A stretch of DNA of 64,000 nt from a virus. Its lineage: Duplodnaviria; Caudoviricetes. The notes under the pieces were generated by a model that ran no database searches, was not told the origin of the DNA, and saw only the letters and a list, made by a program, of their open reading frames with translations. The position numbers were made by a program, and so were the translations under genes. Shown here piece by piece: positions 1-64,000 of the stretch. The stretch is from positions 7,341 through 71,340 of IMG/VR virus record IMGVR_UViG_3300020045_009568; one strand, given 5' to 3'. Within the stretch, counting starts at the first letter, position 1. The number at the start of each line of letters is the position of its first letter.

Positions 1-1082
1 GGGTTTATTTTTTCGGTAATCTCTGCCACCCTTGCGCTGATTGCTTCGGGTATTCCACCAGGTCCGGCCAGGATGCTAAACTCATCGGTGCATTCAAACT
101 TTACAAGAGATCCGAGATATTCAGGAACTTCTTTATCGCTGATATTGTCCAGATTATAGCCAGTTTCAGCAGAGCAAAACTTTGCGCCGGTAAAAGTGGC
201 AATATCTTTCAGCACATCACGGGTGCCACGAATACCCAACGAAAGGGAAACAGCGCAAACTTCCAGCCCCTTTGGAATATTTGCGTTAAGAGTGCCCAGC
301 GCTTCGCCTGCAATATCTGTACAGAAAATAATCAGCGGGAGTTTTGCTTCGTGGGCATAATCCAAAAACTTCATCATATCCCCGTTTTTGGTGATTGCTT
401 TATCTGTTACAAAAACCAACGGCGCAGCATAAGCGCAACCGATAGTATTAGGAATGTTGGCGAAGTACTGGCTGGCATAACCCATATCTAAGCGCATGCC
501 GGCAACAGTTTCCAAATAGGTTTGTTTTTGCGTTTCACGAACACTGATTGCCACACCCGGACCAACCTTTTCATAAGCCTCTGCGATCATGCCGCCGATA
601 AATGTATCTCCATTGGCAGAAGTGGTTGCCAGCTGCGAAATCTTTTTAATATCCGGCTTACCATCCACCACCAGCGGAACAGCTATTTTTTTTATCTCTT
701 CAACACATAAAGCCAACTCTTCAACCAATTGCTTTTTAAGATCAACAATGTTTTGCCCTGACTTCATGCGCCTGTTCACCTCATTGATCAGGTTGTAAAG
801 CAGCACAGTTGAAGTTGTAGTACCATCTCCAGCGTCTTTTACCGTCTTGTTGGCCGCTTCCCGGAAGATTTTAATTGCTGCATTGATAAACTGATCATCG
901 GTGCACTCAATTTCATTTGCCACTGTCACACCATCCTTTGTGTACCGGCCACGATCCAGCAAGTTTGATATTATAACTGTCTTACCCTTTGGGCCCATGG
1001 TACATGCTACTGGCTTGTAAAGCATTTCTGCACCAGCTAACATTTTTTCCCGGGCTTCGTCGCCAAAAATTAATTTTTTCAT
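1..1082 (-). CDS. groEL: Phage GroEL-like chaperonin, 5' part (runs off the window)
   Basis: Manual translation from ATG at 1082: MKKLIFGDEAREKMLAGAEMLYKPVACTMGPKGKTVII...TKDGVTVANEI...DAGDGTTTSTVL. Has the GPKG, KDGVTVA and GDGTTT chaperonin motifs; open to position 1; start overlaps the groES stop (ATGA). Confidence 0.93.
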   Translation of the reverse strand, partial: MKKLIFGDEAREKMLAGAEMLYKPVACTMGPKGKTVIISNLLDRGRYTKDGVTVANEIECTDDQFINAAIKIFREAANKTVKDAGDGTTTSTVLLYNLINEVNRRMKSGQNIVDLKKQLVEELALCVEEIKKIAVPLVVDGKPDIKKISQLATTSANGDTFIGGMIAEAYEKVGPGVAISVRETQKQTYLETVAGMRLDMGYASQYFANIPNTIGCAYAAPLVFVTDKAITKNGDMMKFLDYAHEAKLPLIIFCTDIAGEALGTLNANIPKGLEVCAVSLSLGIRGTRDVLKDIATFTGAKFCSAETGYNLDNISDKEVPEYLGSLVKFECTDEFSILAGPGGIPEAISARVAEITEKIN

Positions 1083-1333
1083 AGTACGCAGATCAATTGT
1101 TTTTCTTCAAAAAATAAACCATCAACACCCTCATGATGAAATGGGTTGCCCTGGCCTTTCTCATACAACACTGTTGCTCCCGGCTTCAATGCATCGGCGC
1201 AGGTGGTGCCCACAAATAAAACCTTGCCTTTTAACAAGCTGGAAACTGGTATTTTAATATTTGTTTGGCTGGACTGAGCCTCATTAATTGGCTCTACATA
1301 TACTTTTGAAAAGAGGGGTTGCAGGGGATTCAT
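1079..1333 (-). CDS. groES: GroES-like co-chaperonin
   Basis: MNPLQPLFSKVYVEP...KGKVLFVG...LKPGATVLY...FFEEKQLICVL follows the Cpn10 pattern; directly upstream of and coupled to groEL. ATG at 1333 preferred over TTG at 1351. Confidence 0.8.
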   Translation of the reverse strand: MNPLQPLFSKVYVEPINEAQSSQTNIKIPVSSLLKGKVLFVGTTCADALKPGATVLYEKGQGNPFHHEGVDGLFFEEKQLICVL

Positions 1334-1340
1334 GGATTCA

Positions 1341-1359
1341 AAGTTATACAATATAACTT
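1341..1359. promoter_or_regulatory. AAGTTA-N7-TAACTT palindrome (operator-like), copy 1
   Basis: aagtta tacaata taactt; overlaps a minus-strand TAACTTTG (TAnnTTTG) box just upstream of groES. Confidence 0.65.
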
Positions 1360-1537
1360 TTTTACAAAAAATATTTGTGCGGACAGGGGACCGGGACCGT
1401 TATTTTAGCGAAGATCACCATAGCCCAGCAGTGGTAATTTCTCTTTTACTTTTGTGGTTTTATTGTCGTTCTTTTTCATTAGCGCAAAGCAAATTTTAAG
1501 AGGGTTTTTAAGCTAATCTGCTGCATTGAAACCTGTC

Positions 1538-1566
1538 GTCGCTCATAACTAACTTTTATGTTAAAC
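1538..1566 (+). other. dif/Xer-like site (E1 left)
   Basis: gtcgctcataa ctaactt ttatgttaaac versus E. coli dif ggtgcgcataa tgtata ttatgttaaat (8/11 and 10/11 arm matches, 7-bp spacer). Confidence 0.55.
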
Positions 1567-1688
1567 ACGGCGCACGGCCTACGTTTCATCGCTTAAGAGT
1601 AAAATGTATTTTTCTTTTTTTACCCTCGCTACATGCAATAGATTATGTAGGAGATTTTAGCGTAAATTGCAAATAACTAAAACAATCA

Positions 1689-1937
1689 ATGATGAAGTTC
1701 AATATTGGGCATAGCCTTAATCAAAACAAAGAAGAGTGGAATTTATTTAATGACTTTTTAGAAACTCTTTCAAGTGAATATGCGGATGAATTTAAAAAGG
1801 AAATGTACAGCAATGAAAGATTTATGGCGGTTGGCATAAGCGGGAAACCAGCAGACATAACATACGCATTCAATCCGAGCGTCCCGGATGAAATTCAACG
1901 TAAGATTGTAAGTAAACTAAAGGAGATTTTCCCTTAA
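1689..1937 (+). CDS. Small hypothetical cargo protein in E1 (82 aa)
   Basis: Intact ORF behind an A-rich leader and a gattttagcg-taaattgc motif shared with E2; opposite strand to the flanking phage genes. Confidence 0.7.
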   Translation: MMKFNIGHSLNQNKEEWNLFNDFLETLSSEYADEFKKEMYSNERFMAVGISGKPADITYAFNPSVPDEIQRKIVSKLKEIFP

Positions 1938-2096
1938 CTCAAGGGCATGTTTGAATGAATCTGTAGATTCAATAATTGAAATGAAATTTTCCTTGTCGTA
2001 AATAACTCCAACTCCATTTATATCAATCGTTACTTTATTTTCGGTAACGTCAATTTGTAGTTTTTTTTCGGAGACAATTTCTTTTTCGCTTGACAT
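1917..2096 (-). CDS. Possible second small cargo ORF in E1 (59 aa, MSSEKEIVSEKK...)
   Basis: Internal ATG of track ORF 1917..2381; protein-like composition; convergent with 1689..1937. Confidence 0.4.
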   Translation of the reverse strand: MSSEKEIVSEKKLQIDVTENKVTIDINGVGVIYDKENFISIIESTDSFKHALELRENLL

Positions 2097-2314
2097 GGGA
2101 TTTTTGTACTTTTTTTTATCATTGCGCAAAAACAAACCGTTCCGGTTTAAAGAGAGCCTCCGGCGCTTCAAAAAAGAAAAATACATTTCCCTCTTTCGCT
2201 CCGCCAACTGCACGGCGAAAAGTTTGAAAAAAAATATAACTTTTCGCTGCCACGCTTCTCCTTGCCCTACCCCTCCCACGTCACTTTGTTCGCCAACCCT
2301 GTTTTTCGGCGTGC

Positions 2315-2343
2315 CGCCAACATAATATTGAGTTATGATCAAC
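2315..2343 (-). other. dif/Xer-like site (E1 right, inverted)
   Basis: Reverse complement reads gttgatcataa ctcaata ttatgttggcg (cataa-N7-ttatgtt core). Confidence 0.45.
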
Positions 2344-2504
2344 GGACAGGTTATTCTTTTGTGGGTGGCTTTACAAGCCACGTGGGCAGCAGATTACTGC
2401 GATTATTTTTTCTTTTTTTGGTTGAATTTTGTTGTTAAAAATAATCGCAGGGCTTAAAAACCCTCTTAAAATTTGCTTTGCGCTAATGAAAAAGAACGAC
2501 CACG

Positions 2505-2523
2505 AAGTTATGTATTGTAACTT
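2505..2523. promoter_or_regulatory. AAGTTA-N7-TAACTT palindrome, copy 2
   Basis: aagtta tgtattg taactt between the E1 right IR and the integrase stop. Confidence 0.6.
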
Positions 2524-2540
2524 ACCAACCAAATATTATT

Positions 2541-4100
2541 TCAACCAGCCAGCGCAGCCGCAAAATCCTCCAACAGTTGTCCGTCAGTTAGGATGCGGAT
2601 ACCATCCTCAAATAAAGCGTCTTTTATGGACGCTTTATTTATTTCCAGCAAACCTAATTCTTTTAAAGTCAATGCTTTATCTGCAAAAAGTGGGTGTATT
2701 CCGGCAGTTGTCCAAATTCCATCAGAATAGTGACCATACCCGGACAAAACAACTTTTAAAAACAGTTGCTTGCGTATCAGGTCAAGTTCGTGAAATGATT
2801 TTTTAAGGGTGCCCAGCTTTGTTAAAACCTCATCCAGCTTGTAGTTCAGCGCCGTGGTATCTTTCGTTGCGTTCGCCAATTGTTCCTCCAAACCCGTTTC
2901 CTCCGCCCGTAGCTCATTCATTATTTTACTGTACACTAAAACATCAATATCAGGGTTTAAAAGGTACCTGCTTTGCGTGGTGGCAATCTTTGCCTTCACC
3001 TTGTCCATTTGCATCTTTAGCCGCATGATAACGCCACCTTTGTCCTTGCTGTGCTTTTCAATGGATTGGTTCAGGGCTTCCCGGATAGCCTGAATTGATT
3101 TTTCAGGTACCGCCAGCACATCCAGCATTTTATCCATGGATGCATGCACTTTGGCAGCGGAGAAGTTTTTACGGTGGGTATCACATTTGTAATACCAGTA
3201 AAACCGTGAGTAACCTTTGGACCGGCCAGCAGTCATTTTTCTGCCACACTCCGGGCAGATCATCCAGCCACGCAGATAAACATCCTCTGCAGGCTGGTGG
3301 CTGTTATTTTTGCCGTTTAATTTAACCTGAGCGGTGTAGTACTCTGATTTTGTAATAATGGGCTTATGGATTGCTTCTACTTCGTATCCGGGCTTTCCTT
3401 TATAAGCTGGCACCTGAATAATACCGGCATAGATACTCCGCTCCAAAATATCCCGGATTGCGGACCGGTTAGTTTGCGTAAATTCCGGAATCTTACGCTT
3501 TATTTCAAACATGGGTACGCCCTGGTTGAAGAGCTTGAAAATCTTTTTTACAATTTCTGCTTTGTGGGGGTCAATAACGATCATGGAGCTTTTACCCTGC
3601 CGGTTGTTGAGGTAGCCATACGGCGCTTTCCCAGTAAACCGTCCGCTGGCCAATGTCCGATACATGCCATCTTTGGTACGTTCCTGTATCCTGTTCCTTT
3701 CGTTGTTGGAGAATAGTAAATTTATGGTCCGCATCAGCTGCACGCCCAAATCCTTGTTGTTCTGGCCGACCGGATCTGTAACACTCAGGACCTTTACGCC
3801 CAGTTTATCTTCAATCTCATTGAGCTTCACCAGTGCATCCAGCAGGGTAGCCCGGGAAAACCGATCAATGTGGTAGATAACCAGCGCAAAAACCTTTTTA
3901 TTAGTTTTGATGTATTGCTCCAGCGCCTTCCATTCTGGCCGGTCAAAGGTAAAACCGCTCTTGCCGTTCTCTACAAATGCTTTTGCAATAGTTAATCCAT
4001 TGGCTTTGCAGTAGGCTTTCATTTGCTCATCCTGCATATCCAGGCTATTCGACTGGTCGGTTGTTGAAAGTCTGCTATAGGTAACTACCAGGCTGCTCAT
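2541..4100 (-). CDS. Large serine recombinase (phage integrase)
   Basis: N-terminal resolvase motif YSRLST and DRFSR, recombinase domain GRFTGKAPYGY, zinc ribbon CPECG...YYKC, coiled coil; 519 aa. Confidence 0.95.
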   Translation of the reverse strand: MSSLVVTYSRLSTTDQSNSLDMQDEQMKAYCKANGLTIAKAFVENGKSGFTFDRPEWKALEQYIKTNKKVFALVIYHIDRFSRATLLDALVKLNEIEDKLGVKVLSVTDPVGQNNKDLGVQLMRTINLLFSNNERNRIQERTKDGMYRTLASGRFTGKAPYGYLNNRQGKSSMIVIDPHKAEIVKKIFKLFNQGVPMFEIKRKIPEFTQTNRSAIRDILERSIYAGIIQVPAYKGKPGYEVEAIHKPIITKSEYYTAQVKLNGKNNSHQPAEDVYLRGWMICPECGRKMTAGRSKGYSRFYWYYKCDTHRKNFSAAKVHASMDKMLDVLAVPEKSIQAIREALNQSIEKHSKDKGGVIMRLKMQMDKVKAKIATTQSRYLLNPDIDVLVYSKIMNELRAEETGLEEQLANATKDTTALNYKLDEVLTKLGTLKKSFHELDLIRKQLFLKVVLSGYGHYSDGIWTTAGIHPLFADKALTLKELGLLEINKASIKDALFEDGIRILTDGQLLEDFAAALAG

Positions 4101-4103
4101 ACA

Positions 4104-4466
4104 CTACCATTTTGACATCGGCGCAATAATCAGCCTTGCCACCGATACAGAAACAATTAAGGTTAACATGCGAACTGCACCCAAAAAATCCCCATCGTTA
4201 ACATTCATAACCATTAACACTACCCCGAAAATTAACATGGCAGATTGCAGTATAATGCTACCTGTGATTTTATTTGGTGCAATTTTAACACCAGCCAGCA
4301 TATACAGCGCAGAACCAATGATCACATTCACGAAAGAAAAAACGTACATCCTGTTAAAGTCAAGTCGGACGCACACTTGAAAGAAAATATATACCCATAG
4401 TGAAAATACCGCTATCGCTGTCGGAAGAAACAAAACCCAGCGTATAGTCTTGGTTGTTATCCCCAT
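4104..4466 (-). CDS. Multi-pass membrane protein (possible superinfection exclusion)
   Basis: About four hydrophobic segments; lies between repressor and integrase, where immunity-region morons often sit. Confidence 0.65.
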   Translation of the reverse strand: MGITTKTIRWVLFLPTAIAVFSLWVYIFFQVCVRLDFNRMYVFSFVNVIIGSALYMLAGVKIAPNKITGSIILQSAMLIFGVVLMVMNVNDGDFLGAVRMLTLIVSVSVARLIIAPMSKW

Positions 4467-4603
4467 TCTGTTTAATGTTTATACGGGTTATAAGATTTAT
4501 TAATTAATATTTTGAATATTATATTTTAATCTCAGTATATTGCTAATCCCTATTTCTTTTACACCTTAACCGCTTACCATGCCGCCCAAAAAAACCAAGA
4601 AGC

Positions 4604-4969
4604 CTAAACTCCACCTGCAGCTTGTTTTGCAGCTAATTTCAAAATATTCTCTACCTCTAAAGATGCCTGCGAGAAAGAAACGCCGTAAATTTTAGCATGA
4701 TGTTCGGCGCATAGATTCTTCAACCCCCTCACCATCGCAACCAAGGCCGCTAATTCCAATCCGTTATCCGTATCATCTATCCCGTATAATTCTGAAAACT
4801 TTGTGTAAACTTCATGCGGCACGTTTCTACGCCCATTTATGATATTGCTAAACACGCTTTTCCCTACCTCTAAATTGTCTATTATCTCTGTAAAATTCTT
4901 CACTGCACCTTTATCTATCAGGGAATTTACCGCAGTTATAAATTTTTTTGTCTTTAAATTTTGTTCCAA
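4604..4969 (-). CDS. CI-like XRE helix-turn-helix repressor
   Basis: NFTEIIDNLEVGKSVFSNIINGRRNVP HTH pattern; divergent from a Cro-like gene, same orientation as the integrase. Confidence 0.8.
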   Translation of the reverse strand: MEQNLKTKKFITAVNSLIDKGAVKNFTEIIDNLEVGKSVFSNIINGRRNVPHEVYTKFSELYGIDDTDNGLELAALVAMVRGLKNLCAEHHAKIYGVSFSQASLEVENILKLAAKQAAGGV

Positions 4970-5074
4970 GGTATTGGTTTGTAATATGTTATAAAATTAC
5001 ACAAAATGCTGATAAAAAAAGTTGCCGGAAATGTTCCATTTAATTTGCAATTATGAAAACTTCTTGCTTACTTT

Positions 5075-5332
5075 GTGGAAACAAAACGAAAAAAGATGGT
5101 CGGTTTTGAACAAAAAGTCACCAACACCTTAGTATCACTTTCAAAACACTTTTCTAAAAATGATATAAAGGACGCCGCCTTGGTACTTAATATACACTAC
5201 AACACTATTGCAAAATATTTCAAAGGAAATGTTGCAAAAGTTGCGATAGCAATGAAAATCATAAACCATTTTTCAGGAATACTGGCTGAGAGAAAAAGGG
5301 ATTTAAAGAGAGCGGAAGCGCTTGCCGCATAG
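5075..5332 (+). CDS. Cro-like HTH regulator
   Basis: IKDAALVLNIHYNTIAKYFKG HTH pattern; small and basic; divergent from CI; TTACTTTG upstream contains a TAnnTTTG-like box. Confidence 0.7.
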   Translation: METKRKKMVGFEQKVTNTLVSLSKHFSKNDIKDAALVLNIHYNTIAKYFKGNVAKVAIAMKIINHFSGILAERKRDLKRAEALAA

Positions 5333-5541
5333 CATTCATCGGACGGAACTGCAATGCAATATAGTACAACTTTTTTAAACAATTGTAAACTTTTTGAATA
5401 TTAACAAAATTGAACACGTCGCTCCCGATACTGAACGATTTTGAACTTCTTCTGGCCAGCTTCATAGCCGAGGATTTAGGAATAGAAGAAGCGTTTTTAT
5501 CCGTACTAAATGATTGACAAAATTAACCCCAACAAAGCGTC

Positions 5542-6542
5542 ATGATTATAGTAAACTCCAAACAATCCCCAACAAAAAGCCTTGACAACTACGGTCATTG
5601 GCAATTAAGCACCTACGGTAATATAATCTGCAGTGCAGATAAACCCGCTCCGCTGCCAAGGGATCAGTTTGATGTTTGGTATAACAGAGAAGCGCAACTG
5701 GAAGAATTACGATTGCAAAATTAAACCCCCCTTTATACGATGGCTGCCAAATTAATCTACTTATTCAAAATGCTTTCAGCATTTGTTGTACTGGTGTTTA
5801 CTCTCCCTTATATAAATACCAATGAATCATTTTCAACAATAGACGAAGAAGAATAACCATGTTCATACAACCCGATAAAGAATACTGGCATGAGTGGCGT
5901 ATATGGTGGTACTCCAAAAGACTGGGCGAAGAAAAGAGGCCAGGTGCGATAAAGTTTTTGATGCAACAACTTAAAGGATTTTTAAACTAACATAATGAAG
6001 AAAATAACATTTCAAACAGCCATTCTTGCGATCTGCTACATAGCGCTGATGTGGATTTTTTGGCTCCCCGATACAATGACCTATACAGAACCACGGCACG
6101 AGAATGCAATGAAGTGCTGGTATGAGGTTTACGGGTATGCCTCAATCATAATTATTTTTTGTTGCGCTGGCGCATATATCTATCAGGCGGCCGGTAAACT
6201 TTACGACTACTTAAGAAAATAACATAATGGATTTAGGACAGGATATATGTATGGCTCTTTCAGCACTTGCGCTGGCTTTATTGATTGGTTTTTTTATCTG
6301 GCTGTTACGCCAGGCATTTAAAAATAACTAATGGGCATACTTGCTTTCATAGGCTTTTGTTCAATCGTTGGCACAGCAATGCTGCTAACACAAAAACACA
6401 GACAATGATATTAGGTACTATACGATTTGCTTTTATGTGGGTTGCTTTCCCTTTTGCCTTACTGGTAATGCTTTTTGCAATTCCGGTAGGAGCGTGGAGA
6501 TTTTTAACTCATAACGGCAATGGCTATAGTCCTTACAACTGA
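5542..6542 (+). CDS. String of small early ORFs, mostly hydrophobic micro-proteins
   Basis: ORFs 5542-5724, 5740-5856, 5995-6222, 6227-6331, 6331-6408, 6405-6542; the last three are joined by TAATG/ATGA stop-start overlaps. Confidence 0.6.
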
Positions 6543-6632
6543 CTTGCTAACCCAAGTTTTAGAGGGTCGTTTCGTAGGGTGGCGGTTACCGCCGTCACTC
6601 TTTTTAAAAAATGAAAAACCAATTCACTCAAC

Positions 6633-6926
6633 ATGAACAATATCAATTTCCCAAAGATCAAGGCAGCAGCCCTTGTCCTTCGCTCAGTCAATCACAAATT
6701 AAGACAGCAGATTTTAGAAGCCATCAATAAGAATGGCAACCGCATGTGTGTAACAGATATATACGTTGGCCTTCGTATCGAACAATCCGTGGCATCACAA
6801 CACCTGGCAATCTTAAGAAAGTCCGGAGTTATAGAGCCAGAAAAAAAAGATAAGAGAGTTTTCTATTCAGTGAATTTTAAAAGACTGAATGAGATCAATA
6901 ATAAAGCCACCGACCTGGTGGGTTAA
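6633..6926 (+). CDS. ArsR/SmtB-family transcriptional regulator
   Basis: LRSVNHKLRQQIL...VTDIYVGLRIEQSVASQHLAILRKSGVI...VFYSVN winged-HTH signature. Confidence 0.9.
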   Translation: MNNINFPKIKAAALVLRSVNHKLRQQILEAINKNGNRMCVTDIYVGLRIEQSVASQHLAILRKSGVIEPEKKDKRVFYSVNFKRLNEINNKATDLVG

Positions 6927-6976
6927 GAAATGAATAAAGCTGTCAAAAATATTCAATAAACAATCATTGACAGGGA

Positions 6977-7050
6977 TGGCAAGTAGCTCAGTTGGCTAGA
7001 GCGTTTGACGGTTAATCAGAAGGTCGCTGGTTCAAGCCCAGCCTTGCTAA
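6977..7050 (+). tRNA. tRNA-Asn(GTT) with G33; CCA not encoded
   Basis: Cloverleaf: acceptor TGGCAAG/CTTGCTA, D stem GCTC/GAGC, anticodon stem TTTGA/TCAGA with loop CGGTTAA, T arm GCTGG-TTCAAGC-CCAGC. Confidence 0.85.
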
Positions 7051-7069
7051 CAACGTCATACACAGAGAG

Positions 7070-7256
7070 AAGGATGGAATGCTAAGGTGAAAGTCCTTAG
7101 CTATGCGTCACCGGCTAAATCGGGTGATAATCGCAGCGTAACTGCCGAAGCTAATCAAAGGGAAGTGGAATTGCTGCCCATCCTTTGAAGGTGACCTGTA
7201 GCAAATTAAATCGCTGCATGTGGTGGCACATGCTACAGCCGGGTAAGACCGGCTTT
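7070..7256 (+). ncRNA. Unclassified structured RNA between tRNA and tmRNA
   Basis: aaggatgg/ccatcctt closing helix; gctaagg-tgaaagt-ccttagc, tcacc..ggtga, tgtagca/tgctaca, gcatgtg/cacatgc and agccgg-gtaaga-ccggct hairpins; no long ORF. Confidence 0.55.
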
Positions 7257-7285
7257 ATAAAGAAGTTCTTTGATCAAACATAAAT

Positions 7286-7347
7286 GATAGTTGCCTGACG
7301 GCTATTAGACGCTTATTCGGACGGGGGTTCGATACCTCCCACCTCCA
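7286..7347 (+). ncRNA. ssrA: tmRNA acceptor piece (standard 3' end) of a permuted ssrA
   Basis: ttcggac GGGGG TTCGATA CCTCC CACCTCC A: GGAC motif, T arm, 3' acceptor strand and discriminator A. The 5' boundary is approximate. Confidence 0.8.
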
Positions 7348-7505
7348 CAAGATTACACCTTGCCCAGTTTTGGTCCGCTGGCTTTTGCTGATTGAACCAT
7401 TAAGCGAAAGTTTAAAAAGATGAGAAGGTGTAATCTACTTTATTTGGCAGTTGCCATTTGAAAGCTAACCAGCCGCTTTAGTGCTGTTCAGCCTTCGGGC
7501 TGTTT

Positions 7506-7650
7506 GGGGGTGAATGGTTTTGACGGTAAGTAGTAGGTAGCAATAGACTATCAGTAACAAAACAAAAGGCAAAGTAATCGCCTTTGGTAAGCCGCAGCTT
7601 AGAGCAGCCGCCTAACCAACGAAACTGGCCCCCGCCGTAAAAGGGGGCTA
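7506..7650 (+). ncRNA. ssrA: tmRNA coding piece (standard 5' end plus tag ORF) of a permuted ssrA
   Basis: GGGGGTG AATGGTTTTGAC pairs with CACCTCC giving G3.U70; tag frame 7568-7615 GKVIAFGKPQLRAAA*; hairpin ggccccc..gggggct follows. The 3' boundary is approximate. Confidence 0.8.
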
Positions 7651-7853
7651 TTTTAAACTTTTTTTCTTGGCAGTGCAATCGTTTAACCCGGTGTTGTTTT
7701 TACATCTGCCGGCTATTTTAAAAAATTGTTTTGATCAACATAAAGAGAATGTTTTTCTATAGGAGGAAAAACAGTTTGTTCAACTAGGGCTGCGTTTCTA
7801 CGCTGGCCCGCTTATTAAGTCACTTATTTATTCATCATAAAAAACAAAGCACA

Positions 7854-7994
7854 ATGCGTAAAATGAAAGTGATCTACAAGGATCCAAAAGAAACAGGCGA
7901 AGAAGTTGCACAGGATGCAATTGGCCCCACAGCAAGTCCGGAAGAAAATGCTGGTGGCGTTGAAGCCCCTGCAAGCGAGGCCGAACAGGCTTAA
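7854..7994 (+). CDS. 46-aa acidic micro-protein (MRKMKVIYKDPKETGEEVAQD...)
   Basis: Manual translation; A-rich leader; same strand as neighbours. Confidence 0.5.
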   Translation: MRKMKVIYKDPKETGEEVAQDAIGPTASPEENAGGVEAPASEAEQA

Positions 7995-8067
7995 GTAAAA
8001 AGGAAGGTGCCAGAATATCCCCTGGCGCCTTCTCTTAAAAGAAATTTTTAAAATCAACAATATCATT

Positions 8068-8556
8068 ATGAGCGAAAATTTAACCCACTGGAAAGCATTT
8101 TTGAATTTAGACTACATGGGAGCATACAGCCTTACTCCCGGAGAAGAAAGGGTCGTTGAGATAGTTTCGGTTGGTCGTGAAATGGTGAAAGGATCCGATG
8201 GAAAAGAAAAGGAGTGCACCGTTGCAAAACTCAAAAACGAAAAGCCATTTATCCTGAACCGCACCAACTGTAAAACCCTTACTAAAATTTACAAAACACC
8301 ATACATCGAGCAGTGGGCAGGCAAGAAGATCATTGTCTACGCAGATAAGGTAAAAGCCTTTGGTGAAGAGGTGGAAGCGTTACGCATACGCCCAACAGAA
8401 CCACAGAAGCCAGACCTCAACCCTCAATCTCCCAAGTGGCCAGGTGCAATAAAAGCCCTTAAAGAAAAGACCGTTACAATGGATGCTATTGAGGCAAGCT
8501 ATGCGCTTACAAAAGAAAATAAGAAGCTGCTGCTGGCAGAAATGATTAAAGATTAA
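8068..8556 (+). CDS. Conserved phage protein, putative ssDNA-binding/annealing factor
   Basis: THWK...DYMGAYSL...KPFILNRTNCKTL...EQWAGKKI...EALRIRP pattern; sits next to an exonuclease. Confidence 0.55.
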   Translation: MSENLTHWKAFLNLDYMGAYSLTPGEERVVEIVSVGREMVKGSDGKEKECTVAKLKNEKPFILNRTNCKTLTKIYKTPYIEQWAGKKIIVYADKVKAFGEEVEALRIRPTEPQKPDLNPQSPKWPGAIKALKEKTVTMDAIEASYALTKENKKLLLAEMIKD

Positions 8557-8581
8557 AAAACAAAACCCCCAACAATATCTT

Positions 8582-9379
8582 ATGAGTTCAATTACAGAAA
8601 ACATTGGCCGTGTAGGAGCATTCACAAGCTCAGAAGCTTACAACTTAATGACCAACGGCAAAGGACCCGGAGGTATCGGCGCAAAGGCGCTCAGTTACAT
8701 CGAAGAGAAAAATCTTGAAAGAAAATTAGGCAGAAGTGTTGACACGGACGCATACACTAAAATTTTGGCATGGGGCACTTTTCTTGAAGCAAGAGTGCTG
8801 GCATTGGTAGAATTTGGATATGAGTTAGTGAGCAATGAAACAGTAGTTCATCCTCAATATTCTTTTTGGGCCGGCAGCAAGGATCTTGTTTTACCAGGCA
8901 AAAAGATTGGCGAGATAAAATGCTACCAGCCAAAAAACTTTGCGACTTATACCGATGCATTATTGACACAGGACATTGCCACCATCCGGGAAAATTGCCC
9001 GAAGGAATATTGGCAGGCTGTTTCAAATGCAATCATCAATCAGCTTCCCGTTGCTGAATTATTCAGCTACATGCCTTATCAAAGCGAGTTGCCTGAAATC
9101 CGGGAAATGGCTGAAATGTACGATGGTGCAGACCAGTGGAAGTACCGTTTCGTATCTGAAAGCCCGGACAGCGCATTGGCTTACCTGCCAGACGGAGGTT
9201 ATTATAAAAACCTTAACAGTTTTGAATTTGAGGTGCCACAAGAGGATATCGACGCACTCACAAGTAGGATGGTTTTTTGCGCTTCTCTTCTCGTTGACCC
9301 TGCCGGCAAGCCACTTGTAAAGAAAATCGCAGCCCCCGCCAAAGCCGCCAATCCCGACGCAAACGCTTTATCCATATAA
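8582..9379 (+). CDS. YqaJ/lambda-exonuclease-like PD-(D/E)xK nuclease
   Basis: FTSSE...WGTFLE...AGSKD...GEIKCY motif order. Confidence 0.75.
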   Translation: MSSITENIGRVGAFTSSEAYNLMTNGKGPGGIGAKALSYIEEKNLERKLGRSVDTDAYTKILAWGTFLEARVLALVEFGYELVSNETVVHPQYSFWAGSKDLVLPGKKIGEIKCYQPKNFATYTDALLTQDIATIRENCPKEYWQAVSNAIINQLPVAELFSYMPYQSELPEIREMAEMYDGADQWKYRFVSESPDSALAYLPDGGYYKNLNSFEFEVPQEDIDALTSRMVFCASLLVDPAGKPLVKKIAAPAKAANPDANALSI

Positions 9380-9395
9380 CAACTAAAATTTTAAA

Positions 9396-10889
9396 ATGAA
9401 AGTCAAAGAAATTAACCTGAACAATTTTGCCAACTATAGCAAAATAAGTTTCTCTCTTAACCCTGACGTTACTTTTCTTGTGGGAAGCAATGGGGCAGGC
9501 AAATCAACCGCAGGCATTACCGGAGTGCAGGCAATCTTCCAGGGTATCGCCGAAAAGGCTACCAACGGAACGCAGCCGATCATTGGTGAAAGATTCCGTT
9601 TTATTGGAAATGCAGGGGCTACCTCTACCAATAGCATTACCCTTGTTGATGACAAAAATGGCAATGCCGAAATTGTGATCACAAGAAAGATCACCAAAAC
9701 AGGAACCGAGTTGCGTATAGACGCCCCTGAGAGTTACGGTAAATTGGATCAGGCATGGTTGAATAGCCTGTTTAACATCTTCATGGTAAACCCCAAAGCA
9801 TTCACCCAGCTATCAGGTATTGAGCAGGCAAAAGCCATTGGTATAGATACCAGTAGCATTGATGCAGAAATTGCAGACCTGAAAGACAAAGCCAAAACAA
9901 TCCGTATTGAATTGAAACAGTACGATGGATTGATGCCGGTGGAAGTAGCAGAACCGGTTGTTATTGATGTATTAAAGCAATTAAAGTGGGAAGCAGAAGA
10001 CAAGTGGAATAAAAAGTATTTGGAAAATAAAGGTACCAACCAGGTAACTCGTACAGAATGGGAGACTGCAAAAAAACAAATTGATGCAGAGGTTGAAAAG
10101 TTCAACCAAGAACAAAAAGCACTGGAATCAAAATACGGCGAATGTTTCAATGCTCGTGAAGTATTGAGTGCATGGGGTTACAAAGGAAACGAAGTGAATG
10201 AATTTATTCTTGCCATTTCAAAAGAAATGAAGCAGCCAAGGGTTGCAGCTAACGAATACCCAGCAGCACCCACCGACCTTTCTGCCCAGCCAGTAGACTA
10301 TACCCCGGCAGAAGGTGAAAAAGTTTACATCAGCGAAATGCCGGATGACAGCGAATTGAAAGCAATCGACCAGAAGATACTTGATGCCACCGAAACCAAC
10401 AGGAAGGCAATGCTATATACTCAATACCTGGAGAAAAAAGAAAAGAAGGAAGCCAAAGAAAAAGAACTGGCTGATAACCTGAAAGCGCAATCCGCAAAAG
10501 CCGACGACCGCATTAAATACATTCAGGGCTTAAAATTACCGTTCTCTAACCTTACGATCGATGAAGATGGCCAGTTGTTGCTGCAGGATAAAACACAGCA
10601 GTTTAAGCCAATTAAAGAGCCGTACTTCTCTACCGGCGAAATACTCAAAATTGTTCCCATCCTGGTTACACACAAAAACCCTGAATTGAAATATGTATTC
10701 GTACAGGGCTACCGTGACCTTGATGATAATAACTGGGCACAGGTTGAAAGTTACCTGCTGGAGAGAGGTTTTCAAATTGTGGTGGAGGTTGTTTCCAAAG
10801 AAAAGATCGCAGGCAAAAACTGCATCCTGTTACGTGACAATGCTATCGTTGATAGCTATGATGAAGAACAGGCTCCAAAACTCGTGTAA
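9396..10889 (+). CDS. SMC/SbcC-like ABC ATPase with coiled coil
   Basis: Walker A GSNGAGKS at N-terminus, long coiled coil, FSTGE signature-like motif near C-terminus. Confidence 0.8.
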   Translation: MKVKEINLNNFANYSKISFSLNPDVTFLVGSNGAGKSTAGITGVQAIFQGIAEKATNGTQPIIGERFRFIGNAGATSTNSITLVDDKNGNAEIVITRKITKTGTELRIDAPESYGKLDQAWLNSLFNIFMVNPKAFTQLSGIEQAKAIGIDTSSIDAEIADLKDKAKTIRIELKQYDGLMPVEVAEPVVIDVLKQLKWEAEDKWNKKYLENKGTNQVTRTEWETAKKQIDAEVEKFNQEQKALESKYGECFNAREVLSAWGYKGNEVNEFILAISKEMKQPRVAANEYPAAPTDLSAQPVDYTPAEGEKVYISEMPDDSELKAIDQKILDATETNRKAMLYTQYLEKKEKKEAKEKELADNLKAQSAKADDRIKYIQGLKLPFSNLTIDEDGQLLLQDKTQQFKPIKEPYFSTGEILKIVPILVTHKNPELKYVFVQGYRDLDDNNWAQVESYLLERGFQIVVEVVSKEKIAGKNCILLRDNAIVDSYDEEQAPKLV

Positions 10890-11086
10890 ATATGTCAAAG
10901 CCCCGACCCTTTCATGCTAAGGGGCTTGTTTAAAAATGCCCACAATGATAAAGTCAATCATTAGAAGGTTCTTCTGCTACTCATGCCGGCAAGGGCAGAC
11001 GATGACCTTAAAGAAAACAGATACAGTGGCCGGATGGAAGTGTACAAAATGCAAACTCATAAATAATCAACCTGTTTAAAAAATCA

Positions 11087-11374
11087 ATGATGGAAAAATA
11101 CGAATACGGAGCAATGAGCAGCAAGTTTGAGATTGCGGCCGAAAATAAACTTACCGCTTATGCGACAATCTGCCTGCATTATCAGGATAGCGCACACTTG
11201 GTTGCCATTTATTCACCAGAAAGCAGTAAAGCAGATAGCTGGATGAGTATTACCGGCCAAATTTCCGAAAGGCTCGATGAAATATTTGGCGGGCCTGGGG
11301 GCTTTGATAAATACCTGGAAGATCACATCCCTGAAATAAAACTTTGTTACAGCACTATTAAAAGACTTGTATAA
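11087..11374 (+). CDS. Hypothetical protein
   Basis: Intact ORF in the early operon; stop overlaps the next start. Confidence 0.6.
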   Translation: MMEKYEYGAMSSKFEIAAENKLTAYATICLHYQDSAHLVAIYSPESSKADSWMSITGQISERLDEIFGGPGGFDKYLEDHIPEIKLCYSTIKRLV

Positions 11375-11916
11375 TGGGTGACTTTTTTCTACGCTTACAA
11401 GCACTAAAGAATGGAACTGCAAAGCCAGATCCGCCGAAGGAAACAAAGCGCATTCCGCCAGTTTCCGCTAAGCAGAAAGAGAAGTTGAAAGCAGAGCAAC
11501 CCCAGCGTGCAGAAAAATCACAATGGTTTCTTGATCGCATTGCTGAAAGCAAGGGCAGGTGTATGGAGTGTGGCTGCAGCATCAACAAGAACAATGTAAC
11601 ATTCGCAATAATGACTGTTGCTCATGTGCTGCCAAAGCGTAAAGGTCAATTCCCTTCCGTAGCAACACATAAAGACAATTCTTTGGAGCTATGCGTTACC
11701 AATGGCTGTCACGATAGGTATGATAAAACATGGGGAGATGCAGCACAAATGAAAGTGTGGCCGCTGGCGGTAAAAAAGTTCCTAATCATCTACCCATCCA
11801 TTGCCCCGGCAGAAAGAAAGAACATCCCGGACGTTCTGATGCAAGAACTCGAGCCCCGGGCAATCATTGCAACCCATATTACAGATTTAAACACTACTTT
11901 AATTGAACCAGCATGA
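11374..11916 (+). CDS. HNH/NinG-like zinc nuclease
   Basis: CMECG...VAHVLPK...LCVTNGCHDRYD motif. Confidence 0.65.
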   Translation: MGDFFLRLQALKNGTAKPDPPKETKRIPPVSAKQKEKLKAEQPQRAEKSQWFLDRIAESKGRCMECGCSINKNNVTFAIMTVAHVLPKRKGQFPSVATHKDNSLELCVTNGCHDRYDKTWGDAAQMKVWPLAVKKFLIIYPSIAPAERKNIPDVLMQELEPRAIIATHITDLNTTLIEPA

Positions 11917-14045
11917 AACAGCGAGTAATAGACAACTTTAACGCCATTGGCAAGTTTAAAGTAACCTTCAACCCTGCCATCAAAATAAAACTTACCCCAC
12001 ATTCACAGCCCACCTGGATAGATGACATGTGCAAGGTAAATAACACCTACATGTTTACCGTAAGCAACATTAAAGATAACAGGAAGGTAAACATTGATGA
12101 TCTATCTCCCATTGAACTACAATCCCTTAATACAAGGTTGTGGAGCATGGTTGATCAACAGAAGAAAACAGCGTAACCAATCACTTAAAAAATAAAATTC
12201 TATGATTCAGTTTATGTCAGAATTGGCAGACCCAAAAGAAAGAATAATGTGTATGCAGGAGCAAGCTGCAAAAATCGAAAACACATCGTACCAAAAAACA
12301 TTAACCCCTGATGAATTAGCTGCCCGCCGTGAGGACCTGGCAGATGATTGCATCAAACTCAACACACTGGAAGATGAGTTGAAGGAAATAAAAGATGGGT
12401 ACACCGCCAAAATGAAACCATTGAAAGAGGCAAACAAAACCCGCCTTACCGAAATTAAAACCAAACAGACCACAGTTGAAGGCAACCTGTACCACATTGC
12501 TGATCACGAAAGGAGCATGATGGTCACTTACGATGTAGAAGGGTTGGAAGTAAGCAGCCGCCGTTTGCGTCCGGAAGAGAAGCTACAGGGTAATGTTTTC
12601 TCAATGGCCAAAGTAAGCTAATTATTAACCGGGGAAACCCACAATAAAAATCAAATGGAAAAGATTGAATTGAAATTAGAAGCGGGCACCAGCGAATTGA
12701 TCATTCGTGAAGGGGAAGCCCAAGCGCCGCTGCCATTAAAGGAGCCAAAGATTTTAAAACTGTCCGGCGATATTCATGCAGTGGCCACGTTTATCAAGGG
12801 TCGTGCAGCCGGGCACAGCTCACAGGCTATCGACAAAAACAGAGCAGTAGTGCTGGTGAGTAAAGACGACCGCACAATTGTATTGCAGTTGGATCCCGAA
12901 GACTTCTACGGTGCAACCGTTACTGCAAAACTGGAAGCATCCAAAGAGTTGCAGGAGTTTGGTATCAACACCACTACAAGGTATAGCCGTAAATCATTGC
13001 TTGACAAGCTGCGTTTTAGCCGGTTGTTTTTTGAAGACAAAGACCAGCATGCAAAAACACTTTTGGGCTTAACGAAACTTCGCATTAAAAGCGAAACGGA
13101 AATCCAGCAGGAGAAAGACAATCAGGGGAATAAAAGATCGCTGGTAGATGTTAAAACAGTTGATGATGGCGGGCTGGTTAAAAACTTCAACATTACCCTA
13201 CCCTTATTCAAAGGGTTTTCACCAAAAAATATTGAAGTAGAAATATGCTACGAAGTAGTAAACGCTGATGTATCATTTTGGCTGGAATCTATTGGCTTAA
13301 AAGAAGCAATGGATGGCGCTGTTGATGATATTTTCACAACAGAACTGGAAGCAGCCGAAGGCTTTGTGATCATCAACCAGTAAAATTATCCCTGAGAAAA
13401 GCCCTTGATAGCCGGACATGTGAGTTCCGGCACATTTTAACCTCTATACCATGCAAGAAGATGACCAGCAATACATTACCAGGCCGTCAGCTGGAGAACG
13501 ACCAGTAAGACCAGCACCATCCGAAAAAACCATTGCCGATACACTGGCATTAATTCCTGATGCAACCATCGCTGATCTAACAGATGCAAAAAGAAAGTTT
13601 CAGGTAGAGAGTGAAGATTACCTGGATATCCTGCAGCGGGAGAAAATGTTAGAGGATCGGTATAAAGCCAAAAGAAAGAACAAGATTAAATATTTGATAC
13701 ATGAAACTTTCAACTAACGATAACCTGGTACTTGCGCTAACCAAAAACAATGAAGCAAAAAAGCTTTTTGAATATGTGCGTCATGAAGTAGGTGGCGATA
13801 TTAAGCATTTTATCAACCGCTTAATATCTCGCTGCGAAGCCAATGAAATGGATGTTATCAACCGGATGACCTGCGATAAAAACAGGGAGTTATTCATCAA
13901 AGAAATCCGCAAGGGCGACACATTGCAATTTACCTATATCATGCAACAGATTTTTGAAATGAGCCAGGATAAAAGGGATATGGTTGAGCAGATTGTAAAC
14001 TCCATTCATAAGGGAGAAAAAATTGAAATGGTAGAAGCTGCATAA
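11913..14045 (+). CDS. Five co-oriented hypothetical phage proteins
   Basis: ORFs 11913-12176, 12202-12621, 12655-13383, 13451-13717, 13701-14045; tightly packed with A-rich leaders. Confidence 0.7.
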
Positions 14046-14065
14046 AATCAAAACACAAAACCCCA

Positions 14066-14677
14066 ATGCACCTATACTACGCCGATACCATAGCCAATAG
14101 CCTTAAAGATTCACTGGAGCCTTACTGTGATGTAATAAACATTGCTGGCAGTATTCGCCGCAGGTGTACGGAAGTGAAGGATATAGAGCTTGTGGCCATT
14201 CCTAAGCGGGAAATTCAGGAGGAAACAAACCTCTTTAGTGAAGTGATAGGCCAAAAGGTGATCATTCACCATGAGTTTGAAAAAATCATCCGTGGCGCAG
14301 GAAAAGTGCTCATGGGGAAATTTACCGGCAAATACATGAAGATTGAAATAAAACATGTGATCAACCAGGTGGAGTGTACAATTAACCTTGACTTGTTTAT
14401 GCCGCAGCCCCACGATTACTGGCGCATCTACGCAATTCGCACAGGCTCTTCTGACTACTCTCACAGGTACATAGCTGCAGCGTGGGTTAAAAAAGGATGG
14501 GTTGGTACTACTGATGGGTTGCGCCTCAAAAAAGAATGTTACGAAACAGCAGAAAGAAAATGGGCTGTAAAAACCGATATACATAACCCTACGGCGCCGC
14601 CCTGGTGGCAGTCAGAAAAGGAATTTTTTCAATGGCTTGGTCAACAGTGGTTGCAGCCGGAACACAGGAATTTGTAA
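14066..14677 (+). CDS. Minimal DNA polymerase X / pol-beta-like nucleotidyltransferase
   Basis: IAGSIRR...VKDIELVAIP, LDLF and RTGS motifs; lacks the N-terminal lyase/fingers and PHP domains. Confidence 0.8.
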   Translation: MHLYYADTIANSLKDSLEPYCDVINIAGSIRRRCTEVKDIELVAIPKREIQEETNLFSEVIGQKVIIHHEFEKIIRGAGKVLMGKFTGKYMKIEIKHVINQVECTINLDLFMPQPHDYWRIYAIRTGSSDYSHRYIAAAWVKKGWVGTTDGLRLKKECYETAERKWAVKTDIHNPTAPPWWQSEKEFFQWLGQQWLQPEHRNL

Positions 14678-14687
14678 ATTTTACACT

Positions 14688-15527
14688 ATGATTATTAGTC
14701 GAAATTCTCAATTAGCACTAATGATGTTAGATAATTCAGCCATACTGGAATATCTAGAAGATCACAAGGCTTTATTGAAAAAAGAGGTAGCCGTGATTGA
14801 TAGTGGAATAAGAGATATTGTAAATGACAGTCCAGCAGAAGAATTGGCATACCCGCACACGGATGGAGATTCACTATTTAAGGAAATATGCAGCAAATTA
14901 GGCTACAACCCCAATTTAAAGGGTAGTGAATTTTATACTATAAAACACCCAAACCCAATTATGTACCTTATACAACCCAGCGTTCATAAGTGTGCAGAAA
15001 TGATAAAGATTGCCGATAATTTCTCTTGCTCAATTTTTAAAACTATAAAGGATGGGTCACATTATTATCTATTAGGCAAAAACGAGTTTTTTCAATTTGT
15101 AAAATTTAACGGTGTAATTCGAGGTTCATTTTGGAATAGAGAACGGCATGTTGCTTTTGAGGTGGGCTTTCATCTTAATAAAGACAGATATTATTTCCCT
15201 TATATAGAAACATCAGAGTTTAATAGGATAGTCAGATTAATGACTTTTATTGAGCTGGGTGATATAGAGACAGTTTTTATTCAATCCGGCCACAGTAATA
15301 ATAAAACCAAAAAAGAAGGGAAGATTACCAATACCTCTGATTATAGCGTTTTTGTAGTTGATTCAAGCTGGAATAAATTATCTATTCGTACTGATGGCTT
15401 TGCAGTAATGGGCCACTTTAGATTGCAGCCATGCGGTTCATGGCACCTTGATAGAAAACTAATATGGATAGACGCCTTTGAAAAGCACGGATACAAAAGA
15501 TCCCCACGGGCTTCTATTGCGAAATAA
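14688..15527 (+). CDS. Hypothetical protein (279 aa)
   Basis: ATG at 14688 within track ORF 14637..15527. Confidence 0.65.
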   Translation: MIISRNSQLALMMLDNSAILEYLEDHKALLKKEVAVIDSGIRDIVNDSPAEELAYPHTDGDSLFKEICSKLGYNPNLKGSEFYTIKHPNPIMYLIQPSVHKCAEMIKIADNFSCSIFKTIKDGSHYYLLGKNEFFQFVKFNGVIRGSFWNRERHVAFEVGFHLNKDRYYFPYIETSEFNRIVRLMTFIELGDIETVFIQSGHSNNKTKKEGKITNTSDYSVFVVDSSWNKLSIRTDGFAVMGHFRLQPCGSWHLDRKLIWIDAFEKHGYKRSPRASIAK

Positions 15528-15575
15528 AAAGTATTGTAAATATCCTATCAAAAAACAAAAAATCCTCTTAATAGA

Positions 15576-16409
15576 ATGGCCAAAAGATTTACTGATACCG
15601 AAATGTGGGATAAGGAATGGTTTATGGCATTATCCCCAAAAATTAAATGCCTGGTGAAGTATGTTAGAGATAAATGCGACATAGCAGGTATATGGTCGCC
15701 CAATTTTACCCTTGCTTCTTTGTGCGTTGGAGAGGCTGTTACGGAGGCTGATTTATTACAAATTGACGGCGGCGAGCAGTTTGTAAAAATCGACGGCGGC
15801 AAAATTTATTGCCTTGGTTTTGTCAGCTTTCAATATGGCGAAAAATTGAATCCGGCCAGCCCGGTACATAAAAAAATTTTAGCAATTCTTGACAAAAATA
15901 ATATCCCAAATAGGGTATTGAATAGGGTATGTAATACCCTTAAGGAAGAAGAAGAAGAAAAAGAAGTGGATAAGGAAGAAGAAAAAGAACAGGGGGTGCA
16001 GGGGGGTAATCACGAGCCTCAACCCGAAATGCCAATGGGTTTTTTAATGGACCGCAAATTTCGGGAGATCAACACAAAGTACCCACAACGACCAAGTAAG
16101 GATATGCCGGCAATCACAGAATGGGCAGAGTTTATCAATGAGCAAAGTGGCAGTAAAAACAAGATTGCATTTTTCACCCCTGATGAACGAACGGCAGTAA
16201 TGGACTTTTGGGTAAAGATGGCAGAATGGTACCGTGATACTGGAGAGACAAACGACCTGGATTATTTACAAAAATTCAAACTTCAAAAAATTTATACCGA
16301 AATACAGCATGGAACAAAAAAAATCACTCCAAACTATTCAAAAACCGCCGGAATTGACCACGCAATCAATAGTTATCTACAGGCAGCGAATGGCAGCGGA
16401 GATTCCTGA
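15576..16409 (+). CDS. Phage replication initiator (lambda O-like organisation)
   Basis: MAKRFTDTEMW N-terminus, acidic EEEEKE linker and internal iteron-like repeats. Confidence 0.65.
   Translation: MAKRFTDTEMWDKEWFMALSPKIKCLVKYVRDKCDIAGIWSPNFTLASLCVGEAVTEADLLQIDGGEQFVKIDGGKIYCLGFVSFQYGEKLNPASPVHKKILAILDKNNIPNRVLNRVCNTLKEEEEEKEVDKEEEKEQGVQGGNHEPQPEMPMGFLMDRKFREINTKYPQRPSKDMPAITEWAEFINEQSGSKNKIAFFTPDERTAVMDFWVKMAEWYRDTGETNDLDYLQKFKLQKIYTEIQHGTKKITPNYSKTAGIDHAINSYLQAANGSGDS
15909..15940. repeat. Iteron-like repeats (putative origin)
   Basis: aatagggtat twice in tandem plus inverted ataccct, followed by a purine-rich tract. Confidence 0.55.
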
Positions 16410-17253
16410 TTTTGACGAAACAGATTTTAAGGCCTTACAGGCTATGTGTGCAGGTAAAAGCTTTGGCTCAATGACCAAGCCGGAGATAGAAAGCGGCATT
16501 GATATTTTACTGGCTAAAATTGGCGTAATCACAGGCGTTGAAATACCAGCAAACATAAACGTCTATAAGCTTTTAAAGCATGAGATTGGCAATAGCATTT
16601 TAACCACAAAGAGGTATGCCGTTTTAACGCTTAATGAATTCGAGCAGGCCTTTTTGATGACAGCAAACGGGGATCTTGGAGAGATTAAAGACTGGGGAAA
16701 ATCATTAAACCTTAAATTTTTCTTTGATATCGTCAATAAGTACTGCAGTTACAAGGCTGCGTTTATTTATAAGTTTTTAGAATGGCAGGATAACACAAAA
16801 CGAAAACTGTTACTCCCAGCCGCTGCAAAGGTTGAAAATAACTACGAGCTCACTGAATCCGCTTACCAGGAATTCTTAACAGGCAAATACAACCCTCTTT
16901 CCTGGTACTACAGATGCTATGATGATCTTGTAAAATGCGGATGGGTTGAGCCTGAGTTTTATCAAAAAATGACAAAAAAAGCAAGGAGTGTTTTGATAAA
17001 GGAAAAACACCTGGAGATAATGTCACTTGAAAAAAAATCAGGATTGTCAAAAAAGGATCACATGCCTGTAAATATCGGCAAGTACATGCAGGCTATTAAT
17101 GGACTGACAGATATCAGGAATGAAAAAGAGGCTAAAAAAATTGAAATAATATCTAAGCAGCTGGCCATGGAGGCGTATTTTAAGCACTCCGCAATTGGAG
17201 GGGAAGAAAATCTATTTGTGCCGGCACCAACAGAAAACAATAACGCATGCTAA
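16390..17253 (+). CDS. Hypothetical replication-associated protein
   Basis: Follows and overlaps the initiator; ATG at 16390 preferred. Confidence 0.55.
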   Translation: MAAEIPDFDETDFKALQAMCAGKSFGSMTKPEIESGIDILLAKIGVITGVEIPANINVYKLLKHEIGNSILTTKRYAVLTLNEFEQAFLMTANGDLGEIKDWGKSLNLKFFFDIVNKYCSYKAAFIYKFLEWQDNTKRKLLLPAAAKVENNYELTESAYQEFLTGKYNPLSWYYRCYDDLVKCGWVEPEFYQKMTKKARSVLIKEKHLEIMSLEKKSGLSKKDHMPVNIGKYMQAINGLTDIRNEKEAKKIEIISKQLAMEAYFKHSAIGGEENLFVPAPTENNNAC

Positions 17254-17690
17254 AACACACCCACCAATACATCATCGGTATCGACACAGGAGTAAACACT
17301 GGTATTTGCGTCTACTCCCGCAAAGAAAAAAAGATACTCTACCTGGCAACAGTAAAAATACATTCAGTCATGGAGTATGTGGCCAGTCTTTGTAAAACTT
17401 ATCCGGGCCTTGTTTACGTTCGGGTAGAGGATGCAAGGCTCAGGAAGTGGATCCCATATCAAAAAACAGAAAGGGCGGAGCGTGGCAGGAGAGAAGGTGC
17501 AGGATCAGTAAAAAGGGATGCTGGTATTTGGGAGGATTTTTTAACAGACCTGAAAATTGATTTTCAAATGGTGGCGCCAAAAGACAATAAGACCAAAGTT
17601 GATGCAGTCTACTTTAAAAAATTAACAAAGTGGGAGGGTAAAACAAACAACCACATGAGGGATGCCGGATTTTTAGCTTACGGATTTTGA
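17247..17690 (+). CDS. RuvC-like Holliday junction resolvase (RNase H fold)
   Basis: IIGIDTGVNTGICVY...VRVED...NHMRDAG acidic triad pattern. Confidence 0.75.
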   Translation: MLKHTHQYIIGIDTGVNTGICVYSRKEKKILYLATVKIHSVMEYVASLCKTYPGLVYVRVEDARLRKWIPYQKTERAERGRREGAGSVKRDAGIWEDFLTDLKIDFQMVAPKDNKTKVDAVYFKKLTKWEGKTNNHMRDAGFLAYGF

Positions 17691-17730
17691 TATTTATCAA
17701 AGAAATCTAAACCAATTAAAATAAGCTACG

Positions 17731-20700
17731 ATGGAGAAATATTTAACCAGACCAGTAAAAGAGGTGATAGAGTTTAAAACCCCAGGCACCTTCGAAAGTA
17801 TGTATTCAGCCGAGCGCTGGCTTAATGATAATGGCTACAGCAGCGGATCGAATTGTGCTATGATGCCTACAGCAGTCATGAAGGGTGATTATTACGCTTA
17901 CAATCTTCCAGAGAAGTGGAAAAACTTTACATCAACCCAAAAAGATTCGGTTCATGGTGTAATGGTAGGAGATATGAGGGAAGGTCCTGTTTTTTTAATA
18001 TTTTTTGAAATCTAATAACCAATAAATAAAAACAACATGCCAAGAAAAGTAGCTCTTCATCAGCTTGAATCTCTCTCTAATGATGAAACAAAAAATGAAA
18101 TATTACTAGATACCAGCCTTAATGTAGAGCTGCACATAATATCACAACAACACTGCACAATCATAAGACTACCCTATGGCAACAGGTTTGATATTATTGA
18201 TGGGCAGATAATAATTCACGAGAAATAAAAAACTTAATCACTCACACCATATTGCCTACACCGGCATAATGGTTAAAACAAAAAAATGTATGGAAAGGAT
18301 GGAACGAGTAGTAGCCATGATTTTAATTACAGCATGGTCTATGTGGACTTTATTAACAAATGGTGACATGAAACCTAGTGACAATTATTTTTTATGGTCA
18401 TTGTCTGCATTGAGTTTAATGTATGCTGTTGCTAATTGGATTGTTATTTTAATAAAGTTTACAGATAAAATAAGAAAAGGTAATTAATCTCTCACCACTC
18501 CCCCTACAGGGGGTTAACTCACAATTAAAAATAAAATACAATGAATAAGGAATTATTAAATAAAGCGGCAAAAGATTATGCTGAACGTGTTTGTAATGGC
18601 CAATTCCCAATAGAATATACAAGGGAACAAGTTGTAAAGCATACAGCCGATGATTTTATTGCAGGGGTTGAATTTGTTTTGAAAAACAAAATAACACATT
18701 TAAAACTAGATAGAAGTACCCTCCCAAATGATGGGCAAAGAATATCATTCCAAACTCAAAATGAAGAATGGCATGAAGGTTACTTTGTTAGTGGTGATGA
18801 TTTATTTTGGATTAATGAAAATAAATGGTATGCAGCCTTTGATATTGTAAGTTGGAAGACGAATGAGTAAGACTTATAAAAAGTAAATACAATTAATTCA
18901 CACCTCAATTCAGGGGGTTAAAACAAAGTAAAATGGAAAACAAATTAACGCAAAATGAAATCGCTCGTGTATTTGCAATGTACTGGGGACAAAAGAATGG
19001 GAAAGTAGGCAAAGGCTATGGCATTTGTGCGGGCAACACAATTGAGATAGGGAATACATTATTTAGCTACAATGATTTCCCTGAAAAATACCAGCTATGC
19101 CTCACTCCACTGGACAAGATGACAGATGAACATGCTAAAGGAGTTATTAAAGCATCAGGCTTTGAGTTTCAGCCAGAAATTGGGTACACTCATAAAGACA
19201 AAGGGTTTGATTTTGGATATTATACTAACGACGGCTGGATAAATGATACGTTCAAATTTTCCGACATGAATCCAGAGCAATGGCAGTATCTCATCCAAAA
19301 AGGCTACGCCATCCCTTTATTCTTTGGAATCGACCACTGGGCAAACGGCAAGACAGCAATAGAACTTGGTATTGCCATTGATAAAACTCAAAAATAAGTA
19401 ACACAATGAACACACAGACACAGACACAGGAAGCAGCGAAAGCAATAAATGAATTACTAGCCTCATGGCATAGAACTTCCAATCATCAGCAGCAATTACA
19501 GAAAATAAGGGATAACCTGCAAGCCCCCCAACCCATAGCAGCGGATGCGGAGCAAAAGTCAGCCGGTGTTTGGGTAAAGGCAATTGAACGGATGCCTGAT
19601 ATTAAAACTGATCCTTCGCAAATAGTATTCAGGAATATTAAAACTAAAAAAGTTTTAGATGTTTACTCTTACTGGACTGATACTCATTTAGAATTAAACG
19701 ATGCCGATATAAAGTCACAGGCAATTGGAACACTTGTGCCAAAATGTGATATTGAATGGCTTGATGAGTGCGCCACCCAACCAAAGGGAGCAGGAGTAGA
19801 TTTTGATCCAAAAACAAAATCGGTTTTAAGATCTTGTATTGAAGCTGCAATTAAAAAAGCAAAGCTTTCAGCTGCTATAATTCCGGTAATAGAGATTTAT
19901 AAAATCGTTAATTACCTAGATCAACTGTCAGATATTTCCTCCCTCCCATCCCAAGAGGGGCAGACGGGATGCCCATTTGATGAAATATTAAAATAGCTAA
20001 AGTGATAAAGGAGTATAGACTTGAAGATGATTTGCTGATTAAAAGCCGTCCAAAATTTGGCTCAAAAAGGTGGCGCAGGCTTCAAGATGCAATGAATAAT
20101 ACGGGCATCTATTCCTCTAATCGTTGTGAAAAATGCGGCATGATGCTATTTAACCCACAATCAATACTAATACATCAAGGTAATATTTGCCAATCTAAAA
20201 AATAAAAAATATGCAAGAACTATTAGAAGCACTCGAAGGAGCAACAAATGTAAAGGGTATTTCATTCGATAAGGAAAGTAATACATGGGAGATATTCTAT
20301 CACTCCGGCGAACCTAACAAAGTATCCTCTGATTTACTAATTGACTTTTTAAATAACGGGTAATATGGGAATGTACACATGGCTAGATGAATGCCAACAA
20401 CAAGCGTATAGCAAAGTTTCAGACAAGGAATTGAATGAATTATTTCAAGAGGTAAGAGAGGTTATGCCTCATGTATTTATTTCTGAAAACATCTATGTCA
20501 GAAAGCCGTTGTTTGGGAAGAAAGAGACAATTGTAAACTATTCTGTTTACCACTTATCAGATAAGCAACTGACATCTTTTTCAGAGTTTAGATTTATGAA
20601 TCTTAACTTTTCAAGCAATGCTCTATTGTTTAATTACCTGTGTGGGCTTCTAAATGGTTATAGATATAACGAGTATAAAAAATTGAGCCAAGAGGGGGAA

Positions 20701-21181
20701 CACCAACTAACGCCAGGTAAAAACAACTAAAATCAATTTTATGACAGAGAACGAAAAAATAGAAAGGCTGATGCAGCCACGGTATAAGGTAATAGCTGAC
20801 TACCCCGGCAGGCCGTCATCAATGCCAATTGGCCATATATTAATCCTTGATAAATTCGGAGCCGGTAAATGGTGGCATGAATACACTGATTTAGAGCCAA
20901 TCCATATTGATGAGGGTTCAAAAAGATTTCCTGTTGTTTTAAAGCAACTCGAATGGTGGGAAGAAAGAACAGCAGAGGAAATGCCGGAGTATGTCAAGTT
21001 GGTAAAAAATGCAAAAGGATTTGGGTTGCCTGACAATTGCATCAGAAGCGTTATCGAATGGGATATGAATTTAAAACCACCTAGGGCAGATTGCTTTCCG
21101 GTAACAATCAATGCTGGCAATCTAATTCCAGCCACCAAAGAACAATACCTTTCCCAGGTAAAAACAATTCAGAATAAATAA
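17731..21181 (+). CDS. Array of small accessory hypothetical ORFs
   Basis: 17731-18015, 18037-18228, 18269-18487, 18541-18870, 18933-19397, 19406-19996, 20002-20205, 20365-20730, 20741-21181; co-oriented and AT-rich. Confidence 0.65.
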
Positions 21182-21187
21182 ATACAA

Positions 21188-21218
21188 AAAGCCACCCAAA
21201 AATAAATTGAGTGGCTTT
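21188..21218. terminator. Bidirectional terminator between convergent early and late arms
   Basis: aaagccac...gtggcttt stem with A/T tails on both sides. Confidence 0.65.
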
Positions 21219-21294
21219 CGTTTACCCGGCCTTGTAACATACTTCACACTCCCATAACCCACATAATGAAAGTGATCAGCCACGGGCAAATTAT

Positions 21295-21831
21295 TTATGC
21301 TTCATTGCTGCTTACATTGCCAGCAACATCGACAACCATTTTTTCAGGTGAATAAGTAATGTATTCTGGCCGCCTAACGGCAACAAGCCTTTGCTTGCTT
21401 ATTTTTACAACACTCACTTTATTTCCTTGGTTCCCGCCTAATACATGGTAGTTATTAGCATCTTCGCCAACATAAAAGCCTACATGCCCACCTTCAGGCC
21501 GCTGGAATATCAATAAGTCACCAAAGGCTGCATTTGCACGAGGTACCTCAATAAGATTTGCACCCTGATATTTCAAGGCTCTCAAATAATCGTATGCGTC
21601 TTTTGTGTTTAAAATAACCTGCCTGCCTGCCCGCTTCATTACATAGCACACAAAGAGGCCACACCATGCAGTATCATCATTTTTGTAAACCTTGTCAAGT
21701 CCAAGCTCTTTTGCCCATCGCAATATTTCAGGATTGCTTTTAGCGCCAGGTATTTCAGTGGTACCAAGATAGCTGGCTGCAACTGCTATATGACGGGGTG
21801 TAACGATTGATTTTAAATATTCGTAACTCAT
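21295..21831 (-). CDS. TIGR02594-type NlpC/P60/CHAP-like peptidoglycan hydrolase (endolysin)
   Basis: EIPGAKSNPEI...DDTAWCGLFV...GHVGFY...VLGGNQ motifs. Confidence 0.9.
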   Translation of the reverse strand: MSYEYLKSIVTPRHIAVAASYLGTTEIPGAKSNPEILRWAKELGLDKVYKNDDTAWCGLFVCYVMKRAGRQVILNTKDAYDYLRALKYQGANLIEVPRANAAFGDLLIFQRPEGGHVGFYVGEDANNYHVLGGNQGNKVSVVKISKQRLVAVRRPEYITYSPEKMVVDVAGNVSSNEA

Positions 21832-21834
21832 ACC

Positions 21835-22494
21835 TTAAAATTTTACATTGTTTTTAATGAACATCGCAGCGGCTGCAATAGCAACTACCTTCAATCCGGT
21901 TGCCTGTATTTTCTGCCACTTGAATTTTTTATTGAGTTGTTTGATAGCCTCTGCCTGCTGCTTATTCAATCCAGACATTTCATTGAATCCATGTTCAAAT
22001 ATTTTAGCCTTGACGGTAGCAAAATCAATCAGGGTGTCTTTGGTTGCAATGATGGAATCTTTGTTATCTAACTGTGAGTTAAGATTTACAATTACCCCTT
22101 TTGCCTGTGCTATGTATTCATCGCAATTATCCGACAACTCTGTATATTCCTGCTGTGTTCCATTGATTGACTGCTTTGCGGTATCTGCTTTTTTACTTGC
22201 CTGCAACCGGCGTATCTCCTGTTCCGCAGCATACAGCTTTTGATCTTTCAACCGCAGCATCTTTGCGCTGTCTGTTACTAACCGTTTAAAACTGTCAGCC
22301 TTTGCAACAGTTTCCTTGATTGACTTATCAATTGATTTTGCTGAATCCTTAGTATGCTTTGTGATCTCGTTGGCAGTTGGGCCGGTAGTTATGATCTTAT
22401 CCTCCCATGGCCTCCATAATAACAGGCAAAGGATAAATCCCAGCACCATGCAGAGAAAGCCGGTAATTGGTTTGATGTATATTTCTTTTTTCAT
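21835..22494 (-). CDS. Membrane-anchored coiled-coil protein, spanin (Rz-like) candidate
   Basis: N-terminal TM helix, long coiled coil, adjacent to the endolysin. Confidence 0.5.
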   Translation of the reverse strand: MKKEIYIKPITGFLCMVLGFILCLLLWRPWEDKIITTGPTANEITKHTKDSAKSIDKSIKETVAKADSFKRLVTDSAKMLRLKDQKLYAAEQEIRRLQASKKADTAKQSINGTQQEYTELSDNCDEYIAQAKGVIVNLNSQLDNKDSIIATKDTLIDFATVKAKIFEHGFNEMSGLNKQQAEAIKQLNKKFKWQKIQATGLKVVAIAAAAMFIKNNVKF

Positions 22495-24415
22495 GTTGAA
22501 GTTTTTTTTCTCCTGTCAATCTCACTATTGATGGTATTGATATGGAATTCTTTTAAAAATGAAGGCATCCTTTTTATGTAACTATTAGTTTTTAGATATT
22601 CCAAATGATCAGTATGCGCATCTATCGGCTGCTTCTTGTACTTAAATCTGTACCACACTTTTATTGTATCAATAACATAGCATAGATAAGTGTGATTCCA
22701 AATGTCAGACATAAACCAGCGCCAAGCAGCACCAAGGGCAAGCCATGTTCCAATTGATAAGCCGCCCCAAAAAACAATTATTCCAATCCAGTGGTAAATT
22801 ATATTCATAGTTGTTTTTATTAATCATCCTCACCATAAAAACCAGCATTCAGTCTGGTATGTGTTACTTCGCTGTTGGGAATATTTTTTATACTATCATC
22901 CCTGCAGCAGTCCCATTCTCCAGCATTAGGCCAACAGTGTATAATCTCTCTGCCATCTTTCAAACGAATATCCTGCACACGTTTTTCATATTGTCCGCTA
23001 TATTCACTCCATTCTTTTGTCAATTGACTCATCAGCATCCTTTTATCAAGTAAGCAATAAGCAACCCACCGCAAATAATAACGGCAATTGCAATTTGTAT
23101 TTTATCCCCTTTGTTATACGGCATACAACTGATTTAAAACATTCAGAATGATGATTAAAATCATAAATGCAATTGCCTTTCTTACGCCGCCGTTTGCGCC
23201 AAACATTCGCATGAATAACCTTTCCCAAAATTCATTGCCATCACCAATGTACCCTGCTTTCAATTTTGCCCCGGTATTATGACTTGGGTCATATATTGAA
23301 CCCCTTATTATCAGTCCGGCAACTAATACCTTCCAGCCAATGAAGTAAACCAATGGAATAAAGAAAAGTGAATACATGATGTATCCTGACCGGTGCCATC
23401 GCTTGCGTTCATCATTGGTTAATTTGCGGTTACTCAAATGAGAATGGCCATCATGCAACCCACAAACAAATGTGAATACCAGGATTAATATTTGGGCGTA
23501 GTATATCAATTGTCAGCAAGCATTGAGAAGTATGAAAAGATGGTAACTGCTGCAAACGATAGAGCCAACCAACCGTTTAGCTTCTTTCCACCTGCACCAA
23601 TGACCAACCGGGCAATAAAAAACAATGTCAATACGCCTGCAATAATCGGGATGAATACTTTGCCACCGGAAAAACCAGCACCGCTGCAGCCGGAAAAAAT
23701 GATCAACGGGAGTAAATAAATGAGCTTTTTCATAATTGTATTTTTGAATGATTGATTTATTATTTAGCCCTATCCTGTTTGTTTTCCATACGGATAAGGA
23801 TTTCTTCAAGTTTATTGCTGATCTCTTTAATATCCTGCTTATACTCTATCCTACCCTGCTTTAAATACTCAATCTCAGTTCCGTTCTTTTCTACTTTAGT
23901 TCCAAGGTTCCATGTCCAAATAACAATCCCACAAATCACTGGAATAAAACAGGCTAATATTTCCCATAGTTTTGGCTGTTTGTTCATTTCCGGTATGCTT
24001 TAAAAAGGTAATAAAAGGTCATTAAAAAAAAGATAGCATTCTGTACAAGGAAAAACCACTGTGTTTGCTTGAATGAAATAGCATAGTGTACAATATCCAT
24101 CAGCCCTGTAATAGCTACTACAAAAAATATTCTATGCCATAGCTTAACAAAAGTCAACATCGCATTATGTCCAACCCATTCACTATTTTGCAAATGCTTC
24201 TCAACCGGCCGGAGTATGAACACAACGCAAAACATCAGCAAGGAAAAGCCAAATAAATCAGACAGGTGTTTTGCATACCATGCTATACTAATATGTATTT
24301 CAGGCTTCAGAAAAAATGGCGCTATCATTTCATCCGATGGAAATGCCCGGTAAACTGACTGGCAAATAATGCTCAGAAAGAAAAGAAACAGAGATTTTGC
24401 AACTGATTGTTTCAT
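22491..24415 (-). CDS. Lysis-region small and membrane proteins
   Basis: 22491-22808, 22820-23074, 23114-23509, 23506-23733 (lipobox-like FSGC), 23760-23987 (single TM plus coiled coil), 23984-24415. Confidence 0.6.
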
Positions 24416-24829
24416 TTATCTTGGTTTTGGTGGTAAGCCGCCTGGATCTGGATTAGTTGAGCCGCCGGGTCCTTCCCCAAAACTCACTGGCTTTTGCTCA
24501 GGTGTAAAGTTTTTGATCTTGTCAACCATCCATGATTCTGCACGGCTGAAAAATGTATTTAACACCTCAGCACCTACCGCACCAATAGCGGCAAAAATGA
24601 ATATGCCATATTGCATATACTTTGCTGGCACCAGTTCCCATGCCATCAGGCAAAGCATTATCGGGATGAGTTGCGTAAGCATTATATCCCAATCCATATT
24701 CACATACTGCTTTAAGGTAAAGCTGTAGTCAATAGTTGCACCCTTTCTGCGGATGCTTACAAACTTTCGTAGGTTTGAAAATATAAATCCTGCAAAAGCT
24801 GCGATGATTAATTCATAAATTGTAGGCAT
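24416..24829 (-). CDS. Holin-like membrane protein
   Basis: Three hydrophobic segments and a charged/Pro-rich tail, within the lysis cluster. Confidence 0.5.
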   Translation of the reverse strand: MPTIYELIIAAFAGFIFSNLRKFVSIRRKGATIDYSFTLKQYVNMDWDIMLTQLIPIMLCLMAWELVPAKYMQYGIFIFAAIGAVGAEVLNTFFSRAESWMVDKIKNFTPEQKPVSFGEGPGGSTNPDPGGLPPKPR

Positions 24830-24851
24830 AGTTGTATGTTATTAAGGTTCT

Positions 24852-25685
24852 TTATTTTATCCATGGCAGCTTTACTCCGGCAGCAGGATCAACTGGCACT
24901 GGCCCGGGTGGTGTAACTACATCAGGGTAAAAGTCTGTGTATGTAGCCGCCGCTGTACCTTGTTTGTAATTATCGGTTACTGCTGCTGCTTTAGGATAAG
25001 CAGATTTTTTAAGGCTCCATTTATAAATACCGGCTTTCCAATACCAAGCCGTCTCACCTGTGCCGCCAATAACGTCAGCCGTTGGCCCGTTGTAGCGAAA
25101 CTTGAAAACACCATCAATCCACATTTCAAAAAAGCCATCACTAAACATTGAACGCTTGAAGTGTAATAAATTTCTCTGCCATGCACCACGTTTATAAGGC
25201 CCCAGCGGATAGGTAACATTAGTAGTTAGATTGGATGATTGATTGGTCTTGCTGTTTTGGATAACGGCATAATTATTCCCATTTTCAAACTTGAAATAAA
25301 ATGGAACATTAATTATTCCATGGATTTGCCCGGATGAAAACGGACGGCTATCCACCGGCACCCATGTTGGAATGTAAGTATCCCATTGTACCCATTCAAC
25401 GGCTGCAAAATCTACAATCTTGGTATTTATTTCTGTTCTGTTTGAACCGCCACAAAGACTATCCGATTTGCTTACTGATGCGTAAAAAGCATAATCACCC
25501 GGCGTTGAAAAGCTATCTGTTAAAAAGCCTGGATTATTCGGGGTAACACAATTGAGTAGGAAAAACCCACTCTGTGACAAAGTACCACTGTTCCAGTCTT
25601 TTAAAATAGTCTGCCCATTTACCGTAGTAAATAAAAAGGAGGTAAGCAAAATGATGATTAGGTTTTTCATCGGTAATATTTTCAT
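24852..25685 (-). CDS. Exported polysaccharide-lyase-like (beta-jelly-roll) protein
   Basis: Signal peptide ending TVNG|Q; RTEI...GQIHG...GFFEMWIDG...YWKAGIYK pattern of Polysacc_lyase-type folds. Confidence 0.65.
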   Translation of the reverse strand: MKILPMKNLIIILLTSFLFTTVNGQTILKDWNSGTLSQSGFFLLNCVTPNNPGFLTDSFSTPGDYAFYASVSKSDSLCGGSNRTEINTKIVDFAAVEWVQWDTYIPTWVPVDSRPFSSGQIHGIINVPFYFKFENGNNYAVIQNSKTNQSSNLTTNVTYPLGPYKRGAWQRNLLHFKRSMFSDGFFEMWIDGVFKFRYNGPTADVIGGTGETAWYWKAGIYKWSLKKSAYPKAAAVTDNYKQGTAAATYTDFYPDVVTPPGPVPVDPAAGVKLPWIK

Positions 25686-25699
25686 TTGAATATTTTTTG

Positions 25700-25812
25700 T
25701 ATATTTGAAATGGATAAGCCTACGGGCTAGTCCATCAGGTCAAATGTTAAAGGACTGGGGTGTCCCCAATCGAATATGTTGACTTTACGCCGCCTGATCA
25801 GCGGCTTTTTTA
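25700..25812 (+). ncRNA. Candidate antisense small RNA
   Basis: TATATTTG box, then a hairpin with a TACG loop (agcc-tacg-ggct), a ggggtgtcccc hairpin and a gccgc..gcggc-T6 terminator; intergenic. Confidence 0.35.
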
Positions 25813-25835
25813 TTACCCCCAGTTATCATCTTTCA

Positions 25836-26300
25836 TCATTGCAACGCAATTTTAAGTTTATCAATTACAGCTTGTAAGGCTGCGTTTTGTATCGTTAGTT
25901 TATCAATCAATGCCTGCTGTACTGTTATCTGTTTCTGGTAGCTTGTAGATTGATCCTGTAATGTTTGTATGGCTGATGCGGTTAGCTTATCCTGTGTTTG
26001 AATTACTAACACCTGGCTTTTTAAAACAGGTATCGCCGGGTCTTGCAGGATCACCACTTTGCCGCTAACAATCTTTATCAGGCTTGCGCCAGATGTATCT
26101 GCAACTGGATAAGCGTTGAGTGTTGCTGCAATTGGCTTAATTGCCCTTGCAATGGAATTAGCAACAAGCGTGTCCGATCCTGGCTTATAGTAAACTATAG
26201 GTGCGCTTAAAGATGTGCTGGATACTATCCTTCCAGTTTGCGCTGATATGCCGCCAATGGCAAGCAGTGTTATAAGTAATAATGTGAGTGTCTTTTTCAT
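25836..26300 (-). CDS. Exported protein with C-terminal coiled coil
   Basis: Signal peptide GGISA|Q; heptad-rich C-terminus. Confidence 0.65.
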   Translation of the reverse strand: MKKTLTLLLITLLAIGGISAQTGRIVSSTSLSAPIVYYKPGSDTLVANSIARAIKPIAATLNAYPVADTSGASLIKIVSGKVVILQDPAIPVLKSQVLVIQTQDKLTASAIQTLQDQSTSYQKQITVQQALIDKLTIQNAALQAVIDKLKIALQ

Positions 26301-26312
26301 AATTATTTGTAA

Positions 26313-28952
26313 TTATTGATTTTCTGTTAATTCCATTGTTGAGCCTACCTGTATATATACAGGTTTAGCTGCCGTTAATGCAGCTGCTGCGAATATGAGC
26401 GTTAATGTTCCGGGCGTTGATGACGTTGTGATAAATACTGTTCCTTGTACCGCACCCTGTAGCCCTGTGGCACGATTAAGAGCAACAGCTCCACCTGCTG
26501 ACAAGCTACCCAAACCTGCCACCCTAACTATCTGCGGAGCGCCGTTGGAAGCATTTGAGCCGATGAGCGTACCGGATGCAAGTGCAGAACCGGATGGCCC
26601 GGATAATCCTAACCTGATACCTGTTGTTGTATCGCAACTGGTAAATAATGTAAATTCAATCTTATACTTTTTATTTGCACCTACTGATAGCGATAATCCG
26701 CTGTTTTTTGCAACCGTTATTACTGTTGTGTCTTGCGTTGAAAGTGTGACGGATGTAGGCAAGCTGCCACCACCTGAACTTTTCACCGCCTTTTTAATAT
26801 TCCCATCAACTCCAATAACAAGTGCGCTATCTGTTAATAATACCGTATTTCCTAACCCAACTAATTTTGCAACATTTGTATCGGGTGCTACTACATGAAG
26901 CCTTGCAGTAGGTGTTGTTGTTCCTATGCCTACCAAATTGTTGCTTCCAATATGCAGCGCTGGTTCGCCAAATCCAACCTCAAATGATGAATCTACCGTG
27001 TTATTAAAATTATGCCCTATAGCTGTTGATAAAACTCCGCTGGCTTCTGTTGTTTGCCCTATAGCTGTTGATAGATTTCCGCTTGCTATAGTTGATTCAC
27101 CAATGGCAATTGAGGCATATCCGCTTGCTGTTGCCTGATTCCCCATAGCTATTGAACCATACCCGTTAGTAGTATTATAGCTGCCAATCGCTGCGCTTGC
27201 ACCGCCATTTGCATTATTACTTATACCTACAGCAAATGAAGATTGCCCATTTGCATTGTTATTATCCCCAAATGAAACATTTGTATTAGTGCCAAGTTTC
27301 CCAATCGGATTATCATTCACCTTTAGTATTACTGGTTGATTATCGGTTGTCCCGAAATAATTAACACTCGAATCTGTCCCTGCTGTTCCTGTTAATCCCC
27401 ATGAAGCAGTACCACCACTAGCGCCACCCATCTTTATCCATGCAGAGCCATTATAAAAACAAAGTGCTGTACTATCTGTATTGTAAATAATTAACCCTGC
27501 CGCAGGAGAAGCGATGGCGTTCATCTGTACACCCGTCATGCGTGGTGGTAAAAATCCTTTGATTGTTGAACTTATATCAAGTGCAGCGGATGCGTTTGGC
27601 GAAGCAGTGCCTATTCCAAAGTTATTTACATTGATATAACCAGTAGAAGATGTGCCAAGATTGTCATACCTCAACTCCATTACCGGAGCGGTGCCGCCGT
27701 ATGTTTTATTCAATCTGAAATTTCCAGAGTAGCTATCAAAGTTTAAAAAATTACTCCCATTGTAGTAAATGCCAGTGTTAGGGTCACCCCATGATAATCT
27801 TTTATTAAGCGCAAGGATTAGCCCACCCGATGAGAATAATTCTTTTGTAGCTGGGTTTATCCTGAATGCAACACTGTCATTTGTAAGCACTCCATTTGCA
27901 TCAGGGAATGTAAGCCCATAGCTCTGCAGTTTAGCTATAAGTTTTACCGACAACACTGTGTCATCATGCACATCTACATAAGCCATCAGCAGCATGCCTG
28001 AATCCAATGATCGTGGGTAAGACTTAATGGTATCTTCAATACCCATCAGCGTATCAATAATCCCCAAAGAGGGTATTACAATAGCATCTGTTCGCCAATA
28101 GTCAGCCGTTGCCGGAGGAATTACTATTCTGATGTCAGTGGTGAATGTGTCCTGTATGCCAGCTAATCTGTAAATAATAGGGGCGTAAATGATAACTGTG
28201 TCACCTGAAATTGCAGCGCCGCCAGTGGAGAGGATTTCGTTGTCTTTTGAAAGCAGGTTGTTTGCAACCCGTATATCAATCCTTCTGCCTGGCGAATCAA
28301 TTAGCAAGACACTGCCATCGCCGGAAAACACCCCCACTTTTACCTTTGCAATACTATCATAGATGTAGGTAGTATCAAATGGAGTAGTGTTATCAATGTT
28401 CACACATTTTGCAGAGTTGTTATTCCACCAGCAATAGTTTGTGCCGCTTATGGTAATACTGTCGATAGCTGTTGAAACAATATCGCCTGTAATGGTGTAG
28501 CAGGTAGCCACCCCTGCAGTATAAAAACATAATTGCGTTCCGCCAACAACTTTTGCGCTGTCAATGCTATTGGCCAGTGTATAGCAGGTTGATGTATCAT
28601 GCTTCCAATAGCACAATGTTCGTGGTGCCGTAAAGGTTATACTGTCAATCCCTGTCGTGGTACCCTGCGGTACCGGTGTAACTACATAGGTTGCAAGCCT
28701 TATCCATCTGTTACCGGAATATACATACACCCCAGAATCAGCCGGGTTGTACCTTATTTGTCCAGTATCTCTTCCTCCAGGTATATTTCTAAGCGAAGAG
28801 ATACCAAGCGGGATAGATAAAACACCATTTCTATCCATCAAAAATCTTTTCACTGGACCATAGCCATTTTGAGGCATAGACTGATAAGCCCCCGGCTGTC
28901 CAAAGGAAGTGACAGCTGCAATCAAAAAGAGTACGGTTAATAGTTTTTTCAT
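26313..28952 (-). CDS. Tail-fibre/adhesin-like protein with signal peptide and YadA-head-like repeats
   Basis: TSFG|Q signal; Cys-paired repeats; GIGTASP motifs; ASGYASIAIG/ASGNLSTAIG/ASGVLSTAIG repeats. Confidence 0.7.
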   Translation of the reverse strand: MKKLLTVLFLIAAVTSFGQPGAYQSMPQNGYGPVKRFLMDRNGVLSIPLGISSLRNIPGGRDTGQIRYNPADSGVYVYSGNRWIRLATYVVTPVPQGTTTGIDSITFTAPRTLCYWKHDTSTCYTLANSIDSAKVVGGTQLCFYTAGVATCYTITGDIVSTAIDSITISGTNYCWWNNNSAKCVNIDNTTPFDTTYIYDSIAKVKVGVFSGDGSVLLIDSPGRRIDIRVANNLLSKDNEILSTGGAAISGDTVIIYAPIIYRLAGIQDTFTTDIRIVIPPATADYWRTDAIVIPSLGIIDTLMGIEDTIKSYPRSLDSGMLLMAYVDVHDDTVLSVKLIAKLQSYGLTFPDANGVLTNDSVAFRINPATKELFSSGGLILALNKRLSWGDPNTGIYYNGSNFLNFDSYSGNFRLNKTYGGTAPVMELRYDNLGTSSTGYINVNNFGIGTASPNASAALDISSTIKGFLPPRMTGVQMNAIASPAAGLIIYNTDSTALCFYNGSAWIKMGGASGGTASWGLTGTAGTDSSVNYFGTTDNQPVILKVNDNPIGKLGTNTNVSFGDNNNANGQSSFAVGISNNANGGASAAIGSYNTTNGYGSIAMGNQATASGYASIAIGESTIASGNLSTAIGQTTEASGVLSTAIGHNFNNTVDSSFEVGFGEPALHIGSNNLVGIGTTTPTARLHVVAPDTNVAKLVGLGNTVLLTDSALVIGVDGNIKKAVKSSGGGSLPTSVTLSTQDTTVITVAKNSGLSLSVGANKKYKIEFTLFTSCDTTTGIRLGLSGPSGSALASGTLIGSNASNGAPQIVRVAGLGSLSAGGAVALNRATGLQGAVQGTVFITTSSTPGTLTLIFAAAALTAAKPVYIQVGSTMELTENQ

Positions 28953-30121
28953 GAGTATGTGAATATGAATAATTCACCAACAGTTGCGCTGTTTACAATT
29001 GTGCTGGCTACAACATCGCCTGTTGGTAAGAATATTTGATTGTTTACAATTTGAAGCTGTTCTGTATCTGTTGTTGGGCTGGTTGTAATGCCTTTACCCA
29101 ATCCGCTTCTTACAGCAGCTTTAATAGTTTTGCCGGCCAGTGCAGGAATAATAAAACTGCTTACGCCTGGAGTTGGCCTGAACTGGTAATGCTGATCCGT
29201 ACTTCCGCCACAACCTGTAGCAAAATCGTATGCAGGAATCATTGCGCCATTTTTAGGATAAGCCAGCGGCGCTCCGTCATGGGTAAGTTTATAGAATTCC
29301 TCAAAATAATCTTTGAGGTTGGTAGTCTGTTTTACACAAACCTTGCCCCTGATTAATTGATAAAGTGCTGCAGCTTTTTCATATAAAGCTTGCATGGAAT
29401 TGTTGCCACAACTTGCCGTTGTTTTTTTCTTTAATTGCTCCAGATAAGCAACCAGTGCGCTCATTGGTAGTGGCGCATAGGCTTGGGCGATATCCTGCCA
29501 TGAGAATAACTGCAGGATAGACAACCATGGATCGGTTTCGCTTTCATACAAAACATCTTTGGTGTACCGGGTATCATATTTTGAAGCGTAATACCCGCCT
29601 TCAAAAATTGCGTCCAGGTTTGGTGTAATTGATTGAACGTAATTCATGCCGTCCATATAGCTTACCCACGCAGAATTTTGCTCTTTAATAGCCCATCCTT
29701 CAACGGTATAATTGGTATTATCAGCAAATTTTATTTCAGGAGTGTAGAAGTCGTAAATAGGTTGGATGCTGAGTTTTACCGGGTCGTACTGCATGCCAAA
29801 ATCCCTTGTAAAATACCCATCGGTATAATCAGGATGCCTTGCAAAAAATTCAATGATGTAGCCACCTTTTACATATAACCCATCTTGCCCTGTTCTTAAA
29901 ACAACATTGATTGTTTGCTTGCCATTTTCAGCCCATGTAACATCAGGATTTCCAAAGCTTGTCTTTGTTTCAATTCCATCAGGCTGCACAACAGAGAAGT
30001 AGCCAATAAGGTCGGGCTGTAAGTTTACCGGTATAGTAGTTTTTGCCGTCAGTTGCAACACCGGGTTTTCGCTTAAAATAAACTTTGCATCAAACGATAT
30101 GAAAGAAGTTAATGACGGCAT
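28949..30121 (-). CDS. Hypothetical virion-region protein (390 aa)
   Basis: Long intact ORF in the late operon. Confidence 0.65.
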   Translation of the reverse strand: MPSLTSFISFDAKFILSENPVLQLTAKTTIPVNLQPDLIGYFSVVQPDGIETKTSFGNPDVTWAENGKQTINVVLRTGQDGLYVKGGYIIEFFARHPDYTDGYFTRDFGMQYDPVKLSIQPIYDFYTPEIKFADNTNYTVEGWAIKEQNSAWVSYMDGMNYVQSITPNLDAIFEGGYYASKYDTRYTKDVLYESETDPWLSILQLFSWQDIAQAYAPLPMSALVAYLEQLKKKTTASCGNNSMQALYEKAAALYQLIRGKVCVKQTTNLKDYFEEFYKLTHDGAPLAYPKNGAMIPAYDFATGCGGSTDQHYQFRPTPGVSSFIIPALAGKTIKAAVRSGLGKGITTSPTTDTEQLQIVNNQIFLPTGDVVASTIVNSATVGELFIFTYS

Positions 30122-30227
30122 TTTGTTTGTTTTTTAAAGTGTGCCACCTGTAAAAACAGGTGGCCTTTATATCCCTGCAAACAAAGCACAACACTATTGA
30201 TGTTGCACCGTTTTCAGGCGGTTTATC

Positions 30228-31136
30228 TTAAGCCTCCTTGCCAGCCTTTGCTTTTTCCTTTGTATCGGGTTTAGGGGCTATGAGGTTTTTCATTTGCTTA
30301 GTAATTGCTTCACCATTCTTGCTGGTGTCAAGCCATTCTGCGAACTGCTGTACTGGCGCAACACCTTCTACACGGTCAAGGGTGGCGATAGTTTCTTGCG
30401 ACACCACCCATAAGTACTGATGTGTTTGAGCATTGTACTGAACGTGGCCTTTTTCAATCGCCTGCTTTACAACAGATTTGAGTGGCGTAATAGGGCTGTT
30501 CACCATTTTATCAAACCATACAGGATCTTTTTCTGCCAATTCCTGTAACTTATCCGTTACCACATCCGGATCATCATCAAAGCCGCCGCCGTTCGCCGCA
30601 TGCAATAGTCTTCTTTCTGTCATATCCAAAAGGTCTATGTATTCATACATAGTCTGTTTGGTTTTACGCCTGGCTACATTCATTTTAGACAAATAAGTTT
30701 CATCCACTCTTTCAAACAAAGGATTCACTGATGCGTCACGGTAAGGATTGCTTGCATTTTCATTCAGCAATTCAATAACCTGGTAAATCTCTTCTTCATC
30801 CATAATGCCTTCATGTAGCACAAAAACACCCCTGTTTGTATCGGGAATATTCAGTACACCATAAGCCTCCACGCTGTCCTTGCCCATTATTTTAACATGA
30901 GCAACTTCCACTGGCTGTTTTGTTCCAGGGTCTTTCAGCCTTGCCCTTAAAATGATCTGCGTAATGGACGGGAATGAATAATCATCTTTCCCTATAATCG
31001 CTTTTGGATCAATGTTTTTGGTGCCATTAAGCATCCTGTATTTCACATTCCCCTTAATTGGCCTCTCATCAAGGTACTTTTTAAGGGCATCTGAAATTTT
31101 GTTTACGTTGTGGTCTTTAAATGTTTGCAGAGCCAT
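30228..31136 (-). CDS. Hypothetical protein downstream of the capsid gene
   Basis: Intact 302-aa ORF; position typical of capsid-associated genes. Confidence 0.6.
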   Translation of the reverse strand: MALQTFKDHNVNKISDALKKYLDERPIKGNVKYRMLNGTKNIDPKAIIGKDDYSFPSITQIILRARLKDPGTKQPVEVAHVKIMGKDSVEAYGVLNIPDTNRGVFVLHEGIMDEEEIYQVIELLNENASNPYRDASVNPLFERVDETYLSKMNVARRKTKQTMYEYIDLLDMTERRLLHAANGGGFDDDPDVVTDKLQELAEKDPVWFDKMVNSPITPLKSVVKQAIEKGHVQYNAQTHQYLWVVSQETIATLDRVEGVAPVQQFAEWLDTSKNGEAITKQMKNLIAPKPDTKEKAKAGKEA

Positions 31137-31162
31137 AAAAAATGTTTGTAGTTATTAAAATA

Positions 31163-31186
31163 GCAGGTGGCTTTTACACCACCTGC
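31163..31186 (-). terminator. Intrinsic terminator after the major capsid gene
   Basis: gcaggtgg/ccacctgc stem followed by TATTTT on the minus strand. Confidence 0.65.
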
Positions 31187-31204
31187 CTATTGTCTTATTC
31201 TCAA

Positions 31205-32536
31205 TTAGGCGAGAGCCCTTTGTTTGCTGAACTGTTTTGTGCCAGCCATTTCGTTACCGAAATTGCACAACCAGTGACGGGTTAAAGTAGCCTCGTCATT
31301 GGTAGCTTTCTGTGCCATTGCACCAGTTTCCCATTCTGCAATCCAGTTTGCGCCGGCTTCCGGAATACCATGCTTCATATACCTTACCTGGATGCGTGGT
31401 ACCACACCGTTACCGATAGTGTTCACGTTACCTTTAGGAATACCATAAATGGATTTACCGATTGTGCCAACACCAGCACCGAACTTTTGCGGGTGATCAA
31501 GGATAGGCAAGTTGCCATACTCAAAAGTGTATGAACCGTGGGTGATCTTATCAACGTTGTAGTTGAAGGCGGTTATTTCATTTGCTCCAAAATTCAAATG
31601 TGCGCTTGTTACACCTGAGCTACCAAGATTTTTTGCAAATGTGCTGACAGCCCTACGAGCCGAATCAGGACAAAGTTTCAAGAAATTCTTTGGTGCTTTT
31701 ACGGCGTTTAATGCATCACACTCGTTGTTAAGGTCAGCGAATACCAGTGTGCCATTGGTTGTCCATGCTAAAGCTTGGCCTTTGGTTGCAACTTCCTGGT
31801 CAATACCGCCTGTGAACTGGGTTGGTTTACCCTGGCCGTCTACCAATGGAGAAGCATCACCGTACTGTGTAGCTGATTTCTGCTGGCCAATCAAAGCTGC
31901 AGAGATATCACCCTGGAATGCCTGCGCTTTCTTTACAGCCTGGTAGCTGGAGAACAACTTAGTGCCATTCACTTCAACGGTTACATAAGATTGTTTCTGC
32001 ACATCGGTTACAACGTCCTTAGTCCTTAACCTTGTAAGCAGGTTGAAATCCCTGTTCACTGTATAGGTAAGGTTTTGAACTCCTGTTGAACCTTCGCCGG
32101 CACTGGTACCAAGATCAATCATCTTTCCGCCCTGGGTAGCTGTAAGGTTGGTGCCGTCACAACTTTTTACGGTGAAAGAATCTTTTGAACTGGAAGTGGT
32201 GATGGCGCTGGAAATGAATCCGCACTTATCATTAGGGAACTTCAACACCATATTGGTCCTTGCATAGCCTGAGCTTGCAACATCCAGGGTAATGGTCAGC
32301 GTTGCTGTACCGCTACCTGAAACACCACCAGTGTCGATTGTTAATACTTTGTACAGGTCTTCATCAGTAAACTGATGATACTGGCTCATTACTGTTTCTT
32401 TTTTCAACCCGGCCAAAGCCATAAGGTCTGTGTACTGCATTTCATTGGACACATCAATGATTTCCGGACGGATCACCCTTTCATCAAGGAAGTCCACGCC
32501 GGTTACTACCTGCTTATTTAAATCGGTACGTTGCAT
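31205..32536 (-). CDS. Major capsid protein (probable HK97 fold)
   Basis: 443 aa, follows a scaffold-like gene and precedes a terminator; position in the TerL-portal-scaffold-capsid series. Confidence 0.7.
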   Translation of the reverse strand: MQRTDLNKQVVTGVDFLDERVIRPEIIDVSNEMQYTDLMALAGLKKETVMSQYHQFTDEDLYKVLTIDTGGVSGSGTATLTITLDVASSGYARTNMVLKFPNDKCGFISSAITTSSSKDSFTVKSCDGTNLTATQGGKMIDLGTSAGEGSTGVQNLTYTVNRDFNLLTRLRTKDVVTDVQKQSYVTVEVNGTKLFSSYQAVKKAQAFQGDISAALIGQQKSATQYGDASPLVDGQGKPTQFTGGIDQEVATKGQALAWTTNGTLVFADLNNECDALNAVKAPKNFLKLCPDSARRAVSTFAKNLGSSGVTSAHLNFGANEITAFNYNVDKITHGSYTFEYGNLPILDHPQKFGAGVGTIGKSIYGIPKGNVNTIGNGVVPRIQVRYMKHGIPEAGANWIAEWETGAMAQKATNDEATLTRHWLCNFGNEMAGTKQFSKQRALA

Positions 32537-32564
32537 GATTTTTTTAGTTTAAATAGTTTACGAA

Positions 32565-33686
32565 TCACCCACCGAACAATTCAGCATGACTAACCAGCTT
32601 GCCTTCTGTAGCAAGTACTGTTTTGCCATTTATCTGCCCGTTCTCTGGATTAATAACTTGTTGGCCCGGCACAACATTTCTTACCTCTTTGTTAAATGCG
32701 GCTTCGGCTTTTGCTTTTACGTGGGCAAACATTGCCTTTTCAATTGCCTGCTGATTTCTGTGATAGGTGAGTGTTTTTGCCAGTTGTGTTATTTCTGGAT
32801 CGGATAAAGGTTTACCTGACTGCATGCTGGCTGAAACCACTTCACTCACAATGCCATCAAAATCTTTTACTTCAAACTGGAGGGCATCTTCGCCTTCGCC
32901 GTAAGTAAGCATTTTGGTTGCCTGTAAGCTTTTAACCGCTGCGCTGTTGCGCACTGCCTCGGTTATTTGTTGCTGCATAGCTTCCCGTTCCTGGCCTTTG
33001 GTATCGGGTGCTGCTGCAGGTGCTTTCAATCCTGCCTGTTTATCGAGGTATTTTTGCCGTATTGCGGCGGAATCCTGTTTGAGTAAAAATTCCCCATATT
33101 TAGCATCATCGCTTCCTTCGGGGGCTTCATCTCTGTCAAGATTATATTTTGCGAGTTCTCTCTTAAGAACTATCTGTAATGTTTGGGGATCAATACCTGG
33201 ATTTTTCTCTTTGATATCCAGCTCCAGCAATTGCAATTCGCTCATGTTGCCAAAGTCCGTACCCGTAAGACGCAGGTATTCGTTCTTGTTACCACCACCT
33301 GCTATAAACTCTGCATACTTTACAATTTCAGGATCTATCTTATCCATTGAGGCGATAAGATGATCAGGAACGCCCAGCGTTTTAAGCAATGTAGGCTTAT
33401 CAAATTTTGAAAGTCCGTGTGTTAATATTTCTTCCTGTGATGCACTTTCATACCATGGCTTTGCTGGTTCTGCTGCTGCCGGAGCCGCAGGTGCTGCCGG
33501 TTCATTTGGCGCAGCGGCATTTGGTTGTGCTGGTTCGTTTGGTGAGGATGGAGGTGGAGTGTCTGCCGCAGGAGCAGGAATAGCCGAAGCCATTTCAGCC
33601 TGCATTTGGTCATAAGATAAAACGCCACCACCGGTATCACCAGTGGCTGCGTCATAGAAATAGGGTACGGATTGAACTGTTTTCAT
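32565..33686 (-). CDS. Capsid scaffolding-like protein
   Basis: Pro/Ala-rich N-terminal linker, acidic helical body, directly upstream of the capsid gene. Confidence 0.55.
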   Translation of the reverse strand: MKTVQSVPYFYDAATGDTGGGVLSYDQMQAEMASAIPAPAADTPPPSSPNEPAQPNAAAPNEPAAPAAPAAAEPAKPWYESASQEEILTHGLSKFDKPTLLKTLGVPDHLIASMDKIDPEIVKYAEFIAGGGNKNEYLRLTGTDFGNMSELQLLELDIKEKNPGIDPQTLQIVLKRELAKYNLDRDEAPEGSDDAKYGEFLLKQDSAAIRQKYLDKQAGLKAPAAAPDTKGQEREAMQQQITEAVRNSAAVKSLQATKMLTYGEGEDALQFEVKDFDGIVSEVVSASMQSGKPLSDPEITQLAKTLTYHRNQQAIEKAMFAHVKAKAEAAFNKEVRNVVPGQQVINPENGQINGKTVLATEGKLVSHAELFGG

Positions 33687-33744
33687 CGTATTGCTGTTTG
33701 AGGGAGGATTATTTAAAAATATATTCGTCAGGTATTACCCTGCA

Positions 33745-34242
33745 TTATACCCACTGTGCGTACAAAACTGTATTTGCTATAATCGGATTGATCGCTGCAC
33801 CTACTGCATACGCTGTTCCTGAACCATCAGCTGCTGTATTCCATTCGCTGAATGTTTTGGTTGATTTTACAAGCGTTCCAGCTGCTACGGTTACAGGAGT
33901 AGACCACTTATCGTAAGGGCTACTTGCATCTGTTGGAGCAGAGCCACCTGTATTGGTGTTGCCATTGTACGTCAATGTGTACGTTCCCATTGATTCATAC
34001 AACTGTGGTAGTTGCTCTGCCCTGCAGGAGTTTACCGGCTGCCCGTCTTTTTTGATCAGGTAGTCAGTATCGTGCAACACTGCCACTTCACCATTTGCCA
34101 ACCGGATATTTACTACCCTGTCATTGACCGTGGATTCCGATTTAATAAGGCTTACACGAGCCCCCTCGAAAATGCCACTGGTTGTATTACCATCGGTAAA
34201 TTGAATTACCTCATACTGCTGAATTTTTGCATACTTTGCCAT
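33745..34242 (-). CDS. Fusion of a small phage domain and an InlB B-repeat/Flg_new domain
   Basis: C-terminal YTLTYNGNTNTGG...FSEWNTAADGSGTAY...TVLYAQW is a Listeria-Bacteroides repeat; the N-terminus resembles the EAVQF..GDYIIK..CKPDIF..TYE phage family. Confidence 0.75.
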   Translation of the reverse strand: MAKYAKIQQYEVIQFTDGNTTSGIFEGARVSLIKSESTVNDRVVNIRLANGEVAVLHDTDYLIKKDGQPVNSCRAEQLPQLYESMGTYTLTYNGNTNTGGSAPTDASSPYDKWSTPVTVAAGTLVKSTKTFSEWNTAADGSGTAYAVGAAINPIIANTVLYAQWV

Positions 34243-34250
34243 GATGTTCT

Positions 34251-34269
34251 AAGTTATATTATATAACTT
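34251..34269. promoter_or_regulatory. AAGTTA-N7-TAACTT palindrome, copy 3
   Basis: aagtta tattata taactt directly downstream of minus-strand TACTTTTG with an upstream TTTG. Confidence 0.7.
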
Positions 34270-34454
34270 CAAAAGTAGCACTTGTTTTGAATAATCAAAA
34301 AAATATTTGTGCGGACATGGGACCGGCAACAATCGAGTAGCAGCTATAGCCAGGCAGCGGTAATAGTCATTGATCTTTTGGGAAGTGTGTCAGTTCTTTT
34401 TATCTATGCGTTTGAATTTCTTTTGGCTTAAAAATAGGCTGCAAGGAATTGCCC

Positions 34455-34483
34455 TTTACCTATAACTAATTTTTATGTTAAGC
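34455..34483 (+). other. dif/Xer-like site (E2 left)
   Basis: tttacctataa ctaattt ttatgttaagc (9/11 match to the XerD arm). Confidence 0.5.
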
Positions 34484-34656
34484 AGGCGCACACGCCTTCC
34501 CGTTATGAGTGAAGTGTATTGTATTTTTTTTCTCCCGCCCTGCTGCGAGTATTAGTAGCCCGGATAGATTTTAGCGAGTAAATTTTGGAGTAATTAAAAA
34601 AAGTGTAGTTTTGAAATAGAAAAACGGAGCTGCGAACTCCGTTCCTCTTCTTAATC

Positions 34657-34758
34657 TTAAAGCAGTAATAGCTTAAGGATTTCGACAATAGACTTGACAA
34701 TCAGCATAATGCTGACGACTTTTCCCAGTTTGTCGCTGGGCAATTTACCAGTTCTCAT
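34657..34758 (-). CDS. 33-aa hydrophobic peptide, type I toxin-like
   Basis: MRTGKLPSDKLGKVVSIMLIVKSIVEILKLLLL*, by manual translation. Confidence 0.4.
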   Translation of the reverse strand: MRTGKLPSDKLGKVVSIMLIVKSIVEILKLLLL

Positions 34759-34765
34759 AAGGATG

Positions 34766-34798
34766 AAAGTTGACTGTTTTGACAGTCAACTTTTTTTT
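34766..34798 (+). terminator. Strong intrinsic terminator inside E2
   Basis: aaagttgactgt-tttg-acagtcaacttt perfect 12-bp stem plus T run. Confidence 0.75.
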
Positions 34799-34969
34799 CG
34801 AGCAAGCGTCCATGTTTGCAGGGATACTTCTTTCGTTCCAAATGATTCGCAGATTGAACCTGTCAGGTTATCCATACAAATATATCACATTACATCATGC
34901 AAATCCTTTGCTGTCCGCACTGGAGTATTAACCCATTGAGTAGATTGTGTTATTAGATTAATTTATAAA

Positions 34970-35470
34970 TTGTGTGGAATTAAAACAACTGATATGGAAA
35001 AGGAAATGACAATTTCTGACAAGCTGCATTCAGATGCAGCCATGACAAGAGGGATTATTATAAATGAAGTTGCTCACCTTGAAAAAATGATTGACGCATT
35101 TTTGTCAATGTACTTCGTGCAGGTCGGAAAGCAAACTACATTTTACTTAGTTTTTTTATCTCAAATGCAGCTTACCAAGAAAGTCAACATTTTTAAAGAC
35201 ACCGTTAGCTCTTACAAGAATGATTTTGTAAAAAACAATCCAACCTATAGCGTTGATCTTGGCAAAATAATAGAGCAAAGGAATTTGCTTGCACATGAAA
35301 TAATAGACCTTTCAAAGGGAGGGTTTTTGAAATATTCCAAAGGGTATGTGCAGTTTGACAATTTCAAAAAGAAAAGAAAGGTAACCGCATTCGGCAAGAC
35401 AGATGTAAAAAACCTTATAGCATTAATTCAGAAATATACTATAGCTGTTACTGAATTACTTAGCAAGTAA
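34970..35470 (+). CDS. HEPN-motif protein (MtlR-like HEPN, predicted RNase), cargo of E2
   Basis: Helical protein with RNLLAH (Rx4H) after LEKMI...F...KKVNIF; opposite strand to the late operon. Confidence 0.65.
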   Translation: MCGIKTTDMEKEMTISDKLHSDAAMTRGIIINEVAHLEKMIDAFLSMYFVQVGKQTTFYLVFLSQMQLTKKVNIFKDTVSSYKNDFVKNNPTYSVDLGKIIEQRNLLAHEIIDLSKGGFLKYSKGYVQFDNFKKKRKVTAFGKTDVKNLIALIQKYTIAVTELLSK

Positions 35471-35673
35471 AGTTTGGGCACCGGAATCCCCTTTCAGATT
35501 GGTACGTTAGCTACCGTACTTCATCGTCTTAAAGGGAACTCCATCGAGTTTATAATAATTTGTGTAGAAGGAAACGCCTTGCGGCGTAAAGAGGGCTCCG
35601 CATCTCAAAAAAAATACAATACACTTCCCTCATAGCCTTGCTGCCCCTCCCACATCGCTTCGCTAGCTAACCT

Positions 35674-35703
35674 GAATAACATAATATTGAAGTTATAGGC
35701 GAA
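35674..35703 (-). other. dif/Xer-like site (E2 right, inverted)
   Basis: Reverse complement reads ttcgcctataa cttcaata ttatgttattc (8-bp spacer). Confidence 0.45.
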
Positions 35704-35850
35704 AGCGCAATATTCTTTTTGTGGTTGTTTTTTCAAAACAAGTAGGCGGCCTATTTTAAGATTTTCTTATTACATCCTGTTTAGGGAAGCTGTATAAGAA
35801 AATCTTAAGCCAAAAGAAATTCAAACGCATAGATAAAAAGAACTGACACA

Positions 35851-35869
35851 AAGTTATGTAATGTGACCA
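35851..35869. promoter_or_regulatory. Degenerate AAGTTA-N7-TAACTT palindrome, copy 4
   Basis: aagtta tgtaatg tgacca, at the same position relative to E2 as copy 2 is to E1. Confidence 0.4.
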
Positions 35870-36007
35870 GACTTCCAAATAAATTTATTACTTTTGAAAA
35901 ACAAGCAAGTGAAGGAAATTCAATTTTAAATATAAGGTAATTTTTGCTTTTTTAAATGTTGATTTCTTTAGTGGCAAAAATCGCAAGCCCGACCACACTG
36001 CATATCA

Positions 36008-38335
36008 TTACCCAGCCATCACCGGTTCTTCAATACCTTGCTCTGCCATATTCTCCGCAGGGTTTTCTTGTTCAGGCGCCATCGTTGGTGGCGCTGCCTG
36101 TTGAGGATTGCTCATAGCAGATTGCGCCAGCTTTGTAATGTTGTTGTGAATGGTAGATGCTCCGGCAATACCAAGTCGCATTTTCTCAACTTCAATAGTC
36201 CTGTAAGTGATCTCTTTTTCTAAGTCCATTTTACGATCGTATTCCTTATCAATGGTTTCCTGTTTTGCTTTCTCCACTGCCAATGCGCTTTCTGTTTGCA
36301 CCTGTCCATTCATCTGCTGCTGCTGCAATGCAAACTGCTCTTTCTTTTCCCTGTTTTTACGTGACCTTGATTCAAGGATAACCTGTGCGTCTTTCAGGTT
36401 GTAGGCATCAATTACCGCAAACACATCTGCGCTTGTAAGGAAGCCCTGTTTAATTTCTTCCCTCATCATTTCATACACCACCTGCTTTTGTTCATCTGTT
36501 GGCCTGTCTTCAATAACAATAGAATAATCACAAGGGAACTGTGTCGCAGAAAATTTAAAGTATTCAATGGTATTTTGCCCAATAGCCTGTGCATAACCCC
36601 CATAATCACCAATGAGTAACGCTGTTTGAAAGCGTGGGATAATGTTTCGTGATACCGCCTCTACAAACTTGCGCCTTGCGTTTTCAAGGAAATACAATGC
36701 GTTATTGGTGCCGGCATTTTGCAGCCTGGCTACACCATTCAGCATTTTTGGGTTTACGGTGGCACTATCGGTTGTTTGATTGAGCCCACTTATTTCATAC
36801 AGTTTTCCGGTAAGGTTTTGGTAATCCGTCCACATGCCGGCAAGCTCAACTGCACCATTCATCATGATTGGCTCTACGGGCTTACGCTGTACCATTTTGC
36901 CATCCTGAATAAGATTTTCAGAGCGATAGGCGAGTACCCCATTTTGCAGGAACATATCCAGTATTTCTTTCGGAGAAAGGTTTTTTCCAGCATCGCCAAG
37001 CGCTACGCCTTCCAGCGAAGAGAAGTCAATCGCAACACCATTGGTGATCATGGTATTCCTTAGCGTCCTCATCTTTGCCACAACCATTTGTATCTCATCT
37101 GCAACAGGTATTAAGTCTTCCATAATACCCCTTGCTCTCATCTTATCAAACATGGTTGCAAAAGCAATAAAGCTCAAAGATGTTTTGCCCACCTTTTCTT
37201 TATCCATGCTTCTTTTGGTATTGGTAGCCTTGCCGAAGTCATAAATAAAATCTGTACCCACAACCCATTTGCCTTTATAAACTTCCTCCCTGGTAACGGG
37301 TTTTACCTTTCGGTTTTCTGTAGCTGGTTTATTGAGATTGCTGTAATCGGTCTTGCCAAACTTCTTATTGCCAAATTTGTTGATCCTCTCTTCTACCGCA
37401 ACAGTATCATAGGATAACATTTCAAAATCAAATATTTCAACCTTGAATGGATCCCACCCTCTCATTGTGCTGGTGTTATAATATTGCGGATTACCATTTT
37501 TGCCCTTTACTGCATCGGCAATTTTGGCAAGCGTTGCGTCATCAAACCACTTTGAAAGAGAGCCAACAGTAACCCTTTTATATACGCCGGCGTGAGTTAA
37601 CTTGTCAAAATTGCCAGTTTCAGAATACGAGCACACAAAATCTCCGGGCCAGTATCTTTCAATAAAAACATGGTTTTCTTCATTGATGCCTTCACGACCT
37701 ACACACACGCCATACTTCACATTATCTTCATCCCACAATTCAACCAATTTCTCCATGCCGTTCTCGTAAAACAACATGCCGATAGCCTGCTCAATATCTT
37801 TTGCCCGAATGAATTTTGGGCTGAATTGTTTGGCCAATTTCAGTTCCTCTACATCTTCCGGTTCGCCATCTTCTTTTGCCAGCGAAGGGTTATTGGCATA
37901 AGCAGGGTTTGCTTTTATTGCAGCTTCCCTCATCGCTATTTTAATATACATCTGATCATACCACTCATCCAACTTGCTTTTTGCGGTGGAATCCAGTGGA
38001 GTAGCGTTGATATTGTATTCAATTTTTTTAAGCCGGCCAAGTATCTTCTGCACATGAGTTTTTACCAGTCCGTCAATGGTTTGATCGGTATTGATCCAAG
38101 TACTTGCCGGGTTCTTTTCACCTGTCTGCCATTCAATATACCTCATGGCAGATTGCATAGCCATGTAATAGCTATCAATTTCCTCGTACCGTAATCTTTT
38201 AGCATAAAAGATACTGCCGGTTTGCATACCGGTAGCCCAGTTATTCACGATGGCTTTTGCGGCTTGCAGGCACCACTTTTCGCCCTTCTCTTTTGGGTTG
38301 ATATCGTGTTTCGGGAATGATACTGTCTGGTCCAT
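36008..38335 (-). CDS. Portal protein (large, crAss-like size class)
   Basis: 775 aa directly downstream of TerL; portal-like GLN...NTNNAL...EDRPTDE clip/crown pattern and Q-rich C-terminus. Confidence 0.8.
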   Translation of the reverse strand: MDQTVSFPKHDINPKEKGEKWCLQAAKAIVNNWATGMQTGSIFYAKRLRYEEIDSYYMAMQSAMRYIEWQTGEKNPASTWINTDQTIDGLVKTHVQKILGRLKKIEYNINATPLDSTAKSKLDEWYDQMYIKIAMREAAIKANPAYANNPSLAKEDGEPEDVEELKLAKQFSPKFIRAKDIEQAIGMLFYENGMEKLVELWDEDNVKYGVCVGREGINEENHVFIERYWPGDFVCSYSETGNFDKLTHAGVYKRVTVGSLSKWFDDATLAKIADAVKGKNGNPQYYNTSTMRGWDPFKVEIFDFEMLSYDTVAVEERINKFGNKKFGKTDYSNLNKPATENRKVKPVTREEVYKGKWVVGTDFIYDFGKATNTKRSMDKEKVGKTSLSFIAFATMFDKMRARGIMEDLIPVADEIQMVVAKMRTLRNTMITNGVAIDFSSLEGVALGDAGKNLSPKEILDMFLQNGVLAYRSENLIQDGKMVQRKPVEPIMMNGAVELAGMWTDYQNLTGKLYEISGLNQTTDSATVNPKMLNGVARLQNAGTNNALYFLENARRKFVEAVSRNIIPRFQTALLIGDYGGYAQAIGQNTIEYFKFSATQFPCDYSIVIEDRPTDEQKQVVYEMMREEIKQGFLTSADVFAVIDAYNLKDAQVILESRSRKNREKKEQFALQQQQMNGQVQTESALAVEKAKQETIDKEYDRKMDLEKEITYRTIEVEKMRLGIAGASTIHNNITKLAQSAMSNPQQAAPPTMAPEQENPAENMAEQGIEEPVMAG

Positions 38336-38338
38336 AGG

Positions 38339-40372
38339 TTATGCGGTTTTATGTTTTTTGAAGCCGTAATCTGCCAGCGGCCTAAGTTTGCCCTCTGTGC
38401 TTTTTTCCACCTTTAATGCATCGGCCACAAGCGTCCATCCTGCAGCCATCGTAAGGTCAAACTTCTGTGTTTTTTTTACATTGAATCCCTTCCAGTCTTC
38501 AATTAGTGCCGGGAAGTGAACTTTTTTTATGTTATCTTCTATATACGCCTCTGTCACGGCAAGGAGCGTATATTTATTGTCTTCTGTACTTGGAATGCCG
38601 TATTGTTTATATCCTGGTATTTTAACCAAAAAAGGCTCTAGCCCTTGTGATATAAACCATCTTTCAATTTCAGATTTGTTACTTTCAAATATCAGCTTGC
38701 ACCCGAAATACCAGCATAGTTTTACTATATCTTCAAAAAGAAGATATAGTGTTTTTGGTCTGCCATGATACTTGCAAACAAACGATTTATTAAACATTTC
38801 GTTCTCGCCAAAAGGGTTGTTTTTTTTATACACCATTGCGGCGGCCATACTTCGACGAAAATCTTCGGTTTCATCTGTTCCGTATGGATCAAGCCCAATC
38901 AAAAACTTAACATTATTCATTGGCTTAAACCCAGCTGGCGTCTTAGATACATTATTGATGTCTTCCGGGTTATCAAACTGAAAGGCTTTTGGGATTTCAA
39001 ATCTTCCGTTGGAATCTTTCACCCAAAGCGCCCTGCCAAACTTTACCCCATTTTCCCAAATTAAATTTCCCTTTTCAATACAGCCTGGCATTCCATCTAT
39101 TTCCCATATCCGCTGATTTAGTAACCCCAAATTAAAATGGCAATTTTCTGTCGAAAACATAAAAGCCTCTGCTTCACTTAGCGGCTCTTTTCTCATTTCC
39201 GCATACAAAGTGTCAGGGTCGTCTACAAAGCTTTGGCGCTCTAAATGTATGGCGGCCCTATTCTGTTCCACAAGCGGCTCTCCATATATGTCGTGTTCGC
39301 CAGCCCTGTCTGCGGGGATAAAGAACCTGCATAACCCGGTCTTTGTGGCGCCAGTTTGAGTAGGATTATATTGATCACTATCTTGCCATAGCTTTTTAAA
39401 ATTAAATTTCAACCCCATCAACTCTACCGTTGACGTCACCCACATTTTGCCAATTATCTTCCTGTCGATATCAACACAGCATTTCTTTACAATTGAATGC
39501 CGGGCTATTACATCCGTTTCAACCTTGCCGCTTTCGTCAAGTATTAAGAATCTCACTCTTTCCCCATCATAGGCTTTCGGTTTTGCATTCCTGTAGTCTA
39601 TTTTTGATTTAAGTTCAGAGCCTCTTAAATTGGCTTGCGCCTTTTTTCCTTTAATGCTTGGTTTGTAAAATCGTAATGACCCTTTTGGCGTAGACCCTGC
39701 AGATGTATCCCAAACCGGGATGAAAAATGAAGGCAGGTATTTGAATTGATTGACGATATTCTTTTCAAAAAAACTTTCAGCGCTGTCCTCATCCATGCTT
39801 TGAATACCACAAAGAGCCCCCTTTGTTCTGGATGCTATTTCATAAGCGATAGCCCCAGCTCTTAAGCTTTTGCCATCCCTTCTTTTTCTTACTTCAATTC
39901 CGCCAATGCATTTAGGATTTTCGGAAATATGTTGGTAGAAATAAAAGTACTCCAGGTCCACCACCCTATATTTAAGTGGCTCCGTTTCAGACTTCCTGAA
40001 ATAGTTTAAGAAGAAGTAATACATTCCGGTCAAGTAAACAGGCTTGCCATTTATCCAAACCCAAACGCCATAAAGCCTCCTATGCCACTCCCTGCTTCTA
40101 ATAATATTCAATTCGGGGTCTGTATAGGTAGCAGCCAACCCTTGCTTTATCTGGTCATCCTGTCGTTCTTTTTCAATCAAAACTCTTTCCTCAAAATCCT
40201 CTGGTATCGGCTGAATCTCCCAGTATTGATCTTCCTTTTTGGTACTTCTTTTTATAACGTCCACCGGTAAAAGCTCAGCAGTTTCACTATGCGACCCCAT
40301 CCCATAAGGGGGCACCCAGCAGGCAAGCCCCTGAATTTCAATTTTAGTTCCATTGGGTATTTCGGCGTACAT
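38339..40372 (-). CDS. terL: Terminase large subunit
   Basis: Walker A RKRRDGKS, Walker B LILDESGK, nuclease motifs IGLDPY and FDLTMA. Confidence 0.9.
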   Translation of the reverse strand: MYAEIPNGTKIEIQGLACWVPPYGMGSHSETAELLPVDVIKRSTKKEDQYWEIQPIPEDFEERVLIEKERQDDQIKQGLAATYTDPELNIIRSREWHRRLYGVWVWINGKPVYLTGMYYFFLNYFRKSETEPLKYRVVDLEYFYFYQHISENPKCIGGIEVRKRRDGKSLRAGAIAYEIASRTKGALCGIQSMDEDSAESFFEKNIVNQFKYLPSFFIPVWDTSAGSTPKGSLRFYKPSIKGKKAQANLRGSELKSKIDYRNAKPKAYDGERVRFLILDESGKVETDVIARHSIVKKCCVDIDRKIIGKMWVTSTVELMGLKFNFKKLWQDSDQYNPTQTGATKTGLCRFFIPADRAGEHDIYGEPLVEQNRAAIHLERQSFVDDPDTLYAEMRKEPLSEAEAFMFSTENCHFNLGLLNQRIWEIDGMPGCIEKGNLIWENGVKFGRALWVKDSNGRFEIPKAFQFDNPEDINNVSKTPAGFKPMNNVKFLIGLDPYGTDETEDFRRSMAAAMVYKKNNPFGENEMFNKSFVCKYHGRPKTLYLLFEDIVKLCWYFGCKLIFESNKSEIERWFISQGLEPFLVKIPGYKQYGIPSTEDNKYTLLAVTEAYIEDNIKKVHFPALIEDWKGFNVKKTQKFDLTMAAGWTLVADALKVEKSTEGKLRPLADYGFKKHKTA

Positions 40373-40380
40373 ATTTTTAT

Positions 40381-40962
40381 TTACTTGCCTGCAAAAAATT
40401 CAGGCGTAAAGCTATTTGCTGCTACCGCTTTCTGCAGTACTGAATCATCCATATAAAGCCTCTTATAGTCATTATCTATTCGCAGGCTGATCGCTGCCAT
40501 ATCTTCACTAAGCTTTGTCTTTATCGCAATGGCGCTCAATAAATCCTTTTCCCCTTTATCGGAAGATACTGGCTGCAATAGCCTCTTGCCATATTCGTAA
40601 AATGTTTGCTCATTGGCGAAAATCATGTAAGCCAGCCGCTCCTGAATATGGTTTTTTAAAAAAATGTCTACCGCTGTAACTACAAAAGGATTAGTCAGCT
40701 CAAATATTTGCTCCAGCTCATTCTCGTTTAGCTTAAACCCTGCATATTGAGCAGCAATTCTCTGCCTGGTGCTCACATTTGCCGTATCTCTTATCAAAGG
40801 GCTCCTGTAATCATACATTAGGCACACGTACCGCATCAACATCTCTTTGTCGCCTTCATATTCTGGAGATACGCATTCCATAACGGCGCTGTATTTTTTC
40901 GCAAAATCTTTAGTTAGCGGGTTGTATTTACAGCCGGAAAAATCTTTTTCATTGTATTGCAT
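40381..40962 (-). CDS. Hypothetical protein in small-terminase position
   Basis: Helical 193-aa protein immediately upstream of TerL with its own promoter motif. Confidence 0.5.
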   Translation of the reverse strand: MQYNEKDFSGCKYNPLTKDFAKKYSAVMECVSPEYEGDKEMLMRYVCLMYDYRSPLIRDTANVSTRQRIAAQYAGFKLNENELEQIFELTNPFVVTAVDIFLKNHIQERLAYMIFANEQTFYEYGKRLLQPVSSDKGEKDLLSAIAIKTKLSEDMAAISLRIDNDYKRLYMDDSVLQKAVAANSFTPEFFAGK

Positions 40963-40981
40963 AAGTTAGATAATATAACTT
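40963..40981. promoter_or_regulatory. AAGTTA-N7-TAACTT palindrome, copy 5
   Basis: aagtta gataata taactt abutting the ATG, downstream of minus-strand TATCTTTG. Confidence 0.7.
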
Positions 40982-40995
40982 CAAAGATAAAAAAA

Positions 40996-43900
40996 TTAAC
41001 GGCTTTCGTCTTTTTGTTTCTTCTTCTCAATTTGAAATTCCTTCATGTTCGCATTCTTCCAGGTTAGCAGCAATGATTTTGCATAGCCTGTTAACTCTTT
41101 CCCTGCCTTTTCTTTTGCTGCATCATCTTTAAGGTTGAAGTATTCACCAGCCATATCAGAAAATGCTTTGTAGTCACGGCTACGCTCCATGTTCCATTCC
41201 TTCGCAAACTTCACAAGCTCCTGCACCGATTGTGAATTGTAAGCAGGGGAGTGTTTGAAAAACCCAAGGTCGGTAATATCAAAAGTTTCGTTTGATTCTT
41301 TATTCCCGATATCAGAGAGTTTCATTGCGGTATTACCAAAATAAGAGAACTGGCCACGTATAAAGTGATCAACCTTTCGTCCATCAATACCAGCCGCCTG
41401 CTGCACTAATAGCCCTAGCCTTGAAGCGGTTTCGGTATGTCGTAATTCCAGCGCCAAGTTTGCTTCATGAGCCGGGATGATTGTTTTCTCCCTGTAAAAA
41501 TCATAGTTGGCTACATTCTCAACTATCGGACGCAGGAATCCTGCAGCAGCAGCTTCATCAAATGGCATCATTGATTTTGCAACAGTGCCGGCATATCCTT
41601 TATATGCATCCTCTCTTTTGTATGCGATGTTGCTAAGTACCCTGTCCATGCCAGCGGCAGCTAAACTCAACTCGTATGGCTTTGGAATAGAGAGCCACTT
41701 GTTTGGCCCAATTTTATAATTCCAGTACATATCCCTTTGGTATGCCGGTATCTCTTCGTATTCGTCAGCAGTTTCCTTATCACGATGATTCAGGTACCAT
41801 AAACCTGCTGCCGGAAGTATTGAATATAAAGCAGTTCTTAAGGCAAATCCTGCCGGATTTTTGGCGATACTTACAGCTGTTGATCTCATACCCTGCACAG
41901 CCGCATTTGTGAACGGTATAAGTTGGTTGACCATGCGCATAGTGTGTCCTGCCACTGCGAAGTCAATCAGGTCCCTGGCTTTGTATGCGCCATACAGCAT
42001 AGCGTTATAATCATCCATCCCCTTTGCCTTTGCTTCTCTTATGCCGCCACGATATTCAGCAACCCGGTTGGCTGTTTCTGATTTATACAACAGGTTTTCA
42101 TACCCATGCCATACATCTTTTAATCTTACAGGATCCAGCAGAATAAATTTTTTATTTTTCGCCATTTCATCCATGGTAGTTTCGAGTAACCCGTAGTAAT
42201 GGCTGCGATCCCTGAAATAAAATCCTGCATTTAATCCGCCAGCTTTTGCAACATCCTGCCAGTGGGCTTTATTGCCAACGAAATCTTTTAGCCCCGATCC
42301 TGTAGTGGATTTTATTAAGCGGTCCTGCGTATCCCTTACAATATTCCTTGCGGCAAAAGTGGGGAAGTGGGTAACGGTAAACCGCAGCAACTGGCCCGGC
42401 ATGCGCATAATGCCTGGTAAATTCCACAAGTCGCCGTCAAGGTTTTTAATTGCCCTGTGAATTTCAGGATGAAATACCCACGTTTCTGCTTTGCCATCCA
42501 CGAATATTTTCTGCGAATTCTTGTCACCCTCTTTTCCGAGAAAGCCGATATCAGAATAAGCCTTTACATCCCCCTGGTTCATTTGCCTTTGCTCCATGAT
42601 CATATCCCTGAAAGTTCGCATCACCTCATTACGGTCTGCTTCTTTTATGGACTTGTTCATATTTTCAAGCAATACAGAATACGGGTTGGCAATCTCCTTT
42701 GATGATCCCTTGATCGCAAATATTGGTTGCTTAACAGAGCCCAGCGCCTTGCCTCCGCCGCCTTTCAATCCCATATCAATCTCTACTCCGGGCTCAGCTT
42801 CAAATATGCGGTTCATAGCCACATATTGAATGTTGTTTTGTTTTATAAACTGGTATCCACCAATTAAGTTGCCGTCTTTATCTTCCACTCTATCTGCAAT
42901 CCTTCCCTTGGCAACCATGTATTGTAATATATCATCAGCTAACTCACGGTAACGGGTAGCCGCTTCTTTAATTCTTGCCAGCCTTTTGGGGTCGCCATTG
43001 TCGAATTCTTCCAATGTTTTTGTAGCAACATCCAGGTCTTTCAATATGCCGCCGCCGGTACCGGTAAGTACATCTGCACGATTAAATCTTTTTGCAAGCT
43101 CTACCGCTCTTTCAGATACCATGTACGCCAGTGTATCTTCCATATCCCTCATGATAGAGCCTGTATCGGTATTGTCCAATGGCTCCAGCAACCACTTTAC
43201 ACTTTTAGGCTTGCCATTCTTATCCTGCAATCTGTTCAGCTTGGCATCCACCATCCCGTTATTTACTATGTCATCAAACTTGCCATTGTAACCCAGTAGC
43301 AACCGTGACAATATAATGGGATCGTTCTCAGGCAACACTTCATCAACACCACGAATTCCTTTTGAAAATTTGAATGCTTTATTAAAAGCCTGCATTGGTT
43401 GCAGGAGGTTAGCGGCAAACCTGTCCGTCCAGTTCAGGTAAAATTTACCTGCTTCATCATGACCAAATAGTTTTTGCCAAACACTTTTATCTTCTGGCTT
43501 AATTTCAATATTAGCCAACGTTTTATCTCTCCCGCTTGCGCCGGCCCATGTTCTTATATCGATAGAAAGTTCTTCAACTGATTTCTTGGTGGCATCGTCA
43601 ACCTTATTCTGGTAAATCTTGTGGATCTCCGGCGCATCGTAAATTGCCTGTTTTGGGTTTACGATAAAAGCCCTTACCCATTCGGCAACACCTTCCGCCC
43701 GTTTGTATCTGTCAGGATTTGGATGGCCCTTTGGTGGCTTGCTTGCGGCCGGGGAATTCATGAAGTATGGCAATTCTTTGGCAGCTGCAGGGTTTGCCAT
43801 TATAGCATCTGTGATATGATGAACGTCATCCAGTTTATGCCCAAACTCATGCGAAGTTGTATCCAGGTCGCCGCTGTACCGCAATTTTATAGCAGCATTG

Positions 43901-46900
43901 CTTGGCGTATATGTACCTGCAGCACCCCTTGAAACCTTAGCGTAAAATATTTTTTGATTTACTTTTTTTGCAAACTCCCGCAGGATTTTAGAAAGATTTT
44001 TAGGCTTGCCCCCAACAATCGGATCGGTAGAAATTCGGCCGGTTACATTGATTGGTTTAGCGCCGGCCACCTCTTCATAAAATCTTTTCTTGGCTGGTTC
44101 CTCAAACAGATCAGGATTGTCGCTGTCGGCCTCAACACCTGCATCTTTGGTTGCTTTATCCAGTGCAGCTTTGGCTTCTTTTACTTTGGCTTTGAGTGGG
44201 TCTAAAATATCTTTGGCATCGTTTTGTTCAAACATGCCTTTTTGTGCAGCAGCGTTACCGAAAATATCAGTTTGGGTAGATTGCTCTTTGGAGAGTTTTT
44301 CCTGTACGGCTTCTAATTTACGAACAGCTTTGTCGTATTCAGCCTTGAAAGAGTTTATTTTATCTTGGATGGAAGATTGGCCTTCGCCTGGCTTTGGTGC
44401 CTCCGGTTTAATTTCACTCCCCGCAGTTTCAGGCTGTCCAGTGCTTCCTTGTCCTTCATTATTTGGTGAGCTTTCATTTTTGTCAACAACGTACTCAGGT
44501 TCTGCTTGTCCATGTAGCTTTTCTTTTAATAATTTGTCAATGTATGTAGTAGCTTCCGGGGTGAGGTTTAAAAAATCAGGGTCAAAGCCATTGGAATCTT
44601 CTTCCATTTTATCCCAATTGATAGCACCCTGCTCGTTGTATCTTTCCAATAAAGATATTAACTCTTTTTGAATGTTTTCGGGGATTTTTTCTACTTCATT
44701 CTCGACCGCTTTAAGCATTTCATTACCAATCACTTCGCTTTCTGCTTCGGTTAAGTTCTTTTCAATGCCGCTGCCATATCTGTCAACAAGCTCTTTTGCC
44801 ATGCCTGGCGCCGAAACGTGATCTTTCAAAACAGTTTCAATCGCTTCCCTGTAATCCTGCGTAGTATACTGATTGTCTGCATCTAAGCGCTGGTTGCCCT
44901 CTTCCCACATTTGATGGGCAAGCTCATCAATGCCTTTTGCATTCTTGTTCAAAAGCGTAAACCGGGATTTCCTTTCGCCTTCGGCAGATGCATTTTGACG
45001 AATGGCTTCGCTTTTGCCCCCATACAGTTCCTCTATTACAGAGGTATTTATCTTGCCGCCATCTGCAAAATGCTTCAATACGATATCTCTTGGCGCAAAC
45101 GTGGTATCAATTTCCAGTTCCCTTGCTTTTTTCATCAACCCCTTTTCTTTAATGGGCTTATCCGCAACAGTTACCTTGTTCCTGTCGAATACAATCAGCT
45201 CACCTTCCTGCGTATCGCTTTCCCTGAAATACAAGGCATCGTATCCTTGCTTCTGGTAATCTTCTGTAACGAGTTTGGCCGCCTTAGTCCTGGCGGATTG
45301 CTCAAAATAGTCCTCGTTGATCTTGTCGCCCTGTACCGATTTATACCACTGGCTCACCTGCTCATTACTTGGTTCTTTTGTACCGGCAAATTTTTGAACA
45401 TCTTTGGTGTATTCAAAAGGAATATCCTTAAACTCAATTTTGTTTTCATTCAGTAATTGCCCCAACTTTTCCTGCTGCAACTTGGCATTTTCAACATAAT
45501 CCGTCAGCCTTGGATTTTCAATATTCACCTTGGCTTTTTTGGCTGCCTTGTCTTTGGTGGAATAACGGTTGCCCGATTCTGTTGATAGATACATGCCTTC
45601 GGCCTGCTTTGCTCCCATGCCGGTATTTTCAACATGAGTAAGCCCCAGTGATTTTATTTCTTTGATGATCGCCTCGTCCGGTTTGGCTTTAGGGATTTCG
45701 GGCTGTGCTGGTTCAGTAGTCGCAATATCTTCTTTTGGTGCTTCCGGCTGCAGCATTTGCCTGCGTTCTTCCTGTAATACTTTTACCTCTTCTTTAATAG
45801 GCTCAATCTGTACCTTATCAGTAAGCTCACTAATTTGTTGTTCAGCCTGTTTTTCATTCAGCAGGTTCACGGCATACTCAGCCTGCTTATTTTCAGGCAA
45901 TGTTTTTGGCAGGTCTTTGCTATTGCGTATCTCTGCCAGTTTGGTAACAATATCTAGTTTGGCAGCAGCATCTTCCGGGTTTAATTTCCCAGCCTGTACC
46001 GCCGCTTCAAGATCAGTTTTAAAAGCATACACATCCTTGCTTGCCTCAAAGGCGCTGTTGATCACTTCTGCACGATTCTTTGCTTCTTTGGCTACGCCAC
46101 GGCCATGCAGGATGGATAGCGGGCCAAATATGATAGCATTGTGGGCAAATGTTTTGGCAATATCAAATTGATGTTCGCTTGCTGATTGTTGGTTAAACAA
46201 TGCCTCAACAGCTACATCTTTTAATTCATTCGCTGTAAGAATAGTGGATGCACTCAGGTTATTTGCAATGGCATTTTTAGCAGTATTGTAAACGAAATTG
46301 CCCACCACTTCCGGTGTCATTGCCTGTACGCCCTCTTTTGGGATTAACGAAGCAAAATCTTTTGCAGCTGCTTTTGTGAAAAATGCTTTTTTCACCAGCC
46401 CCTCCGGATCTAGTTTTGCAAATAATAATCCTCCCAGCGTGCCAGTGATCAATGCGTATGCTTTTTGCTCTATTGGGTCTTTGGTAAAAGTTTTAGCCCA
46501 TTCAATTCCATCATCATAAGTCAGCGCTACATTGCTTGCAATGTTTGATGCAACATGAGCGCCGGTAGTGCCAAGTCCTGCTGTTTTCGCCAATGCTCCA
46601 AAAGCCTTGTTCCCAATGATGAAATTTGTAACTGTAGCCATAGCTCCAGCAACTCCTTGCCCACTGCCATAGCCCCAGTTTAATTGGCCTGCTTTTTCGT
46701 TGTCGATAGGCTTTAAAAAGGTTTCGCCTTTTTCGGTATCTATAATTGAACCTGGTTGCTCAAATTGCTTATTTGGGTTTACAGCACTGTATTCAGCCAT
46801 TGCCACTTTCCCGAACGCTTCCGATTCTGGCGTTTCCGATCCCAGCAATCTTGCAGCAGGCGCACCCATTTTATTGAACCCTTCCGCCGTCTTTAAAATA

Positions 46901-48129
46901 TAGCTTGGCAGAATTGCTGTACCCTGAATTTCGCCCGGGTTATTTAAAAAATAATCTTCTTCTTTTTTGGAGAAGGTTGCACCACGTTCTTTTAAAGTAT
47001 TGATTGCTTTTTGCGCTTCTATTTTTGTTGGAGTAGCCCTGAATACATTTTGCCACACAGTATTTACAGAGCTATAATCTCTCTCTTCGTCAATTATTTG
47101 TCCGAGCGCCTGGCTGTAAACTTTAATCTTTGCTCCGGGGTGTCTGTCAAGCGAAGTGCTTTCTGCTTTGTTCAGCAAATCCATTTGTGTTTGATATTCC
47201 GCAGGGTCAATCTCTTTATTATTCATCCTTGCAACCAAGTCTGTTCTCTTTGCATCAATGCCGGCATTTTCAAATTGAAAGTTGCGAATATCGACAACAT
47301 CACTACCCGGACCCCACGATAGATTTTTATTGTCTTCCTGGTGACGCTGTACGGCATCCGGAACTTGTATCTTGCTTACATTGGCCCCCAAAGATTGCAG
47401 GTATGCCGGTAGTTCTGTTTCTGTTTTCGGCATTGGCATTTTAGCAACAACAGTTTTCGTGTTGGCCAATCCTGCGTACTTCTCCAGCATTGATTGCTCG
47501 TCGTCAATATCATCTAATTGCTGCTGGTAGGCTTCGTATTGTTTAATATTTTCTTCCCTACGAACAGAATGGCCTGATGAGTGCTGCAGATAATAATCAT
47601 CTAAATTCTTTTTTACAATCTCCCGTTGCTGCTGCAATTCATCTTTCTTCTTTTGGTAGAATGTTGTAACATCTTCGCCGGGCTTTAATCCCATATTGGT
47701 CAAATAGGCATCGCTGGCCTCATATTGAATGGCAGGGTTATTTCTTTCGAGTACAATATTTTTTTCCAGTTCTTTTGATTGCTCAGGCGCCGCTATTTTG
47801 CCGCCGAGCTTTGTATGCAATGCATCTTCGGCTTTATTTAATTCAGGCGCAAACTTTGGTTTAAGAATACTTCTGTCCTGTATTGACTTAACAGTATCTC
47901 CATAGGCTTCTGTGCCAGGCATTAGCCTTCTGCGACCAAATACATTGGAATCTTTGAATCCGGAAGGTTGCGCTGATGGCGGAGTAGTTGCCGCCTGTTC
48001 TGGCTCCAGCGAAGGCAGGTCATCAACGCTATTATATTGAGATACTTCTTTTGTAGAAGGATCAACTTTTATTACCGGCTCATTAAGGGCTGGCAATTCT
48101 TCAACGCTACTATACTTACTCTTGCCCAT
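40996..48129 (-). CDS. Large polyvalent/ejection protein (ART-like, zincin-like and LPD38-like regions)
   Basis: 2377 aa; GMYLST..NIENP..GYDALYF..ELIVFDR (ART-PolyVal-like), HEFGH..AEGVAE (zincin), C-terminal YWNYKIG..LSIPKPYEL (LPD38-like). Confidence 0.75.
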   Translation of the reverse strand: MGKSKYSSVEELPALNEPVIKVDPSTKEVSQYNSVDDLPSLEPEQAATTPPSAQPSGFKDSNVFGRRRLMPGTEAYGDTVKSIQDRSILKPKFAPELNKAEDALHTKLGGKIAAPEQSKELEKNIVLERNNPAIQYEASDAYLTNMGLKPGEDVTTFYQKKKDELQQQREIVKKNLDDYYLQHSSGHSVRREENIKQYEAYQQQLDDIDDEQSMLEKYAGLANTKTVVAKMPMPKTETELPAYLQSLGANVSKIQVPDAVQRHQEDNKNLSWGPGSDVVDIRNFQFENAGIDAKRTDLVARMNNKEIDPAEYQTQMDLLNKAESTSLDRHPGAKIKVYSQALGQIIDEERDYSSVNTVWQNVFRATPTKIEAQKAINTLKERGATFSKKEEDYFLNNPGEIQGTAILPSYILKTAEGFNKMGAPAARLLGSETPESEAFGKVAMAEYSAVNPNKQFEQPGSIIDTEKGETFLKPIDNEKAGQLNWGYGSGQGVAGAMATVTNFIIGNKAFGALAKTAGLGTTGAHVASNIASNVALTYDDGIEWAKTFTKDPIEQKAYALITGTLGGLLFAKLDPEGLVKKAFFTKAAAKDFASLIPKEGVQAMTPEVVGNFVYNTAKNAIANNLSASTILTANELKDVAVEALFNQQSASEHQFDIAKTFAHNAIIFGPLSILHGRGVAKEAKNRAEVINSAFEASKDVYAFKTDLEAAVQAGKLNPEDAAAKLDIVTKLAEIRNSKDLPKTLPENKQAEYAVNLLNEKQAEQQISELTDKVQIEPIKEEVKVLQEERRQMLQPEAPKEDIATTEPAQPEIPKAKPDEAIIKEIKSLGLTHVENTGMGAKQAEGMYLSTESGNRYSTKDKAAKKAKVNIENPRLTDYVENAKLQQEKLGQLLNENKIEFKDIPFEYTKDVQKFAGTKEPSNEQVSQWYKSVQGDKINEDYFEQSARTKAAKLVTEDYQKQGYDALYFRESDTQEGELIVFDRNKVTVADKPIKEKGLMKKARELEIDTTFAPRDIVLKHFADGGKINTSVIEELYGGKSEAIRQNASAEGERKSRFTLLNKNAKGIDELAHQMWEEGNQRLDADNQYTTQDYREAIETVLKDHVSAPGMAKELVDRYGSGIEKNLTEAESEVIGNEMLKAVENEVEKIPENIQKELISLLERYNEQGAINWDKMEEDSNGFDPDFLNLTPEATTYIDKLLKEKLHGQAEPEYVVDKNESSPNNEGQGSTGQPETAGSEIKPEAPKPGEGQSSIQDKINSFKAEYDKAVRKLEAVQEKLSKEQSTQTDIFGNAAAQKGMFEQNDAKDILDPLKAKVKEAKAALDKATKDAGVEADSDNPDLFEEPAKKRFYEEVAGAKPINVTGRISTDPIVGGKPKNLSKILREFAKKVNQKIFYAKVSRGAAGTYTPSNAAIKLRYSGDLDTTSHEFGHKLDDVHHITDAIMANPAAAKELPYFMNSPAASKPPKGHPNPDRYKRAEGVAEWVRAFIVNPKQAIYDAPEIHKIYQNKVDDATKKSVEELSIDIRTWAGASGRDKTLANIEIKPEDKSVWQKLFGHDEAGKFYLNWTDRFAANLLQPMQAFNKAFKFSKGIRGVDEVLPENDPIILSRLLLGYNGKFDDIVNNGMVDAKLNRLQDKNGKPKSVKWLLEPLDNTDTGSIMRDMEDTLAYMVSERAVELAKRFNRADVLTGTGGGILKDLDVATKTLEEFDNGDPKRLARIKEAATRYRELADDILQYMVAKGRIADRVEDKDGNLIGGYQFIKQNNIQYVAMNRIFEAEPGVEIDMGLKGGGGKALGSVKQPIFAIKGSSKEIANPYSVLLENMNKSIKEADRNEVMRTFRDMIMEQRQMNQGDVKAYSDIGFLGKEGDKNSQKIFVDGKAETWVFHPEIHRAIKNLDGDLWNLPGIMRMPGQLLRFTVTHFPTFAARNIVRDTQDRLIKSTTGSGLKDFVGNKAHWQDVAKAGGLNAGFYFRDRSHYYGLLETTMDEMAKNKKFILLDPVRLKDVWHGYENLLYKSETANRVAEYRGGIREAKAKGMDDYNAMLYGAYKARDLIDFAVAGHTMRMVNQLIPFTNAAVQGMRSTAVSIAKNPAGFALRTALYSILPAAGLWYLNHRDKETADEYEEIPAYQRDMYWNYKIGPNKWLSIPKPYELSLAAAGMDRVLSNIAYKREDAYKGYAGTVAKSMMPFDEAAAAGFLRPIVENVANYDFYREKTIIPAHEANLALELRHTETASRLGLLVQQAAGIDGRKVDHFIRGQFSYFGNTAMKLSDIGNKESNETFDITDLGFFKHSPAYNSQSVQELVKFAKEWNMERSRDYKAFSDMAGEYFNLKDDAAKEKAGKELTGYAKSLLLTWKNANMKEFQIEKKKQKDESR

Positions 48130-49859
48130 TAGATTATTTTATAGCCTTTTGCTTCTGCTTTTTTTGCTGCTTCCTCATCAACATTCATCATTACAGCTTC
48201 GCCGGTTTTAGGATTAAGGATTGAGTATTTTCTCTTGGATTTTGGTGTAAGCGCTTCTTTCACTTTTACGGCAGCTTTTTTTACCTGTTGCATAAATGTT
48301 GGCCGCTCGCCCTTGCTACTGGCTAGCAAATCATCTTTGGTGTAATATTTTAACTGCTCGTCTGCTACTTGTTCTTTAGGAATGATCTTTTCAACCCCTT
48401 TTTCATCCTGCCCTTTCCAGTCGCCGTTTGGCAGCACTTCGTAGTACTCATTGCCATTGTTGGTTTTAAGTGGCAACACCTTTGGCTTGATTGTTTTCTT
48501 GCCCTTTAAGTCAACCTCTTCAAGCGAGCCGGCAATCAATTCCTGCTCTTTCTGTCCAATATCTTTGGTATACACCACCCTTGTATTGGTGCCGTCGTGG
48601 TTTGGAATATCCTTACCCCTTGCATTTCCAATTGAAATAGTGAGCGGGGTAATTTCTGGAGTTTCCTTATTCTGTTTTGCTTTCTCAAACCTTAATCTTT
48701 CTGCTGCCAGGAAGTTGTCCTCTTTTGAAAGTCGTAAGCGCTCCAATGCCAGCTGATTGTCAAATTGCTTCTGTCCATTGTCATCCTTATTAATAGGAGT
48801 AGGGGGCATATTTTTACGCAACTTATCCAGTACAATGTCAGACTTGATGATATCTGCTTCTTCATCTGTGAGTGGCATGAATGGCTGACCGGTAGCTTCG
48901 CTGAAAGATTTCCTTGTCATGTTTTCCTGCCCAATCTTATCAGCCAGTTCTTTTTTTACCTGCACTGCCAGCCCGGGGAAAGAATCTAAAAACTTCCGTT
49001 CAATATCTTTGGCCACTGTCATCTTTGGCGTGCCGTCCATATTCATCAATGGCTTGCCGTTCGGCAGCAATACAGGTTCCTGCCTGATATCAACAGAAAC
49101 AGGATTGCCGGCTTTGTCTTTTTTAATTTCCTGGAAACTGTTCAGTACTGCCTTATACCCAACCTGTTTTATCTGGCCGGTATTAGGGTCGGTTTCTGTC
49201 GGCTGATCAATGTTTACTTTATTGTCCTTGCCGAAAACTTCCGATACAGCCTGGTCAACGCCTTTGTTGTCACCCACCACGCCGTAGTGTTTTTCCAGTA
49301 TGTTTTTTACAACATCAGCGCCATGCAAATCTTTGTTCCATTTCGTAGGGTCAATACTTCTTTTGCCATTGGTCGGGTCTGTATTAGTGAAGTATTCATT
49401 CATCGCAAGACCAAGCAATTTCTTATCATCAATGCCGGGGCCTTTAAGCGCAGCAACTGCATCAGTAATTTCCTTTTGTTTTTGAAGTGCTGTATTGTGG
49501 TTGCCATTAATTCTTGCTACTTCGGTAGCAATTGCTCCACGTAGTTCGCCTTCCTGTACTGGCTTTCCTGCCTGCTTTCTTTGTTGAATTGTTTGCAGCA
49601 GTTTATTTTGGGTAGTAGCAAAATCTTCCATTGCCAGCGGTGCATATATATCCTGATCCTTCACCTTTGACGGGTCAAGTCCATCGGCAATAAGCTTGCT
49701 GTAATTCGCATCCCTTTCGGCATCGGCTTTCGCCTGTGCCGCTTCTGCTGCCATTCGCTGCCTTGCAATTTCTTGCAACTGCTGCCCCTGGTAGAGAATG
49801 TTTCGTGAATTGTCGGGCAGCACCACGGCCCAATCTCCCATATACGCTGAATTGCTCAT
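48129..49859 (-). CDS. Internal virion/ejection protein candidate (576 aa)
   Basis: Helical Q/A-rich N-terminus; sits in a small-medium-large trio typical of podovirus ejection proteins. Confidence 0.55.
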   Translation of the reverse strand: MSNSAYMGDWAVVLPDNSRNILYQGQQLQEIARQRMAAEAAQAKADAERDANYSKLIADGLDPSKVKDQDIYAPLAMEDFATTQNKLLQTIQQRKQAGKPVQEGELRGAIATEVARINGNHNTALQKQKEITDAVAALKGPGIDDKKLLGLAMNEYFTNTDPTNGKRSIDPTKWNKDLHGADVVKNILEKHYGVVGDNKGVDQAVSEVFGKDNKVNIDQPTETDPNTGQIKQVGYKAVLNSFQEIKKDKAGNPVSVDIRQEPVLLPNGKPLMNMDGTPKMTVAKDIERKFLDSFPGLAVQVKKELADKIGQENMTRKSFSEATGQPFMPLTDEEADIIKSDIVLDKLRKNMPPTPINKDDNGQKQFDNQLALERLRLSKEDNFLAAERLRFEKAKQNKETPEITPLTISIGNARGKDIPNHDGTNTRVVYTKDIGQKEQELIAGSLEEVDLKGKKTIKPKVLPLKTNNGNEYYEVLPNGDWKGQDEKGVEKIIPKEQVADEQLKYYTKDDLLASSKGERPTFMQQVKKAAVKVKEALTPKSKRKYSILNPKTGEAVMMNVDEEAAKKAEAKGYKII

Positions 49860-49860
49860 A

Positions 49861-50412
49861 TTACTTTGCCTTTAATGCCTTTAAAATATCTATGTTGCCC
49901 CCGATTGCGGACATTTCATTTGCTGCCCCGCCAATGTTTTGCCATGCCGCCTGGCGCAATCCGTTTTTCTCTGCCATCAACTGTTCCTGTGTACGTGTTT
50001 CATCCAGGTATTTTTTGTACCATTCCTGCGTCATACTATCATTTCCGGCATTTAGGTTGCTCAACATATTCAATTGGTACCCCGCTTCTCCATCCTGTAA
50101 CTTATCAAGTGAATTATCCGTTTGCGCCTGTGAAGCTGCCAGCATTGCCAACGCCTGTGAGCTGTCAGTTGCATTCCTTCTTATGCTACCAGAAGTATTG
50201 GAATTATTCTGTGTAATATTTGCTTCGGCTGCTGCAGCACCGGGCATTCTGCTATTGAAAAGAACCTTTGCCAACGAAAGTTTATCTTTCGCATAGGGCG
50301 ATTCTTTATAGTCTACCTTTGGAACTTCAACGCCGCTGGCCATAGAGTTTTGAGCTCCGCCAAATAGCATTTTACCAAAACTGAACAATCCGCTTAATGC
50401 TTGACCCCACAT
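49861..50412 (-). CDS. Small ejection (pilot-like) protein
   Basis: Gly/Ala-rich amphipathic N-terminus MWGQALSGLFSFGKMLFGG; A/Q/N-rich. Confidence 0.55.
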   Translation of the reverse strand: MWGQALSGLFSFGKMLFGGAQNSMASGVEVPKVDYKESPYAKDKLSLAKVLFNSRMPGAAAAEANITQNNSNTSGSIRRNATDSSQALAMLAASQAQTDNSLDKLQDGEAGYQLNMLSNLNAGNDSMTQEWYKKYLDETRTQEQLMAEKNGLRQAAWQNIGGAANEMSAIGGNIDILKALKAK

Positions 50413-50424
50413 AGTTGTAATATT

Positions 50425-53400
50425 TTAAGTATTTGTAAAATGACCTTCTTTTAAAATGAAATTTGTACTGGCCGATTTCAGTGTTGCTTTTTTATCAAAC
50501 GTCAGGTATATGAGCAGACACTTGCCATGCATTTTTTGCCCCTTCATTTGCCTGTCGAAAAATTGACTGCCAGCATTCACATCCAGCCTATCCCTGAATA
50601 ATGGTGCGTATATAACCCCCTCTTTGTTTACAAAATCTTCTGATACCAGGTCGCTGCTTTGCACGATTGGATCTTCGGTACGTACATGCACAAACGATGG
50701 CGCCACGGTGCTTTCAAGTGCAATACCTGCAAAGCTCTTTGGTCCTTGCATAAGGTTTACCGGTATCGCTACGCCTGATGTGTATTCTTTGCCGTAAATT
50801 TTATCCGATGCAGTATTGTGCAGATAAAGGTTTCCTTCGTTGATGCTGTACAGATCATCACCAAGCCGTATAAATGTTTCAGCAGAAAAATTGAATGGCG
50901 CTCCCCAGTAGTCAAAATCAGATTTATATACAAGCGTTTTGCTGCGTCCATCGTAAACATCATACGGATACGGTACACTATCGTAGTCTTCTAAAAATCC
51001 CTTTGGCGGAACTTCTAGCGTTTTTGGTATGGTAAATAAAAATTCCCTGTGATACGGGTCGCATCCGCCGATCACCAGCTGATCATCCAGTATATCATTT
51101 GAAAGAAGATTGACCACTCTTGTAAGCTTGTTTTTACTGATCGGGAAAAGCCCATTATTCGAATACCTTACAAAACATGCGTTTCGTTTGTCATACCAAA
51201 CCACAAACCCATTATATTCAAATACGCTTTCTGGATGGCTGGTGCCCATGCTGCCGGCCAATGCTTTGATGTTGCCCAGCACATTATCTGCTTTTGCCAC
51301 ATAGGCACTGCCTTGCGTATCCAGTAATTCTGCTTCTCCAAGGTAGATGCTGGCTGTTTCGTTGGTGCAAATTGCCAGCATAACAGTGCCGTCCGCCTGC
51401 ACCTTTTTAGTAAGTTTTAATTTGCGCAAAAAACCATACTCTCCAGGTATTGAAACTTTATTGAGCGCTGAAAAAGAGGAAAGTCCATTTATTTTCGTTC
51501 CTTTCACATATACATCACTGAAACAAATTGCATTTGATCTTTGCTTTCCTATCTTGTCAATATAGTTTGGTCGGCTTGCACTGGTATTCCAAGCTTTCCA
51601 ATAGCGATCATTTGGAGCCATGGCCTCTGCGTAATAATCGGCAAGCGATTCACCTTTTCTTTTTAAGATATAAGTATCCCCTGCAAACGTTCCGCTAAGT
51701 TGGCTGTACGCCCTTGCACTGGTACCGGGATTTAATATTTTGAATGACCTTGCTACTTCATAGAAAGGCTCATTGAGCGAATTGTTATAAGGAGAATAAA
51801 TTTCAAATAAGGTATTTTTTATTCTGGTTACACCTGTAATATTAATTGCACCGCTTCCGCCTCCAGACGCAGGAATACCTGGAACAAGCAATGTATTTTC
51901 AAGAGCGTAACCAATGCCTTTTTTGTTAATAGTAAGCGTGGTGATATTTCCGCCTGTTACAATTGCATCAACAGTTAATCCGGTACCGGTGCCACCGATA
52001 ACAGGCACATTTGTATAAGTGCCATTAACGAGCAATCCGGCACCCGAAACGGCTGTTATAGTGCTTACGTAATCAACCCTTGTTAAACTGCACCAAACAT
52101 ATTTGCCGTCTTGCCCAAGTATATCCAGGTCGATAAACTCATCCAGCACATCAACATACAATTTCATTTTGTCGTTTGGCTGGAAGGAGTACCCGATACC
52201 ATAACTTGATAAGCATGAAATATCAATTGCCACGTAGCCTTCTCTTTCGGTGCTGCCACCCGGGAAATTGTCAGTATATACTATTGCTCCATCATCATCT
52301 TTTTTTACATAAGTAACCCTCGTATATGCCGGAGCGGATTCATTTGCTGCAGGCTTTCCCTGTATGAAGCTTCTTGTATAAAGGCATTTTGTAAGTACCA
52401 GATGAACATTGGTTGCCCATTCTGGTATTTCATGCTCTTTTACCGATAATATTGAGAAGGCAAATCCAAACCCGGAACCACCAATTAGTGAATTATTTAC
52501 AAACGCATCTGGCTTTGGATACCCGGTTAATGGATCGTCAGGAGTTTTGCTGTACCCAACACCACCTATTCTTACCGTAACTGAAATTACAGTGCCGATG
52601 GCTCCAACAATAATATCAACAGATGCGCCAGAACCGGTATTGCCAGCAATAGCTACGCCTTGGTAAATGCCCGGCACGTAACCGCTACCCGGTGAAAAGC
52701 CCTGATCTGCAGAGGTGATGCCAGTTGATGCAACGCTTACGCTTATTATTTCTCCGGCAGAAGATGTATTGCTTAGTTGCCACAAAACGGCATTGCCTCC
52801 AACGGATGCATCAGCAAACTTTCTGTCTGGTATCGCTATTCTTGATGAGCGATATACGCCACAGCGCCTGCTATAGTCATCCGTAAAAAATACACCCGTT
52901 TCGTAAATGCCGCCAGTTTTGAACTGCGGGGCAGTAGGCGCAATTACATAAGGAACATCAGTTAATGTTATATCTGCATTGTCCGTAAATCCGCCCCACT
53001 GGTAAACCACAAAGCTATATCCAGAAGGTGCTGCAGCATTTATTTGGGCGAGTATTTGCGTTTGCAACGTACCCGCTCCACCAATGTATGTGAAGTTTGT
53101 AAAACTATCATTCAGCGGCCCTATAGTAGATGGTATATCTCCGGTACCCAATTTATAATATCCAGACGCAGGGATGCCGAGTATTTCCAGCACCACATAC
53201 TTGTATTCCGTCAGCGCCAGATACCCGGTAGTTGTTTTATAGTACCAGCCTCTTACTGAGTAATTTTTATATGAAGCGGTACTGGTATTTGAGTTGAGAA
53301 TTACCCGGCATTTTAAAGAGTTGTTTGCAGGGGTATCCTGACCGGTAATATAATTGCCAAGTTTAAGTCTATCCTTCGCAATCTCCATCGTTTCAGGATA

Positions 53401-54417
53401 ATTCGGCACCGCATCAAACTGCTTTACAGCGGTAGCTTCATCAATTTTTTCGCCTGTCTGGTGATTGGTAAAAAAGTATGATTGAGAATAAATTGGAGAA
53501 ATACTAAACCCGCTAAACAGCGGCTTTGTTACATCCCAGGTATAAATAATATAGCAGTCGTTATTGTCCGCATCCTGAGCAACAATATCAACGGTTTTTA
53601 CATCCTGAGTAATTTCAGTTATTGGTAATGTAATCCTGATTGTATCGTTGTTATCCGCTACCGCATTTTTATTTACCAACTCACTGAAGGATGATAAAAC
53701 GCTCGTTTCATTTGTATGATAATTAAACCTCCAGGCAAAACGAAAAGCCCTGTCTTTTACTTTATTGTACGCTGGCGGAGTGGCGTATGCTGGTGGTGCC
53801 GATACGAAAAACGGATTGAAGTAATTTGCATACAAACCCTTTTCAACGGTTGGAGGTAATGATGGCGGCCTGCGTATTACCCTAATCACCGATTCCGCAA
53901 CCGGGAAGATATAAGGCTTCGCAGCAGTAACATATAACGGGTAATTGGCGGCAATAGCCGCATCGATATCTATCCTGCGTGGCTCGTTTGCGTCGCTTTC
54001 TGTCCAGTATAAACAGCCATTTGCTACACCGCAGCTATGGATATATTTTTTAAAATTCAAGCCAGTTGCAACCTGGTCGTTTGAAAGTACTTTATAGATT
54101 ATGCTGGCGGATTTATCAAAGCAAAAAATGCCATGGTTGCCCTGCAGATTGTAATTGAAAAATAAAATCCTGTTACGTTCGGTATCCTCACATCCACCAA
54201 AGCCCCTGTTATCGGAATTAAAAAGAAAGGCGTTTTTTATTTCATCGGTGCCACCAATAGTTTCAAGATTGCCGGTAGCGCCCTTATCGGTGGTACCAAA
54301 ACGCATATTATGGCCATTGACATACTGGCCATTGGCAACCATTCTTAACGGGTCGATTGAATCAAAAGCATCATCTGCATTTAATCCTTGCCCAAAATAT
54401 CGTTTTTCGTTTTGCAA
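50425..54417 (-). CDS. Tail stabilisation/nozzle protein (P22 gp10/crAss-like) with inserted Gly-rich modules
   Basis: 1330 aa, TTG start; YWTE..NEPRRID, INGLSSF and HPES..YWYD-like motifs. Confidence 0.7.
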   Translation of the reverse strand: MQNEKRYFGQGLNADDAFDSIDPLRMVANGQYVNGHNMRFGTTDKGATGNLETIGGTDEIKNAFLFNSDNRGFGGCEDTERNRILFFNYNLQGNHGIFCFDKSASIIYKVLSNDQVATGLNFKKYIHSCGVANGCLYWTESDANEPRRIDIDAAIAANYPLYVTAAKPYIFPVAESVIRVIRRPPSLPPTVEKGLYANYFNPFFVSAPPAYATPPAYNKVKDRAFRFAWRFNYHTNETSVLSSFSELVNKNAVADNNDTIRITLPITEITQDVKTVDIVAQDADNNDCYIIYTWDVTKPLFSGFSISPIYSQSYFFTNHQTGEKIDEATAVKQFDAVPNYPETMEIAKDRLKLGNYITGQDTPANNSLKCRVILNSNTSTASYKNYSVRGWYYKTTTGYLALTEYKYVVLEILGIPASGYYKLGTGDIPSTIGPLNDSFTNFTYIGGAGTLQTQILAQINAAAPSGYSFVVYQWGGFTDNADITLTDVPYVIAPTAPQFKTGGIYETGVFFTDDYSRRCGVYRSSRIAIPDRKFADASVGGNAVLWQLSNTSSAGEIISVSVASTGITSADQGFSPGSGYVPGIYQGVAIAGNTGSGASVDIIVGAIGTVISVTVRIGGVGYSKTPDDPLTGYPKPDAFVNNSLIGGSGFGFAFSILSVKEHEIPEWATNVHLVLTKCLYTRSFIQGKPAANESAPAYTRVTYVKKDDDGAIVYTDNFPGGSTEREGYVAIDISCLSSYGIGYSFQPNDKMKLYVDVLDEFIDLDILGQDGKYVWCSLTRVDYVSTITAVSGAGLLVNGTYTNVPVIGGTGTGLTVDAIVTGGNITTLTINKKGIGYALENTLLVPGIPASGGGSGAINITGVTRIKNTLFEIYSPYNNSLNEPFYEVARSFKILNPGTSARAYSQLSGTFAGDTYILKRKGESLADYYAEAMAPNDRYWKAWNTSASRPNYIDKIGKQRSNAICFSDVYVKGTKINGLSSFSALNKVSIPGEYGFLRKLKLTKKVQADGTVMLAICTNETASIYLGEAELLDTQGSAYVAKADNVLGNIKALAGSMGTSHPESVFEYNGFVVWYDKRNACFVRYSNNGLFPISKNKLTRVVNLLSNDILDDQLVIGGCDPYHREFLFTIPKTLEVPPKGFLEDYDSVPYPYDVYDGRSKTLVYKSDFDYWGAPFNFSAETFIRLGDDLYSINEGNLYLHNTASDKIYGKEYTSGVAIPVNLMQGPKSFAGIALESTVAPSFVHVRTEDPIVQSSDLVSEDFVNKEGVIYAPLFRDRLDVNAGSQFFDRQMKGQKMHGKCLLIYLTFDKKATLKSASTNFILKEGHFTNT

Positions 54418-54421
54418 TTTG

Positions 54422-54440
54422 AAGATATATTATATAACTT
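54422..54440. promoter_or_regulatory. AAGTTA-N7-TAACTT-like palindrome, copy 6
   Basis: aagata tattata taactt, 4 nt upstream of the tail gene start. Confidence 0.6.
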
Positions 54441-54503
54441 GCGGGTGTTAGTTAACTTTGGAAAGGATCAGGTATTGAAGGGGCGGTTTCTACCGCCCCT
54501 TAC

Positions 54504-55256
54504 TTATATTTTAGGAGTACCCTTTGCAGCACCTCTCACAATTGCAATAATTTCCTCTTTGCCCAATTTATTTTTCCTTGCCCTGAATCTCGCATGATCA
54601 GCCTGGAATAATTGTTTTGCCCGTTCTCTTTCACCTTCGCCATACGCTCTGCTACCTTCTTTATACTGCCACAACGAATAACTTTCAATAACAGACTTAG
54701 CTCGTGGATCAACCATAGTGGCATTGTCTGCATCGGCGCCATCGGTTATGTACTGGAGAATCCCTTCTTTTGTACCAACCTTTTGATTAAGCTGTATCCT
54801 GCCTTGCTCCGGAATAAATTTGAATGATTGCGTATCATCATTAGAACTCATTCCGAAAAATCTCAACCCCCTTGTATCAAATGGATAAATCAGATAATTT
54901 CTGAATAGTAAATTGTCCAGCACATTCAAGTCAAAGCCGCTATCTGGGTAAAGCGTCGGATTATCATTCTCGTCGTAATTCGGCAGACTATTAATACCAT
55001 CCCTTTCATAAAGTTGCCTTACAAATTGGCCGTTAGGAATACCAAACTTTACAATATCCATGCAGTCACATGGCACCTTTATTGAAAAATTTTCATCCGC
55101 CGTCAACTTTACGGTTTTGATATTTTGAAGGGAATCAAAATGCAACTCTTCCAATGCTCTTGTTGCCAGGTAAAGGAACTGTATGTAAAAATGTATCGGG
55201 TATTGCTTTTTTATGAGCAAGCCTTTTACTATCGTATCGAGTGTGGTGAATCTCAT
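54504..55256 (-). CDS. Tail ring/adaptor-type protein (250 aa)
   Basis: Size and position in the podovirus-type tail cluster. Confidence 0.55.
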   Translation of the reverse strand: MRFTTLDTIVKGLLIKKQYPIHFYIQFLYLATRALEELHFDSLQNIKTVKLTADENFSIKVPCDCMDIVKFGIPNGQFVRQLYERDGINSLPNYDENDNPTLYPDSGFDLNVLDNLLFRNYLIYPFDTRGLRFFGMSSNDDTQSFKFIPEQGRIQLNQKVGTKEGILQYITDGADADNATMVDPRAKSVIESYSLWQYKEGSRAYGEGERERAKQLFQADHARFRARKNKLGKEEIIAIVRGAAKGTPKI

Positions 55257-55594
55257 CGTTTTTCAGGATTTTCAACGCTTGAAGAATCAACTTTATCATC
55301 CGGAGGAAACTGGGCAGCCAGTAACTTGAAGGCTTCCTGCATAACATCTGCAGCCATATCGGCCGGCAGAGGCAATACATCCCAATCGCTATATTTTTCA
55401 GCATCCATTACCACCAGCTTCATATCTACATACTTTGTATCCCTTGTTTGTGTCACATCTTCCGTAAATACAACAAAGCCATCGTGCGGAGTATAGCCAA
55501 CCTGCCCCAATAGATCATTGACCAGGTTGTTTTGTCCTGCAATCATCCATTCCTGCCCTGGCTGTATCGGTATGTATTGATCTGGTGCTGTCAT
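55253..55594 (-). CDS. C-terminal half of a split tail ring protein
   Basis: Ends LPLPADMAADVMQEAFKLL, parallel to the ring-protein C-terminus of 58672..59340. Confidence 0.5.
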   Translation of the reverse strand: MTAPDQYIPIQPGQEWMIAGQNNLVNDLLGQVGYTPHDGFVVFTEDVTQTRDTKYVDMKLVVMDAEKYSDWDVLPLPADMAADVMQEAFKLLAAQFPPDDKVDSSSVENPEKR

Positions 55595-56523
55595 TATGCG
55601 TATAGTCTTACATCAACAGTTGCGAATTGAAAATTATCGGACAAGTTCCCGGTAAAATCATAGTTATTAAAAAAGAGATCGATAAAAAAGAGCGACCCTG
55701 AAGATGTAGACGAGAATGTATCATTTCTTAATTTACCATCAGCCCAAACTAAAGAAGCCGCAGCAGCGCTATATGCAGTTGCGGTTGTAATCCTAACATA
55801 AAACATCCCTATGCCTGACCTGCGAAATGATACGCTTACATAAGCCGGGTCTGTATTTGGTACGCCTGTATTAGAAAGAGTATCCGCAAATACCACTTGA
55901 ACGCTTGGATTGCTTGTGCCGGACTGATTTAATCTTACTGTCTGGTATCTGAATGGCAGCACTGCATTCGCTGCCACATAAATTGCTACCGCTTTTGCGC
56001 TGGGATATTTTGTATCACTGGCGGCATCTGTCGCAACGTTTGTTGATTTATTGGCGCTGTTCTCAGGCGTATAACCCACGCCGTTACTTAGCACCGACCA
56101 GTTACCGGCAGTTTGACCCGGAGTGTCAACCAGTGCCCTTACGGATGCCCCAATCGAAACAGCAGTGCCACCCAATGTTCCGGCTACAGATATGTACCAC
56201 AAGTCGCCTTTTTTAATTGCCCCCGATATTCCACTGCCGCCTGTAGAGGGGAACGCATTGCCGCTTGCGTCATAGTTGCCACGATCGTCCAGCAACCCGG
56301 TAGTGGCATTGTCTATGTAAGCTTTTACTGCATTTTGAGAAGGCACTTTGTCATTAGCTGTGCCAAGCGTCGTGGCTGTATCAATTTGCGTTTTATTGAT
56401 TTTGCTGTCAATAATATCCTGGTTAAGTCCGCCAATCCTTTCTTTCGTGTTGGCTTCCGGAACAATTTCAGCAACGATCTGCGCTGCTTTCACGCCTAAT
56501 TGAATATCTGTTAACTGTGACAT
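55594..56523 (-). CDS. Short tail fibre/spike-like protein
   Basis: EANTKERIG N-terminal anchor motif; GAIKKGDLWYISVAG...GASVRA fibre motif. Confidence 0.6.
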   Translation of the reverse strand: MSQLTDIQLGVKAAQIVAEIVPEANTKERIGGLNQDIIDSKINKTQIDTATTLGTANDKVPSQNAVKAYIDNATTGLLDDRGNYDASGNAFPSTGGSGISGAIKKGDLWYISVAGTLGGTAVSIGASVRALVDTPGQTAGNWSVLSNGVGYTPENSANKSTNVATDAASDTKYPSAKAVAIYVAANAVLPFRYQTVRLNQSGTSNPSVQVVFADTLSNTGVPNTDPAYVSVSFRRSGIGMFYVRITTATAYSAAAASLVWADGKLRNDTFSSTSSGSLFFIDLFFNNYDFTGNLSDNFQFATVDVRLYA

Positions 56524-56528
56524 AGTGT

Positions 56529-57452
56529 TTAATTGAACGTGTTATCAAATGTGCTGTCAAAAACTCCAGCACGTTTTGTTGTTTGTGATGCATACGCCAC
56601 ATCGCTTGTTAAATAACCAGCAGCTATTGCGGTTACACGATAGTAGTATGTTGTACCTGGTAAAAGATCGGCGTCCGTGAAGTAGGTTAGTGGTCCGTAA
56701 TAAGCAACAGTAGAAGTTGCGAAATATGGATCGTCTGACCTTTCAAGGAAATAGAATTGTGCATTTGCAACGGCACTCCATACTGGCTGTAAAGAATAGG
56801 CGCTCATTACACTTACCTTCATATCGGGAGTTGATAATTTAGCAATGATTGCATCCTGCAATGTTGTGCAAACGGCCATTACCCAATCGCTGTCGATATA
56901 TTCGTCCGAAACAGCTTTTACCCTGTAGTAATAAGTTGTAGCAGCAGAAAGTCCGCCATCTGAAAATAACAGGTCAATCCCAGTGTAAAGCGTAGTTACA
57001 TTTTCGGTAAACCCTTGATCAGTTGCCCTTTCAAGCCTGTATGTTTGAGCATGATCTATTGGCGTCCATGAAAGTTTTATAACACTGCTGCTGTATGGTG
57101 TTGCAACCAGCTTATTAACTTCCAGGTATTCGCTTTTGATAAATGGCGCCACATAAAAAACACCCATGCCCCGTGGAAGAGAAACAGGAATAGCCGGCAA
57201 AAACGCCCTGCTTTTCCCTTTGTATCTTTCAACAGGTATTTTTTCATACGTAGCAATCATGCATCCGTCAGGTATGGTTTCCCCGGAAGGGATGTGCACG
57301 TTAAAATAATCTGCTTTTAATTTTTTATTGATCAGTTGCTCAATAGTCTTCATTATATACGCAGGCTGTACTCTTGCAGAAGCAGAAGGATCGCCGCCGT
57401 TCAACAGGTTTTGAACCTGCTGCATCATGGTATATTTTGTAGTTACTGGCAT
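56529..57452 (-). CDS. Ring-protein N-half fused to two fibronectin type III domains
   Basis: Two repeats of LSW..A..Y.LER.....F...T..Y.G....F.D..L...TTYYYRV.A; ends FDSTFDNTFN. Confidence 0.75.
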   Translation of the reverse strand: MPVTTKYTMMQQVQNLLNGGDPSASARVQPAYIMKTIEQLINKKLKADYFNVHIPSGETIPDGCMIATYEKIPVERYKGKSRAFLPAIPVSLPRGMGVFYVAPFIKSEYLEVNKLVATPYSSSVIKLSWTPIDHAQTYRLERATDQGFTENVTTLYTGIDLLFSDGGLSAATTYYYRVKAVSDEYIDSDWVMAVCTTLQDAIIAKLSTPDMKVSVMSAYSLQPVWSAVANAQFYFLERSDDPYFATSTVAYYGPLTYFTDADLLPGTTYYYRVTAIAAGYLTSDVAYASQTTKRAGVFDSTFDNTFN

Positions 57453-58669
57453 TATTCTGATGCTACGAAAATTTCAATATCAGAAGGGGAAATATCCGCC
57501 TGCACTGAAATGGATTCTATGTTTTTAAATGATAAGAAATCGCCACCTGCATTATCTGTACTGAATGACGGATTGCCTAAAACAAACCAGCGTCCGGCTT
57601 CAATTTTTACGTCCAATATATCGGATGCCGATTCAAGCGTTGCCACTGGAACGCCGAAGCCAGAACCAGCGCCGCCAAAATCAACATTACTAATTCCGAG
57701 CGCATCACTTACCGCATAACCTTTTCCTTTATCCAGTACAGAAAAATTATCAACCGCTCCGCAAAGTGCATCTACTGTAATGGCAAATCCGCTACCGGTA
57801 CCGCCAAGGTTTGTATTTGAAGCGCTCAATACATCGCCAACCGCATATCCTGTTCCCCTGCTGGCAATTACAGCTGATGTAACCGCCCCGGCAGAGCTTG
57901 TCAGCAATGCACACACAAATCCAGAACCTGCGCCGCCGAGGTAAACTGGATTGATATTCGCATAAGCGCTGTTTGTATACCCTGTGCCCGCACTTGTGAT
58001 AGTTACTGATGCAACTGCCCCACTGGTTACTACCACTGTTGCAGTTGCGCCACTACCTCCGGCAGGGGCTACTTGCGTCAATGGAACATTTGTATAGGTG
58101 CCGTCAACATAGCCGCTACCTGCAATTTGCATAACAACAGAAGCAACCCCATTTGAAGCGCCAACAGTTACATTTGCAGTCGCACCGCTACCAGTCCCGC
58201 CGGTGAGGGGAACAGTGGTGTACGAGCCAACAACATAACCGGTTCCGCCAACCAGGCTGGCTAATGAAAAAATCACATCGCCACTTACAGAAAAATTCCC
58301 AGTTGCTCCAGTACCAGAACCTCCGGTAAAAGGAATGCCTGTGTAAATCCCGTTTTTATAATAATTGCCTGGCGCAAATGAGCCAAGCGTCTTGATCATT
58401 CCTGTTGTAATTTTCTTAAGCCTCAATCTTACTGCATTGGTGTCATCGTTATTGATGACCGCCAAAAAACGCAGTGTATTGATAGCATAAGTGCCAGCAG
58501 CGGCCTGTGCAGCAATGTTTGCAACAACCGTTTCGGCGGCACCTACCGTAATGGTACGCCTGTCGTATTCGTTAATGTTGGTTGCTGTGAAATTTTTCTC
58601 CATGGTAAAATCTCCAAGCTTTACCGAAAGAGAAACTTTCATTTTTTCATTTACAATTTTTGTTGCCAT
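57452..58669 (-). CDS. Virion protein with tandem Gly-rich beta repeats
   Basis: Repeats of GxGYxxGxYTxVPLTGGxGxGAxAxVxV between short non-repetitive N- and C-terminal regions. Confidence 0.7.
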   Translation of the reverse strand: MATKIVNEKMKVSLSVKLGDFTMEKNFTATNINEYDRRTITVGAAETVVANIAAQAAAGTYAINTLRFLAVINNDDTNAVRLRLKKITTGMIKTLGSFAPGNYYKNGIYTGIPFTGGSGTGATGNFSVSGDVIFSLASLVGGTGYVVGSYTTVPLTGGTGSGATANVTVGASNGVASVVMQIAGSGYVDGTYTNVPLTQVAPAGGSGATATVVVTSGAVASVTITSAGTGYTNSAYANINPVYLGGAGSGFVCALLTSSAGAVTSAVIASRGTGYAVGDVLSASNTNLGGTGSGFAITVDALCGAVDNFSVLDKGKGYAVSDALGISNVDFGGAGSGFGVPVATLESASDILDVKIEAGRWFVLGNPSFSTDNAGGDFLSFKNIESISVQADISPSDIEIFVASE

Positions 58670-58671
58670 GG

Positions 58672-59340
58672 TTATGGTTTTTGCTGGTCTTTTATTTCTG
58701 TGTACTGCTGCAATCTTTCACTTTGAATATTCACGCCCAATAACTGCAGCGCTTTAAATATGATTGGTAAAATGTAATTGTCCGACCACTCCAATTGTGT
58801 ACTGTTGTTCCTGTTATAGTCTTCTTTTCGTCCATCATAACTTGCTTCAAAGTGTGGGGCATCAGGGTTTTTCAGGTAGAATACATGCCCTGTGTTCGGC
58901 ACTTCCGGATATAGCTGAATTTTGCCAAGCTCCGGCTCTGTTGCAATAGGCGTTAGTTTTGTTACGGGCTCCATCTGGCTTTTAAGCCTTTCGGCCAGTT
59001 CATCCTCATTGATAACAACTATCTTTTGAGGTAGTACCTGCTGGCGTTTATTATCGTAAGGAACAGTGTACAGCGCAAGTAAATGGGAGTACTTAAACTT
59101 TTCATCGGATAAATCAATGAGCCCTTTCGGCGTAGTTTGATCAGTAAATGTGTGCTTAATTTTGAAGGGAGATAAAGCGTCAATCGCTTCCTGGTCTTTG
59201 GCAAAATACCTTTTGTAGTAAAGATTGTAGTGCCATATTGATGCAGTGTGTATTGCTGAATCTATTTCTTTCCTTGTCCAAAAGTTTAATTCTCTGTTGG
59301 CAAGAAAATACAAGTCGTTATGAATTGATAAAAGATCCAA
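58672..59340 (-). CDS. Tail ring/head-tail connector-type protein (222 aa)
   Basis: Helical N-terminus (WTRKEIDSAIHTAS), IQLYP beta region, helical C-terminus. Confidence 0.55.
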   Translation of the reverse strand: MDLLSIHNDLYFLANRELNFWTRKEIDSAIHTASIWHYNLYYKRYFAKDQEAIDALSPFKIKHTFTDQTTPKGLIDLSDEKFKYSHLLALYTVPYDNKRQQVLPQKIVVINEDELAERLKSQMEPVTKLTPIATEPELGKIQLYPEVPNTGHVFYLKNPDAPHFEASYDGRKEDYNRNNSTQLEWSDNYILPIIFKALQLLGVNIQSERLQQYTEIKDQQKP

Positions 59341-59364
59341 AATAATAGGGTACGGTTTAAAAAC

Positions 59365-59985
59365 TTAATATTTCGCTATCAATCTTCTTGCAGGGATAAT
59401 GTAATGAAGCCCACCTAACATTTGATACTGCTGAACAAACTTTGTTTCAACCGGTATCACATCACCAACCTCACAACTCACTTCTATTTCCGGCATCGCT
59501 TTGATAGTGGCCCTGTCTTGAAACGTCACATTATCACTCAGCGACAATCCGGATTTTGAAAAAAGTTCCTTTTCATTTTTTATTGGCTCCAGTATCACAT
59601 ACTGGTTTGGAACAATTATTTTGCCTTCTCTCACCACGCAAAAAACTTCGCTATAATCAACCTTCCAGTACTCTTCACCGTTATAGCAAACAAGGTTTTT
59701 ATACGTCGGTGTTTCGCCTTCCTCATATCTTTCATACTGGTAAATAACGCCGTAAGAAAACCATATCTCATCACCTTCACGGATGATCATGTTTGTTTTT
59801 TCACGCCAGTATTCACCACCCAGCTTATCCGGAACAGAATGAACAACCCCTTTTAAGGTGGCGTATTCTTCCGGACTGAAAGTTGTATCAATGAGCAGCC
59901 CCTTTTCAGTATCCTGGTATTTTTTTTCTATTGTTACCAGTATGGTGTTAAGCGGGCATTTTAGTTTAGCTATCCATTCCGTCAT
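59365..59985 (-). CDS. Tandem two-domain GroES-like protein
   Basis: Two Cpn10-like halves: PLNTILVT..GLLI..KGVVHSVP..EGDEIWF..SEVFCVV and PNQYVILEP..SKSGLSL..RATIKA..VGDVI..RRLIAK. Confidence 0.7.
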   Translation of the reverse strand: MTEWIAKLKCPLNTILVTIEKKYQDTEKGLLIDTTFSPEEYATLKGVVHSVPDKLGGEYWREKTNMIIREGDEIWFSYGVIYQYERYEEGETPTYKNLVCYNGEEYWKVDYSEVFCVVREGKIIVPNQYVILEPIKNEKELFSKSGLSLSDNVTFQDRATIKAMPEIEVSCEVGDVIPVETKFVQQYQMLGGLHYIIPARRLIAKY

Positions 59986-60004
59986 TTCTCATAAGAAAGG
60001 TTTG

Positions 60005-60023
60005 AAGTCATATTATCTAACTT
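60005..60023. promoter_or_regulatory. AAGTTA-N7-TAACTT-like palindrome, copy 7 (extended tttgaag..cttcaaa)
   Basis: aagtca tattatc taactt at the head of the late arm, downstream of minus-strand TACTTTTG; divergent TAACTTTG near 60097. Confidence 0.7.
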
Positions 60024-60107
60024 CAAAAGTAATTAATGTTTTGTTCAGTAACGTAAAAACATAAGGAATTATTTTTTAAAAAAGGTTAGATAGTATAACT
60101 TTGATTC

Positions 60108-60353
60108 ATGAACCCCCTTGCAAACCATCTGATCATTTCCCCTCATGCTGTAAACAATAAATCCCGCTCAGGGATTAGTCTGGTAATGGAGGAAAGGCCT
60201 TTTGTGGGGAAAGCCACGATAGTTGCAGTAAGTCAGGATATAAAACAAAGCCCGTTAAAAGAAGGCGATACCATTGCCTATCTGGCGAACCAGGAAAAAT
60301 GGCAGGACGGTGTTTGCCTGCTGAATATCGATCACGCCCAAGCAAAACTTTAA
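60108..60353 (+). CDS. GroES-like protein
   Basis: MNPLANHLIISP..KSRSGISL..ATIVAVS..LKEGDTIAY Cpn10 pattern. Confidence 0.7.
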   Translation: MNPLANHLIISPHAVNNKSRSGISLVMEERPFVGKATIVAVSQDIKQSPLKEGDTIAYLANQEKWQDGVCLLNIDHAQAKL

Positions 60354-60357
60354 GCCC

Positions 60358-60642
60358 ATGTATACTTTTACAGCAGACATACAACAGAAGTTGCGAAATA
60401 TTGCAGCCACCATGCGGATGGTATTGGTTTGGACGCATGAAGTGCACCTGATGACCAAAGAGGAAATGGAAGAAATGGGCCATGTTGATGCAGATAAGCT
60501 GGAGGATGGAATGTATGCAGTGAAAATGCCGGTGCAGATTGCCAAAAACCACTACCGGGCATTGAAAAAGAATTACAAGCGCACTGGATGGGATGGCTGC
60601 AGAAGTTATATCATGAAAATAAATGCGCTCGAAAATGAGTAG
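60358..60642 (+). CDS. Hypothetical protein
   Basis: Intact 94-aa ORF co-oriented with neighbours. Confidence 0.6.
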   Translation: MYTFTADIQQKLRNIAATMRMVLVWTHEVHLMTKEEMEEMGHVDADKLEDGMYAVKMPVQIAKNHYRALKKNYKRTGWDGCRSYIMKINALENE

Positions 60643-60743
60643 GCACCAACAATCAGCAATCATTGGCTTCTGGCGTATGGGCAACGATATTTTTTTGATA
60701 GCCGCAACAATGGAGTTAACGCCAGCCGATGTAATAAAAACAA

Positions 60744-61124
60744 TTGAACAATATAAAACAAGACACCATGCAACACAGGATCACTGGAACCATATTTGAA
60801 ATTCAGCCTTTACAGGTTATCAGCGACAAATTTTCAAAAAGAGAAGTTTGGCTTCGCATCGGCGATGACAAATACCCTCAAACCATCTGCATAGAATTCT
60901 CCAATAAAAAACTCGACCGTTTAGCCGAGTTTAGTAATGGAGAAGAGGTAAATATTGATTTTGAATTGCGGGGCAAGGAATATAAAGGCCGGGTGTTTAA
61001 TACTTTGTTTGGAACCAACATCAACCCCATTCCACAGGCTGATCCGTCAAGAGTAATGACGCAGGAAAAAATTCACGAAATGAATACTCCGGTGAATAGC
61101 CCTACGGACGACTTGCCTTTTTAG
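60744..61124 (+). CDS. DUF3127-like OB-fold ssDNA-binding protein
   Basis: ITGTI..KREV..YPQTICIEF..V.IDFELRG.EY..FN.L with acidic DDLPF tail. Confidence 0.85.
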   Translation: MNNIKQDTMQHRITGTIFEIQPLQVISDKFSKREVWLRIGDDKYPQTICIEFSNKKLDRLAEFSNGEEVNIDFELRGKEYKGRVFNTLFGTNINPIPQADPSRVMTQEKIHEMNTPVNSPTDDLPF

Positions 61125-61386
61125 GGATATATGGCTTTGTCGGTTCTATATGTTCCTGCTTATGCAGTTTACCGTTTAGGTAAAGCCCAAATACCACCGG
61201 GGATGCTTTCGTATCATCCTGTATCAAAATGAATGCTGAGTTATAGTCATGCTTCATATTGCCCCTGATTGTCTGGATAGCCTTTTGCTTTGTTACATAG
61301 CCCTGCTTCGATCCATCAATGTACCTGCCTTTTCTTATTGATGCAAACTCAAATTCGCCTTTACTGTTTTTGAATACGTGTATTAT
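61102..61386 (-). CDS. YegP/DUF1508-like ORF with apparent ATA start
   Basis: Manual translation IIHVFKNSKGEFEFASIRKGRYIDGSKQGYVTKQKAIQTI...; 94 codons after an aaaact leader. Confidence 0.45.
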   Translation of the reverse strand: MIHVFKNSKGEFEFASIRKGRYIDGSKQGYVTKQKAIQTIRGNMKHDYNSAFILIQDDTKASPVVFGLYLNGKLHKQEHIEPTKPYIPKKASRP

Positions 61387-61424
61387 AGTTTTAGTTTTTT
61401 GAAATGAAAGGGTACGGATAAAAA

Positions 61425-61853
61425 CTAATCTTTCCAGGTCGCTGCTTTTACAGAGTTCATCTGACCATCTTCAATAGCAGAAATTGCTTTGGAGTAGTAC
61501 CGGCCTTTTTCTCCACGACCTGCGGCATCCCTTTCGATCATACACATGTCGATGAGTTCCGCTGCAATATCTTTCAAATCATCAACCAGCGGCAGGTTGC
61601 TTGGGTTGAAACTTACGCCTGCAGCTTTTTGGCCACCCGTAAGCACATCTGTTTTTACATCCAAAATACTCATGCGTTCCTGCAATGAATACTGATACTT
61701 TTTCATTGCATCCAGTTGGTGCACTAAGCAGCTTTGCAATGCCGGACTAAGTTCTTTGAACTTGTCAGACCCATTTACAAAACTTTCGAGCTTTTGAATT
61801 TTACGTGATAGTTGCCTTTCTTCATGGATAAGGCGGATTTTAAATGGTTCCAT
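61425..61853 (-). CDS. crAss001_48-like domain fused to an Acb2/Tad1-like helical hairpin
   Basis: N: RLIHEERQLSRKIQKLESF..QLDAMKKY..L.ER; C: GVSFNPS..VDDLK..AELID..GRY..AISAIEDGQMNSVKAAT. Confidence 0.65.
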   Translation of the reverse strand: MEPFKIRLIHEERQLSRKIQKLESFVNGSDKFKELSPALQSCLVHQLDAMKKYQYSLQERMSILDVKTDVLTGGQKAAGVSFNPSNLPLVDDLKDIAAELIDMCMIERDAAGRGEKGRYYSKAISAIEDGQMNSVKAATWKD

Positions 61854-61879
61854 TTTGTGTTTTTATGGTGAATGAATAA

Positions 61880-62299
61880 TTACAGTGCCTTTAATCTTTC
61901 CAGCACATCTGCCGAAGTGTGCCCATCAAAAACATACTTCGCTTTTTCTACTTCCGGAATTTTAAATAGATCCCAGTCTTTGGCTTCGTAGTGGTTGGTA
62001 ATTTGGCCACCAGGTAATACTGCAACAACAACAAACCATCCGCCGCCAAAACACAATTCGCCATCATTGTGCTTCCAGCTTTTATGGACATCATACTTTG
62101 GCGTGATGGCCATTTCGTGTTTCCACATCATCGCCCACTCATTGAACAATGCAGCATTGTAGAGTTTACGAAATTCATACAGATCATTAAATGTGTGGTA
62201 GCCGTCTGAGTAGTTGCATCTTACATTTCCGGGGGTATTATTGATACCTTCCTGTACTTCCAGGATTATTCCATTTGTGTCGCTCATTTTTAAAATCAT
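61880..62299 (-). CDS. WDGH-family phage protein
   Basis: SDGYHTFNDLY..HKS.KH.DG..WF.V..LP.GQI..HY..WDLF..FDGHT..VLERL. Confidence 0.7.
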   Translation of the reverse strand: MILKMSDTNGIILEVQEGINNTPGNVRCNYSDGYHTFNDLYEFRKLYNAALFNEWAMMWKHEMAITPKYDVHKSWKHNDGELCFGGGWFVVVAVLPGGQITNHYEAKDWDLFKIPEVEKAKYVFDGHTSADVLERLKAL

Positions 62300-62318
62300 T
62301 TTTATGATGAATAATTAT

Positions 62319-63998
62319 TTACTTTTTAAAATTCCTCTTCATCTTCCTTTGTTTCTTTTTAGGCATGCTGGTAACATGAAAAGCAGAGCATTGATCACAC
62401 CAATAAACACTTGTTAGTTCATGGTCGCAGTATTCATTCAGTGTCTTTATTGCCTGCTTTGCTTCACGCCTGTTTGGGAAGCCTCGCTTTTTGCACCAGT
62501 CCATAGGGATTATTGATATGTTACAAGCCTTGCTCTTAAAATCAATAACTGAGCCTTTATGCTATCGCCTATATCAGCATATCCAACAAGTTTGCCTTTG
62601 AAGTATAGGGCAGAATCAAGTCTACCACGGTCTTTACATGAGCGTCCGCTATCCAGCGCCTTATCAAAAAGTTTCTCATACGAATCAGCAATTCTCAATA
62701 TCGCCGCAGTGCTTGCCTCGTCCTTTACCTGCTGCTTATTATTTGAAATAGTTTGCCCGAGATAAAACATTATGAATGCCATAGCGAACATTGCGAATGC
62801 GTTTTTCATATTTTTATTTATTGATTAAAAATTTATCATCATGAATATTCCCCAGCAGCTTCATATCCATATCATCCAGTTCAATATGAAAGCCCTGGTT
62901 ATCATCAAAGATTCCAAACTCCACTACGTACCGTGTTCCCCACTGTTCCAGTACATCGCCTTCCCAAATGTTTTCTTGTAATGGGTTGTGCTCATATTCT
63001 TTTGGGATGACAAGCATGCCGATTGTTTCCGGATCCACCTCAACGACTTCAACAATGCCGCTCATGATACACCAGCGTTCTTTTGTCTGCCAGTCTTTGC
63101 CCGAAAACGGCAATGGATAACCATAAACCCACTGGCCGTCACTCTTTCCTTTTGCTCTGGATATTCGCTGGTGCATAGGGGAGGGGAGTTATTTTTCATT
63201 ATACATCCCATCAACTAATTCAATAAACGCAGCTATGAGACATAAAAAGCATGCATTGAATGTTAGCGATAGCGCCAACTTGTCAAATCCATAAAATGCA
63301 AGTCGATAACCTATGTAAAAGGCTATCAAAAACGCCATAATGCCTATTATGTTAGTTGCGACTTTTATCATAGTAATTGGTTTTATCACCGGAAGTTCAC
63401 CGGCTTTTCTTTGTATTGGTTTTTAAACTTCGATTCTGCTATTTTCTCCACCTCAATTTTGCAGGACTTACTTATCAGTTGGCCATCCTTCAACCTGGAG
63501 CAAACCCTTGTTGGCGATCCATGCCGGGGATTAAAACAAACACTACCCCTCACTACCCATTTTTCTTTTGGAAGTTTTGTATTGATGAATACATCGCCAA
63601 CCTCAAGGTCTTTAAGTGTCATAAAATGTGCTTTACTTCTTTTCAGCCATCCTTAACCTGTATTCAATAATACCCTCATCAACCAGCCTTCCAGGGTAAC
63701 GGTCCTGCTCAGGGTGGAGATCGGTGGCGGGTTCATTAAGAAAACCCTCCAGCTTCCTAGCGTGCTTCACTCCACTAAGAAGTACCTGACCTGTCTTTTC
63801 GCCATCTGGGCTAAAGAAAGCAGCCCCGGCAGCAACCACACTCCCATCCTCTACGTTAAAGGCCCCTTTCGGCAAATAGTCAAAACCCTTCATTTCGCCG
63901 CCGACATCCTCTTTCAGCCCATCTTCGGTATTTCTCATAACCACCATGCCGGTACGCTGTATGGAAGTAAACATTTCGTCAATAGTGGGCTTATCCAT
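62319..63998 (-). CDS. Other small accessory ORFs at the right end
   Basis: 62319-62504 (CxxC..H), 62510-62809, 63189-63389, 63386-63622, 63633-63998; co-oriented and tightly packed. Confidence 0.6.
62814..63176 (-). CDS. YopX-family phage protein
   Basis: RAKG..GQWVYGY..VDPETIG..IWEGDVL..LGNIHD. Confidence 0.8.
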   Translation of the reverse strand: MHQRISRAKGKSDGQWVYGYPLPFSGKDWQTKERWCIMSGIVEVVEVDPETIGMLVIPKEYEHNPLQENIWEGDVLEQWGTRYVVEFGIFDDNQGFHIELDDMDMKLLGNIHDDKFLINK

Positions 63999-64000
63999 AG

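Follow-up and report, generated by a model that had tools for sequence, protein, structure and literature searches.

What kind of element is a stretch of about 1.16 kb in a tailed phage whose nested inverted repeats could fold it into one long rod? The element, here called E1, spans approximately positions 1362-2523 of the window (the whole 64,000-nucleotide stretch of virus record IMGVR_UViG_3300020045_009568 that was analysed). A preliminary description, made without database searches, had proposed a previously undescribed cassette type whose function depends on fold-back of a single strand, either as a mobilisable DNA cassette or as an mRNA silenced by pairing of its 5' and 3' ends. Of these alternatives our data favor the first and do not favor the second. 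We judge, by a modest margin, that E1 is a Xer-dependent hairpin cassette, IMEX- or integron-like, of the Chitinophagaceae and their phages; the mechanism is inferred and no recombination has been observed. No description of this cassette design was found in the literature we searched, and the novelty of the type remains an inference as far as print is concerned.

Architecture and predicted fold of E1

The claim of four nested inverted-repeat pairs held, each listed pair being present in the sequence. The outermost (X'd, 1465-1513; Xd, 2452-2500; plus strand, as are all features below unless stated) is complementary at 49 of 49 positions, and with up to 3 mismatches allowed the arm sequence occurs nowhere in the window beyond these two places (chance expectation, 0). 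It is followed inwards by a perfect 11-nt pair (X'p, 1514-1524; Xp, 2386-2396), a 26-nt 'dif-like' pair (1537-1562/2319-2344, 81% complementary) and an innermost 26-nt pair (Lin, 1595-1620; Rin, 2170-2195; 92%), whose pairing is element-specific and which contains a perfect 19 bp (1602-1620/2170-2188). An additional 8-bp pair lies at 1530-1537/2345-2352. The right-arm hairpin described at 2399-2448 was also recovered, with a measured 14-bp stem (2397-2410/2437-2450). When positions 1440-2523 were folded as single-stranded DNA, the minimum free energy (MFE) was -187.6 kcal/mol and the whole long-range rod was kept in both the MFE and the centroid structures with the open reading frames (ORFs) in the terminal loop, so the proposed folding of about 1 kb of strand held in this prediction. 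That function depends on such a fold-back remains an inference.

Within this scaffold lies a series of short modules. On the left flank, upstream of groES, is a palindromic promoter/operator-like motif (1341-1359, AAGTTATRNNNTRTRAC on both strands); the motif has 12 matches against 0.15 expected, and the identical palindrome recurs at 34251, 40963, 54422, 60007 and 60085, each with a gene downstream. The leader that follows (1362-1464), defined by alignment with a second cassette described below, carries a Bacteroidota-type -7-like box, a tandem GGGACC (two copies, 1387-1398) and one ATTTTAGCG motif, and GGGACC also precedes the outer arm in other phage copies. The left core, ATAAC-TAACTT-TTATGTTAA (1545-1564), has a XerD-arm-like right half and is conserved in every family member, and a GCGCAC box (1570-1575) is always found 3' of it. 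On the right side, a small hairpin followed by a C-rich CCCCTCCCAC box (2215-2247) has as its counterpart in other members the module CCCGC, hairpin, CCCCTACACA. The right core (2318-2336, minus strand) is an inverted copy of ATAAC-N6-TTATGTTA with the minus-strand spacer TCAATA. The side hairpin (2397-2450) has a conserved stem base, (T)TGCGA on its 5' strand and TCGCA(A/G) on its 3' strand, and its equivalent in chromosomal units forms the tip of the rod. The right end is marked by AAGTTATGTATTGTAAC (2505-2521), a half-similar direct copy of the left-flank palindrome.

The loop holds two convergent orphan ORFs, A (82 aa, 1689-1937) and B (60 aa, 1917-2099, minus strand), which belong to no family in Pfam, PHROG, NCBIfam or PADLOC; ORF A further had no usable relative in the protein Atlas. 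A second ATTTTAGCG motif (1654-1662) lies ~30 nt upstream of the sense cargo ORF and may be a cassette promoter, an inference from its position; the motif precedes sense cargo in loci L078, L200 and L171 too. The absence of a transposase, as initially described, holds for the element itself. However, a gene for a large serine integrase (519 aa, 2541-4100, minus strand; Pfam Resolvase, Recombinase and Zn_ribbon_recom; PHROG integrase, E = 2e-73) adjoins the right end of E1 with its 3' end and is treated here as context outside the cassette. This protein also matches a PHROG 'DNA invertase' family. A PF00589 profile search of the 71-kb phage record found no tyrosine recombinase. E1 itself encodes no recombinase, and its dependence on host Xer is inferred from sequence alone. 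Searched against Rfam 15, E1 had no match, whether at the gathering score or with the limit relaxed to E = 10, and ARAGORN found just a tRNA-Asn and a tmRNA, both outside E1. E1 DNA had no similarity among 50,697 phage records, and neither an exact search of viral contigs for the leader motif nor a close-relative search of viral contigs with the integrase found anything.

Relatives in phages and in Chitinophagaceae chromosomes

The same phage carries a second cassette of the family, E2 (about 34292-35867), the only other copy in the record, with arms homologous to those of E1 and different cargo. Its outer arms (34386-34431/35805-35850) pair at 46 of 46 positions and are unlike those of E1 in sequence; a left core (34462-34481), inner arms (34504-34531/35607-35634) and an equivalent of the right-end motif (35851-35867) are also present. 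The E2 cargo comprises a HEPN-like ORF (34994-35470) and a 33-aa hydrophobic ORF (34657-34758, minus strand), and has a distant homologue among the cassettes of the chromosomal arrays described below (25% identity, E = 4e-8). About ten more phage contigs share the design (L010/L011, L019, L032, L064, L072, L074/L080, L078, L182, L312 and L337). The cargo so far recognised in the family is toxin-antitoxin-like, HEPN-like or composed of small membrane proteins, another array cassette encodes a Fic/Doc-family protein, and cargo ORFs occur in both orientations relative to the rod. We infer that the cargo of both E1 (two orphan ORFs) and E2 (a HEPN-like protein and a tiny hydrophobic peptide) is accessory.

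We also considered whether the E1/E2 leader and right end might be decayed right and left cores, in which case E1 would be a cassette flanked by two eroded but once complete sites. This idea was dropped as the alignments were no better than shuffles, the decayed-core score being reached by 92 and 99 of 500 shuffles for the leaders and by 108 and 493 of 500 for the ends. L337, however, does have a complete site after its GGGACC leader.

The design is further common to at least 15 chromosomal loci of the Chitinophagaceae (Bacteroidota), the likely host family of the phage, most of these bacterial examples being MAG contigs. Since the repeats recur in many independent assemblies, the possibility that they are an assembly artefact is excluded. 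The arms thus occur elsewhere with different cargo, in E2, in the other phage contigs and in the chromosomal loci, as expected of the cassette that the preliminary description had proposed. In each of three genomes searched in whole, exact core matches were restricted to one locus, and in Ferruginibacter one such locus is an array of at least 10 units. The array order is the dif left half, then XerD arm, GCGCAC, inner arm, cargo, inner arm, right core, hairpin and left core, and then the next unit. These units are tandem, and cargo modules alternate with ~140-nt hairpin 'linker' modules between inversely oriented cores. Rfam searches of four chromosomal units at E = 1 returned nothing relevant.

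At the head of these rows we found a dif-like site. Two genera have the same 19-mer, ATAATTAATATTATGTTAA, at ~0.8 kb upstream of the locus; if at most 1 mismatch is allowed, the 19-mer opens the row in 15 loci and is followed by the GCGCAC box in every case. The head site, CCTATAA-TTAATA-TTATGTTAA, has its XerD arm in common with the cassette cores, and its spacer differs by one base from that of the right core; the ATAA-TTAT spacing is 7 nt in the cassettes versus 6 nt in the putative dif. The site is single-copy and fits the published dif consensus quoted in PMC3091885. The 'dif-like' label given to the third repeat pair therefore held, as its cores match the XerD arm and the arrays start at a dif-consensus site. 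Within a single array, different cassettes are found attached to this same head site, and the break falls immediately 3' of TTATGTTAA. The complete genome G003 shows positive GC skew in the 10 samples taken between 0.10 and 1.72 Mb and negative skew in the 9 taken between 1.80 and 3.95 Mb, and its dif-like site at 1.683 Mb lies 40-120 kb from the switch. For a second genome (G002), noise in the 20-kb samples between 0.8 and 1.8 Mb was too strong for the profile to be read. In both genomes checked dnaA lies ~30% of the chromosome away from the dif-like site and is not antipodal to it, so the position of dnaA lends no support to a terminus location. The head site is likely to be the Chitinophagaceae dif, its function being inferred from its sequence, its conservation, its presence in a single copy and the one GC-skew profile that was clean. 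The nearest tyrosine recombinase in Ferruginibacter is 74 kb from the array, and three Xer-sized ones lie elsewhere in the genome; this distance was checked for one array only.

Every family member has two inverted cores, ATAAC-N6-TTATGTTA, with a right half that corresponds to the XerD-arm consensus of dif. Pairing of the two cores gives Watson-Crick matches in both of their arms and leaves part of the 6-nt spacer systematically mismatched. The stem arms on both sides of the cores vary between elements and stay complementary within each. A MAFFT alignment of 19 chromosomal units aligned the cores alone, the stems being too diverged, and covariation was therefore judged by per-element duplex energies and by a table of core pairs. 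With DNA parameters, cognate outer arms had a duplex energy of -36.7 kcal/mol versus -17.2 kcal/mol (sd 5.0) for non-cognate arms, and cognate inner arms -23.4 versus -14.6 kcal/mol (sd 4.0). In the table of 32 left/right core pairs, arm positions were paired in 26-32 rows and compensatory changes were seen at three positions, namely T-A/G-C/C-G (-1), C-G/G-C (+4) and T-A/G-C/A-T (+5), while spacer positions 6, 8 and 10 were Watson-Crick in only 2/32, 8/32 and 4/32 rows. Covariation among homologues, whose absence would have told against the preliminary description, was thus found both as better pairing of cognate arms and as compensatory changes inside the cores. Pairs of the G.U type made up 5.5% on one strand and 6.6% on the other, with neither strand preferred. 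The predicted folds are stable, and the sites are ~180-330 nt long.

A putative Xer route and its rivals

In the explanation that we favor, host XerC/XerD would exchange one strand between dif and the folded single-stranded hairpin of the cassette, as in phage CTXphi, and replication would then complete the insertion. We read the array order as the product of a CTXphi-type reaction because it matches the layout that this reaction leaves. The junctions would put the crossover on the XerD-arm side of the spacer. The phage form would be the same rod circularly permuted, with cargo in the loop and the phage genome exiting at the stem base, a topology that would be that of the CTXphi attP hairpin. 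E1 may accordingly be either a cassette for which the phage serves as carrier or a phage attachment structure that Xer can use. Several points speak against this reading, however: both E1 and E2 lie in a phage and not at a dif site, their permuted layout is not producible by a crossover in the cores, the 7-nt spacing of the cassettes departs from the 6 nt of the putative dif, and it is not obvious at what stage a tailed phage with double-stranded DNA would form a single-stranded circle. Further, the perfect outer arms of 46-49 bp may have a DNA-level origin, for example as halves of a palindromic attachment site, since they exceed any folding requirement.

That last possibility belongs to a rival account of the phage copies, capture at attP, which we consider possible. 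Here a cassette circle, or one period of an array, would have been joined at or next to attP by the serine integrase or, in a variant, the phage would have resided at the tip of a chromosomal unit and taken the unit along when it left; the outer arms would be the halves of a palindromic attP, and the integrase with a directionality factor could release the cassette. E1 does adjoin the 3' end of the integrase gene, and the att junction of related integrases lies directly 3' of their genes, in a tRNA gene (L313, L314). Cassettes are also found beside a homologous integrase gene in three related contigs, within 1 kb of its 3' end, namely in L312, in L337 and, in the opposite orientation, in L182, and are absent from that position in the relatives L309, L310, L335 and L338. 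Relative to the chromosomal unit, the break in all phage copies falls just after the conserved hairpin. However, an integrase of this kind is missing from the vicinity of E2 and of most other phage copies, L312 and L182 lack the long outer repeat, and a 98-bp perfect palindrome would be atypical of a serine-integrase attP. A check for an empty platform, in which the promoter, GGGACC and the outer hairpin would be present but the cassette absent, revealed none: of 87 exact matches to the L011-type arm, the only relevant ones were three occupied copies already known. Nor was such a prophage seen within the chromosomal arrays. Capture at attP accounts for the phage copies and is compatible with the main Xer reading.

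The remaining rivals are weaker. It is unlikely that the cores work simply as duplex Xer sites of the ordinary type that alternate in orientation, forming 'dif modules' as in the pdif modules of Acinetobacter, with cargo moving by cointegration, resolution and inversion and with long arms not needed for recombination. In its favor, cargo and ~140-nt linkers alternate like the C and D dif modules (PMC13141974), plasmid Xer sites recombine as duplexes (PMC11705084), and the equal rarity of wobble pairs on both strands fits any DNA-level constraint. Yet the duplex reading leaves unexplained both the covariation of arms on either side of the cores and the spacer mismatch at the same alternate positions in nearly all pairs, and the abstracts of the two pdif papers (PMC13141974, PMC11705084) describe no such arms. 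Very unlikely, in our view, is a structured RNA, in which a transcript starting near GGGACC would pair its 5' and 3' ends, giving a stalk for RNase III-type processing, silencing of the mRNA or a large ORF-bearing noncoding RNA; this includes the silenced mRNA of the preliminary description. A Bacteroidota-like -7 box and GGGACC do precede the left arm in all phage copies, a T run follows the hairpin in some members (e.g. L074), and long perfect duplexes are good RNase III substrates. Against it stand the lack of any Rfam match even at the most permissive threshold, the absence of strand bias in G.U pairs and the presence of cargo ORFs in either orientation, and an RNA function would not explain permuted, stacked units beside a dif-like site. 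An inverton or shufflon, in which the adjacent serine recombinase would flip the DNA between the 49-bp repeats and so switch between the two ORFs, appears less likely still from the sequence evidence. Perfect repeats do flank ~1 kb beside a serine recombinase with a 'DNA invertase' match, and the cargo is two convergent ORFs, but the enzyme is a large serine integrase whose best PHROG match is 'integrase', E2 and most family members have no recombinase near, and the design recurs at chromosomal dif-like sites. A transposon or MITE was also rejected: the 49-bp repeats show no target duplication and are not flanked by any direct duplication, the homology between E1 and E2 extends ~100 nt beyond the left repeat, and the record holds only the two copies.

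Comparison with known systems and implications

Returning to the Xer reading, the closest parallel is the IMEX of the Vibrio cholerae phage CTXphi and RS1, whose mechanism and layout we take from PMC4246890. Like CTXphi, the family lacks its own recombinase, has two inverted dif-like sites that pair in one strand with an imperfect centre, adjoins the probable chromosomal dif, stacks in tandem and shows an integrated order ending with both half-sites together; in E1 a short segment is likewise in the loop and the rest of the replicon leaves from the stem base. Compared with an IMEX, the attachment site does resemble host dif, as the cores share its XerD arm, and two inverted dif-like sites can fold within one strand, although this holds by sequence only and the use of single-stranded DNA in vivo is inferred. 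Integration at dif is suggested by the chromosomal relatives, whose rows start in 15 loci at a dif-consensus site of inferred function, whereas E1 itself is in a phage. The family differs from CTXphi in that its carriers are 0.7-1.6-kb cassettes without replication or virion genes, or tailed double-stranded DNA phages, rather than filamentous single-stranded DNA phages. Its folded site is much larger (~180-330 nt) with a loop able to hold genes, it adds conserved modules (GCGCAC box, C-rich box and TTGCGA hairpin), and its junctions suggest an XerD-arm-side crossover whereas CTXphi uses XerC. The family is, moreover, found in Bacteroidota, and Xer action on it is inferred from sequence without experimental data.

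The rows of small, mostly single-gene cassettes with imperfect hairpin sites are also reminiscent of integron attC arrays (CALINs and sedentary integrons), as are the two binding boxes, unpaired spacer and variable stem, the single array per chromosome and the toxin-antitoxin-like and defence-like cargo. The left core even ends in a 7-mer (GTTAAAT or GTTAAGY) that fits the attC R' consensus GTTRRRY. However, the right-core 7-mers (AAGTAAC, CGCCAAC) do not fit the inverse core RYYYAAC, the family sites (180-330 nt) are 2-4x longer than attC (57-141 nt), an IntI gene and attI are both lacking, the row is headed by a dif-like site, and, unlike those of integrons, many family cassettes appear to bear their own promoter-like motif. 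With the pdif modules of Acinetobacter Rep_3 plasmids (PMC13141974, PMC11705084) the family shares accessory genes, often toxin-antitoxin, between inversely oriented Xer-type sites, an alternating module orientation, presumed use of XerCD and the lack of its own recombinase, and inversely oriented cores do bracket both cargo and linkers. But pdif sites are described as plain 28-bp duplex sites on plasmids (Rep_3/OrfX), whereas the family is chromosomal or phage-borne with long covarying arms. The BMV proviruses of Bacteroidales (Microviridae-related; PMC3091885) come from the same phylum, have no integrase and are flanked by dif-like sites, some with an extra inverted dif-like copy reminiscent of CTXphi. 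These are 6-kb single-stranded DNA genomes with capsid and Rep genes, however, and no long hairpin arms or arrays have been reported for them.

A bolder reading, for which we would put the odds well below even, is that these elements form a third cassette system beside integrons and pdif modules, integrase-less, with each cassette bearing a ~300-nt foldable dif mimic. XerCD would stack the cassettes at the chromosomal dif of Chitinophagaceae by way of a single-strand hairpin, and temperate tailed phages would shuttle the cassettes between cells, keeping them permuted in or close to attP; the phage serine integrase might serve to load and unload them.

For annotation, the family explains one class of the long nested inverted repeats that lie between phage genes and gives a probable dif site for the Chitinophagaceae. 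If Xer does drive these cassettes, they would offer an experimentally simple system for studying how Xer chooses between duplex and folded substrates, in which the foldable site is short, the target is defined and the enzymes are those of the host. The use of single-strand hairpins known from CTXphi and from integron attC sites would be extended to a new phylum, a new size class (kilobase) and a new vehicle. Bacteroidota would then have an integron-like store of accessory genes at the chromosome terminus without a dedicated integrase, and tailed phages would be some of the carriers of its cassettes.

The two cassettes of the phage genome

The preliminary description of E1, a cassette near the left end of the window, had claimed four nested inverted-repeat pairs with a local hairpin, and a rod of about 1 kb of single strand carrying ORFs in its loop. 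Both claims held. All of the repeats were found in the E1 sequence: outer arms at 1465-1513 and 2452-2500 (49/49 complementary), proximal outer arms at 1514-1524 and 2386-2396 (11/11), an inverted core-containing pair at 1537-1562 and 2319-2344 (26 nt, 81%), inner arms at 1595-1620 and 2170-2195 (26 nt, 92%, with the perfect 19 bp first reported lying inside) and a local hairpin with a 14-bp stem at 2397-2450. The 49-mer of the outer arm occurs at only two places in the window, with zero expected by chance. Computed as single-stranded DNA, positions 1440-2523 fold at -187.6 kcal/mol, and the long-range rod, its terminal loop holding the ORFs, is kept in both the MFE and centroid structures. 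Neither Rfam (even at E = 10) nor ARAGORN gave a match to E1, no similarity was found among 50,697 phage records, and the cargo is still an orphan after family, defence-system and protein-relative searches.

The window spans bases 7341-71340 of its source record, a 71,340-bp IMG/VR virus rated 100% complete. The left neighbour of E1 is groES (1079-1333, minus strand, Pfam Cpn10), and on the other side a large serine integrase of 519 aa (2541-4100, minus strand; Pfam Resolvase, Recombinase and Zn_ribbon_recom; PHROG integrase) has its 3' end facing E1. No tyrosine recombinase was found in the 71,340-bp record. The groEL and groES region (3-1333) lies under a phage-type palindromic promoter, and a second GroES-like ORF from ~60110 shares its N-terminus (MNPL...), which suggests that the phage has chaperonin paralogues. 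It also carries a tRNA-Asn(GTT) and a permuted tmRNA (Rfam RF04321, 58.6 bits; ARAGORN-predicted tag peptide ending ...FLRWPAY), with tRNA/tmRNA coordinates of 6977-7051 and 7286-7615 (ARAGORN span 7256-7909), and two very long minus-strand ORFs of 2377 and 1330 aa in the structural region (40996-48129 and 50425-54417).

A second copy, E2 (~34292-35867), is homologous to E1, with outer arms at 34386-34431 and 35805-35850 (46/46 paired) and inner arms at 34504-34531 and 35607-35634. The alignment spans the 100-nt leader, which contains GGGACC, as well as both arms and ~20 nt past the right arm. E1 and E2 have different outer-arm sequences, but complementarity is perfect within each pair; the cargo is unrelated, so that the check for varying cargo between homologous arms was positive. 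Among the E2 cargo is a strongly hydrophobic ORF of 33 aa (34657-34758, minus strand) followed by a terminator-like hairpin (34620-34645); this ORF resembles a small membrane toxin or holin-like peptide and sits beside a HEPN-like gene.

Each of the two cassettes directly adjoins a palindromic promoter/operator-like motif. This 17-19-bp palindrome, AAGTTATAnnATATAAC, occurs at 1341, 34251, 40963, 54422, 60007 and 60085, immediately before the start codons of six window genes with almost no leader left, and half-similar direct copies close the right ends of E1 (2505-2521) and E2 (35851-35867). The window holds 12 motif matches against 0.15 expected. The palindrome probably serves as a promoter or operator of the phage under a common regulator, although this is inferred from sequence alone.

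Relatives in phages and Chitinophagales chromosomes

Scanning viral contigs with both conserved cores identified phage elements of the same anatomy in L010/L011, L019, L032, L064, L072, L074/L080 and L078, to which the contigs L182, L312 and L337 were later added. These copies begin with a promoter-like box and GGGACC, the outer arm(s), the left core (ATAAC-nnnnTT-TTATGTTAA), a GCGCAC box and an inner arm. The cargo of 0.4-1.2 kb, with ORFs on either strand, is followed by the other inner arm, a small hairpin with a C-rich box, the inverted right core (spacer TCAATA or TCTATA), an outer arm, a side hairpin whose stem base is conserved ((T)TGCGA on the 5' strand, TCGCA(A/G) on the 3' strand) and, in some copies only, a distal outer arm.

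A bacterial scan of one genome per species, in which the examples are mostly MAGs, gave many matches in the Chitinophagaceae/Chitinophagales, including Sediminibacterium, Ferruginibacter, Flavisolibacter, Niastella and Taibaiella. The chromosomal unit is compact and circularly permuted (~180 nt with the cores, ~330 nt with the inner arms) and runs inner arm, C-rich module, right core, stem, TTGCGA hairpin at the tip, stem, left core, GCGCAC, inner arm; as DNA it folds at -44 to -56 kcal/mol. Exact core matches fell at one locus per genome in the three genomes searched. This syntenic locus is flanked by serA/cutC on one side and by a GSDH gene, a 455-aa ORF and gyrA on the other. Two complete Sediminibacterium chromosomes carry a single unit each, while the Ferruginibacter genome G001 has a row of at least 10 (contig 8, 136,351-146,449). 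Along this row, different cassettes adjoin the same site, and identity ends immediately past TTATGTTAA. Its cargo includes a Fic/Doc-family gene with a small upstream ORF, possibly its antitoxin, and a gene whose product is distantly homologous to the E2 cargo (25% identity, E = 4e-8) and has weak HEPN matches in PADLOC; an Rx4H motif is readable in both proteins. The Ferruginibacter cassette row (L200; MAG contig JBAOHS010000008.1, 136-146 kb) has exact tandem duplicates within it: one block of two cassettes occurs twice, and a further cassette three times or more. The contig comes from nanopore data, so either genuine amplification or the assembly may explain them.

Arm pairing and rival readings

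Arms pair far better with their own partners than with others. Duplex energies (DNA parameters) were -36.7 kcal/mol for cognate against -17.2 (sd 5.0) for non-cognate outer arms, and -23.4 against -14.6 (sd 4.0) for inner arms, with strong off-diagonal pairing limited to the near-identical trio L011/L019/L032. In the bacterial row L194, inner arms pair within their own cassette and not with the neighbour's. Covariation among homologues, a check proposed in the preliminary description, was positive in a table of 32 left/right core pairs (~8 rows mis-registered or spurious), with compensatory changes at three positions: before ATAAC (T-A/G-C/C-G), at its last base (C-G vs G-C) and after it (T-A/G-C/A-T). 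Both binding-arm segments are Watson-Crick in 26-32 of the 32 rows; spacer positions 6, 8 and 10 are so in just 2, 8 and 4, respectively. The attP(+) of CTXphi, a Vibrio cholerae phage, likewise has paired arms on either side of a partly unpaired spacer (PMC4246890). Integron attC sites also show this pattern.

A duplex, pdif-like mechanism would account for the alternating orientation; the covarying arms and patterned spacer mismatches do not fit it, and we consider it unlikely. Less likely still is a structured RNA, including the mRNA silenced by 5'-3' pairing offered as an alternative in the preliminary description. The upstream promoter-like box fits such a reading, but the cargo in both orientations and the dif-side arrays do not. 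Nor do the wobble counts: across 26 chromosomal units, 5.5% of the predicted pairs are of G.T type on one strand against 6.6% on the other, and since neither strand is favoured, the constraint fits DNA better than a one-strand RNA. An inverton would fit E1's neighbourhood but nothing beyond it and is judged very unlikely. A system of this design was not described in the full-text literature searched, which covers IMEX (integrative mobile elements exploiting Xer) in Vibrio and other Proteobacteria, integrons, Acinetobacter dif modules and microvirus proviruses at dif-like sites in Bacteroidales.

The permuted phage form and inferred insertion at a probable dif

Relative to the chromosomal unit, all phage copies are opened just past the conserved hairpin and not in a core, which places the cargo in the loop with the phage genome leaving from the stem base, the topology of CTXphi's own attP. 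This layout cannot come from a crossover in the core, and its origin is not established. One lead is a link to the serine integrase and its att junction, although we rate it as less likely than not. In its favor, the att junction lies directly past the integrase 3' end in the related prophages L313 and L314, within tRNA genes, and of nine informative contexts for the integrase family, three (the window, L312 and L337) have a cassette <1 kb from that end, as does L182, in opposite orientation; the last was found from the cassette side. However, no such gene is near E2 or the other phage copies, L312 and L182 are without the long outer repeat, and the check for empty-site alleles found no empty platform. 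Because the prophage ends at the serine integrases of L313 (9480-9700) and L314 (9520-9800) abut tRNA genes, this integrase family appears able to target them. A reverse-transcriptase gene (RVT_1) lies a few kb upstream of the integrase module in relatives (L310 1-433, L312 298-1287, L314 1328-2473), possibly a diversity-generating retroelement or defence RT.

Turning to the chromosomal rows, two genera share an identical 19-mer, ATAATTAATATTATGTTAA, ~0.8 kb upstream of the locus; allowing one mismatch at most, 15 loci have it at the head of their row. The bases before it are yCyT, and after it there is always the A..GCGCAC box that also comes after every left core. Read as CCTATAA-TTAATA-TTATGTTAAAn, the site fits the bacterial dif consensus quoted in PMC3091885; dif has been predicted for Bacteroidetes using Proteobacterial profiles (PMC3025954). 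In the complete genome G003, GC skew in 20-kb samples is positive in 10/10 at 0.10-1.72 Mb, negative in 9/9 at 1.80-3.95 Mb and positive again at 4.15 Mb, placing the row-head site (1.683 Mb) 40-120 kb from the switch; the profile of G002 is noisy. The site is probably dif, the chromosomal XerC/XerD site, an assignment inferred from sequence alone.

The left-most site of a row retains the chromosomal XerC-type arm and spacer while internal or last left cores all retain their own, which would place the crossover at, or right of, the spacer/XerD-arm boundary. The integrated order reads dif left part, XerD arm-GCGCAC-cargo-right core-hairpin-left core arm and spacer, XerD arm-next. If these are Xer-dependent hairpin cassettes, a reading we prefer by a modest margin, a circle carrying the folded core pair would be opened in its left core and inserted at dif through one strand exchange and then replication, as for CTXphi. 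The observed order matches that expected from such an insertion, an argument by analogy that is, like all mechanistic statements on these cassettes, inferred from sequence alone. The cassettes may resemble CTXphi in using one strand exchange and replication at dif, but would depart from it in placing that exchange on the XerD side.

Follow-up and report, generated by a model that had tools for sequence, protein, structure and literature searches.

Putative Xer-type core sites delimit recombinase-less cassettes in a tailed phage and in Chitinophagaceae chromosomes

What are the four dif-like sites that face one another in pairs inside a tailed temperate phage, and could host XerC and XerD act on them? 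The window that we analyzed is a 64-kb stretch of a 71.3-kb phage record. The window contains four copies of the core ATAACT-N4-8-TTATGTT, and the same four are all that the entire record holds; the number expected from shuffled sequence was 0.03, and four were reached in 0 of 100 shuffles. The cores lie at 1545-1562 (+), 2319-2336 (-), 34462-34479 (+), and 35678-35696 (-), so that orientation alternates along the window, with one inverted pair in each of two cassettes, E1 and E2. The original prediction had given the coordinates of the four sites and their inverted pairing, and both are borne out by the sequence. Every site has two inverted ∼11-bp arms with the inner bases YATAA ... TTATG, and we distinguish two site classes, to which we give our own names, L and R. 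In E1, the L site occupies 1538-1566 (+), with a XerC-type arm at 1538-1548, a 7-nt spacer at 1549-1555, and a XerD-type arm at 1556-1566; its R partner, at 2315-2343 (-), is inverted relative to it and has a 7-nt spacer at 2326-2332. In E2, the L site is at 34455-34483 (+) with a 7-nt spacer (34466-34472), and the R site is at 35674-35703 (-) with an 8-nt spacer (35685-35692). The spacer of the host dif is 6 nt. The XerD-type arms face the cargo in E1 and E2 alike.

Chitinophagaceae is the likely host family of the phage. The arms of the sites agree with predicted Bacteroidetes dif sites (PMC3025954 supplement). Compared with the dif of the host family, the XerD arms of the L sites agree at 10/11 (E1) and 9/11 (E2) positions, and compared with host dif variants at 11/11 (E1, variants ending in C) and 10/11 (E2). 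The XerD arms of the two R sites match weakly (7/11 and 8/11). The scores against Escherichia coli dif reported earlier (8/11 and 10/11 per arm) are correct for the first site. Judged by their letters, the four sites read as genuine copies of the host family's chromosome-unlinking site (dif), not loose look-alikes of the E. coli one. The objection that they might match the host dif poorly fails because they genuinely belong to the host group's own dif family. The canonical dif 19-mer with a 6-bp spacer was single copy in 187 of 301 sampled Chitinophagaceae genomes, compared with 1 of 301 for the control, and in one complete 4.47-Mb chromosome the site cluster sits on the GC-skew terminus plateau. 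A by-product of this comparison is a concrete dif consensus and terminus marker for Chitinophagaceae.

Where else do such sites occur? An exact L-class 20-mer matched 38 genome contigs, ∼31 of them from Chitinophagaceae or Bacteroidota, mostly with one site per genome. In 27 of these contigs an R site, its XerC arm facing that of L, lay ∼150 bp away, and in 23 a canonical dif with a 6-bp spacer, oriented like L, was found 0.4 to 2.3 kb away. The host arrays consist of small recombinase-less cassettes stacked at dif, with sites in alternating orientation and units in the order dif, inner arm, cargo, inner arm, R (inverted), a ∼150-nt hairpin, and L. This unit order is expected if L and dif recombined once at their XerD border and replication completed the event. 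The spacer of the E1 R site is identical to that in host chromosomes, the E2 L site is 100% identical over 25 nt to the L site of a Chitinophagales chromosomal array (L174), over 33 nt the E2 R site shares 94 to 97% identity with that array's R sites, and the arms common to one phage contig and one Sediminibacterium contig are 88 to 99% identical.

The segment from R through the hairpin to L folds as a single hairpin in 31 of 31 host units (mean z, −10). In the fold the arms are paired and, in most units, so are two spacer bases; the result is a duplex Xer-type site in which the two paired bases adjoin the XerC arm and the other five form a bubble. The spacer dinucleotide beside the XerC arm covaries between partners (CT/CT, GG/GG, and AA/AA). 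The E1 single strand folds like these host units, yet ∼0.75 kb separates its two sites. Phage partners span the cargo, 0.75 to 1.2 kb apart in this window, and folding in a double-stranded DNA phage would therefore need long single strands or cruciforms.

Which recombinase could act on such sites? None is encoded by the cassettes, and the claim that the window holds no tyrosine recombinase extends to the whole phage record. Each host genome encodes two tyrosine recombinases of XerC/XerD size. One potential explanation is a dedicated enzyme other than XerC and XerD, an integron-type integrase whose gene lies elsewhere in the host and which prefers central regions of 7 to 8 nt and merely targets the neighborhood of dif. 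The 7- to 8-nt spacers, against 6 nt in canonical dif, and the three to eight tyrosine recombinase matches per host genome would suit such an enzyme. However, five host genomes have no tyrosine recombinase gene within 100 kb of their arrays, the arms are those of dif, and the integrated order is the one predicted for exchange with dif itself; we consider a dedicated integrase quite improbable.

We then asked how the phage cassettes are built. The left outer arm of E1 (1465-1524) pairs with its right outer arm (2386-2500): the stretch at 1465-1513 has a perfect partner at 2452-2500, and that at 1514-1524 pairs with 2386-2396. The right outer arm includes an arm-specific hairpin, hp (2397-2450), whose motif recurs between R and L in host chromosomes. 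Inside the sites, the inner left arm (1567-1669) includes an inner repeat (1595-1620) and is kept with the frame in relatives; the inner right arm (2124-2314) includes an inner repeat (2170-2195) and an intrinsic terminator on the minus strand (2133-2149), the stem of which shows compensatory changes in a related phage, L130. The cargo (1670-2123) contains open reading frames at 1689-1937 (+; 82 amino acids) and 1917-2096 (-; 59 amino acids), of no known family. An exact look-up of the two proteins found no record, a 31-mer from the cargo had no match in metagenome or viral contigs, and a DNA search of both cassettes against a phage collection gave no match.

The terminator with its compensatory changes, together with cargo placed between or opposite to phage operons, could point to a role in transcription or RNA metabolism, in which the inverted repeats serve as stems for RNase III-type processing or insulate the foreign genes in both directions, and the dif-like cores are incidental. 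We give this very little credence. The core sequence is kept in contexts unrelated to one another, unlike the variable outer arms, and it colocalizes with chromosomal dif; the conserved left flank of E1 folds no better than shuffled sequence, and Rfam had no match within or beside either cassette. As readings of the sites themselves, an RNA processing stem and a promoter were both considered and dropped.

The E1 cargo differs between related phages within the same frame. In a metagenome contig whose arms are ∼99% identical, 456 different bases stand in its place; in L130, whose arms resemble those of the window on either side of each site, the replacement is 4.7 kb long and encodes an IS1595 transposase, a methylase, and GmrSD. 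In one metagenome run (X1), two contig pieces from the cargo (151 nt each) were identical to the window, and backbone pieces were 92.6 to 96.5% identical. The proposal of a cargo-swapping system thus holds for the turnover of cargo; no inverted cassette was seen. Breakpoints had been expected at the spacers. The replaced E1 cargo ends at 1669/1670 and 2123/2124, 115 to 200 bp inward of the sites and outside their spacers. Such internal boundaries are also expected of cassettes that share conserved attachment arms, and they do not decide the question.

In E2, the left outer inverted repeat (34386-34431; 46 nt) has a perfect partner at 35805-35850 and is 100% conserved in a relative, L236; the right arm combines a hairpin (35756-35808) with that right outer repeat. 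The E2 cargo (34994-35470, +) encodes a HEPN-like protein with 47% identity to the cargo of one cassette in the L174 dif array, and like sites flank both. The L174 homologue matches HEPN_RiboL-PSP weakly. Among the cargo proteins Pfam named few (RhuM, a PBECR3 nuclease, and the weak HEPN match), and PADLOC returned nothing for ten of them. The remnant of a third cassette follows at 35932-35986, where a half site (XerC-type arm and spacer, 35932-35942) is fused to a truncated hairpin (35940-35986); relatives L229, L231, and L236 have a further, intact cassette at this position. The deletion junction falls inside a 5-nt microhomology at the border between spacer and D arm, and we do not count it for Xer action because the microhomology would suffice on its own.

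Are the sites still in use in the phage? They could instead be captured relics: fragments of host dif arrays brought into the phage by illegitimate or homologous recombination, with sites now idle, long inverted repeats kept alike by gene conversion, and cargo turning over through ordinary recombination within the conserved inner arms. The break point of the phage units lies off the sites, the cargo boundaries lie inward of them, the D arms of the R sites are degenerate, and the sole deletion junction at a site is explicable by microhomology, all of which would be expected of relics. However, when diverged phages are compared, no part of the frame is better conserved than the sites. The E1 L core (1541-1565 in the window) falls in a 27-nt run identical in L130, as does the R site (27 nt, 2317-2343), and these are the longest identical runs in arm alignments that are 72 to 75% identical overall, a pattern that fits selection on the sites. 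In addition, arms and partner dinucleotides are retained in several phage lineages and in 9 of 9 viral-contig pairs, five empty frames among them. A loose-pattern scan of viral contigs added none resembling the cassette arms among the matches listed. Given this conservation, we regard idle relics as unlikely.

A gene 40 bp from E1 (2541-4100, -), missed in the original prediction, encodes a large serine recombinase. Could this enzyme invert or move the cassettes, via the perfect 46- to 49-bp outer repeats or the dif-like sites? Its position beside E1 and the length of the outer repeats, which equals that of serine-integrase attachment sites, would allow it. However, the E1 frame is present in L130, where none of the adjacent called genes is an integrase, E2 is 31 kb from the gene, the same sites occur in host arrays and in other viral contigs, and the layout of the sites (5-bp inverted arms, a 7-nt spacer, and dif arms) is of the tyrosine recombinase type. 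No strand-changing joint was among those listed for metagenome contigs over window positions 1-6000, a comparison informative only where such contigs give cover, and no relatives of the enzyme were found in viral contigs. The serine recombinase is probably unrelated to the cassettes; we hold it very improbable that it moves them, and dropped serine-invertase sites as a reading. A transposon with terminal repeats was dropped as well, there being no transposase and the arms being common to host dif units.

Our preferred reading, to which we assign a probability of about 0.6, is that the sites are Xer-type core sites of recombinase-less cassettes found in Chitinophagaceae and in the phage, moved by host XerC/XerD. 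Each site comprises a XerC-type arm, a central region, and a XerD-type arm, the two classes marking the cassettes. The phage carries two units, E1 and E2, plus what is left of a third, with XerD arms toward the cargo, in intergenic operon gaps. Host XerC/XerD would bind the sites, allowing cassettes to move between dif arrays of the host and frames of the phage, and the cargo, putatively accessory or defense-type genes, would be expressed from the cassette. The phage cassettes belong to a little-known system that is probably run by host enzymes and common to bacterial chromosomes and phages. Several observations speak against a Xer reading: the 7- to 8-nt spacers, compared with 6 nt in the host dif; the weak D arms of the two R sites; the E1 cargo boundaries inward of the sites, with L130 arms alike on either side of each site; the distance between phage partners; and the lack of any inverted cassette among those seen. 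Moreover, relative to the host units, the phage units are circularly permuted, the break lying where hairpin and outer arm meet; one Xer exchange at L or R could not yield them, and no such exchange accounts for the entry of the frames into the phage. The earlier idea of Xer-driven exchange or capture is upheld in part, as to the dif-type sites, host context, and cargo turnover, but not as to boundaries at the spacers. A wider and more tentative proposal, which we think possible though doubtful, is an integron-like capture network, common to Chitinophagaceae and their temperate phages and run by housekeeping XerC/XerD, in which cassettes dock at dif via the L/R hairpin and phage frames, some empty, receive and export them.

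How do these cassettes compare with known systems? Acinetobacter pdif modules on Rep_3 plasmids and chromosomes (PMC13141974, PMC11705084, PMC12907356) are likewise bounded by inversely oriented XerC/XerD-type sites, alternate between modules with XerD arms inward and XerC arms inward, lack a recombinase of their own, carry accessory, toxin, or defense-type cargo, and have the same sites near chromosomal dif. Here, in contrast, the phylum is Bacteroidota, the carriers are a tailed temperate phage and the chromosome, spacers are 7 to 8 nt instead of 6, the sites fall into two differentiated classes, and each site lies within conserved inverted-repeat arms of 100 to 250 bp with a hairpin, site exchange being putative. 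In CTX-phi-type IMEX of Vibrio cholerae (PMC3442271, cited in PMC3091885), two inverted dif-like sites similarly fold into a hairpin, attP(+), whose central region is paired only beside one arm; these elements lack an integrase, and units reside at dif in direct orientation and in tandem, with dif regenerated. Our host units share this arrangement. Docking with a regenerated dif is true of the relatives in host chromosomes, whereas the phage copies are not at dif. The present cassettes are also small (0.4 to 2.5 kb) and free of replication or capsid genes, their junctions fit exchange at the XerD border and not the XerC border, and in the phage the partners enclose the cargo, the carrier being a 71-kb tailed phage record with no known single-stranded stage. 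Integrons (IntI, attI, attC) also stack cassettes with mutually unrelated cargo genes at one chromosomal site and end each in an imperfect palindrome that folds, its boxes conserved and its stem variable; here, however, no IntI gene lies beside the array, dif itself is the docking site, and the crossover would fall in the middle of the palindrome and not at its edge. Microviridae proviruses of Bacteroidetes (PMC3091885) are also recombinase-less, belong to the same phylum, and have dif-like flanks, some with an extra inverted copy, but they are whole 6-kb single-stranded DNA viruses in the chromosome and not cassettes inside a double-stranded DNA phage.

Our search found no published description of such a cassette system. 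To our knowledge, cassette platforms that use the unlinking enzymes of the host are few, namely, filamentous phages and islands of Vibrio and Neisseria and plasmid modules of Acinetobacter. The same logic now appears in another phylum, as small cassettes stacked at chromosomal dif, and also inside tailed phages, with site classes and cargo common to the host arrays. If Xer truly acts on these sites, phages would carry an integrase-free pool of defense- and toxin-type cassettes, and the origin of integron-like systems from Xer and dif would be testable in a living example. Should the capture network exist, phages would be vehicles for a Xer-dependent cassette pool.

The original prediction placed four inward-facing dif-like sites in the window, one inverted pair in each of two cassettes, E1 and E2. 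A motif scan bore this out. The core ATAACT-N4-8-TTATGTT occurs four times (0.03 expected by chance), at 1545-1562 (+), 2319-2336 (-), 34462-34479 (+), and 35678-35696 (-), and at every site YATAA and TTATG form an inverted pair around a spacer of 7 nt in the first three sites and 8 nt in the last. The left sites resemble each other, as do the right sites, giving two classes, L and R, whose spacers end in TT and TA, respectively. A solitary dif-like sequence with a 6-nt spacer (63337-63357, +) lies within coding sequence and is probably a chance occurrence. Each site pair sits within a long fold-back made up, from the outside in, of outer repeats, sites, inner repeats (26 to 28 nt), and central cargo: two small open reading frames (ORFs) in E1 and a HEPN-like protein in E2. 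The outer repeats of the two cassettes are perfect (49 nt and 46 nt), and either selection or gene conversion could maintain them. The right arms carry a hairpin (2397-2450; 35756-35808) that is absent from the left arms.

The flanks of the cassettes have features of their own. About 100 nt of left flank (1366-1464 and 34298-34385) is conserved between E1 and E2 and also in the related phage L130; it includes a tiny ORF in E1 and L130 that E2 lacks, and it shows no significant folding. The palindrome AAGTTA-N7-TAACTT lies closely upstream of several start codons (1341-1359, 34251-34269, 40963-40988, and 60000-60043), with a degenerate copy flanking each cassette on its right (2506-2524 and 35851-35868); it is a possible phage promoter or operator.

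The gene for a large serine recombinase with Resolvase, Recombinase, and zinc-ribbon domains (2541-4100, -) lies to the right of E1, at a distance of 40 bp. The claim that the window encodes no tyrosine recombinase can be extended to the entire phage record of 71,340 bases, rated complete by CheckV, of which the window is positions 7341-71340. In a related prophage, a tyrosine integrase occupies the position corresponding to the serine recombinase and adjoins host trmD. The phage also encodes tRNA-Asn (6977-7051, +), a circularly permuted tmRNA (7286-7615, +; Rfam RF04321, 58.6 bits), and a GroEL of 523 aa, next to which lies a GroES-like gene (3-1333, -; L129:6851-8422 in a compared locus). 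Close relatives are confined to metagenomic phage contigs.

Predicted Bacteroidetes dif sites have the arms YATAA and TTATGT(T/A/C)AAAT around a 6-bp spacer (PMC3025954 supplement). When 185,579 species genomes were scanned, the L-class 20-mer matched exactly in 38 contigs, ∼31 of them from Chitinophagaceae or close kin (Sediminibacterium, Ferruginibacter, Lacibacter, and Chitinophaga). Most matching genomes held a single site, and the few matches beyond the phylum were solitary, with no partner site. The host arrays follow a fixed order: a canonical site whose spacer is 6 bp (TTAATA or TTTATA), inner arm, cargo (0.4 to 2.3 kb), inner arm, inverted R, ∼150 bp containing a hairpin, and L in the same orientation as the canonical site. 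R/L pairs were found at 27 loci and a canonical site close by at 23, and several loci contain two or three tandem units. Of 301 sampled genomes of the family, 187 contained the canonical 19-mer exactly once, and 1 contained a reversed control pattern. On a complete 4.47-Mb Sediminibacterium chromosome, the sign of the GC skew switches between ∼1.4 and 1.8 Mb and the cumulative skew plateaus at 1.63 to 1.79 Mb; a cluster of four sites lies at 1,682,596-1,683,480. Our conclusion is that Chitinophagaceae use the canonical site as dif and that L and R are dif-derived sites belonging to small elements stacked at dif. In five host genomes, no tyrosine recombinase gene was found within 100 kb of the array; each of the five encodes two high-scoring recombinases whose open frames span ∼300 to 350 residues, the size of XerC and XerD.

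Each of the 31 distinct host R-hairpin-L units forms a single long hairpin (mean z of -10 versus shuffles, with RNA parameters as a proxy), in which R and L pair through their XerD arms and through their XerC arms. In most units exactly two spacer bases beside the XerC arm are paired and the remaining five form a bubble. This XerC-adjacent dinucleotide varies between unit families and matches within partners (CT/CT, GG/GG, and AA/AA), and the spacer ends typical of L and R are constant across families. The geometry is that of the folded CTX-phi attachment site (PMC3442271). At both junctions at dif, the spacer stays with its own XerC arm; a single exchange between L and dif at the XerD border, completed by replication, would give the observed order. 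A TCGCAA/TTGCGA motif with an A/T run, which may be a second recognition element, occurs in four places (window 2124-2136; L243:925-945 in a compared locus; and the hairpins of host units L178 and L180), located in hairpin stems, in the middle of an empty phage frame, and at the right cargo boundary of E1.

Several observations connect these arrays with phages. Over 131 residues, the E2 cargo shares 47% identity with the cargo of a dif-array cassette on a Chitinophagales contig, both lying between like sites, and the arms of viral contig L125 match those of a Sediminibacterium contig at 88 to 99% identity. Distant homologues of the portal-like protein (29 to 33% identity) occur in 2 of 301 Chitinophagaceae genomes. 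The XerD arms point inward in 9/9 L/R pairs on viral contigs, matching the window, and five of these pairs are empty frames with ∼95 nt between the arms. In one frame on a viral contig, the spacer of the left site is 6 nt long (TGTATA; L249:2534-2560).

Cargo differs between related phages. In L130, whose GroEL is 79% identical, the E1 frame lies upstream of GroES and holds 4.7 kb of cargo (IS1595 transposase, EcoRI-like methylase, and GmrSD). Its arms align with those of the window on either side of each site, at 72 to 75% identity overall, cargo edges included; the longest identical runs are the two sites (27 nt each), and its 47-nt outer repeat has one mismatch. A wastewater contig shows ∼99% identity to 1484-1669 and 2124-2481, with 456 different bases between them. 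In metagenomic run X1, two cargo contig pieces (151 nt each) equal the window exactly and backbone pieces are 92.6 to 96.5% identical; cargo pieces that match exactly were also present in two runs with no coverage elsewhere in window 1-6000. At E2, three relatives (L229, L231, and L236) have an additional GG-type cassette between E2 and a 775-residue gene, and the window retains a remnant of it, a half site (35932-35942) fused to a truncated hairpin; L233 has a single hybrid cassette and L234 none. The loop of the hairpin beside the 775-residue gene is inverted in L236 (2540-2600) relative to the window (35940-35986) and L229 (7350-7405).

The original prediction, that host XerCD may exchange, invert, or capture these cassettes, is supported in part: the tie to the host-family dif holds, but no inverted (flipped) cassette was seen, the 7- to 8-nt spacers depart from the 6 bp of dif, and a single exchange does not account for the frames. 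Phage units are circular permutations of host units, broken at the hairpin/outer-arm junction, with matched partner sites lying across the cargo in phages versus across the hairpin in host units. This permutation is not obtainable from any single exchange at L or R, so such an exchange does not explain the arrival of frames in phages. Replaced cargo is bounded by the inner-arm ends, not by the spacers; such boundaries would also arise if the cassettes of one pool shared near-identical attachment arms, as is the case for attC sites of a single integron array.

Acinetobacter dif modules and CTX-type IMEX work in a like mode, and integrons stack cassettes similarly, but the system seen here lacks defining features of each (6-bp spacer, plasmid context, single-stranded virus, and IntI). 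Full-text literature searches turned up no account of cassettes linked to dif in Chitinophagaceae, nor of modules of this kind in tailed phages. That Xer is the agent swapping cargo in the phage is less probable than that host Xer acts on the sites, to which we assign a probability of about 0.6. With high confidence, the sites themselves belong to the Xer family and are linked to the cassette system at host dif.

Follow-up and report, generated by a model that had tools for sequence, protein, structure and literature searches.

Location and fold of the element

The window, that is, the whole 64,000-nucleotide stretch of phage DNA analysed, contains two fold-back elements: E2, the subject of this report, and its sister E1 (1366..2540, plus strand), which has the same order of parts with different arms and different cargo. 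Both are intergenic and flanked by minus-strand genes, and the longest ORF of each is on the plus strand, as the initial annotation had stated; E2 lies beside the gene of a 775-amino-acid protein (portal), and E1 adjoins a serine integrase gene (2541-4100). A repeat search of the window recovered the nested fold-back repeats ascribed to E2, with outer arms at 34386-34431 and 35805-35850 (46 nucleotides, 100% complementary) and inner arms at 34504-34531 and 35607-35634 (28 nucleotides, 96% complementary, one mismatch), and located the corresponding arms of E1 at 1465-1513/2452-2500 (outer, 49 nucleotides, 100%) and 1595-1620/2170-2195 (inner, 26 nucleotides, 92%). The outer arms of the two elements are about 60% alike by eye. 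Global alignment of E1 with E2 returned every ordered landmark previously listed as common to them, with the order kept; ATATTTGTGCGGACA occurs exactly twice in the window (0.16 expected), a left-end 29-mer (E1 1366-1394, E2 34298-34326) is 97% identical according to a repeat family search, and rightward the similarity continues to about 35890.

With the cargo removed, E2 is predicted to fold as DNA into a single rod (coordinates are for the plus strand unless otherwise stated). The outer stem (5' arm 34386..34431, 3' arm 35805..35850) contributes a 44-bp helix, and the left flank (34431..34467) pairs with the right flank in helices of 12, 5, 5, 4 and 9 bp; the 9-bp helix (CCTATAACT) holds an XerC-type arm and has an equivalent that covaries across the family described below. 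There follows a left dif-like core (34462..34481) composed of ATAAC (34462-34466), the centre TAATTT (34467-34472) and an XerD-type arm, TTATGTTAA (34473-34481); its inverted counterpart, the right core (35678..35696), comprises AACATAA (35678-35684), the centre TATTGAA (35685-35691) and GTTAT (35692-35696). In the fold the XerD-type arm pairs with 35677-35684, and the two arm duplexes flank an unpaired centre. The GGCGCAC box (34485..34491) adjoins the XerD-type arm, and the inner stem (34504..34531 with 35607..35634) comes next. The right flank contains a small local hairpin (35725..35741) in the predicted fold, with a small hairpin in the same place at chromosomal junctions, and a second one with a 15-bp perfect stem (35756..35808; arms 35756-35770/35794-35808, also found by the repeat search), which is the inserted hairpin of the initial annotation and the counterpart of the TTGCGATTTT...AAAATCGCAA hairpin of the relatives.

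Across the family the cores are an inverted pair (left core, ATAAC-N6-TTATGTTAA(AT); right core, AACATAA-N6/7-GTTAT), with arms that pair across the cargo and a largely mismatched centre. The XerD-type arm of the relatives is the 11-mer TTATGTTAAAT, which in E. coli dif forms the XerD arm; in the XerC-type arm, conservation is confined to the inner 4-5 bases. The same 11-mer occurs 21 times in the dif/Xer paper of Carnoy & Roten (PMC2731167). In nearly all members GCGCAC comes directly after the XerD-type arm, as it does after the canonical dif-like site of the chromosomes; a canonical dif-type site with the centre TTAATA is absent from the phage. E2 is arranged as a module bounded by inverted XerC/XerD-type sites that bracket its cargo, and both its sequence and its predicted fold, with covarying flanking helices, fit two inverted dif-like sites folding as a forked hairpin.

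Ends of the element

The initial annotation placed the left end of E2 at the palindrome AAGTTATATTATATAACTT (34251..34269, minus strand), a placement that we do not retain. The palindrome recurs at 1341, 40963, 54422, 60005 and 60083, with a degenerate copy at 2505, and stands 0-10 nucleotides before a gene start, on the minus strand at five sites, including that of the gene at 33745-34242, and on the plus strand at 60083; a TAnnTTTG-like box lies directly upstream of it at 1341, 34251, 40963 and 60005. Because copies precede gene starts at other sites, it is probably a promoter or leader motif of the phage (leader or operator, late promoter of gene 33745-34242) outside the cassette rather than an element end. 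The palindrome (AAGTTATAnnnTATAACTT) was also set aside as a target site, as it precedes gene starts at several element-free sites. Degenerate copies of the palindrome are also present at the right ends of E1 and E2.

The left-end box AAAAAATATTTGTGCGGACATGGGACCGG (34298..34326), the segment 97% identical in E1, consists of a promoter-like AATATTTG followed by a GGACC motif, and from this sequence it may function as a promoter. GGACC is found 40-150 nucleotides upstream of the left core in most of the phage-borne members checked, where the promoter-like box is likewise seen, and neither occurs in any of the chromosomal junctions checked; a metagenome scan returned no match to the left end specific to E1 and E2. 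This phage-restricted pair of motifs hints at an RNA-level or phage-specific role that the cassette model developed below does not explain. The right-end block, AAGTTATGTAWTGT ... CCAAATA..TTATT (35851..35890, minus strand), is common to E1 and E2 in the alignment and reads on the minus strand as a degenerate promoter with a half-palindrome, pointing into the element.

Cargo

E2 carries two ORFs. The smaller, from the ORF listing (34657..34758, minus strand), would encode a hydrophobic peptide of 33 amino acids without a Pfam match; a terminator-like hairpin lies beside it (34623-34643), and a second hairpin with a T-run was noted by eye at about 34766-34798. The larger (34994..35467, plus strand, with a possible TTG start at 34970) encodes a 158-amino-acid protein homologous to a cassette cargo protein of a Ferruginibacter array (25% identity, E 1.5e-10). 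Its family, of 898 representative clusters, has the invariant residues R19, G20, E30, R96, N97, A100 and H101, giving an Rx4H motif; R96-N-L-L-A-H101 is invariant in 38 homologues. The structural model of the protein (pLDDT 95.8) has its best matches among HEPN domains in an exhaustive structure aligner (2hsb, Z 9.3; AbiA 8oz7, Z 8.3), the top HEPN matches spanning Z 9.3-7.5, which is modest for a helical bundle. Pfam HEPN models match members of the family at sub-threshold scores only, the PDB yielded no significant Foldseek match to the model, and a word-based protein search returned the query alone. On the strength of the modelled fold, the cargo of E2 is a HEPN-fold putative RNase and a hydrophobic peptide, which together make up an accessory ("moron") load of toxin or defence type. 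A domain search found no recombinase domains in the cargo of E1 or E2.

Relatives in phages, chromosomes and metagenomes

The suggestion that E1 and E2 belong to a family of structured elements is borne out by the cores, which were found at 16 further IMG/VR loci, 44 bacterial-genome loci and 37 metagenome loci. About half of the first viral matches to a loose left-core pattern, and most of those to a right-core one, lay within genes by chance and were dropped by eye or after profile scoring. Organism-titled records with true members are almost all of Chitinophagaceae, Chitinophagales or unclassified Bacteroidota, one exception being a contig binned as Synechococcus that is probably misbinned; the other members are on IMG/VR virus contigs and untitled metagenome contigs. 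None of 17 loci encoding relatives (28-35% identity) of the 775-amino-acid protein beside E2 has the cores.

Cargo differs in nearly every cassette of the family, in agreement with the variable cargo that had been proposed, and no fixed cargo was found; it consists mostly of orphan ORFs, with Fic/DOC, RelE and defence candidates in addition, on either strand.

In Chitinophagaceae genomes and metagenomes, the cassettes stand in one-way rows that start at a canonical 28-bp dif-like site, ACTTCTTATAA-TTAATA-TTATGTTAAAT or a close variant, with a 6-nucleotide centre and hence an 11-6-11 layout. A Ferruginibacter genome has all ten of its left cores in one 11-kb row, and the motif of arm plus GCGCAC occurs at one locus only in each of three Sediminibacterium genomes. 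On either side of the chromosomal relatives the XerD-type arm with GCGCAC recurs as a direct repeat; E2 itself is in a phage and not at dif. The backbone of one genuine phage contig (L013) and that of a cassette in a Sediminibacterium chromosome are 91-99% identical. The phage copies are circular permutations of the chromosomal unit, and in unrelated phages they share an added outer stem of 12-49 bp. A group of phage contigs (L006) has the left half only, and in two of these (about 94% identical) the stretch beyond it has been replaced. Our literature search found no paper describing a phage-borne, permuted form of dif-stacked cassettes.

Pairing of the arms, probably as DNA

The divergence of the arms between E1 and E2 had been interpreted as compensatory, and the relatives support this. 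Inner stems are cassette-specific, and in 23 of 32 unique cassettes the best partner of the 5' inner arm is the cassette's own 3' arm. Among 37 aligned junction hairpins, 96.2% of cells pair (82.6% in shuffles), and 110 double changes are observed where 25.8 are expected, a number reached in 0 of 500 shuffles, with only 4 one-sided changes. Covariation is therefore present among the homologues. Inner stems of a-first and t-first type were considered as inversions of the body and are instead, by eye, an A/T-rich stem whose strands have been swapped, a compensatory change.

At 47 unique junctions, the apical hairpins together contain 1129 pairs, of which 1112 are Watson-Crick, 7 are A-C, 10 are others and none is G-T. 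Arms kept complementary either by selection for pairing or by arm-to-arm conversion had been envisaged; the near absence of wobble pairs favours the second, at the DNA level, and so points to long hairpins that reflect DNA-level pairing and arm-to-arm correction, not RNA. The presence of cargo ORFs on either strand speaks for DNA as well. A large structured RNA would require that a plus-strand transcript from the left-end box fold into the rod, with ORFs tolerated in its loop and long perfect stems serving as RNase III processing sites or as part of a functional non-coding RNA. Strong covariation, the promoter-like box and GGACC motif before the phage copies, and some local loops that look by eye like GNRA or UUCG tetraloops all accord with such a transcript, which we nevertheless consider very improbable: hairpins with so few one-sided changes and no G-T pairs are unlike selected RNA helices, the promoter box is missing from the chromosomal junctions, the conserved motifs left unpaired resemble recombinase sites and match the chromosomal dif-like site exactly, and in several members the sole plausible ORF is antisense to the transcript. 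Nor was there a match for E1 or E2 in Rfam 15 at gathering thresholds, permissive thresholds giving only chance-level matches up to E = 5.

Candidate recombinases and the chromosomal locus

No gene for a tyrosine recombinase lies closer than 70 kb to the Ferruginibacter row or closer than about 200 kb to the Sediminibacterium locus, and three of Xer size are encoded elsewhere in each host genome. The phage has no tyrosine recombinase, only the large serine integrase, which was rejected as the cassette-moving enzyme because it is a large serine recombinase. By eye, the ORFs flanking the chromosomal row include a helicase-like and a gyrase/topoisomerase-like product. On a 5.26-Mb chromosome, where first samples of 12 kb were too noisy, denser but still sparse sampling (p = 0.016) placed the change of GC skew from plus to minus at about 1.60-1.65 Mb, some 0.1 Mb from the dif-like site (1.506 Mb), giving rough support to a terminus position for that site; dnaA is only about 30% of the circle away from it in two complete chromosomes.

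The inverted cores that bracket the cargo might also be used in double-stranded DNA, by the host Xer or another recombinase, as an invertible switch in which a flip changes the cargo strand read from inward promoter-like boxes at both ends. Such AATATTTG boxes do point into E1 from both of its ends and, less clearly, into E2, cargo ORFs of the family occur in both orientations, and the dif modules of Acinetobacter, also bounded by inverted sites, are extensively shuffled according to PMC13141974. We regard a switch as quite unlikely, however. Among 58 cassette bodies, a small sample, there were 0 pairs with the same cargo in opposite orientation; inversion needs no complementarity beyond the cores, yet the flanks and inner arms covary; and the chromosomal rows are stacked in one direction at a dif-like site, a pattern better matched by insertion than by switching.

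Proposed movement of the cassettes

We consider it probable, on balance, that E2 is a phage-borne copy of a recombinase-less, dif-type gene cassette of a family moved by the Xer system of Chitinophagaceae hosts. The conserved non-coding backbone is an inverted pair of dif-like sites inside a long covarying fold-back. When one strand folds, ATAAC-6 nt-TTATGTTAA would anneal with AACATAA-6-7 nt-GTTAT, yielding an XerC-type arm duplex, a largely mismatched centre and an XerD-type arm duplex. In Chitinophagaceae chromosomes, cassettes would have been inserted successively and in one direction beside the canonical 28-bp dif-like site, with host XerC/XerD moving them, probably via a single-stranded folded intermediate.

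In phages, the junction hairpin, which in chromosomes runs from a right core to the next left core, has an open tip at which the phage genome replaces the loop, and the arms therefore pair across the cargo. Given this permutation, an Xer crossover at the left core alone cannot explain entry into phages. The outer arms have lengthened in the phage to 46-49 perfect base pairs, and repeated folding of the DNA into hairpins, with one arm corrected against the other, best accounts for the perfect Watson-Crick pairing of the arms.

The permuted topology is also what breakage at two adjacent junction hairpin tips is expected to produce, and the phage copies could on that account be inert passengers: a chromosomal cassette, cut at two neighbouring tips and captured by illegitimate recombination, would supply accessory genes only, and its perfect arms would have arisen incidentally, as the palindrome was corrected in the course of replication. 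The contigs with the left half only and the replaced stretch beyond it show that cassettes decay and turn over in phages, which accords with this origin. We nonetheless judge it unlikely, inasmuch as the GGACC box and the added outer stem are common to unrelated phages and absent from chromosomal junctions, and the left ends of E1 and E2 have stayed 97% identical while the remainder diverged; these shared, phage-only features and near-identical left ends therefore suggest a phage form that is maintained and functional.

It is possible, although we propose it tentatively, that the rod-shaped phage form of the Xer-moved cassette is a working transfer stage, with cassettes shuttling between phage and host dif-like site in both directions via a folded strand handled by XerC/XerD. 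If so, phages and Chitinophagaceae chromosomes would share an integrase-free, integron-like pool of defence and toxin genes, and the long perfect arms would be a trace of many passages through an intermediate in which the DNA is folded as a hairpin.

Comparison with known mobile elements

Integrative mobile elements exploiting Xer (IMEX) of the CTX-phage type are known from Vibrio cholerae (PMC4246890, PMC3442271), and PMC3091885 mentions two inverted sites in CTX. The present cassettes resemble them in having no recombinase of their own, in inverted dif-like sites that can anneal within one strand with a mismatched centre, in tandem stacking at the chromosomal dif-like site, and in that each integrated unit keeps its two inverted sites side by side at one end. 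They differ in size and content (about 0.6-2.5 kb, one to few accessory genes, no replication or virion genes), in a hairpin that adds the GCGCAC box, an inner stem that is specific to the cassette and seals the cargo, and an apical hairpin that is long and perfect, and in their Chitinophagaceae hosts and the permuted copies in tailed double-stranded DNA phages.

Integrons are the textbook collectors of single genes and require a dedicated integrase. Their cassettes and attC sites, served by IntI and attI (PMC2727003, PMC4792948), are approached here by one-way rows of small orphan or toxin-type genes between folded, covarying two-box sites with an unpaired spacer, by boxes (ATAAC and GTTAT) that resemble RYYYAAC and GTTRRRY, and by an anchor site at one end of the row; integron arrays likewise contain mostly orphan cargo. 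By sequence and fold, the unpaired spacer and the box order (R''-L''-variable part-L'-R') are analogous to those of attC. Unlike an integron, the row has no IntI gene at or near it (the first tyrosine recombinase gene is found beyond 70 kb) and its anchor is dif-like; unlike attC, the folded site is about 150-200 nucleotides long, has the XerD-arm sequence and has no documented extrahelical bases, and the fold-back of the phage form encloses the ORF instead of leaving it outside.

In the pdif modules of Acinetobacter only the 28-bp sites are conserved, to our knowledge, whereas here every second interval is a conserved hairpin, which together with the covarying flanks implies a folded strand. 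The modules are otherwise similar in their inverted XerC/XerD-type boundaries, which alternate C/D and D/C, and in their toxin-antitoxin and accessory cargo (PMC6449649, PMC13141974, PMC11705084); the present cassettes are located in the chromosome and in phages, not in Rep_3 plasmids of Acinetobacter. The dif-flanked Microviridae proviruses of Bacteroidetes (Krupovic & Forterre 2011, PMC3091885) share the same phylum, integration at dif-like sites and the lack of a recombinase of their own, and some have, like CTX, a second, inverted dif-like site; those proviruses are whole single-stranded DNA viruses, Rep and capsid genes included, in contrast to these tiny cassettes, which have neither.

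Taken with the phage copies, the chromosomal cassette rows suggest an integron-like gene-swapping system that reaches phages. Integron logic here appears to run on the universal machinery of chromosome resolution, with cassettes also inside tailed phages. If confirmed, the dif-type cassette reading would explain two puzzling fold-back insertions of 1.2-1.6 kb between essential late genes, and would offer a concrete test system for the evolution of integron-type recombination from Xer/dif, a route for the exchange of accessory genes between phage and host without an element-encoded enzyme, and a signature (arm plus GCGCAC, inverted partner, perfect hairpin) by which the gene stores of Bacteroidota may be found.

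Architecture of E2 and E1

E2, the fold-back cassette at 34251-35869 of the window, contains the nested inverted repeats that the initial annotation had described: the repeat finder returned 46-nt outer arms that are perfectly complementary (34386-34431 and 35805-35850), 28-nt inner arms with one mismatch (34504-34531 and 35607-35634), and a local hairpin of 15 bp (35756-35808). The sister element E1 (about 1366-2540) follows the same plan, with perfect outer arms of 49 nt (1465-1513/2452-2500) and inner arms of 26 nt that match at 92% (1595-1620/2170-2195). The left-end 29-mers of the two elements are 97% identical (repeat family D9), and the ordered landmarks previously noted as common to both were all recovered, in the same order, in a global alignment. 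The outer arms of E1 are, by eye, only about 60% like those of E2, yet each pair is still perfect. The observation on E2 is thus confirmed and its interpretation, a family of structured elements with compensatory arms and variable cargo, is supported. Both elements are flanked by minus-strand genes and carry their longest ORF on the plus strand. Rfam gave no match for either, even at E-values up to 5.

The best-conserved block on the left reads ATAAC-N6-TTATGTTAA followed by GCGCAC; that on the right, AACATAA-N6/7-GTTAT, is inverted relative to it. In relatives the left arm is the 11-mer TTATGTTAAAT, which is the XerD arm of Escherichia coli dif. The same 11-mer occurs 21 times in the dif/Xer paper of Carnoy & Roten (PMC2731167). 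From its sequence, the conserved core of E1 and E2 looks like dif. Without its cargo and with DNA parameters, E2 is predicted to fold into a single rod. Its outer stem of 44 bp is followed inwards by helices of 12, 5, 5 and 4 bp and then by a 9-bp helix with the XerC-type arm (CCTATAACT/AGTTATAGG). Past an unpaired centre come an 8-bp helix with the XerD-type arm (TTATGTTA/TAACATAA), an internal loop and the inner stem (6 + 21 bp), by which the cargo is closed off. The 3' side is predicted to have two local hairpins.

The window belongs to a 71.3-kb IMG/VR virus record with a large terminase gene (38339-40372). E1 directly adjoins a minus-strand integrase gene (2541-4100) for a 519-aa large serine recombinase with Resolvase, Recombinase and zinc ribbon domains, and has a minus-strand GroES-like (Cpn10) gene directly on its left (1079-1333); the phage record encodes no tyrosine recombinase. 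An inverted copy, 72% complementary, of the GroES start/promoter region (1307-1375) lies at 60067-60135 (repeat pair I1; region 59365-60353). At 7286-7615 and 6977-7050 Rfam also detects a tmRNA gene of the permuted, two-piece kind, which scores 58.6 bits where the gathering score is 47, and a tRNA gene. A 19-bp palindrome, AAGTTATAnnnTATAACTT, occurs at 1341, 34251, 40963, 54422, 60005 and 60083, with a degenerate copy at 2505; its copies precede the start codons of several late genes by 0-10 nt, four of them with a TAnnTTTG-like box directly upstream, and it may serve the phage as a late promoter, operator or leader hairpin.

Family members in phages and bacteria

IMG/VR was scanned for patterns and the hits were scored with profiles of the left and right cores (the inverted dif-like sites that bracket the cargo), which identified 16 further viral loci; a scan of one genome per species found true cores at 44 bacterial loci, and a metagenome scan added 37 loci, mostly one-way rows, bearing out the proposal that E1 and E2 belong to a family. 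Titled records among the bacterial loci are almost all Chitinophagaceae, Chitinophagales or unclassified Bacteroidota, including Sediminibacterium, Ferruginibacter, Flavisolibacter and other genera; a single contig binned as Synechococcus is probably misbinned. The viral loci include small complete elements with differing cargo (L003/L004, L010, L013, L014, L016/L022, L020 and L075). On five related IMG/VR phage contigs (L006, L009, L001, L002 and L017) only the left half is present, namely GGACC, flank and left core. Two of them, L006 and L009, share about 94% identity, but from about 630 nt past the left core some 1.5-1.8 kb is non-homologous, which looks like a hotspot of gene replacement.

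In bacterial genomes the cores form one-way rows, in which a right core is followed after 100-200 nt by a left core, and this after 0.4-2.6 kb of cargo by the next right core. All ten left cores of a Ferruginibacter genome lie in a single row (C8:135,565-146,463) that holds 11 cassettes; at its start is the canonical site ...TTATAA-TTAATA-TTATGTTAA, whose centre is 6 nt long. The same cassettes recur in this row (L182 and L190; JBAOHS010000008.1, 135.5-146.5 kb), with four or five copies each of a 161-aa HEPN-like and a 146-aa Fic/DOC-like cargo, reflecting either tandem amplification or a long-read assembly artefact. In three Sediminibacterium genomes the arm-plus-GCGCAC motif is confined to one locus per genome, at which a canonical dif-like site (ACTTCTTATAA-TTAATA-TTATGTTAAAT) is followed by cassette, hairpin, cassette-type left core and chromosome. 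At three loci (L103 2414-2462, L133 and L177) an inverted AACATAA(T/C) lies immediately upstream of the canonical site, so that the anchor looks like two overlapping inverted dif-type sites with a common TTATAA arm. There is no tyrosine recombinase gene closer than 70 kb to the Ferruginibacter row, or closer than about 200 kb to the Sediminibacterium locus; three Xer-sized tyrosine recombinases are encoded elsewhere in each host. Sampled GC skew of a 5.26-Mb chromosome turns from positive to negative at about 1.60-1.65 Mb (left versus right, p = 0.016), near the site at 1.506 Mb, but dnaA is only about 30% of the circle away; a terminus location of the site is therefore plausible rather than proven. 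We conclude with high confidence that E2 is a phage-borne member of a dif-type cassette family that lacks its own recombinase.

Pairing and covariation

In the chromosomal rows, the best pairing partner of the flank behind a cassette's right core is the flank ahead of the next cassette's left core; both inverted cores, with the 150-200 nt that separate them, thus form a local hairpin, as has been described for the attachment region of the CTX phage. The consensus fold of 37 such junction hairpins comprises an invariant XerD-type arm, a XerC-type arm with an extension, and an apical hairpin. Aligned and compared with 500 shuffles and partner-slid controls, these hairpins have 96.2% paired cells (82.6% shuffled, 35-48% with the partner slid) and 110 double changes where 25.8 are expected, a number matched in none of the shuffles; one-sided (wobble) changes occupy only 4 cells. 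Across the cargo, inner stems are cassette-specific: for 23 of 32 unique cassettes the 5' arm finds its best partner in its own 3' arm (mean score 32, against 17 with foreign partners), and by eye the inner stem has its A-rich strand first in some subfamilies and its T-rich strand first in others, a complete helix strand swap. Compensatory divergence of the arms, as originally suggested, is borne out by these figures.

Helices selected as RNA are normally rich in G-U pairs. The apical hairpins of 47 unique junctions, mostly 17-39 bp long and very different in sequence, contain 1112 Watson-Crick pairs, no G-T, 7 A-C and 10 others. Such near-perfect, fast-diverging palindromes argue against a purely RNA role and fit hairpins formed in DNA and corrected arm against arm, which might occur through template switching or when the folded strand is repaired. 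Of the two causes first offered for the divergence, selection for pairing or arm-to-arm conversion, it is the latter that they support.

Cargo

Cargo varies among elements, as predicted: 40 family cargo ORFs are mostly orphans, with Pfam matches solely to Fic/DOC, RelE, DUF1828 and DUF2335 and a few matches to PADLOC candidate defence families, the same profile as in integron arrays. The 82-aa and ~59-aa ORFs of E1 have no matches. The 158-aa ORF of E2 scores above threshold with no Pfam model, and a word search yields no close relatives. It is homologous to the 161-aa cargo of the Ferruginibacter row, and a profile of the two proteins retrieves 898 representative clusters. Members of this family are about 160 aa long, with R-G near the N-terminus, one Glu, and RNxxAH (proteins P0002-P0151); R19, G20, E30, R96, N97, A100 and H101, which include an Rx4H motif, are invariant in 38 members. 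No Pfam model covers this HEPN-like family, and HEPN models match a few members weakly. The AlphaFold model of the E2 protein is confident (pLDDT 95.8) and gave no significant Foldseek match; exhaustive structure alignment placed HEPN domains at the top (2hsb, Z 9.3; AbiA HEPN domain, Z 8.3), followed by sacsin, HEPN toxins, Csm6 and HepS. The protein is read as a putative RNase of the HEPN fold. On the opposite (minus) strand, an ORF for a hydrophobic peptide of 33 aa (34657-34758) sits between a terminator-like hairpin (34623-34643) and a second hairpin with a T-run (about 34766-34798, by eye).

Permuted form in phages and possible mobilization

The conserved parts of the chromosomal hairpin are a RTTCTKTTT stretch, a small hairpin and a long perfect hairpin, often TTGCGATTTT...AAAATCGCAA. 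In phage copies the same flanks pair across the cargo instead, the hairpin being open at or near its tip and its loop replaced by the phage genome. The outer stem of the phage copy in the L075 subfamily is the long-hairpin stem of a chromosomal relative, L205, and the L004/L013 subfamily retains the TTGCGA hairpin with an extra 13-bp stem. The added outer stem is perfect in E1 (49 bp), E2 (46 bp) and metagenome contig L247 (38 bp). A promoter-like box and a GGACC motif mark the left end of most phage copies checked, and both are absent from the chromosomal junctions checked. The cassette backbone on L013, a true phage contig that also encodes a polymerase, Erf and a tail spike, shares 91-99% identity with the one in a Sediminibacterium chromosomal cassette with different cargo, marking cassette exchange between phage and host chromosome as recent.

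Among the closest known systems, CTX-type IMEX lack their own recombinase, have two inverted dif-like sites that fold in single-stranded DNA, and stack at dif; integron cassettes form one-way rows of small genes, with folded sites between them that have two boxes plus an unpaired spacer; Acinetobacter dif modules are bounded by inverted Xer-type sites; and Bacteroidetes harbour dif-flanked microvirus proviruses (PMC3091885). Literature searches turned up neither an account of such cassettes in Bacteroidota or tailed phages nor a paper on a phage-borne, permuted form whose long arms are perfect.

The joining of phage DNA, at the hairpin tip, to a circle that comprises body, right core, hairpin and left core is not accounted for by a Xer crossover at the core. 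Entry into phages might involve capture after breaks at two adjacent hairpin tips; illegitimate recombination in an insertion-tolerant loop, only products of which would keep the fold; or some hairpin-specific step. For the cassettes themselves, the best-supported mechanism, in which we have moderate confidence, is that they may be moved by the host XerC/XerD via a folded strand.
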